Source: a virus (taxonomy: Duplodnaviria > Caudoviricetes). From it: a stretch of 28,339 nt of DNA. The stretch spans positions 1 to 28,339 of the IMG/VR virus record IMGVR_UViG_3300029183_000032. One strand, written 5' to 3'. The notes below the pieces were generated by a model. The model was not told the origin of the DNA, did no database searches, and was given only the letters and a program-made list of their open reading frames with translations. A program made the position numbers and the translations under genes. Position 1 is the first letter of the stretch, and each line of letters begins with the position of its first letter. Below, piece by piece: positions 1 to 28,339 of the stretch.

Positions 1-17
1 GTTTCCCAGTCACGATC
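1..17 (+). other. Random-amplification primer/adapter sequence (technical artefact)
   Basis: GTTTCCCAGTCACGATC at the very start of the window matches the M13-derived tag used in Round A/B random PCR amplification. Confidence 0.85.
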
Positions 18-18
18 G

Positions 19-411
19 GGTGGTGCCGATCTGAGGGGTGCCTATCTGAGGGGTGCCGATCTGAGGGGTGCCGATCTGAGGGGTGCCTATCTGGGGGGTG
101 CCGATCTGAGGGGTGCCGATCTGAGGGGTGCCTATCTGGGGGGTGCCGATCTGGGGGGTGCCAAAGGAAATAAACGACAGGTCAAGACTCTCCAGATAGA
201 CACCTACGAAATCACATATACCTCTGAAGTCATGCAAATAGGCTGTGAAAGACATCCGATAAAGGATTGGTGGAAATTTGATGATAAAAGAATTGATCAA
301 ATGGACGATGGAGCCTTGGAATGGTGGAAAACATGGAAGCCAATCTTAAAGAAGATCATCAAAACATCTCCGGCTGAAGAAACAAAATATGAGGAGAAAG
401 AAGCCGCATGA
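19..411 (+). CDS. Pentapeptide-repeat protein, 5'-truncated (missing from the ORF track)
   Basis: Frame +1 reads ([20 protein letters not shown])x9, then [66 protein letters not shown]...EAA*. This fits the A(D/N)Lxx pattern. Stop TGA 409-411 overlaps the next ATG at 408. Confidence 0.88.
22..162 (+). repeat. 15-bp tandem repeat, 9 full units plus a partial unit
   Basis: Unit GGTGCC(G/T)ATCTG(A/G)GG starting at 22, 37, 52 ... 157. It encodes the pentapeptide repeats. Confidence 0.95.
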
Positions 412-593
412 TTAAACCCACCCTCACCTTAGCGCTTTTATTGCTGGTTGCCTCGGTAAAGCCAGCCCAAACAGTAGAGCCTGAGATTATAGAGAAGCCA
501 ATATTCATCCATACGGAAGTGGATGTGTGCGGGTTTGATGATTTAGGTGTAGTGCCATTAGGGGTAAGTGATATTGAGAGGATTTTGGAATGA
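408..593 (+). CDS. Small hypothetical protein with hydrophobic N-terminus (signal or anchor)
   Basis: [20 protein letters not shown]; ATGA coupling with the upstream gene; GAGGAG upstream. Confidence 0.7.
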
Positions 594-599
594 TTTATG

Positions 600-782
600 G
601 GGGCTGCGGCGTGGAAAGCAGACACGCAGGTTGGTTGGCCGTAAGCAGCGAGGATTAGGAAAGCCCAAAGTCGGTATGCGAGTGCAACTATCCTAATTGA
701 GCGTCAATTGGACAAGGCGCGTAAGGTTGCAAGCAGAGACCGAAAAAGCTTTAGCAGGGGTAGCGCCCTGCCAGCCCCGCCA
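600..782 (+). ncRNA. Putative tRNA-like structured RNA (about 183 nt)
   Basis: Acceptor-like stem GGGGCTG(600-606)/CAGCCCC(772-778) followed by G-CCA. D-arm-like hairpin GCGTG/CACGC (609-627). T-arm-like hairpin GCAGG/CCTGC (754-771). Internal stem ATTAGGAAAG/CTATCCTAAT (654-697). Lies in the largest intergenic gap of the early region. Confidence 0.6.
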
Positions 783-806
783 GTTTTTAACCAAAGGAGA
801 AAGAAG

Positions 807-995
807 ATGAAAGTATATAAACTAATAGAAGAATTAATGAAGCTACCAGCGGGCACAGATGTCCGGTGCGTATCAGACCTTATGGTCGCGGGTGACACAG
901 ACTGTATTGATGCAAGTGAAGTAGACGAAGGTAATGGCTTTGTCCGAATCTTTTTTAAAAACGATAACCCAGATTTTGAAGAAGGAGCCAACTGA
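807..995 (+). CDS. Hypothetical phage protein
   Basis: AAGGAG RBS before ATG 807 (MKVYKLIEELMKLP). The longer 708 start would run through the RNA element. Confidence 0.75.
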   Translation: MKVYKLIEELMKLPAGTDVRCVSDLMVAGDTDCIDASEVDEGNGFVRIFFKNDNPDFEEGAN

Positions 996-1327
996 TGGAA
1001 ACATTTGAAGATGTTGTGGTTGAGGTCAAAAAACTAGACCCAAATTTAGATGAAAACTCTGATGAATTTAAAGCCGCGGCCTGCCTACTGTCCTGTCTGT
1101 TGGTCCGCCCAAGGCTTGCTTCATTAATGGACTTCACTCCTTACCAGCCAAAATTTTTGTCGAGGATTGGAAAGAATCTACGCAAAAATCGTATCTGGGA
1201 CAGAGATTTCGATACGAGGAAAAATGTTTTCTGCCCCTCCGATTGGTTCAATGAAGAAACAGGAGGAGTTGCATTCTGGATGGATGTGTCTTGTGCGTTA
1301 GGATTTATAGAGAGAACAAATAATTAA
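995..1327 (+). CDS. Hypothetical phage protein
   Basis: AAGGAG RBS; TGATG coupling; 110 aa. Confidence 0.8.
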   Translation: METFEDVVVEVKKLDPNLDENSDEFKAAACLLSCLLVRPRLASLMDFTPYQPKFLSRIGKNLRKNRIWDRDFDTRKNVFCPSDWFNEETGGVAFWMDVSCALGFIERTNN

Positions 1328-1377
1328 GGGGCCGCTAACCATTGCTGATAGCCGCATGTGCGGCAACGGCCCCACCA
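1328..1377 (+). ncRNA. Putative tRNA-minihelix-like element ending in ACCA
   Basis: GGGGCCG(1328-1334)/CGGCCCC(1367-1373) followed by ACCA; inner hairpin GCCGC-ATGT-GCGGC (1351-1364). Fills the intergenic gap. Confidence 0.45.
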
Positions 1378-1392
1378 GATAGGAGATGAGAG

Positions 1393-1512
1393 ATGTTGAC
1401 TTGGGCAGTAGCGTTTTATGACAGGCAGAAAGGTAATGCAAACCTCTTGTGGCTATACGCGTTGGCAGCAGATTGTTTCATATTCTATCGCATAACAGAG
1501 ATATTCAAATGA
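1393..1512 (+). CDS. Small hydrophobic protein (39 aa)
   Basis: AGGAG RBS; MLTWAVAFYDRQKGNANLLWLYALAADCFIFYRITEIFK*; ATGA overlap with the gene at 1509. Confidence 0.55.
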   Translation: MLTWAVAFYDRQKGNANLLWLYALAADCFIFYRITEIFK

Positions 1513-1778
1513 CCAAAACAACTGACCGCATACAAGAGCTTGAGGCTGAGTTGAGCGAAGCCAAGGAAGACATAGTGATGCTTTCTGAAACAGTAACCAG
1601 CTTCACAAGCGGAGAGCAATTCAACTCCTTGCTTGATGATTGGAAAAAACAAGCCGCCGAGATTGAACGGCTGAGAGGTGTGCTTAAAGAGATCGCCGAT
1701 CAGGATTACCGAGGCAACAGGCCTATCGCATGCGTGAAGGCAGAAAACGCACTCAAGGAGCAATCAGATGACCAATAA
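1509..1778 (+). CDS. Coiled-coil hypothetical phage protein
   Basis: MTKTTDRIQELEAEL...AAEIERLRGVLKEIA; ATGA coupling favours 1509 over 1449 as the start. Confidence 0.75.
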   Translation: MTKTTDRIQELEAELSEAKEDIVMLSETVTSFTSGEQFNSLLDDWKKQAAEIERLRGVLKEIADQDYRGNRPIACVKAENALKEQSDDQ

Positions 1779-1839
1779 CAACAAACTGGATGTTTACGCC
1801 GCGATGATAAAAGCCGCACAGGGAGAGAGTGATGAGTGA
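1768..1839 (+). CDS. Possible 23-aa peptide or gene remnant
   Basis: AAGGAG RBS; MTNNNKLDVYAAMIKAAQGESDE*; bridges the two neighbouring genes. Confidence 0.35.
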   Translation: MTNNNKLDVYAAMIKAAQGESDE

Positions 1840-2116
1840 TATGCCGACAGAGATTTGGGTCGGAGGAACCAAGCAACCGATTGACATTATCGGTATCCCA
1901 AAGAATATCAAAGCCCCTGTTTCCTACATCAAGCGCACCATCAGTAAGGAAGAAGCGCGGGCGGCTCTTTATGTAATAGATAGGTTCTGTGAACAGCACA
2001 ATCCCTACGATCCTCTCGACCAAAATTTACTTAAGCAGGCCGAAACAATCCGCAAACTCCTCGAAGCACATGCAGGCAAAGAAATCCTGTCCATCAACAA
2101 CGGAGAAGAACCGTGA
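1829..2116 (+). CDS. Hypothetical phage protein
   Basis: GGAG RBS; part of the coupled chain of genes. Confidence 0.75.
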   Translation: MMSDMPTEIWVGGTKQPIDIIGIPKNIKAPVSYIKRTISKEEARAALYVIDRFCEQHNPYDPLDQNLLKQAETIRKLLEAHAGKEILSINNGEEP

Positions 2117-2361
2117 CTGATCTTAAAGGCGCACTAGCTGAGATTGAGAGAGCTTTAAAAAAGGCCGGAGAACATATGCACGGTTTTCCGGAAATCGAAC
2201 AAGCCCTCGAAAAAATAAAGGCGATCAGGGAGGCTGTGCCTTGCTTCGATGCTTATTTCAAGAGACTAAAAAATGACGAGTGCTTAGAGCCAGAGGATTT
2301 TGAAGACCTAGAAAGAGCAGCCATGTTATTAAACACAATCACAGGAGAGAAGGATGGATAA
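2113..2361 (+). CDS. Hypothetical phage protein
   Basis: GTGA overlap with the upstream stop; GGAG RBS. Confidence 0.75.
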   Translation: MTDLKGALAEIERALKKAGEHMHGFPEIEQALEKIKAIREAVPCFDAYFKRLKNDECLEPEDFEDLERAAMLLNTITGEKDG

Positions 2362-2587
2362 ATACGAGGTTGGGAGGGTAACAAGACACCCTCTGCGTTT
2401 CGCATTTCTAGAATTTTTAAGCGTTGTAAGAACTTGGTTTTACTGTCGAAAACACGGAATACAGACACGCGAATGGTGGGGCGTTTATGAAAGAGGGACT
2501 GAACGACCAATCGGAAAATTCGGCAACATGCCAGGAGCAAAAGAGAGAGCTATAGCCTTTAAAAAGCTTATGGAGGAAAACCAATGA
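2354..2587 (+). CDS. Hypothetical phage protein
   Basis: AGGAG RBS; overlaps the upstream stop. Confidence 0.7.
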   Translation: MDKYEVGRVTRHPLRFAFLEFLSVVRTWFYCRKHGIQTREWWGVYERGTERPIGKFGNMPGAKERAIAFKKLMEENQ

Positions 2588-2739
2588 CCAAACATAAAGA
2601 AGTTTTGTATGTTTTTTTTCTCCTCTGGACTTGCGTTTTAGGCCCGTTCTACGTGATCGATTGTTTAGCCTTTCCGAACATAGGTTTTTGCAAACCACCA
2701 ACAGAGGAAAACCAATGACCAAATATAAAGAAGCTTTGT
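2573..2739 (+). repeat. 36-bp direct repeat pair (2573-2608 and 2704-2739)
   Basis: GAGGAAAACCAATGACCAAA(C/T)ATAAAGAAG(T/C)TTTGT, 2 mismatches; each copy spans a stop/RBS/start junction. Confidence 0.9.
2584..2718 (+). CDS. Small membrane protein (44 aa)
   Basis: GGAGG RBS; MTKHKEVLYVFFLLWTCVLGPFYVIDCLAFPNIGFCKPPTEENQ*; ATGA coupling at both ends. Confidence 0.6.
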   Translation: MTKHKEVLYVFFLLWTCVLGPFYVIDCLAFPNIGFCKPPTEENQ

Positions 2740-3065
2740 TGTGTTGTCCGTTTTGTGGGGGTGACGCATATTTAATACGTTCACATGATAGCAGTTTCAT
2801 TAATTGTGAAAAGGATGATTGTGCTGATAGTGCTTTTGACACAGACGAGGATGCAATAAAAGCTTGGAACACCCGCGCACCCCTCCAAACGGAATGGCTG
2901 GAGATCGAGGGATTGAAAAAATCAATACCAACAGAAGAGGAAATTAAAGAAGGATATTGCCCGGAAGATATAGAGGAAAGAGCAGCTTGGAACGCCTGTT
3001 TAGAACACATCAAAAATCAAGGCTACAAGATCGTGAAGCCTTTACCACCAACGCAGGAGGATTAG
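2715..3065 (+). CDS. Lar-family restriction-alleviation-like zinc-finger protein
   Basis: CPFCGG...C-x4-C...EDAIKAWNTR signature; GAGG RBS before ATG 2715. Confidence 0.75.
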   Translation: MTKYKEALLCCPFCGGDAYLIRSHDSSFINCEKDDCADSAFDTDEDAIKAWNTRAPLQTEWLEIEGLKKSIPTEEEIKEGYCPEDIEERAAWNACLEHIKNQGYKIVKPLPPTQED

Positions 3066-3362
3066 ATGATTAAAGTTGTTAATATTGCTGATTTGCCTGA
3101 TCCGAGTAATCCAGATGGAAGGACATATCGTGTAGTTAATTCAGAGAAAAGGCACAACATCAATATAGGCTCACTTGTTGAGCTGGGCAACGGTTGCCGC
3201 CTATTAGTTGTAAAACACACAAGGGACTGTGATATGACCCCTCTTTATTCACTGGCTCCAGATATGGACGGGCTTGAATTTGGCAATATGTTTGGTTGGT
3301 CACACGGATATTCAGAAGAAAGCTTGAGCCTTATACAACCACCAACAGAGGAGGATGGGTGA
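3066..3362 (+). CDS. Hypothetical phage protein
   Basis: GGAGG RBS; abuts the previous stop. Confidence 0.8.
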   Translation: MIKVVNIADLPDPSNPDGRTYRVVNSEKRHNINIGSLVELGNGCRLLVVKHTRDCDMTPLYSLAPDMDGLEFGNMFGWSHGYSEESLSLIQPPTEEDG

Positions 3363-3548
3363 ATGAATTTGGTACCAGATTTTAGCGATGAACAATCCTG
3401 CGAGTGGGCAGCAGAGTTAATTTTAAAAAAATATTTAAACACACTCAATCGTAATGAGCCGATTACGGCCAAAAAAGAGGCCATTACAGGAATGGCAGGT
3501 TGGTTTCAACAGGCGTACATTCAGGGTTTGAAAGAGGAGGATCGGTGA
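3363..3548 (+). CDS. Hypothetical phage protein
   Basis: GGAGG RBS; abuts the previous stop. Confidence 0.7.
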   Translation: MNLVPDFSDEQSCEWAAELILKKYLNTLNRNEPITAKKEAITGMAGWFQQAYIQGLKEEDR

Positions 3549-3704
3549 ATGCCAGAGATTATTGTAAACGATGGTGTTATTCCTATAAAAATCAGGAAAG
3601 ACGTAACGGTTTTCATTCAAGGAATTCCTTTTGATTTATCTGAAAAAGAAGCCGTTAAGATTGCGAATGTCATTTTGGCATTAGGGGGTAAAAATGACCC
3701 CTGA
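3549..3704 (+). CDS. Hypothetical phage protein (51 aa)
   Basis: GGAGG RBS; MPEIIVNDGVIPIKIRKDVTVFIQGIPFDLSEKEAVKIANVILALGGKNDP*. Confidence 0.65.
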   Translation: MPEIIVNDGVIPIKIRKDVTVFIQGIPFDLSEKEAVKIANVILALGGKNDP

Positions 3705-3789
3705 CATAGACACCCTTTGGATAGGAATATGGATTTTAATCATACTGGCTTTTGTGGTTGGTGGTTTGATTGTGTGGTGGTTGAAGTAA
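3694..3789 (+). CDS. Small single-pass membrane peptide (31 aa)
   Basis: AGGGGG RBS; MTPDIDTLWIGIWILIILAFVVGGLIVWWLK*; TAATG coupling to the next gene. Confidence 0.55.
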   Translation: MTPDIDTLWIGIWILIILAFVVGGLIVWWLK

Positions 3790-3998
3790 TGTTTTTAGAT
3801 CCAAAAGAAATCAAACAACTCACAGGAAAGATCAGAGGACCGGATCAAGCTAAGGTGCTTAACAAAATGCGCATCCAGCACATACTTCGCCCTGATGGAG
3901 AGGTGCTTATATCTAAATCACACATGGAGAAAATTCTTGACGGGTATGTACCAGAATCAAATAAAGAAAGGAGTGAGCCAAATTATGGAGCGCTCTGA
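3789..3998 (+). CDS. Excisionase-like protein (DUF4224-like)
   Basis: MFLDPKEIKQLTG...Q...L..M.I.H..RPDG pattern, C-terminal EPNYGAL, directly upstream of the integrase. Confidence 0.75.
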   Translation: MFLDPKEIKQLTGKIRGPDQAKVLNKMRIQHILRPDGEVLISKSHMEKILDGYVPESNKERSEPNYGAL

Positions 3999-3999
3999 G

Positions 4000-5037
4000 G
4001 TGCCAAAGAAAAGACTGTCTAAAAACACAGGGCTTCCCAAAAGGTGGGCGCAGAAACACGGCGCTTATTACTATTATATCCCTCCTGGACTTGAGCATCT
4101 ATGGGATGGGAAAACTATGTTTCGCCTTGGTAAAACGCTCCCGGAAGCTTACACTGAATATGCCAAGAGGATGCAGGAACATAACGAGGGGAAAACAGTT
4201 GGAGAGGCCATAGATCGCTATATGCTTCAGGTCGCGCCTGCAAAAGCCCCCAAGACACATAAAGAAAACACCAAACAGGCTGAGAAGATAAGGGCCGTGT
4301 TTGGTCATATGAGATTCTTTGAAGTTAAACCGAAGCACATCTACGGCTATGTTGAGGCTCGTGATGCCAAGGTCGCAGCCAAAAGAGAGGTCGCCCTGTT
4401 CTCTCATGTCTGCACAAAAGCAGTTGAATGGGGCTATATAGATAAACATCCATTTAAGGGAGAGGTGCGTCTTGAAACAGAAAAGCCAAGAACAAGATAC
4501 GTGGAAGATTTTGAAATTGTCGAATGTCTCTCGCTGCCCGCAATGCAAAAAAGGGGTAGCGTTAGTGCCATACAAGCCTATATCAAGATCAAACTTATCA
4601 CAGGTTTGCGCCGTAGCGACTTGCTTAGATTGCGAGTGGAGAATTTCAGGGAAGATGGATTGCACATCAATACAGGAAAAACCGGGAAATCTATTATCTA
4701 CGCTTGGAGTGACGAGCTACGAAATGCAGTTCACGCCGCAAAGTCTGCAAGACCGGTTGATATATCCCCGCATCTCTTTTGCAATAGAAGAGGCCAATGC
4801 TACATAAAAGACAACGGAACCGCTTCTGGCTGGGACTCTATGTGGCAAAGATTCATGAAAAGGGTACTGAAAGAAACAAAAGTCACTGAAAGATTCACAG
4901 AGCATGATTTAAGGGCCAAGTGTGCGAGCGATGCCGAAACCTTGGAGCATGCCCGTCAATTACTCGCCCATGCGGACAGTAAAATTACAAATAAAGTTTA
5001 TAGACGCAAACCCGAAATAGTGAGGCCATTAAGATGA
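4000..5037 (+). CDS. int: Tyrosine recombinase / phage integrase
   Basis: Catalytic set R (TGLRRSD), K (GKTG), HxxR (HDLR), H (LAH), Y (VYRR); N-terminal arm-binding-like region. Start is probably GTG 4000 or ATG 3985 rather than 3895. Confidence 0.95.
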   Translation: MPKKRLSKNTGLPKRWAQKHGAYYYYIPPGLEHLWDGKTMFRLGKTLPEAYTEYAKRMQEHNEGKTVGEAIDRYMLQVAPAKAPKTHKENTKQAEKIRAVFGHMRFFEVKPKHIYGYVEARDAKVAAKREVALFSHVCTKAVEWGYIDKHPFKGEVRLETEKPRTRYVEDFEIVECLSLPAMQKRGSVSAIQAYIKIKLITGLRRSDLLRLRVENFREDGLHINTGKTGKSIIYAWSDELRNAVHAAKSARPVDISPHLFCNRRGQCYIKDNGTASGWDSMWQRFMKRVLKETKVTERFTEHDLRAKCASDAETLEHARQLLAHADSKITNKVYRRKPEIVRPLR

Positions 5038-5144
5038 TGTTAGAAACACTCTCTCAAGCATTAGTGGGGTCCGGTTTAATTTTTATCTTTTTAGGAGGGA
5101 TAATAACCATAATTGGTGTGGTCATCAGGTATGTTTTCTTGTAA
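5034..5144 (+). CDS. Small membrane peptide (36 aa)
   Basis: ATGA overlap with the integrase stop; MMLETLSQALVGSGLIFIFLGGIITIIGVVIRYVFL*. Confidence 0.45.
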   Translation: MMLETLSQALVGSGLIFIFLGGIITIIGVVIRYVFL

Positions 5145-5145
5145 A

Positions 5146-5176
5146 TCTATCGGACAATCGCCATTCTATCGGACAA
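5146..5176 (+). repeat. 12-bp direct repeat, probable integrase arm-type sites
   Basis: TCTATCGGACAA at 5146-5157 and 5165-5176. Related AATAACACAA (5359-5368) and AATAAGACAA (5375-5384) lie on the other side of the core. Confidence 0.65.
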
Positions 5177-5209
5177 ATCTTATTATGAGAAACTGGAAAG
5201 CCGCAGAAA

Positions 5210-5254
5210 TGGTGACCGCTGAGGGATTCGAACCCTCGACCTACTGATTAAAAG
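5210..5254 (-). mobile_element. attP core: 3' half of tRNA-Lys(UUU)
   Basis: Minus strand reads CTTTTAA-TCAGT-AGGTC-GAGGG-TTCGAAT-CCCTC-AGCGGTC-A-CCA (anticodon loop to CCA). The 5' half is absent and the site is next to the integrase. Confidence 0.9.
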
Positions 5255-5396
5255 ACGGGTCTTCTTAGCTTGATTTTATAAATTAATTCAATCAATTAAG
5301 CCCCATGAAGTGTATTATAGATTTTCAAAAATTCGGCGAACAAGTGATTGTTTTTATTAATAACACAATTGCTCAATAAGACAACTTTTTTACTGA

Positions 5397-6410
5397 CTAG
5401 CTTACCGTAATTACATTCCCCCGGAGAGGCATTGCATTGGTCGCGTTATCCATCACAACGGGCGGATCATCTTCCGAGAATGAAGACATAGCTCCATAGG
5501 CTGTATATAGGGTGACTGTCCCTGTTGGTGTGGCGCTCAATGTAATTGTGATTGTTGTGGCGTTTGTCCGGGCAATTGAGCTTATGGTCATCACCCCGGC
5601 TATAGAGTCTTCAACCCTAAACATCCCTGTTGCCCCTGAAGGTACTGTAATATCGTCCCCATTATCATGTGTGACTGTACAAATAATATCTGCTGTGGAT
5701 TGGGTAGCTGAGAGGATTACAGGGCCGTTTGTGCCTACACTTGGTCCCACTCCGTAGATGGCCTGCACTCTTCTGGCTGCGCGTTGCATGGCTAAATCAT
5801 AACCATCTGCCCCATGTTCTCTGTGAACCGAACCAGTCATATTGAGGTCGTAGCTCTCACACAGAAAATGCAGGAAGGTTTTAGATTCTATTAACTCCCG
5901 GATAGCTTCATTGGCTTGCTGATATCCGCTATCCAGTCCCGATGTATGCCGCCCCAACAGGCCGATAAAAGCCTTATAATCACTGGCGCTCTCGGACTGT
6001 CTCTCATCAAGAAACTCATCAAGGGCGGTTTTGAACTCGGCTTTTGTTATCGTGCTGTCATCAATCTTCTTTGCGTCCTGTTCTGCGCAAAAAATAATAT
6101 CCGCATTGACCGCATTCAAAGAACCGTAATTGTTTGTGATGGCTGTTGTAAGGGAGGTGTAGGCTGATCCCCTTGCATTCAAATCAGGGTCCCAATGGTA
6201 CCCACTTCCACCGTCTGCATTATCGTGAATGGATGCCCCGCCTGTAGCACCGTTGATAATCTGGGAGCTTGTAATGCGATTTAGATTATTGAGAAATACA
6301 GTATGCGCCCCCTCATTGGGGATTCTGGCCGCGTTGGATTGACCAACCAAAACAAAATTCTTTGCTGATGCGGTCCTGTAATCGGTTTTAGAGAGCAAGG
6401 AGGTAGGCAT
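5397..6410 (-). CDS. SGNH / sialate O-acetylesterase-like protein with C-terminal beta-rich domain
   Basis: FVLVGQSNA, GATGGAS and late VH motifs; weak RBS. May be the continuation of the upstream gene. Confidence 0.7.
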   Translation of the reverse strand: MPTSLLSKTDYRTASAKNFVLVGQSNAARIPNEGAHTVFLNNLNRITSSQIINGATGGASIHDNADGGSGYHWDPDLNARGSAYTSLTTAITNNYGSLNAVNADIIFCAEQDAKKIDDSTITKAEFKTALDEFLDERQSESASDYKAFIGLLGRHTSGLDSGYQQANEAIRELIESKTFLHFLCESYDLNMTGSVHREHGADGYDLAMQRAARRVQAIYGVGPSVGTNGPVILSATQSTADIICTVTHDNGDDITVPSGATGMFRVEDSIAGVMTISSIARTNATTITITLSATPTGTVTLYTAYGAMSSFSEDDPPVVMDNATNAMPLRGNVITVS

Positions 6411-7131
6411 GAAGGCTCTCTATCGTTGCTGCATCTAAAACAGATTCATTGATCAATAAAGCTCTGGCATTATGATCACCGCTAAGACCCACCGTAGCTT
6501 TCTTTGTTTCCCATTCTGCATTCTCGGGATCAAAGGATGATATAAGCTCACCATTCTTCCAGATGTCCATATTCTCGCTGTCATGCCATATGAGAGAAAA
6601 GGCCGCATATGAATCTATGCCCGTACCGTCATCAATGTTTACATTGGAGGCCGCTTCATCCCTCTGCCATGCCCATTTAGCAGTAGAGGTGTTGAAGTTT
6701 CCTCTTGAGGCCTGCCACGAAATAAACAATCCGCCATTTGTAACCCTGCGTACAAGAAAGTGAAAAGACTGTCCTTCTGCCCCTGTTAGCTGAGGAATTA
6801 ACCAAGCTGCCTCACCGCCAGGCAGTGTAAAGGTATTAAAGACAATAGCCGATTTACCATCACCGTCATCTGTTGTGTAGTTGGGCCTTAAGAGGCTGTT
6901 GGATTGGGTTATGTCGTTCCCACTTGTAGAAAGGTCCGTCCATGTCTCAACCCTCGTATTGCCATCCAGCTCCACCGTGTCAGATAATCCAAAGAAATAA
7001 ACGTTTTCCGTTGAAAGAGGATCAAACCCTGTTGCTGCTTTATTTAGCCCAAGACCCAAACCAAGACCCATTGCAATCGCAAGGTTGGGGACCAATATAA
7101 GAGCAAATAGTAATACCCTTAAAAACTTCAT
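6388..7131 (-). CDS. Signal-peptide-bearing LamG/concanavalin-like virion-associated protein
   Basis: AAGGAG RBS at ATG 7131; MKFLRVLLFALILVPNLAIA|MGLGLGLGL; V..WTDLS.SGN...Q....RP.Y pattern seen in phage lectin-like domains. Confidence 0.65.
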   Translation of the reverse strand: MKFLRVLLFALILVPNLAIAMGLGLGLGLNKAATGFDPLSTENVYFFGLSDTVELDGNTRVETWTDLSTSGNDITQSNSLLRPNYTTDDGDGKSAIVFNTFTLPGGEAAWLIPQLTGAEGQSFHFLVRRVTNGGLFISWQASRGNFNTSTAKWAWQRDEAASNVNIDDGTGIDSYAAFSLIWHDSENMDIWKNGELISSFDPENAEWETKKATVGLSGDHNARALLINESVLDAATIESLHAYLLAL

Positions 7132-7141
7132 TGTTTTCTCC

Positions 7142-7324
7142 TTAACATCCAATCAATACGCATAAATCCATGAGGGCATCCTTAGCCGCAGGACCGCAAC
7201 TCTCTCCATCTTCAATAATGGCTTCCGTTTGTTCTTTGCTGTATTTAGGAACGGTTTTTTTTGGCAAGCTTTCGCATCCGCTCAGCAAACTCAGCCCAAT
7301 TACGAGGCCGATTAGCCCAAGCAT
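7142..7324 (-). CDS. o-spanin-like lipoprotein (Rz1-like)
   Basis: MLGLIGLVIGLSLLSG|C lipobox; overlaps the 3' end of the i-spanin gene in another frame. Start at 7324 or 7345. Confidence 0.7.
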   Translation of the reverse strand: MLGLIGLVIGLSLLSGCESLPKKTVPKYSKEQTEAIIEDGESCGPAAKDALMDLCVLIGC

Positions 7325-7469
7325 TTGCACTCTTTTTTGCTGCATCACGTTCTCTTTCCGCATGTTCTTTCTTGCTCTCTGCCGCTCCCCAGCGCTTGAT
7401 AGACTTAACAATCCATATAAGGGTTGCTGTCGCGCCAACGCCGAGGAAGGCATAGAGGTAAGAAAGCAT
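7245..7469 (-). CDS. i-spanin-like protein (Rz-like)
   Basis: N-terminal TM helix followed by a charged helical region; located in the lysis cassette. Confidence 0.7.
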   Translation of the reverse strand: MLSYLYAFLGVGATATLIWIVKSIKRWGAAESKKEHAERERDAAKKSANAWANRPRNWAEFAERMRKLAKKNRS

Positions 7470-7651
7470 TATTCAGATTTAAAAACAGGTGAGCTTGTGA
7501 CAGTTCGCAATATAAACATCACAACACTAATACCGCCAGTTACATAAGCTGCATTGTCAGCTGTAAGAAACTCTGTGAAATCAAACGCCTCAAGCGCACT
7601 AACAACAGCAATTGCCAACGCAACCAGAAAAGTTTTCCATCCTTTAATCAT
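7469..7651 (-). CDS. Holin-like protein (2 TM)
   Basis: MIKGWKT start, two hydrophobic segments, LRTVT..PV C-terminus; between the endolysin and spanin genes. Confidence 0.7.
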   Translation of the reverse strand: MIKGWKTFLVALAIAVVSALEAFDFTEFLTADNAAYVTGGISVVMFILRTVTSSPVFKSE

Positions 7652-7652
7652 T

Positions 7653-8102
7653 TCAATCTCCTTTAAAGATGCGCCTCCACCATGGAAGCTTTGGGGGTAT
7701 TGGAGCCTTTGACTCCGGGTTAATAATTTCGAGTGTGAATTTTCTTGGTAAATAATCTCTTAGAACTTCTAATGCTGCCCTTGAGTCCAGAAGAGCAGGA
7801 AACCCGCCTATAGCCCCTATTCCCTCTCCAACCAGAATGCAGCCCTCAATATCGTCTATGACATTTCCCGCATGGATCAGAATTCCGCTGCGTCCCGGCA
7901 CATCCTTTAAGCGCCAAACATTGGAAAATCTCTGAGAATTGTGAGGGACGCATTTATATGTGCCTTCAGGAATGCAGGATATATTTCTATGGTTATCCTT
8001 CCACGGCTCTTCAAGAGTATTACAAAGAGGAACCTGGCCATGAAAAAGAATTCCGAACGTTCCAAACTGTCCAGAGGGTGCGCGGTATAAAGTCAATATC
8101 AT
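7653..8102 (-). CDS. DUF5675-like protein, putative endolysin
   Basis: TLEEPW..N....SCIPEGTY, VPGRSGILIHAGN and EGCILVG motifs; adjacent to holin and spanins. Confidence 0.8.
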   Translation of the reverse strand: MILTLYRAPSGQFGTFGILFHGQVPLCNTLEEPWKDNHRNISCIPEGTYKCVPHNSQRFSNVWRLKDVPGRSGILIHAGNVIDDIEGCILVGEGIGAIGGFPALLDSRAALEVLRDYLPRKFTLEIINPESKAPIPPKLPWWRRIFKGD

Positions 8103-8203
8103 CTTAAAATTTCCAGCATACTCCTGAAGAAATCCCTTACTGGTTTTTTAGGCGTTGGGAACGGGATGATCTCAGCGCCACCATCTTCCTCTTCTTCATC
8201 CAT
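8099..8203 (-). CDS. Possible 34-aa peptide
   Basis: MDEEEEDGGAEIIPFPTPKKPVRDFFRSMLEILR*; overlaps both neighbours (ATGA junction at 8099-8102). Confidence 0.4.
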   Translation of the reverse strand: MDEEEEDGGAEIIPFPTPKKPVRDFFRSMLEILR

Positions 8204-9299
8204 GTATCATCTCCGGCCTTATGGTTGATCTCGAAACTTCCCCTGCGCTTTTAGAATAGGTAATGACAGAGGCCCCTCTCTGCGCGATATATCCGCCCCT
8301 TGTGGCATGAGCATCTTTAGCCGCTATGGTCGGATGCTGCTCAACAATCATGAGCTGGTCTTCTTTGCTTTCCACATGATGTAAGTGACCCATATGGGCG
8401 TAAGAAAACTTGGTTCTTCCAAATACGTCCCGGTACATCCCGGCAAATATTTTCGAGATATTCTTCAGCCTTGCCTTGTGACCATGATGAAAGAATAAGG
8501 AGGTATCCCCCCATTCATAGCAATAATACGGCGTGTGCGTGTTATCGACTGTAACCCTTGGCTCATCCTCATACTTTTCAGCAAACAAAGCCCTGAGCCA
8601 TACTGAAGAAGCAAGATCATGGTTCCCCTCCGCCATTATCACATGCACATGCTGGTGCTTTTCCAGCATCATATTTATGACTTCCCTCAAAGCCCGGATA
8701 ACCAGATTGACCAGCTTTGGGAACCTTGTATCAGCATCCAGAATATTTTTCCCGGTTGGCGTTAAAGCCTCCAATCCATCCCAGTGTAAGAAGTCTCCCA
8801 ACTGAGCAAGAACACCCACCTTTGAATCCGGCGCAGATTTTATTGCAGAGGAGAACCACTGAATAAGCAGCTCATAGGCAATATCAGCATCCCAGTCATC
8901 CCCGGTTTCTTCATACCAAGAGAGCTGGCCCATGTGGTAATCAGTCAGCACATAGCAGGATAAGAGATTATCCAAGACCTCCCCCGGCGGCTCTATAGGC
9001 TTCTGCCTTGGGATCTCTATTTTAATCGCCTCAACAGCCTCCATAAATAATTGCTGCTGCTGTTCAATATCGGCTTGGGTTTTAACCCATTGCTGCTTTA
9101 CGTTCCCTTCATTGTCGTAAAGGGTTGATACCCCCTTAAGGCTGTGGCCTTCAGGAATACCCATCTGCTCTTTTTTAAGGCGGTCATGAAATGTGCTGCG
9201 AGGAATACCAAGAGCCTTGGCTGCTTTTGTCTTTGTTCCATGTTCTTTTAAGGCATCACCATACGGCTCATAACGGATAGAGCGAATGTTTACAGCCAT
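8196..9299 (-). CDS. HTH-fused calcineurin-like metallophosphoesterase
   Basis: N-terminal KAAKALGIPRSTFHDRL helix-turn-helix; DxH, GD, GNHD, HGH and GHxH metal-binding motifs. Confidence 0.8.
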   Translation of the reverse strand: MAVNIRSIRYEPYGDALKEHGTKTKAAKALGIPRSTFHDRLKKEQMGIPEGHSLKGVSTLYDNEGNVKQQWVKTQADIEQQQQLFMEAVEAIKIEIPRQKPIEPPGEVLDNLLSCYVLTDYHMGQLSWYEETGDDWDADIAYELLIQWFSSAIKSAPDSKVGVLAQLGDFLHWDGLEALTPTGKNILDADTRFPKLVNLVIRALREVINMMLEKHQHVHVIMAEGNHDLASSVWLRALFAEKYEDEPRVTVDNTHTPYYCYEWGDTSLFFHHGHKARLKNISKIFAGMYRDVFGRTKFSYAHMGHLHHVESKEDQLMIVEQHPTIAAKDAHATRGGYIAQRGASVITYSKSAGEVSRSTIRPEMIHG

Positions 9300-9331
9300 G
9301 AAATCACCTGATTGTTATTGAAGATATGTAC

Positions 9332-9688
9332 TCAACTGCCTCCAAATGCCCGCCACCAATTTACAAAGGTTGTTCCTATGCCACCGCCAGCAATGCTAAT
9401 TCCAAAGATTGCTCCAAACGCCGTGCGTTTTGTATCCTTCCAGTCCTTTGAGTTCTGATAGGCCGTATCAAGCTTTCCGCCATCTTTTGTAATATCCGCT
9501 ATGTCAGCCTCATTCTTTCCCACACGGCCATTAGTTTGAATCTGAAGCTCAATAACCCTATCCAGCTTCTCCATGACTTTATCGTGCCGCCGACCCGAAA
9601 TCTTCTTATGCTCTATCAGGGCATCTTTCGTTGATACTCTATCAGCTTCCAGAGCGCCTATCCTTGAGTAAACATCGTCCTCAGACAT
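9332..9688 (-). CDS. Coiled-coil protein with C-terminal TM helix (holin/lysis-accessory-like)
   Basis: TNGRV motif and C-terminal hydrophobic AFGAIFGISIAGGGIG; follows the tail fibre gene. Confidence 0.6.
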   Translation of the reverse strand: MSEDDVYSRIGALEADRVSTKDALIEHKKISGRRHDKVMEKLDRVIELQIQTNGRVGKNEADIADITKDGGKLDTAYQNSKDWKDTKRTAFGAIFGISIAGGGIGTTFVNWWRAFGGS

Positions 9689-9690
9689 GA

Positions 9691-11259
9691 TTATTTCTCT
9701 ATCCCATACAGTTTGAACTCCCCGGATGTTATGTTCCCTGATGACATGACAAGGCGTACAGCATCAACATCTCCCGTAGAAAGCCTCACCCCTGCACCAT
9801 GCATAACCCGAATGCTATTTGTTGAATCAAGATGACTCATATTGAAATCAAATATCTTCTTAGCCGCTGTGCCAGCAGGATTGAAAAATCTTATGACACC
9901 GCTAAGGCTCTCTCCGGCAGCGCTACCAACTTGATTTGCGAGCAGAATATGTGTTGCCGAACTATCCCCGGATGTAGAGTGAGAACTACTTGAAGCATCG
10001 CTATCCAACCTGTTTGATGCATATCCATAGTCTGATGCCCCTGAATCAAATGATGCTCCGGCATCAGAATCTGTCCGCAGATAAAGGCTTGTATTGTCTG
10101 TTGCAGGAACCAGATCAATAACATGAAGCTCATACTCTTCGTACGTGCTATCAATTCCAGAAGTGAAATCAATTGATGTAGAGTTTGAAGCGGTGGCAGT
10201 GGCTATTTTTGTTAAAGCGCCAGAGCCTCCAACAACCGCTGTCCCGTCTGCTTTTGAATAACTTATGACACGATAATCACCGGAAGCATATTCAACCAAG
10301 ATGGCCTCATCTCCTGCCGCTGTGGTGATATTAGCAGCGCTGGGCAAGATTAAATCTGTAGCATGATGCGTGAGCGTTAGAGCGCCATCAAAATGCAGCC
10401 CTATAACTGTTCCCGGCCCTCCGGTTGTGGCTATACTTGTAATGGTTGTTGTGCCAGTAACATCGAAATAATTACCATCAGTCCCTGGCGTAAGGGCAGT
10501 TGCACTTGCAATGTCAGCCCCTTTGGACCATTGCATTTGAGCGCCGTTCATATCAAAATCACCGCCTGCTTGCGGCGTAGTGTCACTCACAACATCTGTA
10601 AGAAGCCCCAGAGAGGCTTGCGTTACATTTGACCAATCAGTGCCGTTATATCTCAAAAGATCCCCTGAGGCCTCTCCTGAGAGCGTGACATCAAGATTGT
10701 CAGAAAGGCTACCCACAAGAGCAGTTGCGGGGCCAGCGGTTGTGATGGTTAACAATCGGGAGGTTGTGTCTATCGTGCCGGAAATATCGTTGCTGGTGAG
10801 TGTTGTGCCAACCGGGGCCAGAATAGCGCGATCATTCTCCTCACCAACCTGAGAGGCCATCATAGTGACAAGATCAAACTGCTTTTCTGTTACGTCCGCA
10901 GGATTGCCATCAAAATTTGAAAAATCCGTTCCTTGCGTATAAGGAACGATCCTTTGAATAACAATGGCTGCATCTGTGGCCGGAGCAGTTACAAATGTAA
11001 CCGTTCCCCCTGCACCAACGCCCTCACCAGCTACCGTGTAGTGTGTTGTGATTGTCTGGGTTGTCCCATCAACCTTAACAACCAGATGATCCTCATCATA
11101 AAAGAGATAAGGGAAGGAAAACTCAGTTGTAGAATTATCGCCTGTATAGGTAATGGTGTTTGTTGCGCTCGTAACCGTAGCCAGAGCGGGTGCGTACACA
11201 CTTACAGTCGCCATTAAAAAAGCCGCTATTAAAGCGGCATTCAAAAGAAATTTTCTCAT
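9691..11259 (-). CDS. Tail fibre protein (T7 gp17-like N-terminal anchor) preceded by a signal peptide
   Basis: TVTS...YTGDNSTTEFSFPY...L.V.VDG...YTV.G...GGTVTF..AP....I.I.R...Q...E..FD...M..Q anchor pattern; DTTPQ.GG and KGADIASA modules; leader MRKFLLNAALIAAFLMATVSVYAPALA. Confidence 0.85.
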   Translation of the reverse strand: MRKFLLNAALIAAFLMATVSVYAPALATVTSATNTITYTGDNSTTEFSFPYLFYDEDHLVVKVDGTTQTITTHYTVAGEGVGAGGTVTFVTAPATDAAIVIQRIVPYTQGTDFSNFDGNPADVTEKQFDLVTMMASQVGEENDRAILAPVGTTLTSNDISGTIDTTSRLLTITTAGPATALVGSLSDNLDVTLSGEASGDLLRYNGTDWSNVTQASLGLLTDVVSDTTPQAGGDFDMNGAQMQWSKGADIASATALTPGTDGNYFDVTGTTTITSIATTGGPGTVIGLHFDGALTLTHHATDLILPSAANITTAAGDEAILVEYASGDYRVISYSKADGTAVVGGSGALTKIATATASNSTSIDFTSGIDSTYEEYELHVIDLVPATDNTSLYLRTDSDAGASFDSGASDYGYASNRLDSDASSSSHSTSGDSSATHILLANQVGSAAGESLSGVIRFFNPAGTAAKKIFDFNMSHLDSTNSIRVMHGAGVRLSTGDVDAVRLVMSSGNITSGEFKLYGIEK

Positions 11260-11263
11260 TGAT

Positions 11264-14200
11264 TTAGTTTCCTATATTCTCAGTGAACCATTCATTAGCT
11301 GTTTTGGCAGTTTCCAAAATCTGATCTCCAAACTCCGAAAGCTGCTCCACCTTTTCTTCAGAACTCATTGCCGGATCTTCATAAATACGATCTGATAATT
11401 TACCCACTGTGCGGATGCGGTCATAAAATGCCTTCATGGGCTTATGCGCCCTTAATATTTCTGCATTTTCTTCTAGGTAGTCCGCTCTCTCATCACCCTC
11501 AAGCTTTCTGGATGTGGCGTGGATCTCATTAACTTTTTTCCATGTATCAAAGAAATTGGACACCGAAACGGCCCTGTATCCGGTTGGCTCCCTCACGGAG
11601 AACGCTTTAACGATAGGGATATCCGCAGGCGTAACTGGCTCCTCAGGAATCTCTTCGCCGTTCCACTTCTTTACTTCTTTTATGATCTTGTCACCAGCAT
11701 CAGTGACATAGTTCGCAGAACCCGCTAGCGAGCCGCGTAGAGTATTATCAACAAGAGCAGGAGATACACCAAGGGTCCGACCGATTTGTACAGCAGTTTC
11801 GGAAGTAAATTTGTTTTTTCTTTGTTCCGGCTCATATCTGTCCATCCATTCGGGGTAAACATTGCGTCCCGTGAAGAAATTGTAGTTTGTCAGATCCTCA
11901 ATTATTACCTTAACCAAAGGCGGAAGTACAGCGCTTGGGTCATAAACAGGGCTGATCGTACCAACAACGCCTAATACCAGCTCTTCCCAAAAATCTTTAA
12001 TCTCAGGCTTATCACCTTCAAAACCCCACGTCATAAACCTTTCCGGCACACTTCCAAAGATATACCCGAATGAGAAAGGCTTGGGTATTCTGCGCCATTG
12101 GCCGTCCTCTTTAAAAATCCAAAATAGATCTTTTTGCCACTGCGGTATCTCTAGATATTCCTGACGCTCTTCTTCCGGCGCTCCATAGAGATAATACCCG
12201 GTCAACATCACACTAGGGATTGTTACCGTTGCCATACCCCAAAACATAGTCCCGGCAGGATTTTCTTTGAAAGTACGAGCCAGCTTATCAACTGATTGTA
12301 CGCCAGCATTAAAGAAGGGTACATACTGGTTTATCTGTTTGGCAACTGGCCCACCCCGCGCAAAATCCAGTGTTGCCTCCCTTGAAAGCAATGCTGCTTC
12401 CATTCCCACTACACCTTGCTCTCTGGCCTTCTTGAAAACACCTACGCGCGTCCCTTGCTCAAGAGCCATGCTGATATCATTTAATGCCTTCAATGGCCCC
12501 ATAATCGGGTTTCTTAGATATTTCGCCATTTTCCCGCGTGGCCGAAATAGCTCCTTATAGGCCTTCTCAAGACCCTTATCATCCAGATCCATATAGGAGT
12601 TGAATGAGCCGCCATTACGCATCCACTCATGATAAAGCTCAGTCTTTCCTATAACCGCTGCCAGTCCCTGTACCATATCGATAGGTGTCGGGCGAACAGG
12701 CGATTGAAGCAAAGCTGTACCCTGATCTCGGATCACGTTTCTAATCCAGAACTCAGGTATGATTGTTGCGCCTGCTCTCAGCAATCTTGCTGAAAACTGA
12801 AACGGCGACATGATAATTCTAAATGTGGCATTCAGTTGAACTGGGCTTAAGTTTTTAACGGCTTCCTGAAGGGGCTTAGAGACTTTGTAAAATTCCCTTT
12901 TCCCATCACGAAATACTGTTACAGAACCTCTTGGCGTTATACCCGGCGGAAAACTACCCTCCATCTTTTGAATGTAGTCTGGCATCACACCTTCAAGATC
13001 CGCCAAACCCTTCGCTACTCTGTTTCTCCAAGCAAGATCAATAATCTTTGCAGTGTTGGCGATAACAGAATGCGTGGTGGTCTTGATGTCCTTATCAGAA
13101 CCTTGGATCTTCTTAATGACCTTATTCGCGTTGGCGTTTGTAAACACGCCCTTTGATGTTACGAAATCCTTAAACTCATCCTCAATGACCCGTTGGAAAG
13201 GAATGTAATTCGGGTTTAGCTCCAATATCTCGTTATAGCGCTCCTCAGACAGCACTTGCGCATCAACCAGATTAAACAACACCCGGCGCTGATAGTCATA
13301 CATCTCCTGAGCAAATGTGTCGAACCAAGTAAAATCCTCACCGTATTTATCAGCAAGTCTGGCCATATCCTCCGTGGCTTTAAGCAAAGCTTTTTCAGAT
13401 ACCTTTACATCCTCACGATCCTGAAGATCCTCAATCGTTCTGCGCGCGATCAGATAGTCATTAAAATCTGTCTCTCTGGCATCACGCTTTCCTTCTACAT
13501 GAGCTACAGAATTATCAAAGTCATCCAGTATGGATTTCATGGCTTTGCCAGTCACTTCCATAGCGCCAGTCTCAGGATTCAGCTTCGTTGTGCCGATCTG
13601 AAGATTATGCTCAATATTCCCTATAACGCCTGCATATGTCCTTGAGATAAGGAATGGGTTTTTACCAGGATCGATGCTTAGGCCACGCTCCTCAGCTAAC
13701 TTTGTTGCGTCTTCAATAGGCTGAAGGCTGTTTATAAACTCCCGGTAAAACTGATTAAACGCACTTTCTTCGTCATTGATCTCAGGCGCATCCTGCTCAA
13801 TTGCCGCCTGCATCTGCGAACCTGATACAGAGGGGGCAAACTCAAGCGCACCATCTTTCTGAGTTGGCAATTCCTTCTCCACGAAAGCCTGTTGCTCCGT
13901 GGCGCTCATATTATCAACCGCTTCTCTTGCGGCCTGAGCGCTGCCTGTCTTCTCCAACATAAGATTAAAAGCGATATCAGCAGATGTTTTCACGCCCCCG
14001 GCAATTGAAATAATCCCAGCCTCAATCAAAAGCTGGTCTTTAGAGGGCGTTATCGCATCCAGATAACCATCAAAGGTAAAATCTTGCTCAGTTGAAAGAT
14101 CGAGCGTTGCATGCAAGATATCAGCAACCCTTTCTTCCCCAAGCTCTTCAAGCATCCCGTTCCATCCGGCCGCACTAAATACTTTTGATACCCGCGCATT

Positions 14201-15133
14201 CGGATTGATGGCCTGATATGCCTTATAGAGATTCTGCTTCAGTGAGGCGGGCAATTTACTTGCCGCTGTAACCATTGGTGTCTTCAAATATTTTGAAGCA
14301 CCCGCAGCCACTGGTTTAACAATGTACTTCCCTAAAGCTGCACCTGATAGCTCACTTGCCACCTCCACGCTTGTGTGACCATAGGCTTTCAATGCACTTA
14401 CAGCAGGGCTTTCCTCAGAATCTTTAAAGACTATAGAGCCTTTATCTGTGACAGCCATAAAGTCATTTAATCTACGCTCTGCATAAGCTGGCGTATAAAG
14501 CGTTGGCATTGCCGCTGTTCTGGCCGCAACATTAGCCGCAACACCCGCAGATTTGGAAAGGACTGCTTTTTGTACGCCCTTCTCTACAAGCTCCTGTGCG
14601 CCTTTCTGGGCTAATTTCCCAATTCCTGCGGTTGCAGCAAACTCAGTCATAAAGGCTGGCATCTGTGAGCCGTAATACATGATGCCGCCGCCAACCTTCA
14701 TGCCGCGCAAATTCATCTCAATATTCTTATCAATGAAATCGTCCAGTGTGGCTTGCTCATTAACACTCAGCTCTTCACCAGCTTCTAATTTTTTGCCAGC
14801 GTTAAGAATAACCCCCGTATCAAAAGCCTGAAACAAACCACCACCGGGAAGAACATCCTCATAATCGAGGAAGTTTCTGGCCTCCCAAAACCCTATTGGC
14901 CCTTTGTTTCTAATCTCAGATATCTGCTCTTGCGAATACCGGGACTGTGCAAGAGCTTCATACTGATCTCTATGATCCTGCACTGCGGTCTGAACTTCTT
15001 CCGGCCCCTCATCCAAAGACATGGGCGTTAAGGCGTTGGTGTTTCTCTCAATAAGAGAAGGGGGCGTAATCCCCTGCTCTGCGAAGATATCTCTTGGCGC
15101 AGATATCCCCTCTTTTGCAAAGATGTCTACCAT
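11264..15133 (-). CDS. Large internal virion (ejection) protein with LPD38-like C-terminal domain
   Basis: 1289 aa at the gp16-equivalent position; DF.RGG, PFFNA..Q and Y.EIP.W.K..FW...RIPKPF..G motifs. Confidence 0.8.
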   Translation of the reverse strand: MVDIFAKEGISAPRDIFAEQGITPPSLIERNTNALTPMSLDEGPEEVQTAVQDHRDQYEALAQSRYSQEQISEIRNKGPIGFWEARNFLDYEDVLPGGGLFQAFDTGVILNAGKKLEAGEELSVNEQATLDDFIDKNIEMNLRGMKVGGGIMYYGSQMPAFMTEFAATAGIGKLAQKGAQELVEKGVQKAVLSKSAGVAANVAARTAAMPTLYTPAYAERRLNDFMAVTDKGSIVFKDSEESPAVSALKAYGHTSVEVASELSGAALGKYIVKPVAAGASKYLKTPMVTAASKLPASLKQNLYKAYQAINPNARVSKVFSAAGWNGMLEELGEERVADILHATLDLSTEQDFTFDGYLDAITPSKDQLLIEAGIISIAGGVKTSADIAFNLMLEKTGSAQAAREAVDNMSATEQQAFVEKELPTQKDGALEFAPSVSGSQMQAAIEQDAPEINDEESAFNQFYREFINSLQPIEDATKLAEERGLSIDPGKNPFLISRTYAGVIGNIEHNLQIGTTKLNPETGAMEVTGKAMKSILDDFDNSVAHVEGKRDARETDFNDYLIARRTIEDLQDREDVKVSEKALLKATEDMARLADKYGEDFTWFDTFAQEMYDYQRRVLFNLVDAQVLSEERYNEILELNPNYIPFQRVIEDEFKDFVTSKGVFTNANANKVIKKIQGSDKDIKTTTHSVIANTAKIIDLAWRNRVAKGLADLEGVMPDYIQKMEGSFPPGITPRGSVTVFRDGKREFYKVSKPLQEAVKNLSPVQLNATFRIIMSPFQFSARLLRAGATIIPEFWIRNVIRDQGTALLQSPVRPTPIDMVQGLAAVIGKTELYHEWMRNGGSFNSYMDLDDKGLEKAYKELFRPRGKMAKYLRNPIMGPLKALNDISMALEQGTRVGVFKKAREQGVVGMEAALLSREATLDFARGGPVAKQINQYVPFFNAGVQSVDKLARTFKENPAGTMFWGMATVTIPSVMLTGYYLYGAPEEERQEYLEIPQWQKDLFWIFKEDGQWRRIPKPFSFGYIFGSVPERFMTWGFEGDKPEIKDFWEELVLGVVGTISPVYDPSAVLPPLVKVIIEDLTNYNFFTGRNVYPEWMDRYEPEQRKNKFTSETAVQIGRTLGVSPALVDNTLRGSLAGSANYVTDAGDKIIKEVKKWNGEEIPEEPVTPADIPIVKAFSVREPTGYRAVSVSNFFDTWKKVNEIHATSRKLEGDERADYLEENAEILRAHKPMKAFYDRIRTVGKLSDRIYEDPAMSSEEKVEQLSEFGDQILETAKTANEWFTENIGN

Positions 15134-16638
15134 TACTGCAACCTCAATCGTTCAATGACTTGATCCTCTGTGATGCCATGATTTTTGGCAGTTTCCCGCA
15201 CGTCATCCATTGTGTAACCTTTGGACTTTAGAAACTCCTCCGTGTCATCTTCCTTTTGAAAATCAATGACCTTTTCTACGGTTTTACTTCTTCTCTCAAA
15301 ATTGACCTCATCAATGATCTGGCGGGCCTGTGCTTTATAAGCAGCCTTTAACCCGGCGCGTTTATCTTTATCACCCTCAGCCTTGATCCGGTCTTCTTCT
15401 GTGGCGTAGAACAGCTTTCTGATAGCATCCCCTCTTAGCTCCGGTGGAACCTGATTTTCTATCATTTTCCGCGCCTCACCGAAGGATAGGGCTACAATAT
15501 TTGTTGCATCTGATACCTTGGCACTCATCAAGGATTTCATTTGCTGGTTAAGCTTGATCTCATCCTCTCTGTCAAGCTCCCCATCCGCTCTTCTGCCCAA
15601 GATATCATTGCGAACGGAATTTATGCCTTCCAAATATCCTTCAGGATCTGAATCCGCTATGGAATTCAAATCATACATTCTGGTTACAATCTCAGCCATG
15701 GCTTGAGAGTTGGTGGCCGCATTAATCTCTTTTTCCGATTTCAGGTAACGCCGCGCCTCTACTGCAAACTCATCACGGATCAGGCCGTTAAGATCCATTT
15801 TATTCAACTCTAAAGTTTTCTGGTCATATGAGATTTCAGGATCTGCAAACAAATCCATCATCTCGCCCTCATTTTGAATCTGTACTTCTATAGCCGCTTC
15901 TCTGGAAGCAATCAGATCCTTCTTTCTTTGCGCCTCATCGCTCTTAATCTGGCTATCAGCTGCCTTCATAAACTTATCAAGGTCTTCAAGGTCAGAGTAC
16001 TTCCCCGCTTTAGCGTCCCTCAAAAACTGAGTGGGGCTGTTGAGGGCATTTGATCCCGCGACTGATGCTCTGACACCTTGAACGCCATCATTTAGGAGCT
16101 GTTGACGCAGCGCGGGATCTGGAATAGAGCCAGCAGCAGCCCTTATTGTATCCAAAGCTGCTTGTTCCTGAGAGGGATCGAGAAAAACAGCATTGTTGTT
16201 TGCAGTTAAAACCGTTTGAAAGTTTTCTTGCGCTCTAACACCAGCCCTGCGGGATTGTTCGCTTATGCCCTTACCTACAAAACTGAGCTTGATATTGTTC
16301 AAATCTTGCGCTGCTCTATCCCGCATGGAAGGGGGGACATTTAATTGCGCAGACCTTTCTTCAAAATCAGCTTCGTACGTCCCCACAAGATTATCAGAAT
16401 CTATATTACTAAGCTCTTCAGAGCGCTTTAATGAATCGAGGCGAAATTCAGATATCTGCTTATGATATTCAAGCTCATCCTTCCTAAGCTGGTTTTCTAC
16501 CACAGCATCACTGGCCTTACTTAGCGCATCAGCAACTCTATCAAATCCTTGCCCACCACCAAATGAAGCAGCCGTGGCTCTTGGAACTCTAACAGGAGAA
16601 ACAGTGCTTGTATTTGAAAACTGCCCTATTCTAGCCAC
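15133..16638 (-). CDS. Internal virion protein (gp15-equivalent position)
   Basis: Helical, charged, about 500 aa; GTG 16638 (ARI...) with GAGG RBS; synteny. Confidence 0.7.
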   Translation of the reverse strand: MARIGQFSNTSTVSPVRVPRATAASFGGGQGFDRVADALSKASDAVVENQLRKDELEYHKQISEFRLDSLKRSEELSNIDSDNLVGTYEADFEERSAQLNVPPSMRDRAAQDLNNIKLSFVGKGISEQSRRAGVRAQENFQTVLTANNNAVFLDPSQEQAALDTIRAAAGSIPDPALRQQLLNDGVQGVRASVAGSNALNSPTQFLRDAKAGKYSDLEDLDKFMKAADSQIKSDEAQRKKDLIASREAAIEVQIQNEGEMMDLFADPEISYDQKTLELNKMDLNGLIRDEFAVEARRYLKSEKEINAATNSQAMAEIVTRMYDLNSIADSDPEGYLEGINSVRNDILGRRADGELDREDEIKLNQQMKSLMSAKVSDATNIVALSFGEARKMIENQVPPELRGDAIRKLFYATEEDRIKAEGDKDKRAGLKAAYKAQARQIIDEVNFERRSKTVEKVIDFQKEDDTEEFLKSKGYTMDDVRETAKNHGITEDQVIERLRLQ

Positions 16639-17146
16639 CGCCAAGTTTCCTCTTATCATCAACAATCTTTGACCCGCCAGCCAGTATAGAAGTTCCTACG
16701 CCTGTAAAAACTGACTTCTTCTTTGATCTCTCCAAGGCCGCATCTGTTAAAAACGCGTTCTCATTCAAGATTCCCTGTTGCTCAAGGTTTAGAATATTCA
16801 ACTCTTCCTGCGCTGCATTATCTCTCAAAATATCCAAAGGTTGCCCAAGATTATTTGCCCCGCCTGCTGCCAGATTAGCGCCTAAACGTAAGCGCCTGTC
16901 TCTGTCGGCCTGCTCTGCATCTCTCTCAGATTGTTGTTTTGCAATATCTGCATTGCGCTTGGCGACCTGCGCGTTAAACTCTGCGGCATCATTAGCTGCG
17001 CTTGTTTCTGATACTGAAGAAATAACGGAGAATATTGTTGAGCCGATTGTTAAAGCCGTTGAAAGGCCAGATGATGTACCGAGAGCCGCAGTAAGCGGAC
17101 CATGGCACATTCGCGGTTGAAATGCGTCCTCACCACCAAAGATCAT
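16631..17146 (-). CDS. Internal virion protein (gp14-like)
   Basis: MCxxP motif (alternative start 17110), Gly/Ala/Ser hydrophobic stretch, A.FNAQVA.RNA; synteny. Confidence 0.7.
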   Translation of the reverse strand: MIFGGEDAFQPRMCHGPLTAALGTSSGLSTALTIGSTIFSVISSVSETSAANDAAEFNAQVAKRNADIAKQQSERDAEQADRDRRLRLGANLAAGGANNLGQPLDILRDNAAQEELNILNLEQQGILNENAFLTDAALERSKKKSVFTGVGTSILAGGSKIVDDKRKLGGG

Positions 17147-17574
17147 TAATTAATCCTTCCATATAAATAACCAGTCGCACCGTCAAACCAGTAATGAGGC
17201 ATGCCCTCAGGTGTCTCTAGCGTCATACCAAGCATAAGCGCCCATCTGTGCTGTGCCGGGACATCCCGTGTAATGCACTCGATACGCTTTGCTTTTATTC
17301 TGTCGAATTCCTTTTTCACCGCCCGATGGATAGGAACCATATTGCGAGCGGTAATTTTCTTACCCAATAAAGACCAAACAACCGCCTTATGCTCTTCAGG
17401 AAACACAAAGCCAGCACAGCCAATGCACTCGCCATCCTCTAAGGCCGACCAACACGGGCCAGCCAGACTTAAAGACCTCCCATATTCTGGGGTAAGATGC
17501 TCTTCCATAAAGAGCTGATCTTCCTGCAATACAAGGGCTTCCAGATGCAGCGACAAAAAAGGAACTACCTTCAT
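17146..17574 (-). CDS. GNAT-fold acetyltransferase-like protein (gp13-equivalent position)
   Basis: IGCAG, RIEC and HRWA..LG...E motifs; follows the nozzle gene. Confidence 0.7.
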   Translation of the reverse strand: MKVVPFLSLHLEALVLQEDQLFMEEHLTPEYGRSLSLAGPCWSALEDGECIGCAGFVFPEEHKAVVWSLLGKKITARNMVPIHRAVKKEFDRIKAKRIECITRDVPAQHRWALMLGMTLETPEGMPHYWFDGATGYLYGRIN

Positions 17575-19718
17575 CTATCGTACGTCGTCATAATTGGCAT
17601 GGTTGCTAATATCGCGCAGGGGAATACGCCTGAGTCTGTTAGATATATTTGCCCCGCCGTTTCATGACCTCCGGGCCATCTTAAAAATGGCGTATCCCCT
17701 GTAAAAAGGGATGTAACCTCATCAAAACCATCCCCTTGATCAAAGTCATACTCATCCAGTGTTGTTGCATCCGGCCCATACTGAAAACCCAGACAATCCT
17801 TAAGCCGGGTTGTCAGGCCAGTAATCCGTTTTGTTTTCCCCTGTGATGTCCCATCTCTTGAGCCGCCCTCAAGCTGCATGGATTTAAACGCCCATGTATT
17901 GCCTAAACCAGCCTGAATAACTGACCCGGTTAAAGAATTAGCCAATGTAATAGAGCCGGAAGATACCGTTAAATCAGGATGTGATTTTCCATCAACGAGA
18001 ACCTTAACCGTTTCACCCTCAAGATGGTCAAGCCCAGAAACTGATGCTGTCGCAGATCCATCATAGGTAAGGCCAGCATCCACATGAAACGCGTCTTCCT
18101 GGGCAATGTCATCTTCATAATAGCGCGTCATATATTCAACATGGCGAACAGTAGAACCGTTGATGTATCTCTTCACTGTCATCCAAAGTTCATCTCTCTG
18201 GCCTTCGGGGTCAGAAATAACAGCTATACTTTCAACTTGAGCCTGCGTACCTGAAGCATCCGATGATCCGCCAATTATATGCCTGCTCCATCCAAAAACA
18301 GCCTGATCCGGGTAATAGGTAAGTCCTATTAAAGTCCCGTCATTTCTCACGCCCCAAACCACATTGGCTGGCTCTTGTTGATAAGCCATATCAACAATCT
18401 GGCCTGAAGTAATATGCTCCGCAGCAATCGTCAGATCCCTTGGCTTTAATCGGTCCAGCTCGAAGGAATAAATAACATCAAAAACTTTTCTTCTCGCTCT
18501 CTGAGCAAAAATGGTTCCAGCATCAGCATGGACAGCCTTAATATAAGCGCCCCCCGTTGAAGAGGTGGTGTCTGCTTTCGCATTTGAGGGGGTCAGGGCT
18601 GCGTTTGTTTCTGAGGGCCTTACAACCCACTCCTGAGCCGTTGTCCCTATCAACAGCCCCTTCTCGTCCGAGGAAAGCCATTGTATCTGATTTACCCTTC
18701 CTGATTGGAGGGTTCCGGTTATGGCACTGTCATCTGTAACTGTTCCATCCGCATCAGAGGGTGCAAACAAAACATCTGTTGCAGAATAACCCCCAGTCTT
18801 ACCCATATCAAAGCGGTCAGGATGTCCACTGGCCCCCGCCATTACAAGGCGGTCTTGATAGAATGTAACGCTTATGGGCCATCCAGTCGTATCAGACCAA
18901 ACACCCAAGCGCCAATCAACCGTTGCTGTTCCCGCAGAAGCATCTGCACCGCTAATAGTCGCAGTTACGCTTGTTGTTGAGCCAACAGCGGTTATCTTAA
19001 GCCATGTCCAGTTATTCGCCGGATCTTCCCAGCGGATTAGTCTGCCAACATCAGATGATTGAAACCCATCACCATCATTAATCCCGGTTGCGGCAGAAGC
19101 TGTTACAGTTACGCTCCCGGTTGTTCCCGATAACGTCAGGGTTGTAGAGGTGGTATTGACGGGCATATATGGCCCATCAGTCAGGGTTAATTCATTTATA
19201 GTCCAGGATGCATGGCCTGTGCGCGTAAGAACCTGAGGCGGATGCTCGCCATGCACCAAGTACATAACATCTGCGCTCTGCGCATAATCAATCTGGAATA
19301 AATTGTCATCATCAAATAAATCATTCCCGCCATACACAGTGGAAATCTCATAAGGAGAGCCACCAGACTCAATCTGTGCATTGTTGCGATAAAACCGAAA
19401 AACAGAGTTACCTACCTCAATGATATAGGCCTGCTCTACATTAAACTCAAAGGGAATTAGCCCTGTTCTTTGGGTAGAGGTTTTAACATCAGCAACATAT
19501 TTTGTGCCGCCCCTGCGAACCAACGGGCCTTGTTTTAAGGGGATAAGGTTTTGTACAAGAAGACCAGCAGAAGCCCTTTTCTCAAGATCAATATGACCTT
19601 CCATAAAGGGGGAAAACTCCCCTGCATTGAAGGAAGTTTGGATAGGTGCAACTCTGACAGCCCATGCAAGTGATGGGATTAGGAGGAAGAATAAAAGTAG
19701 TTTAAGCGCGCGCATCAA
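17571..19718 (-). CDS. Tail tubular protein B / nozzle (T7 gp12-like) preceded by a signal peptide
   Basis: QTSFNAGEFSP, GPLVRRGGT, LIPFEFN, AQSADVM, P..VTFYQDRL and GWSRH motifs; leader MRALKLLLFFLLIPSLAWA. Confidence 0.9.
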   Translation of the reverse strand: MMRALKLLLFFLLIPSLAWAVRVAPIQTSFNAGEFSPFMEGHIDLEKRASAGLLVQNLIPLKQGPLVRRGGTKYVADVKTSTQRTGLIPFEFNVEQAYIIEVGNSVFRFYRNNAQIESGGSPYEISTVYGGNDLFDDDNLFQIDYAQSADVMYLVHGEHPPQVLTRTGHASWTINELTLTDGPYMPVNTTSTTLTLSGTTGSVTVTASAATGINDGDGFQSSDVGRLIRWEDPANNWTWLKITAVGSTTSVTATISGADASAGTATVDWRLGVWSDTTGWPISVTFYQDRLVMAGASGHPDRFDMGKTGGYSATDVLFAPSDADGTVTDDSAITGTLQSGRVNQIQWLSSDEKGLLIGTTAQEWVVRPSETNAALTPSNAKADTTSSTGGAYIKAVHADAGTIFAQRARRKVFDVIYSFELDRLKPRDLTIAAEHITSGQIVDMAYQQEPANVVWGVRNDGTLIGLTYYPDQAVFGWSRHIIGGSSDASGTQAQVESIAVISDPEGQRDELWMTVKRYINGSTVRHVEYMTRYYEDDIAQEDAFHVDAGLTYDGSATASVSGLDHLEGETVKVLVDGKSHPDLTVSSGSITLANSLTGSVIQAGLGNTWAFKSMQLEGGSRDGTSQGKTKRITGLTTRLKDCLGFQYGPDATTLDEYDFDQGDGFDEVTSLFTGDTPFLRWPGGHETAGQIYLTDSGVFPCAILATMPIMTTYDR

Positions 19719-20265
19719 TCCAAGCGTCCTCCGGTAATGGTGTAGGTGGATTTTCTAGCGCATCAGCCGTGAAAGCTGTTGAGACAGCAAATTGGAAATC
19801 TTTGAGAGCGGCTTCTTTTTTGGTGTTGGATTGCGTAATAGGCTCCGCAGCTTCATAGGCCATCTTTGAAGCAAACGCTTCCTCAAACAAAGGGGAAAAT
19901 TCAGCCTCATCCGTAACTTGCTTGATATAGCGAATTTTAAGCGGCGTTCCCTCATCTGTATGAATGTAACCGCCTCTCACCCGGTAATCAGGGTCATCTT
20001 TAATAGCCAAGAGAGCCAAGCAATCATTTGGCAATAAGTAACGATTATCATAACCCCATTCAGGCGCTGTCCCATCAACAGCAATAGAATCCAATTCTAT
20101 AGCAAAATTCCAGGGGTAGGATTGCAGCAAGGCATCACGAACACTGTCATACATCTCATTCAAAGTCCTTGCGGGCTTCGTATTCGTTGTCTCAACGTTT
20201 GCAACGCGAGGCTCACCAAGTTTGGCAAGCGCCCGGTTACAGATGCTCGTTTTATTAGATGCCAT
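19702..20265 (-). CDS. Tail tubular protein A / adaptor (T7 gp11-like)
   Basis: ICNRALAKLG, RDALL...PWNFA and Y.LP.DCL motifs. Confidence 0.88.
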   Translation of the reverse strand: MASNKTSICNRALAKLGEPRVANVETTNTKPARTLNEMYDSVRDALLQSYPWNFAIELDSIAVDGTAPEWGYDNRYLLPNDCLALLAIKDDPDYRVRGGYIHTDEGTPLKIRYIKQVTDEAEFSPLFEEAFASKMAYEAAEPITQSNTKKEAALKDFQFAVSTAFTADALENPPTPLPEDAWIDARA

Positions 20266-20276
20266 GCTGCTTTATC

Positions 20277-20771
20277 CTATTCCATATACTGGATTTGCCC
20301 GGTTACTGTACCGTCGGCAGTCGTGCCAGTGTCCGTGGTTAGGGAGATATAAAGATCCCCATAAGCAGGACGGGCAGACAGCCCAGCAAGTTCCCAAGCG
20401 GATTGTTTAGCTGTGTTAATGTCAGGAGCGCTAAAGCGATATTCAGTCAATCCTACAGCAGCAGCATTAACATCAATATTATTAGCAATAGCGTCTGCAT
20501 CAACAGCAGTGTAGGTTCCATCAGCATTCTTGGTGTAGAAGCCAATATCAACCGTTCCTGCCGTGCCGAGATCATCAAATGCGAATTTAACACTCAGCAA
20601 TACAGCATCAATCGGAACACGGAAAACGTGAGCAATGTCACCATTCGCCGTATCGGTTAGTTCAAACGTATCAACCGCTCCTTTGACAACCCCACCGTGC
20701 AAACGGGAAGGCACAACGTCAGGAGGAGTAGCATCAAAGTCAGTAATGTGTGACCCTTTTTGAGTAGCCAT
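20277..20771 (-). CDS. Capsid-associated / decoration-like protein
   Basis: Beta-rich 164 aa directly after the capsid gene; strong AGGAGG RBS. Confidence 0.6.
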   Translation of the reverse strand: MATQKGSHITDFDATPPDVVPSRLHGGVVKGAVDTFELTDTANGDIAHVFRVPIDAVLLSVKFAFDDLGTAGTVDIGFYTKNADGTYTAVDADAIANNIDVNAAAVGLTEYRFSAPDINTAKQSAWELAGLSARPAYGDLYISLTTDTGTTADGTVTGQIQYME

Positions 20772-20782
20772 GATCTCCTCCT

Positions 20783-21682
20783 TTAGCTTTCAGAACACTT
20801 GATTTCGACACACTTGGCTTCCTCAAGACGTGTGTAGCCAGTGTTCATAGTGGCCTCCACGTAATCAGGATTACCTTGCAAGTCGGAACGTTTACGGACT
20901 TCCCCTTTGATGGTTTGCCACACACCGCGCCCCATGCCGGACTTAACCCACACAGGCAAGCGCCTATAAGAGTTTGTATCCGTTGGAAGACGGTTAGAAA
21001 TGTGGAAATTCATCCCGAGGAACCTACGAACAAAACCATCCTCAAGAACGGGTCTGTCACCGGGAGCAAGATTGAAATCCGTAGATACAATCTGCGTTAG
21101 TGCCAGAAGCTCATCATGCTGGAATGGAGCAATACCGATATGAATTTCTTCATTGTCGGCATCAACATCGCCTTCCAGTAAGATTTTCTGAGCGTTCCGT
21201 AATTTAGGAATGTTCAGTCCGGTTGCGCTACCCGGCCCCACAGTCACAGCCACTTGTTGAGCAGCAGGGAATGTGGTTGAAGTACCGCCTGTCTCACCTG
21301 TCATTGCTGTACCGAAAAATGCTTCTGTAAACAGATCGTCACTTTTACGGTTAAGCGCAGCAACAGCCGAGCGCACATATGCACCTTGCGGCGCAATGTT
21401 TGTTTGAAGTAGGTCAATGTCATCAACGACCTTGCCCCAATCAAACGTTCTTGGGTAAACCCAGCGACCATCATGAGTTACATCAATATTGACGGCTGGC
21501 TTTGCCCGTTCAGTCCGTTCAACAGCTTCGGTAGAATCTACCTGAGATGTCATACGGAATGCTTTACTTCCAGCAGCATCCTGCTCCATGACGAAATTCG
21601 CCAATACAGGGGCCATTTGCTGTGCAAGTAGATCGAGGTTTTCAGAGTATTTCTGAGTCCTCAGAGCTTCGATATCTGCCAT
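20783..21682 (-). CDS. Major capsid protein
   Basis: LLAQQ, AALNRK.D, F.G.A.TG..G.T, RFLGMNF..SNRL and G.TRLEE.K.V.I.C.E motifs; GGAGG RBS before ATG 21682; follows the scaffold gene. Confidence 0.9.
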   Translation of the reverse strand: MADIEALRTQKYSENLDLLAQQMAPVLANFVMEQDAAGSKAFRMTSQVDSTEAVERTERAKPAVNIDVTHDGRWVYPRTFDWGKVVDDIDLLQTNIAPQGAYVRSAVAALNRKSDDLFTEAFFGTAMTGETGGTSTTFPAAQQVAVTVGPGSATGLNIPKLRNAQKILLEGDVDADNEEIHIGIAPFQHDELLALTQIVSTDFNLAPGDRPVLEDGFVRRFLGMNFHISNRLPTDTNSYRRLPVWVKSGMGRGVWQTIKGEVRKRSDLQGNPDYVEATMNTGYTRLEEAKCVEIKCSES

Positions 21683-21687
21683 GATAT

Positions 21688-21857
21688 CCTCCACAGTTTA
21701 GGTTGAAACTGCGGCTTTGCTTGTCACTCAGAACGAGTGGGCGAGTCCTGCATGTATGACGCTCATGCTAGTGCGATAGTCTTTCCTATTGTCAGCCGGG
21801 GTCTTTCGACTTGCCCGGACCTAAGCCCTCACGCGGATATCCACGCAAGGTACTCTG
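21688..21857 (-). promoter_or_regulatory. Structured leader upstream of the capsid gene
   Basis: Series of hairpins on the - strand, including CCGGG-CAA-GTC-GAAA-GAC-CCCGG, GCATG/CATGC, CACTC/GAGTG, and CAGTTT/AAACTG next to the RBS. Confidence 0.45.
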
Positions 21858-22754
21858 TTATGTGCCAAAAATAACTTGGTTAAGGGCTTCCATGCGCTTG
21901 TAATCAACGCCCTTACCTTCGTTATAAGCTCTCAATCGATCCTTATTTGATGGATCTTTAAGTTCTTCCTTTAGCTGTGCTTTCTCAGCTTTGGCCTGTT
22001 CTGGTGAGAAGCCGTAAGGACGAACCCCATCACCGGAATCATGCACCTTGTCTTCTCCAATTTGTTCACCGAGATTGGCAAACATCTTGAGCATATTTGC
22101 TGTACCAATGGCTTGTTCAATTTTATTAAGGGCCTCTTCCTTGTCCACGCCCTCAGGTAATCCGGCCCGCACAGTCCTGCGGCCTAGCTCTTCACGCTCT
22201 GCATAAGCGCTGCCCCACTCTTTCTTTAAAGCTTCAAGCTGCCCGGATTGCTCAATTTCAAGCTGTTTGGCGGATTCTTCTATGATAGCCCCCTCATATT
22301 CCATGGTGGCTGAAATCATTGCGTCACGTTGCGCCTGATTTAAGCCAAGGCCATGCGCCATTTTTGTAGCAAACTCCATACGGCCCGTGTCTACAGCCGC
22401 GCCTTCAGGAACTTCAAACTCTGCATAATCCTCTGGTTTTTCGGGCCTTCCCAATCGGGTATAAACCTCATCCAAGGCGCCTGCCTCAGTTATATCTTTC
22501 GGTAATTTTATGAGCTGGTCTGCTGGAACGCCCTGGAACTTCTCAAGTTCTTGATAGGCTGTCAGTGCTTTAAGGGGGTCATCCCATCCCTTATTTTGCA
22601 CAAATCCTTTCTGCTCATCTGTCACGCCTTCAACGTCATACCAAGCTTTCGCTTCGTTTTCGTTTTCGTTTCCGGCTCCGTTTTCTGCACTTTGGCCTTG
22701 TCCGGGATCTGCTTGTCCTGAATCTTCAGGGGCTGCGGGGGCTGCTTCAGTCAT
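21858..22754 (-). CDS. Capsid scaffolding/assembly protein
   Basis: Acidic flexible N-terminus; RLGRPEKPEDY, GLNQAQ, LKKEWG and GED motifs; GAGGAGG RBS before ATG 22754. Confidence 0.8.
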   Translation of the reverse strand: MTEAAPAAPEDSGQADPGQGQSAENGAGNENENEAKAWYDVEGVTDEQKGFVQNKGWDDPLKALTAYQELEKFQGVPADQLIKLPKDITEAGALDEVYTRLGRPEKPEDYAEFEVPEGAAVDTGRMEFATKMAHGLGLNQAQRDAMISATMEYEGAIIEESAKQLEIEQSGQLEALKKEWGSAYAEREELGRRTVRAGLPEGVDKEEALNKIEQAIGTANMLKMFANLGEQIGEDKVHDSGDGVRPYGFSPEQAKAEKAQLKEELKDPSNKDRLRAYNEGKGVDYKRMEALNQVIFGT

Positions 22755-22998
22755 AATCGTAGTCCTCCTCGTAGTTGTAATATTCGTCGAAATCGACATT
22801 CATAAAATTGGCGATCCGTAAAAATACTTCACGCCGCCCTTCCATACGGGCCATCTCTAATGGGTCCGTAGAGAAATTCGTCCTTGTTGGATTACAAAAG
22901 GTTCGCAAATCTGCCAGCACCACCTTGCCGGACTCATCACCCAAAGCGAGGCGATAATCTGTCTGCTTCCTTCGCAGAAGCTTAAATGGGCCGCTCAT
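22747..22998 (-). CDS. Conserved small head-module protein (Bbp19-like)
   Basis: G..VLADL..FC and A..EGRREV..RI pattern; between portal and scaffold. Confidence 0.7.
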   Translation of the reverse strand: MSGPFKLLRRKQTDYRLALGDESGKVVLADLRTFCNPTRTNFSTDPLEMARMEGRREVFLRIANFMNVDFDEYYNYEEDYDYD

Positions 22999-23498
22999 TA
23001 CTTCTTCTTTTTCTTGGATTTCTTGGCTGCTTTTGCGACCTCTTCCTCAACCTCTTTTGCAGCCTCGGCCTCTATGCTTTCGGCTGATTTCTTGGCGCGG
23101 AGCTTGCGCTTAGCCTCATCCTTGGCCATCTTTTTGGCTCTGGCTTCACGAATAGCCTCATTTTTAGCTTCTTCTTCAGCGGCTTTTTTCTCTTTATCAG
23201 CCTTAGCTTTTGCGACTTGTGCAGCCTCAGCTTCAACCCTTTTGGCACGCTCATCTTCTCTTTTCTGAGTGGATGTCCTGTATGGTTCACCGCTTGGAGT
23301 TTGAGAACGACGAATGGCAAACAGCATTTCAACAGTGGCATCAACACCGCCATTGCGATTGATCTCTTCCTGAATGACAGATTCCATGTCGCACTTGGAC
23401 CATTTTTCGCCCTTAAGCTTCATGATGACAATCTGAAATGCGTCCGTGACATCGAAGCCGTATTGGTTACAGTCTCCAAAAGTGTGTAAAGGTGTCAT
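22998..23498 (-). CDS. Hypothetical protein with long Lys/Ala/Glu helical tail
   Basis: GGAG RBS; coupled at both ends; ends KKSKKKKK. Confidence 0.75.
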   Translation of the reverse strand: MTPLHTFGDCNQYGFDVTDAFQIVIMKLKGEKWSKCDMESVIQEEINRNGGVDATVEMLFAIRRSQTPSGEPYRTSTQKREDERAKRVEAEAAQVAKAKADKEKKAAEEEAKNEAIREARAKKMAKDEAKRKLRAKKSAESIEAEAAKEVEEEVAKAAKKSKKKKK

Positions 23499-23641
23499 GA
23501 TAATTTCTCCAATATTTTGTTTAAAAGAAATAGCTGCTTTATATTTGCAACATCGTAATGCTCTATAGGTCTGCGCTTATCTTCAGGCACTCCCTCTAAA
23601 TACCAATCCAGCGCCTGTTGTTTTAATGCGTCAAACTTCAT
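23495..23641 (-). CDS. Small hypothetical protein (48 aa)
   Basis: TAAGGA RBS; MKFDALKQQALDWYLEGVPEDKRRPIEHYDVANIKQLFLLNKILEKLS*; ATGA coupling. Confidence 0.6.
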   Translation of the reverse strand: MKFDALKQQALDWYLEGVPEDKRRPIEHYDVANIKQLFLLNKILEKLS

Positions 23642-23651
23642 GGTCGTATCC

Positions 23652-25280
23652 TTATTGGTTAAATGATTGAGCCTGCGCGATATCCTTGATTGAACTGGCT
23701 ACAGATGGAGCAGCCTCGACAGCCGCTGCAAGCTCTTGTTGCTGCTGTCTTCCATTGCGGATTGCCTCTTTCTGCTCATCTGAAAGGAATAATCTTGAAG
23801 GTGCGCCGTTCGCATCCCCGATAATGTCTATGTATTCATCCAGATCGAAGTTATCCATGATGGTCGGATCAAGCTCTACAAGCGGGATTGCTGCATCGAT
23901 TGTCCGTTGTGTGGCAAGCGCTTCTTCCGATTTCTGCATTCTGTTCAAAGGTGAGGTGTATTCGATCTCTATCTCTCCCCCCGCCTCTCTCAGAATATCA
24001 GGCATCGGTAATGCACCGTCCTCATCAAACACGCCGTTAAAGTCCAGAATATCAATCTCGCGCTCAATCATTGGCCCAAGAGCTTCTGATTGCTGCCTGC
24101 CCATTGTTGGCGAGAGTAGCGCTCCTTTTTCCTGTGCGCGTTGTAAAACCTCTGTGGCTGTCATTGAGGGGCTTTCAACAAGGATCTGAAATAAAGTTAC
24201 AAGGAATGTGTCATTAATCACTTCCCTTGATTGCTCAATCACATCGTTTGATAAGCTGCCTTTGTAATTATTCTCAAATGGTTTGGCCCTAAAGTTCCCA
24301 TTATCATCCAAAGCGCCATAATTGATATGCCTTGGCTTCATGTGCATCTTGCGCACAGCAAGCTCATCAGACGCTGCAATTGGTGGGTCAATCGCCATAT
24401 GCCGCGCTCTCAAATCACTCTTGCGCATGGCATTGAGCATCTTAATCTCTGCCAATGCTGTCATAGCTGGTGAGCGCCCATAAACCTCACAAGGCGCTGT
24501 CACATAACGCGAGACAATAAACGGGAATGTACGGAAATATCCCGTTCCCAATAATCTGCGCCCCTCAACACTCACATGCGTTGAAATAAACTTCCAATGT
24601 CTCGGAGTGCGCGAACCCTCGATATAGTCAGGATTAAGCTTCACACACTGGATAAACCAGAATTTTTGCGATGGGTTCTTTTCAAGAGCATTCAATATGG
24701 CTTGTGGCAGATCCGCACTGGGAAACTTTTGCCTTGCCTGAAACGCTGTCAGCCTGTATTTCCGGTAATCTGTCTCAATCAGGCCGTTGGAGTTTTCAAG
24801 AAAGTGATGCTCCGATAGGTGAGAAGATTTATAGCGCGTTCCCATCCCAGGAATATCTTCAAGCACCAAGACCCCAGTACCAAAGGCCCCCAGTGACATG
24901 TAATTCTCATGCTGCTGAGAGGCAAAATTAGCTTTAGGCCTGTATCTGAGCGAAAAGAGTACATCAGTCAGATCATCCAAAAAGGTTGTGACCTCATGAT
25001 TTTCATTCAGATCCTTATCCGAAGTTCTCAGCTTGTGCCATTGTGATGACCGAGGCGTAAGAATAGATTCCATTGCCGCAGAAAACCGCTCAAGCGCGAG
25101 TGAAGCCGTATCATCATATTTCTTTGAGTTACGCTTCTCGCCCTGCCGTTTCTCCTGCGAAAAGAAATCGTCCTGCCTTGTCAGAACAAGAGGCGCTACC
25201 TCAGCCCAATGATCTTCAAATGTCGAGCGTTCACGGGCTAATGAGTCCGTGACATCAATAATCTCAGTGGCTGTTTCCAT
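23652..25280 (-). CDS. Portal / head-to-tail connector
   Basis: 542 aa; AFGTG, EVYGRSPA, MTATEV..R..E....L.P..GR.Q.E.LGPMIER and IEYTSPL motifs. Confidence 0.92.
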   Translation of the reverse strand: METATEIIDVTDSLARERSTFEDHWAEVAPLVLTRQDDFFSQEKRQGEKRNSKKYDDTASLALERFSAAMESILTPRSSQWHKLRTSDKDLNENHEVTTFLDDLTDVLFSLRYRPKANFASQQHENYMSLGAFGTGVLVLEDIPGMGTRYKSSHLSEHHFLENSNGLIETDYRKYRLTAFQARQKFPSADLPQAILNALEKNPSQKFWFIQCVKLNPDYIEGSRTPRHWKFISTHVSVEGRRLLGTGYFRTFPFIVSRYVTAPCEVYGRSPAMTALAEIKMLNAMRKSDLRARHMAIDPPIAASDELAVRKMHMKPRHINYGALDDNGNFRAKPFENNYKGSLSNDVIEQSREVINDTFLVTLFQILVESPSMTATEVLQRAQEKGALLSPTMGRQQSEALGPMIEREIDILDFNGVFDEDGALPMPDILREAGGEIEIEYTSPLNRMQKSEEALATQRTIDAAIPLVELDPTIMDNFDLDEYIDIIGDANGAPSRLFLSDEQKEAIRNGRQQQQELAAAVEAAPSVASSIKDIAQAQSFNQ

Positions 25281-25510
25281 TAACCACCTAACAATTTCTT
25301 AGTGGCCAGTCCGCTTGAATCATCACCCTGTACACCCTGCGCACCCGTCAGGATTGTTGCGCCTCTTCCCTGCTGGCTGGCTATTTTCTGGCGCTGTTTC
25401 TTTTTGGTTTCGCTGCCTTCTTTATTCACATCCTCAGGCTTTGGTGGTGGCTTAGGCGGTGGTGGTAACTTAGGCTTGTCGGGTTTTATAATCTTTCCAA
25501 TAGATCCCAT
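25280..25510 (-). CDS. Small Pro/Lys-rich virion protein upstream of the portal
   Basis: AAGGAGG RBS before ATG 25510; PPPP, GR.ATILTG..G and KKLLGG pattern. Confidence 0.75.
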   Translation of the reverse strand: MGSIGKIIKPDKPKLPPPPKPPPKPEDVNKEGSETKKKQRQKIASQQGRGATILTGAQGVQGDDSSGLATKKLLGG

Positions 25511-25520
25511 AAGGGCCTCC

Positions 25521-27074
25521 TTAATGTGCGAACTCGTCGTAATCTGTTTCTGCCGATTGCGGCTGTGGTGGTAAATGTTGGTGCCCACCAATCATTTCCA
25601 TCTTGCGGTCTTTGTCTCCCATAGCGAATGTACGGAAAGCGTCCGAGCCGTTGGAAGCAGTGTTGTGTAGCGGTTTGTCCTGAAAGCCGGAGCCTTCAAC
25701 CCATTTCTTACGGTATGCGCTCAGATGCTTGATCCCTTCAGAGCATCCAGCCTCATCAAATGTGCAGCGCTTTAACGTTGGTCGGCATTGATTTCGGATG
25801 TCTGTAAAAACATCCTTTGTCCTTGTAACGATTGATATGGGCCTTATGCCGACCTTTTGCGCTTCTTTCTTCGCGCTCGTTACCTCTCCGGCCATAATTC
25901 TTGTTGTGCCATCATGCGGTAAATTATGATGGTTGTAGGTATATCCTAGGCTTGTGAGATACTGCGCGTAATGCGCCCATCCCTCATCAGCGCATTCGTA
26001 GTAATGAATAAATCTGTATTCAAGGCCGATATGCTGCATGAACCAGATAGCGGTTTCATCATTTAAACCCAGATCCCACCATGTCGAGACAGGCAGACTT
26101 GGCTCGTAAGGGAAATAACCAATGCGCTTGTTCTTGCGCAGATACGCTATTTCCTTTGTGTAGATACAGCCTTCCATTGAGGCTTCGAAAGCTTCCTCCG
26201 GCGTGGAAGGAAACTCTCGCTTCATCAATTCGCCTTGCAGCGCTTCTTTCTTGATGTACCACGCTTTTTGTCCGGGCGTTAACTCTATTCCATGCTCGAT
26301 CATAAGCTTGTGGAAATACTCAGCCATCTCCTTTGTGACAACCGTATTATCACAATCTTCTTGGCCCAGTGTATAGCCTTCATGCTCAAACCACGGATAG
26401 AAATGGAACTTCGGGTCCATGGCTGTCATGTGAGAGCCTGAATCCTGAAGAGCGCGAGCAGTTTGGACCAGATCAAAGAACTCCCCGGACTGTCCTTCTG
26501 CCGTAGATTCAACAAATATCAACTGGCCAGCATGAACCGCATTCAACGCACCGGATTTAATTTCTGCCGCTTTATCCGGGTGTCTGGCTGCAATCTTCCC
26601 ATATTCGGAAATATGCAGAATTTGCAGCGTATCCCCTCTGTGTGAGGTTCCGGCACCAATTCCTGAGCCAGTAGAAAATTCTATTTCCTCTGTGCTTTCC
26701 TTGGTCTGCGTGATGTCAGCCCGGACATAATCAGGCAAATTGTCATACGCATACTGTATCTTTGCCAGCTTCTTCTTCGCATCAGGCAGTGTTGCGTCAA
26801 TAATCCCGCATTTCTGGTTCTCATTGAACAAACACGCATCAAGCATGTAGATACAGATAAACGTAGAAAACCCAAGCTGACGGGCCTTCAGGATAACATT
26901 GAAGTACCACATCTCTTCATAAAACCTGTCCTGAACACCGCTGCCCCAGTCAGTTTTAAACAACACCTTGTCGCCAGCATCGTTTTTTACATGATAGAGA
27001 TTATTCAGTCGCCAGTGCTTGTCACCCAGCTTTTCCGTCAATATCTGGAAGTCCTTTTGTTTGTCCCGTGACAT
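25521..27074 (-). CDS. terL: Terminase large subunit
   Basis: Walker A LKARQLGFST, Walker B LHISE, coupling motif EST, nuclease motifs WDLG..D, LPHD and DAFR. Confidence 0.95.
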   Translation of the reverse strand: MSRDKQKDFQILTEKLGDKHWRLNNLYHVKNDAGDKVLFKTDWGSGVQDRFYEEMWYFNVILKARQLGFSTFICIYMLDACLFNENQKCGIIDATLPDAKKKLAKIQYAYDNLPDYVRADITQTKESTEEIEFSTGSGIGAGTSHRGDTLQILHISEYGKIAARHPDKAAEIKSGALNAVHAGQLIFVESTAEGQSGEFFDLVQTARALQDSGSHMTAMDPKFHFYPWFEHEGYTLGQEDCDNTVVTKEMAEYFHKLMIEHGIELTPGQKAWYIKKEALQGELMKREFPSTPEEAFEASMEGCIYTKEIAYLRKNKRIGYFPYEPSLPVSTWWDLGLNDETAIWFMQHIGLEYRFIHYYECADEGWAHYAQYLTSLGYTYNHHNLPHDGTTRIMAGEVTSAKKEAQKVGIRPISIVTRTKDVFTDIRNQCRPTLKRCTFDEAGCSEGIKHLSAYRKKWVEGSGFQDKPLHNTASNGSDAFRTFAMGDKDRKMEMIGGHQHLPPQPQSAETDYDEFAH

Positions 27075-27321
27075 GTCTTATGGCCTGTGTTACTAAGTTT
27101 TCGCCTTCAGCATCAAAATCAATAGACAAACCAAGCACAGCCAAATCAGGCAGAGATTTCTTGAGAAGGATCTCCGCTGCCCGGATTTGCGTGGTTTTCA
27201 TCTTGTTTTTACCAAGCACATGATCTTGCAAGGCATTCAGGAGCATACTCGTCTGTATTTTCTCCCTTGTTTTTTCGTCCCAAGGGCGATCTTTGGTACC
27301 CTTGTTTTTACGTGCCGCCAT
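27022..27321 (-). CDS. Terminase small subunit (putative)
   Basis: REKIQ...L...L..H......M..TQIRAAEILL.K.LPDL pattern; directly upstream of terL. Confidence 0.7.
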   Translation of the reverse strand: MAARKNKGTKDRPWDEKTREKIQTSMLLNALQDHVLGKNKMKTTQIRAAEILLKKSLPDLAVLGLSIDFDAEGENLVTQAIRHVTGQTKGLPDIDGKAG

Positions 27322-28004
27322 TAGCTTGCAGTCGTTAGGGTAATCCCGCCATCTGCGTTAGCCTGACCGTTGATGTACCAGCTTGTCCCATCACTGATCA
27401 TTTCGACATAATCGCCTACAACCGCAACACCATCTGCAAAAGTGATGGTATCTGCGTTGGTGTCATAGGGGCCATCATCATTTGTATCAACTTCAAGCTC
27501 GTTAATACCGCCAATAATCACATTGCCGCTTGAGTCTGTAACGACTGTGTAAGAGGCACTAGCTGGCGCGGCCTTGACGACGAATTTGAAATAGCATCCT
27601 GCGGTTGGTGCCGGAAGCGTAGACACAAATTCTGTTGCAGAATTGAGCGTCATTGTCTTGCCGCATTCGGCTGTGGTCAGGGTATTGGTGGCCGTTACAT
27701 CTTCAAAATTCGCTGAAATATCAGCAGCATTATTGATTTCAGTCGCTGTGGCTGTAACACCGTCGAGAATGTTAAGCTCTGCGGCTGTTGACGTTACGCC
27801 GAAGTTTGCATTGAGATCATCCGCGCCAACTTTTTTGAACTCGTCAGCACTGGCATCGTACCTGACCAGAAAATCAGCGGATGCGGCGGCGGTTGTGTCT
27901 TCCGTAAGCTCGTCAACGCTCTTGTGCGTCAGGTCGTAACCATCCGCATAAGCTGGGAATGCAAGCGTTACAAACGCAGCAATCGTGAGTAAATATTTTA
28001 ACAT
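27321..28004 (-). CDS. Signal-peptide-bearing, fibre/spike-like beta-rich protein
   Basis: AAGGA RBS; MLKYLLTIAAFVTLAFPAYA|DGY; AAELNILDGVTATATEIN fibre repeat; TLPAP..G..F.F and SDGT.WY motifs. Confidence 0.75.
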   Translation of the reverse strand: MLKYLLTIAAFVTLAFPAYADGYDLTHKSVDELTEDTTAAASADFLVRYDASADEFKKVGADDLNANFGVTSTAAELNILDGVTATATEINNAADISANFEDVTATNTLTTAECGKTMTLNSATEFVSTLPAPTAGCYFKFVVKAAPASASYTVVTDSSGNVIIGGINELEVDTNDDGPYDTNADTITFADGVAVVGDYVEMISDGTSWYINGQANADGGITLTTAS

Positions 28005-28028
28005 TGGGTTTTCCTTTCGTGGGTTTGA

Positions 28029-28313
28029 TTAACTATCTGCGGCGGTATCGATTTTGTCCGTACCGCCCTTAACCGGGTACTCGACTGTAGTTCCTGATCC
28101 TTGAAAAATGCTCCCTGATCCCCCAGAGGATGCAGAGGGCGAAGAGCCTATGTCGATCCAGCAATCAACTGTGCAATGGATGGCGACATAATCCGTGCCT
28201 GCGTTTGTTGTTGAAGATTCAACAGCAATATCCAGCTCCTGGGTTGTGACATGCGGCCCGTGAATGGGAATGACCTGCCCAACTTGAAACGTATTCGGGC
28301 TGGCATATTCCAT
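28029..28313 (-). CDS. Hypothetical beta-rich phage protein, possibly 5'-truncated
   Basis: The frame stays open to the window edge (FAADEVKV-MEYASP...), so the true start may lie outside the window. Confidence 0.65.
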   Translation of the reverse strand: MEYASPNTFQVGQVIPIHGPHVTTQELDIAVESSTTNAGTDYVAIHCTVDCWIDIGSSPSASSGGSGSIFQGSGTTVEYPVKGGTDKIDTAADS

Positions 28314-28339
28314 GACCTTGACCTCATCGGCTGCAAACG

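Follow-up and report, generated by a model that had tools for sequence, protein, structure and literature searches.

Tailed phages are usually viewed as completing their particles in the cytoplasm before lysis, and the tail parts of T7 are made and assembled there. The locus analysed here raises the question of whether some tailed phages instead export their outer virion parts and, if so, where the particle would be completed. The window, the whole stretch of DNA that was analysed, comprises 28,339 nt of the ~39-kb genome of an uncultured temperate podophage of the Carin-1/HTVC010P type, with ~11 kb of that genome lying outside it. Its gene order, adaptor–nozzle–GNAT–ejection–fibre, is that of T7/Carin-1-type tails, and all four genes for leader-bearing proteins are on the minus strand (Table 1). 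No tRNA gene was found within the window, a promoter scan of it gave results at chance level, and no RNA holder was listed.

Table 1. Features of the window relevant to the leaders, particle assembly, lysis and integration
Feature	Coordinates	Strand	Basis
Tyrosine integrase	3895..5037	+	phrog_1 E 8e-36, PF00589
attP core = 3′ half of tRNA-Lys(TTT)	5205..5254	-	match to host-order genomes
Leaderless 337-aa tail-accessory ORF	5397..6410	-	phrog_4201 tail fibre E 4e-4
Laminin-G/ConA-like lectin-fold protein, 20-aa leader (7072-7131)	6388..7131	-	ESM Atlas feature and structure look-alikes
Likely lysis cassette	7142..8102	-	roles from layout; hydrophobic segments, lipobox
Tail fibre, T7 gp17-type docking domain after 27-aa leader (11179-11259), no Cys	9691..11259	-	PF03906 E 1e-7, residues 33-109
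Three ejection/internal proteins and GNAT-like protein, leaderless	11264..17574	-	phrog_418, phrog_9854, phrog_4177
Tail nozzle, T7 gp12/Carin-1 type, 714 aa including 19-aa leader	17571..19715	-	phrog_376 E 2e-179
Nozzle Cys700, predicted disulfide partner of Cys641	17616..17618	-	covariation
Nozzle Cys641, leader-bearing nozzles only	17793..17795	-	4/291 aligned homologues; 0/97 leaderless in A3
Nozzle Sec/SPI-like leader	19659..19715	-	first 14 nt overlap adaptor 3′ end
Head-tail adaptor, gp11 type, leaderless	19702..20265	-	phrog_394 E 6e-50, PF17212
Head and packaging module: decoration, major capsid, scaffold, Bbp19-like, portal, terminases, without leaders	20277..27321	-	profile matches and leader rule
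Likely capsid spike, 20-aa leader (27945-28004), Cys114 and Cys137	27321..28004	-	knob fold match
5′-open ORF, probable fifth exported protein	28029..28339	-	F-A-A-D-E-V at window edge, like leader end

A first-pass annotation had assigned leaders to four late proteins: the nozzle, the tail fibre, the lectin-like protein and the protein that starts at 28004. This was borne out. Each begins with K or R within the first five residues, followed by a hydrophobic core and an A-x-A site, so all four display the Sec/SPI hallmarks (basic n-region, hydrophobic h-region and A-x-A) by our own n/h/c rule, which was used for leader calls rather than SignalP. The best 10-residue Kyte-Doolittle mean is 2.5-3.1 in the leader cores and ≤1.75 in the terminase, portal, scaffold, capsid, decoration, adaptor, GNAT and ejection proteins; together with the n/h/c rule, this agrees with the earlier observation that head, portal, adaptor and ejection proteins have no leader. 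Purine-rich SD-like motifs (GGAGGA, AGGA, AAGGAG and AAAGGA) are located 5′ of the four leader starts, where ribosome-binding sites had been reported. The nozzle start had been placed at 19718; the leader holds, but its ATG is at 19715 and 19718 is a TTG one codon earlier. The other three leaders open with an ATG at 11259 (fibre), 7131 (lectin-like protein) and 28004. Nozzle records exist in both 714- and 715-aa forms. Among 27 window ORFs, the rule was positive for the four leaders and for two more: the o-spanin, which has a lipobox, and the holin, a false positive. Applied to homologues in relatives' loci, it flagged 0/84 portal, 0/100 capsid, 0/17 decoration, 1/50 scaffold and 7/167 adaptor proteins, and the one of the seven adaptor positives that was inspected (L018) was a false positive. 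Against these rates, four positives among four outer parts are well beyond chance. Tat export was ruled out, as none of the four leaders contains RR, and so was lipoprotein (SPII) export, as a lipobox with +1 Cys is present only in the o-spanin.

The A-x-A sites coincide with the first residues of leaderless homologues. Moreover, leader sequences have changed more quickly than the mature chains, yet A-x-A is kept in all of them: identity to the window's leader is 58-74% for nozzles and 41-59% for fibres, compared to 73-88% and 62-85%, respectively, over the next 113 residues. Translation from a start downstream of the leader had been named as an observation that would count against export. Codon inspection ruled out internal starts, as the mature N-terminus codons of the nozzle (GTC), fibre (ACG) and 28004 protein (GAT) are not start codons, and the ATG at that position of the lectin (7071) has no SD. 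The leaders are also the only hydrophobic segments in the four proteins, with no internal transmembrane segment. An origin of the leaders in chance extension, mis-called start codons or faulty assembly would draw on the false positives of our rule (the holin and the 7/167 adaptors), but the four leaders are mutually unrelated and each is preserved across homologues drawn from Logan, ENA and JGI data, and positions 9000-28339 show zero letter differences across four runs; we regard this explanation as barely credible. Among the homologues listed, leaders were counted in 88-89/120 spikes, 9/34 fibres having the docking domain and 4/120 nozzles, the other 116 nozzles being without a hydrophobic leader.

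The nozzle model (AF2 pLDDT 93, with 57-58 in the leader) matched the Carin-1 nozzle 8ck1_A with a Foldseek TM of 0.88 (E 9e-58) and T7 gp12 with a TM of 0.62-0.64. PHROG profile matches to the nozzle start at residue 25, and full-length leaderless nozzles typically start M-V/T/P-R/K-A, in register with the first residue past the AWA site. All four nozzles with a leader fall in a single 100*-supported clade, nested among leaderless clades and with ≤65% identity to its sisters; a grouping of three clade nozzles with the distant leader-bearing L242 nozzle was rejected (p-AU 0.006). Thus, judged from the tree, the nozzle leader is a recent gain, a single event on one branch, and nozzle branch lengths are not raised. 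A pair of cysteines was gained on the same branch. Cys641 and Cys700, the sole mature-chain cysteines of the four leader-bearing nozzles, occur together in 4/291 homologues, exactly those four. Contact of the two sites was judged by covariation, in which they rank 1 of 13,861, and this rank holds after removal of all 36 Cys-bearing rows (255 homologues Cys-free at both sites). Because the sites show top covariation even among Cys-free homologues, Cys641-Cys700 is likely a new disulfide. Counting against this reading, Cys700 is already present in 32 leaderless nozzles, and virion cysteines could air-oxidise after lysis.

PHROG profile matches to the fibre begin at residue 28, the first after the A-x-A site, and leaderless fibres begin M-T at that site. 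Its leader contains R-K-x-F-L in some homologues, not in P0129 or P0134, and in P0127 a related leader has been kept on a fibre whose body clusters with leaderless ones.

The 28004 protein had been described as fibre-like, which was not upheld: it folds like a capsid spike. Its modelled C-terminal knob resembles those of Pa223 gp52 and the T4 gp9-gp10 domains (VIA Z 10.8, rmsd 2.4 over 98 residues of 9ny6_C), although the score is tied by a KP1 baseplate chain (Z 11.5). As the knob fold is also found in baseplate and tailspike proteins, we infer the capsid location; homologues often directly follow capsid genes (L204, L206, L211 and L213), with the same fold ties to baseplate/tailspike domains. 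On this modelling the protein is likely a capsid spike rather than a tail fibre. No relatives were matched among 50,697 phage records. Among 120 homologues listed, 88 have both leader and Cys pair, 1 the leader only, 28 neither and 3 the pair only, and these last three look 5′-truncated. A Fisher test of the leader against the Cys pair gave p 7e-23, which was set aside because the rows are non-independent; on the tree, the association goes back to a single event (1 independent pair). The spike Cys positions show no covariation (rank 1424 of 8001 once Cys rows were removed, with ~29 effective sequences). The gene in the spike slot of L200 begins M-A-D-G-Y-D-L, with no leader. The adjacent ORF at the window edge probably carries a leader cut by the window end, and its homologues in L200/L201 begin M-A-N-E-V, again leaderless.

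It had been proposed that head and tail parts are divided by compartment. This division is inexact, because the spike, a head appendage, also carries a leader. L308, a syntenic locus with 60% portal identity, has a leader on its spike and none on its nozzle, ruling out an all-or-none switch. Leader co-occurrence in sister phages is suggested by P0002 and P0124, which are both listed with a contig of 16,053 bases, and scans of viral, metagenome and genome collections found no loci of leader-bearing sister phages. In this lineage, recruitment of parts appears to have proceeded outside-in: spike, then fibre, then nozzle.

For the lectin-like protein, a LamG annotation is present on a minority of its look-alikes in the ESM Atlas, and relatives' genes in this slot have a leaderless start and a similar Gly-Leu run. 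The downstream ORF lies in the +1 frame, shares 23 nt with the end of the lectin gene and has an N-terminal motif that we take to be esterase-like. Neither protein has relatives in IMG/VR, and the ORF product has none among cultured phages and does not resemble the L161 fused gene. A frameshift from the lectin might bring about its export.

We examined whether the leader-bearing proteins might no longer be virion parts, but belong to a defective prophage or a secreted module serving the host. The likely host order does carry a domesticated, leaderless podophage-type tail cluster, so domestication occurs in such a setting. However, the gene sets for packaging, ejection, lysis and integration are complete, the ~39-kb contig was recovered from four aquatic runs, at depths of 93-1200, in a single study that is perhaps the origin of the sequence, and the nozzle retains its Carin-1-like fold and unraised branch lengths, making this very improbable. 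The attP core is 100% identical over 48-50 nt in 9/301 genomes of G001's order, and the sequence match points to a host in the order of Micavibrio. DsbB was found in 5/5 candidate host genomes, and a search of 320 genomes from the probable host's order, at E ≤ 1e-70, found no locus of the sister phages. The likely lysis cassette comprises a leaderless DUF5675 endolysin candidate (PF18925), a 60-aa two-helix holin, an i-spanin and an overlapping lipoprotein o-spanin (ATG 7345). The layout and signals of the holin and spanin candidates fit canonical lysis, and no family match names them as such.

Together, site register, leader divergence and the nozzle Cys pair support the proposed export of nozzle, fibre and appendages, and Sec export with cleavage of the leader-bearing parts is highly probable. 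As the leaders lie on outer parts and the new nozzle cysteines at predicted contacting sites, periplasmic maturation is likely. In the route that we favour, on balance, the host Sec pathway would export the nozzle, fibre, likely spike and lectin-like protein; leader removal would restore ancestral N-termini, folding would occur in the periplasm and host DsbA/DsbB may form the disulfide. The DNA-filled head and adaptor would stay in the cytoplasm behind a closed portal valve until holin holes or lysis mixed the compartments and the outer parts joined the head. Given export, completion is probable in the brief interval that separates holin triggering from spanin action, or right after the burst. 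Canonical holins form micron-scale holes and spanins act last (PMC6116005), and the T7 portal valve is proposed to retain DNA until tail parts dock (PMC6702177). The same source proposes that adaptor binding reopens that valve, so a nozzle-free cytoplasmic adaptor risks DNA loss, which counts against the route. The hexameric nozzle would also have to be added fast and at useful yield.

Leaky export, in which virions use a cytoplasmic fraction while the exported fraction serves as a decoy, masks the receptor or blocks superinfection, would sidestep the DNA-leak problem, and a leader as disordered as the low model pLDDT suggests is perhaps tolerated. Yet a leaderless form of the nozzle, fibre or spike would lack a start codon at its mature N-terminus, the nozzle is a poor decoy and its new Cys pair would be left unexplained. 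Moreover, the N-termini are docking segments; residues 2-41 anchor the Pa223 spike (bioRxiv 10.1101/2025.06.11.659172). We consider such dual localisation unlikely. Assembly across the membrane, with exported or tethered nozzle and fibres at the periplasmic face, heads docking inside and release perhaps partly non-lytic, would account for an efficient meeting of the DNA-sealing hexamer and head, and has a precedent in Ff pIII. Against it, the window has no extra membrane or secretin-like gene, the leaders are the sole hydrophobic segments, and leaderless sisters share the gene order. The tethering raised by the first-pass annotation is disfavoured by the short leaders, conserved A-x-A sites and particle-docking mature N-termini, and an unusual egress route by the intact holin/endolysin/spanin-type cassette; this reading, too, is improbable.

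Compared to known systems, the locus shares with T7/Carin-1 tails a gp12-fold beta-propeller nozzle, a gp11-type adaptor (phrog_394/PF17212) and a gp17-type docking domain (PF03906), and differs in the leaders on nozzle and fibre and the new Cys pair. Its cultured kin, the Pelagibacter phage HTVC010P group and Ralstonia DU_RP_II, have nozzle identities of about 39-44%, and matches to the 25 nozzles listed begin at query residue 14-25, outside the leader core. With Pa223 gp52 the spike shares the C-terminal knob and, presumably, N-terminal capsid attachment; 'signal peptide' and 'disulfide' each occur 0 times in the main text of that paper. Ff pIII is a virion end-cap, added last, whose signal sequence is needed for incorporation (PMC2246268). 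However, pIII has a membrane anchor, and its ssDNA phage leaves the cell by extrusion and not by lysis; the parts here are predicted soluble and belong to a dsDNA tailed phage that has a terminase, a portal and a lysis cassette. Sec export of a tailed-phage late protein that is put to work at holin triggering is known from signal-peptide and SAR endolysins (fOg44 Lys44, phage 21; PMC6116005); there lysis enzymes are exported, while here the endolysin candidate is leaderless and structural parts bear the leaders. An abstract-level literature search, with most subscription journals outside its coverage, turned up no description of a tailed phage that exports its nozzle or fibre.

Export might bring one of three gains: the nozzle would be out of reach of sensors in the cytoplasm (Avs13, for example), it would not cross-assemble with the likely host's resident tail cluster, or parts would be stabilised by disulfides. 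A broader proposal, that tailed phages can shift the DNA-sealing tail core out of the cytoplasm within a few evolutionary steps and that such split-compartment morphogenesis has evolved repeatedly, with periplasm-folded, disulfide-locked nozzles capping filled heads across or through the holin-breached membrane and thereby evading Avs13 or the resident cluster, is tentative, at somewhat under an even chance. The lineage is a useful test case because leaderless same-order sisters at 55-65% identity and a spike-only intermediate are available, and because the change amounts to a 57-nt leader and one or two substitutions giving the Cys pair. If the nozzle is exported, infectivity would arise only after membrane breach, morphogenesis would be tied to lysis timing and the phage would have a new means of evading cytoplasmic immunity.

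The four leaders proposed in the first-pass annotation, each with an SD-like motif and an A-x-A site, were borne out in the sequence, with the nozzle start corrected to the ATG at 19715. Leaders were called by a custom rule of this analysis rather than by SignalP. Among the 27 window ORFs, this rule flagged the nozzle, tail fibre, lectin-like protein and likely capsid spike, together with the holin and the lipoprotein spanin. Applied to homologues in retrieved loci, it called a leader on none of 84 portals or 100 capsids, on one of 50 scaffolds and on 7 of 167 adaptors. Four assemblies of one study, possibly the source of the window, agree in every letter over positions 9000 to 28339; the one gap, of a single base at 16279, is not near any leader. 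Contigs carrying the same proteins reach 39,280 bases, and a 39,151-base contig of one run contains the window stretch, with ∼11 kb extending past its right end. ORF and profile annotation placed the late operon of this podophage on the minus strand. Among cultured phages, the Pelagibacter HTVC010P group and Ralstonia DU_RP_II have the closest nozzles (∼39 to 44%), and comparison of the nozzle model with Carin-1 gave a TM of 0.88.

Features of the window and of related loci (L) and bacterial genomes (G, with contigs C)
Feature	Position	Strand	Observation
Late operon, first half		−	small accessory genes, terminases, portal, scaffold, major capsid, decoration, adaptor, nozzle
Late operon, second half		−	GNAT-like protein, three ejection proteins, fibre, phosphoesterase, lysis cassette, lectin-fold gene, further tail-accessory gene
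Integrase		+	final gene on this strand
Likely capsid spike, start	28004	−	leader
Tail fibre, start	11259	−	leader
Lectin-like protein, start	7131	−	leader
HTH + metallophosphoesterase gene (phrog_704)	8196–9299	−	between fibre and lysis cassette
Lectin ORF/next ORF overlap	6388–6410		23 nt, +1 frame, at short CT repeat; weak SD at downstream ATG
3′ half of tRNA-Lys(TTT) (attP core)	5205–5254
Two exact 12-nt direct repeats	5146–5176		19 nt apart, adjoining attP core
Pentapeptide-type repeats	1–411	+	in 5′-open ORF
Leader-bearing spike family, long-tailed-type phages	L204:6956–7570; L221:9350–10603; L264:9722–10381		after capsid genes; adjoining core genes leaderless
Distant podophage	L242:8369–16597		leaders on spike-family protein, several accessory genes and nozzle; adaptor without
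Split nozzle-like sequence	L151:785–3606; L158:245–1157		divided among successive ORFs (109 aa, 502 aa, 327+ aa); a separate secretion-type leader on every one
attP-identical tRNA-Lys halves	G088:C47:3–50; G088:C28:5–52; G170:C41:1–48		at contig ends
tRNA-Lys match	L339 (G297)		60 nt, 93%, extends beyond tRNA end
Compact leaderless cluster, Micavibrio-like bacteria	G014:C1 ∼597,000–607,000 (L303); G008:C3 (L305); G016:C7 (L306); L286–L298		among housekeeping genes; portal, scaffold, capsid, adaptor, nozzle, small ejection protein, fibre, terminase-like gene

Sequence comparison indicates that the leaders are additions at the ancestral protein start. The search found 2879 nozzle homologues; of the 120 listed, four carry a leader, at 77 to 100% identity; the remaining 116 (≤65% identity), about ten of which look 5′-truncated, have none, and full-length leaderless nozzles start where the mature chain of the window nozzle starts. 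The fibre docking domain was present in 34 of 120 listed matches, 9 of these 34 with a leader. Leader sequences are more variable than the mature chains, with the A-x-A retained. Both nozzle and fibre are leaderless in the fully syntenic relatives L161, L170, L172 to L176 and L081, as is the spike-slot gene in L200 and L081.

In the fibre tree (30 rows, 165 columns), six leader-bearing members form a clade. The nozzle clade (100*) comprises the four leader-bearing proteins and lies within starred leaderless clades (top 45 of 101 aligned rows; second tree, 44 rows). Leaders also occur on the distant nozzles of L242, L151 and L158; a single group of three of the four leader-bearing nozzles plus L242 was rejected (p-AU 0.006, in a 16-row tree with a long-branch caveat). 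We take the gain of the nozzle leader to be recent and separate. In the listed fibre homologue P0127, a related leader sits on a body that clusters with the leaderless fibres, which would fit a swap of the body with retention of the leader. In the related locus L308, the leader is confined to the spike. This pattern, together with the trees and the breadth of each leader, suggests that leaders were recruited outside-in.

Mature leader-bearing nozzles (n = 4) contain exactly two cysteines, at 641 and 700; the 97 leaderless nozzles average 3.3, with an odd count in 53. Among 291 homologous C-terminal domains, only those four have Cys at both positions, 32 others having Cys at 700 alone and 0 at 641 alone. 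Of 13,861 position pairs, 641–700 covaries most strongly, even with all 36 Cys-bearing rows removed; in the nozzle model, one of these two residues ends a long strand and the other begins a second. The Cys-free covariation and strand positions thus make it likely that Cys641–Cys700 is a disulfide between contacting residues, gained with the leader. Of the spike-family members, 88 have both the leader and the Cys114/Cys137 pair, 1 has the leader alone, 3 have the pair alone and 28 have neither; leader and pair map to a single change on the tree (three truncated rows dropped). Cys-free spike rows gave no covariation support for a Cys114/Cys137 contact. The window fibre and lectin have zero Cys.

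The C-terminal domain of the 28004 protein is about equally like the Pa223 capsid-spike knob, T4 gp10-like baseplate domains and CBA120 TSP4, and, in several phage types, its homologues frequently come after capsid genes. We read the protein, initially called fibre-like, as a putative head spike. The proposed compartment split holds insofar as outer parts bear leaders and the core does not; since the spike would be a head part, the dividing line probably runs between core and outer parts and not between head and tail.

The nozzle, fibre, spike and lectin-like protein are very probably exported, and the full route, in which these parts join the head at holin action or lysis, is somewhat favoured. 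Outer parts would pass through Sec export, signal-peptidase cleavage and periplasmic folding, with heads, portal, adaptor and ejection proteins remaining in the cytoplasm. A fusion linked by frameshifting, or one split only recently, could account for the lectin/next-ORF junction; in either case the second domain would also be exported. Absence of a leader from the endolysin candidate implies a large-hole holin. Such holins are described as making micron-scale holes, with spanins last to act (PMC6116005); this would leave an interval between holin and spanin action for periplasmic parts to meet filled heads inside the outer membrane. Alternatively, joining would immediately follow the burst. 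The chief difficulty for split assembly is DNA retention. For T7, the proposal is that the portal valve closes on terminase departure and is reopened by adaptor binding, with the nozzle sealing afterwards (PMC6702177); with a valve of this type, adaptor and nozzle would therefore need to add together, late. Candidate benefits of export are evasion of Avs13, which directly binds tail nozzles in the cell (PMC13581612), avoidance of cross-assembly with the host's resident cluster, or disulfide stability. Immune evasion would be partial, because capsid, portal and adaptor would still be exposed, and these are sensed by other Avs families.

Among 301 genomes of the order that includes G001, labelled Micavibrio, 9 match the window tRNA-Lys half at 100% over 48 to 50 nt, which points to this order as the host; in a sample across the class, to which the search was confined, 1 of 251 genomes matched at E ≤ 1e-13, at 93%. 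We take this order to be Micavibrionales, Alphaproteobacteria; NCBI places Micavibrio in Bdellovibrionota. The contig-end halves in G088 and G170 and the G297 match may be integration sites of related elements, and the 12-nt repeats are possible integrase arm sites. DsbB was found in all five candidate hosts checked and a resident leaderless nozzle-like gene in four of the five; 13 of 15 genomes of G001's family have a nozzle-like match. The resident cluster resembles a domesticated podophage or a GTA-like element of Micavibrio-like bacteria; a search of titles and abstracts found no description of it.

The titles and abstracts searched likewise yielded no description of exported nozzles or fibres in tailed phages. 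The tail is a structurally ordinary member of the Carin-1/T7 type, differing in that it is not leaderless. Its exported parts would work partly like Ff pIII (PMC2246268), although the phage is not an Ff-type system. At this locus, a shallow, datable leader gain comes with leaderless sisters and one intermediate; the locus also provides a disulfide signal at contact level and a lead to the host.

Follow-up and report, generated by a model that had tools for sequence, protein, structure and literature searches.

A signal-peptide-like leader on the tail nozzle of a T7-like phage and the export route that it may imply

Introduction

To our knowledge, tailed phages are taken to complete their particles in the cytoplasm before lysis. 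The locus described here raises the question of whether this always holds, as the tail nozzle gene of a T7-like phage begins with what appears to be a cleavable secretion signal. In openly licensed PMC papers and bioRxiv we found no description of signal peptides on tail proteins of tailed phages; subscription papers and supplements may differ.

The window, i.e., the whole stretch of DNA analysed, is a virus record of 28,339 bases, estimated to be about 76% complete, for which a near-identical contig of 39,151 bases exists. Four assemblies from a single study are identical to the window over 17400-20400 and do not count as independent support, since three of them may be the source of the same DNA. 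The minus strand displays a T7-like set of virion genes, namely those for terminase, portal, scaffold, capsid, adaptor, nozzle, ejection proteins, and fibre, together with probable lysis genes. The features used below are the following.

3895..5037, plus strand: tyrosine integrase
5210..5254, minus strand: probable attP, the 3' half of tRNA-Lys(TTT)
6388..7131, minus strand: p247, 247 aa, a 20-residue leader and then an ATG; weak match to phrog_10356, a virion structural family (E 1.1e-4)
7142..8102, minus strand: probable lysis cassette, with a leaderless DUF5675 protein, a 60-aa membrane protein, and an overlapping spanin-like pair with a lipobox
9691..11259, minus strand: tail fibre with a T7-type anchor domain (PF03906) and a 27-residue leader (11259-11179)
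11264..17574, minus strand: probable acetyltransferase (labelled from its neighbours) and three ejection-position proteins, all leaderless
17571..19715, minus strand: tail nozzle (tail tubular protein B, T7 gp12 type), 714 aa; phrog_376, E 1.9e-179; Carin-1 nozzle 8CK1, E 3.3e-80 and TM 0.87
17616..17618, minus strand: codon of nozzle Cys700, the predicted partner of Cys641
17793..17795, minus strand: codon of nozzle Cys641
19602..19604, minus strand: in-frame ATG, nozzle codon 38, with SD-like GGGGAG (anti-SD -7.8)
19659..19715, minus strand: nozzle leader, 19 residues (20 from the TTG at 19718), seen in sequence anatomy, alignment, and AlphaFold model
19702..20265, minus strand: adaptor (tail tubular protein A, gp11 type; phrog_394), 187 aa, leaderless, its stop overlapping the nozzle start
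19728..19732, minus strand: Shine-Dalgarno GGAGG within the final codons of the adaptor
20277..27321, minus strand: genes of a 164-aa protein, major capsid, scaffold, portal, and terminase, all leaderless
27321..28004, minus strand: p227, 227 aa, probably an accessory protein of the virion; 20-residue leader, Cys114/Cys137 pair

The largest ejection-position protein (11264-15133, minus strand) contains an LPD38 domain. On the plus strand, an open-ended ORF at 1-411 displays pentapeptide-type repeats, and a 61-aa ORF at 408-593, outside the virion module, has a signal-like start and no family match.

Anatomy of the nozzle leader

The nozzle protein matches phrog_376 and Cobetia phage Carin-1 gp44 across its whole length; no Pfam match was found. 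Its AlphaFold model, built with 114 aligned sequences, has a mean pLDDT of 93.5 and in Foldseek reaches TM scores of 0.87 to 8CK1 and 0.62 to 6R21. The gene lies after the adaptor and before the ejection proteins, as expected for the nozzle of a T7-type podophage. The protein thus belongs to the T7-type nozzles and carries in addition an export signal that is likely functional.

On the minus strand, positions 19718-19655 read TTG-ATG, a hydrophobic leader of 19 codons ending in Ala-Trp-Ala, and Val20-Arg21, with the QTSFNAGE motif at residue 26. The leader comprises an n-region of net charge +2, a Leu/Phe h-region, Pro-6, and the Ala-Trp-Ala in front of a predicted SPase I cut before Val20. 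As the original prediction had it, translation begins within the end of the adaptor gene with GGAGG upstream: the ATG overlaps the final 14 nt of that gene, and GGAGG (19732-19728; anti-SD pairing, -9.5 kcal/mol) stands 9 and 12 nt upstream of the TTG and the ATG, respectively. The accompanying claim that no alternative start exists holds for Val20 (GTC), Val22 (GTT), and Ile25 (ATC), which are not start codons and have no SD (-0.9 to -2.4), but not for the ATG at codon 38 with its SD-like sequence. To say that the leader must be translated was thus slightly too strong, even though a product starting at codon 38 (19604) would lack the conserved F29 and G32 of the motif, which are kept in 281 and 293 of 299 leaderless alignment rows, respectively. 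As a side observation, a CCTCC among the leader codons might base-pair with the gene’s own SD (19680-19745, minus strand) in a predicted hairpin of -11.7 kcal/mol.

Chance occurrence was gauged with a signal-peptide rule of our own (not SignalP), which was written after the leader had been seen and is therefore a rough control. Over both strands of the window, a score of at least 5.5 is reached at 4 of 2,948 start codons, two of which belong to this leader and two to the gene at 6388-7131. In the AlphaFold model, residues 1-20 have a pLDDT of 56-59 and form a lone helix (residues 2-11), and the pLDDT is 93 from residue 21; no structural match was found for residues 1-17 of the model, matches beginning at residues 18-20. 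The nozzle leader is a real feature, far beyond chance.

Leaders among nozzle relatives

By our own count, 4 of 120 homologous proteins carry a leader and 106 have their start at the position usual for the family; the other 10 gene calls are truncated at the N-terminus and hence uninformative. The 106 begin one or two residues before Val20/Arg21 or just inside, which agrees with the expectation that homologues start near the motif. The leader-bearing set consists of this nozzle and three relatives at 76 to 82% identity. The same four are flagged by the rule among 281 retrieved nozzle proteins, and none is flagged among 150 representatives of 50%-identity clusters. Aligning the N-termini, as the original prediction proposed, gives 305 rows in which the start Met of 251 of the 299 leaderless rows falls in the Ala19 column and column 18 holds a residue in none of them, so that cleavage would yield the N-terminus that Met removal gives in the relatives. 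The importance of this end is seen in T7 gp12, whose first 45 residues contribute three strands to the adaptor-binding platform (PMC6702177). Hydrophobic extensions are thus not a common structural part of homologues; beyond their rarity among the retrieved proteins, the leaderless Carin-1 nozzle leaves no room for one, its residue 12 aligning to residue 24 here.

All four leaders display Sec/SPase I anatomy by our rule (net +2, Pro-6, Ala-3, and Ala-1), with an 8-residue mean hydropathy of 3.6 to 4.0. The three relatives have changed leader letters and the same anatomy; among three members of the clade, the leader drifts faster than the mature protein (58 to 74% versus 82 to 88% identity). 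Other types of signal were considered and rejected: a Tat signal, as RR occurs in none of the four leaders; an SPase II lipoprotein signal, as residue +1 is Val in all four and there is no lipobox Cys; and an anchored coat protein of the filamentous-phage type, as helices in the modelled mature protein do not exceed 5 residues.

A midpoint-rooted tree was built from 29 rows picked from the 305, with the leader columns excluded. In it the four leader-bearing nozzles group together at 100%, nested within a larger (starred) clade that also holds 10 leaderless rows, and gain of the leader within the clade is the simplest reading of these sequences. The DNA of the three closest leader-bearing relatives was not found; scans of viral, metagenome, and genome contigs for nozzles returned full-length nozzles of at most 57% identity.

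A gained cysteine pair

Cys641 is shared by all four leader-bearing nozzles, each of which has Cys700 as well, and is absent from the remaining 301 rows. No other residue is both fixed in the clade and missing from the 299 leaderless rows, and the Carin-1 nozzle has no cysteine at either the 641 or the 700 position. In a mean-field coupling analysis of nozzle residues 596-714, columns 641 and 700 rank 4th of 6,555 column pairs; they still rank 4th without the leader-bearing rows (441 sequences) and 3rd after all Cys700 rows are also removed (401 sequences). Coupling in leaderless rows implies that the two positions are likely in contact whatever the residue. We predict a Cys641-Cys700 disulfide that likely arrived with the leader. 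Neither this pair nor the independent leader lineages described below figured in the original prediction. Since the four clade members are relatives, the nozzle cysteine gain counts as one event.

A similar pattern is observed for p227, where the exact Cys114/Cys137 pair occurs in all three leader-bearing and none of nine leaderless homologues, in an alignment covering 10 of 16 loci plus the related locus L082. The leaderless homologue of locus L262 has Cys at 114 and 139. The fibre and p247 contain no cysteines. Leader-bearing p227-type domains with the Cys114/Cys137 pair are also seen in phages of other gene sets (L249:901-1431 and L250:9353-10570). Disulfides are no proof of export, given that tail rings and hubs of crAss001 are disulfide-linked in a study whose excerpted text leaves signal peptides unmentioned (PMC10172136).

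Other leader-bearing proteins of the window

Leaders are carried by the nozzle, the fibre, p227, p247, and the spanin-like lipoprotein, and are absent from the capsid, scaffold, portal, adaptor, 164-aa, and ejection proteins. The nozzle leader is confined to a small clade, and among the virion proteins leaders are seen only on predicted outer parts. Among 30 retrieved fibres that share the anchor domain of this one, 8 carry leaders, all ending at the column of the others’ start Met. The Carin-1 fibre, whose anchor matches the fibre of this window, has no leader; its Met-Thr-Val start aligns with the position where the cut is predicted. Locus L082 matches the window in gene order and encodes a capsid protein 71% identical to that of the window. 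Leaders are absent there from the nozzle, the fibre, and the p227 homologue, the last of which begins at the predicted p227 cut position. At locus L273, a leaderless gene after the fibre starts like mature p247, as judged by inspection with no BLAST match. The ATG directly after the p247 leader (7072-7131, minus strand) is probably a leftover ancestral start codon.

Among the fetched loci, which are partly redundant, 104 of 105 nozzle-fibre pairs are leaderless in both and one is unclear, and no leader was found on any of 145 fibres or 252 adaptors. One leader-bearing nozzle and one leader-bearing fibre among the relatives both have a longest contig of 16,053, which suggests that these two possibly share one contig. 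No solved relatives of p227 and p247 were found by sequence, so that their proposed virion role stays conditional. A leaderless 337-aa gene after p247 (5397-6410, minus strand) has a weak tail-fibre match and would be an exception to this sorting if it encodes a virion appendage.

Independent leader lineages

The fetched loci supplied 308 nozzle N-termini, of which 300 are leaderless, 1 is unclear, and 7 were flagged; the flag on L224 is false. On inspection, apparent leaders were dismissed for L126, L224, L274, L282, and L339. In two loci, L225 and L233, the nozzle differs from that of a leaderless sister phage (L236; 84 to 85% identical) by an in-frame indel of 63 nt (21 codons) right after the common TTG.

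Sister-phage leader indel: L225, 8630-8693; L233; L236, 8111
Split nozzle with a paralogous 502-aa gene between the pieces, each gene with a signal-like leader: L152, 785-3604; L159, 245-957

The L225/L233 nozzles are 37% identical to the nozzle of this window, and a tree test rejects a single clade uniting the two leader groups (p-AU 1e-62). This lineage lacks the 641/700 Cys pair. L225 also contains a 137-aa leader-bearing gene after the ejection proteins. In the split nozzle of L152, the two genes cover profile positions 7-91 and 93-352, each with its own leader, and a piece that starts mid-fold would need a leader only if its partner sits outside the cytoplasm.

Lysis genes, lifestyle, and host

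We infer that the DUF5675 protein is the endolysin and the 60-aa membrane protein the holin; the spanin-like pair consists of overlapping genes with a lipobox, and its Rz-like match is weak (E 0.018). The integrase and the tRNA-Lys half show that the phage is temperate. The att-like 45-mer matches 3 of 401 sampled genomes from the class of a Polymorphobacter record, which we take to be Alphaproteobacteria. One match, in genome G255, is exact and is itself a tRNA half, adjoining a probable integrase gene; the other two are intact tRNA-Lys genes with 3 mismatches. Among 401 sampled genomes from the class of an Orrella record there is no match. Four genomes of the family of G255 yielded nozzle matches in two, with the leader in neither. 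The best cultured match of the integrase is from a Xanthomonas phage (51.5%). The host is likely Gram-negative, and its class can be assigned tentatively.

Comparison with known systems

Carin-1 gp44 (8CK1) and T7 gp12 (6R21) share family, predicted fold, and adaptor-nozzle gene order with the nozzle described here. Their assembly is cytoplasmic, in contrast to the export proposed below. The nearest cultured relatives are nozzles of Pelagibacter phage HTVC010P-type and Ralstonia/Burkholderia podophages, at about 38 to 44% identity, whose protein matches start at mature residues 1-8.

A precedent from a cultured phage is Cellulophaga phage phi18:3 (NC_021794), in which, over the 41 kb examined, 3 of 12 proteins annotated from virion MS/MS carry signal-like leaders. 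These are gp085-gp087, virion proteins according to the record annotation, with signal-peptide-like leaders as here; no phi18:3 protein matches a protein of this window in sequence. The portal, gp104, and gp112-123 of phi18:3 are leaderless, and gp114 may be its nozzle, judging by position only. The annotation indicates that leader-bearing proteins can enter the particles of a cultured phage; leader cleavage there is not in the record.

Virion proteins with cleavable signal peptides are familiar from filamentous phages, namely pIII and pVIII. The filamentous coat proteins stay anchored in the inner membrane, and the virions extrude without lysis, whereas the phage described here has an icosahedral head, a probable lysis cassette, and no long helix in the mature nozzle model.

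For Pseudomonas podophage A1002, text of PMC13730344 describes the fibre gp41 as modelled from residue 34 on, with proteolytic removal suggested by its authors. In that paper the nozzle halves are modelled from residue 3 and the term “signal peptide” is absent. The gp41 fibre serves as a lead only to a possibly comparable case. Tailed phages do use the host export machinery for lysis proteins such as SAR endolysins and spanins, as passages of PMC3556154 describe; these are lysis proteins and not particle parts, unlike the nozzle. Tail proteins are not the subject of PMC3556154 or PMC5723332, as far as the consulted sections of both extend.

Proposed route and rival explanations

From the leader, its anatomy and register, its restriction to a clade and to virion parts, and the cysteine pair, we infer export, cleavage, a disulfide, and the time and place of docking. 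The nozzle would be exported across the host inner membrane via Sec, cut by SPase I after Ala19, and folded in the periplasm with the predicted Cys641-Cys700 disulfide. Nozzle and fibre would dock on DNA-filled heads at lysis, once the holin has opened the inner membrane, with the outer membrane still keeping the contents in place. The predicted endolysin is leaderless, which implies large holin holes and a mixing of compartments, with the weakness of the lysis gene labels to be borne in mind. This sequence of Sec export, cleavage, periplasmic folding, and docking after holin opening is the best reading of the locus and, in our judgement, a fairly probable one.

A plausible motive is that the nozzle would be kept from cytoplasmic sensors such as Avs13, or that tails would stay unarmed before lysis. 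Excerpts of PMC13581612 report that Avs13 binds and senses tail nozzles and that the portal and the adaptor are sensed by Avs11 and Avs12, respectively; since the latter two proteins are leaderless here, hiding from sensors would be only partial. The main objection to the export route comes from T7, for which sections of PMC6702177 describe the adaptor as opening the portal valve and the nozzle as the main DNA-retaining part. By this account, heads without a nozzle should leak. The adaptor is of ordinary length (187 aa versus 186-200 in relatives), and no temporary plug for nozzle-less heads was found.

This difficulty would be sidestepped if the nozzle had two fates, most of it being exported as a decoy, a superinfection block, or a dosage sink while a small cytoplasmic fraction builds tails. 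A virion needs only six nozzles, the codon-38 ATG with its SD-like sequence could supply an internal start, one relative of the nozzle (P0002) has Met at 25, and an ATG directly follows the leader of p247. However, Val20, Val22, and Ile25 have no SD, and the codon-38 start would sacrifice F29 and G32, residues that the great majority of the 299 leaderless rows keep. SPase I cleaves on the periplasmic side, so that chains escaping export would keep the hydrophobic leader. For the nozzle, fibre, and p227 alike, the predicted cut coincides with the N-terminus of the virion form, and both pieces of the L152 split nozzle carry leaders. We consider two fates unlikely.

Assembly would likewise stay cytoplasmic if the leader were a tether that keeps nozzle and fibre on the cytoplasmic side of the inner membrane, as the site of tail assembly, and is trimmed late or never. 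Membrane-associated assembly steps are known for T4, and the leader is strongly hydrophobic, as its 8-residue means show. Its positive n-region nevertheless predicts an N-in orientation with the mature domain sent out, the invariant Pro-6 and Ala-X-Ala make sense for SPase I only, and a Cys pair gained on coupled columns fits an oxidising compartment; a tether thus appears quite improbable. Least credible is that the leader forms a structural extension of the virion protein, or that this upstream stretch is neutral or wrongly called and goes untranslated. The clade does consist of the four sequences found, with DNA known for this one only, and given the overlap with the adaptor end, conserved Pro-Glu-Asp codons could have produced the SD incidentally. 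Against such an origin, there is no usable start closer to the family N-terminus, frame and anatomy are kept in the relatives at 76 to 82% identity, residues 1-17 combine low pLDDT with no structural match, and the pattern is common to four genes of the window. We regard it as highly improbable.

Returning to export as the preferred reading, a wider form of it would have several podophage lineages independently moving tail closure out of the cytoplasm, with an oxidised periplasmic stock of nozzle and fibre, the holin lesion as an assembly checkpoint, and the nozzle hidden from Avs13. We offer this as a tentative conjecture, somewhat short of an even bet. If true, it would mean a two-compartment morphogenesis for tailed phages, needing some way to hold DNA in nozzle-less heads.

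Significance

The component parts are already known, and the route itself is a proposal. The locus provides a clean test case, with one gene, one leader, one gained Cys pair, and near-identical leaderless controls, and the natural sister pair differing by a 21-codon leader adds to its value. The leader also offers a testable means of evading Avs13, described as nozzle-sensing in extracts from PMC13581612. A secretion signal on the nozzle, the seal of the DNA channel in T7, would break the rule of cytoplasmic completion and tie completion of the particle to membrane rupture. If the route holds, it would constitute a new way of building a tailed phage.
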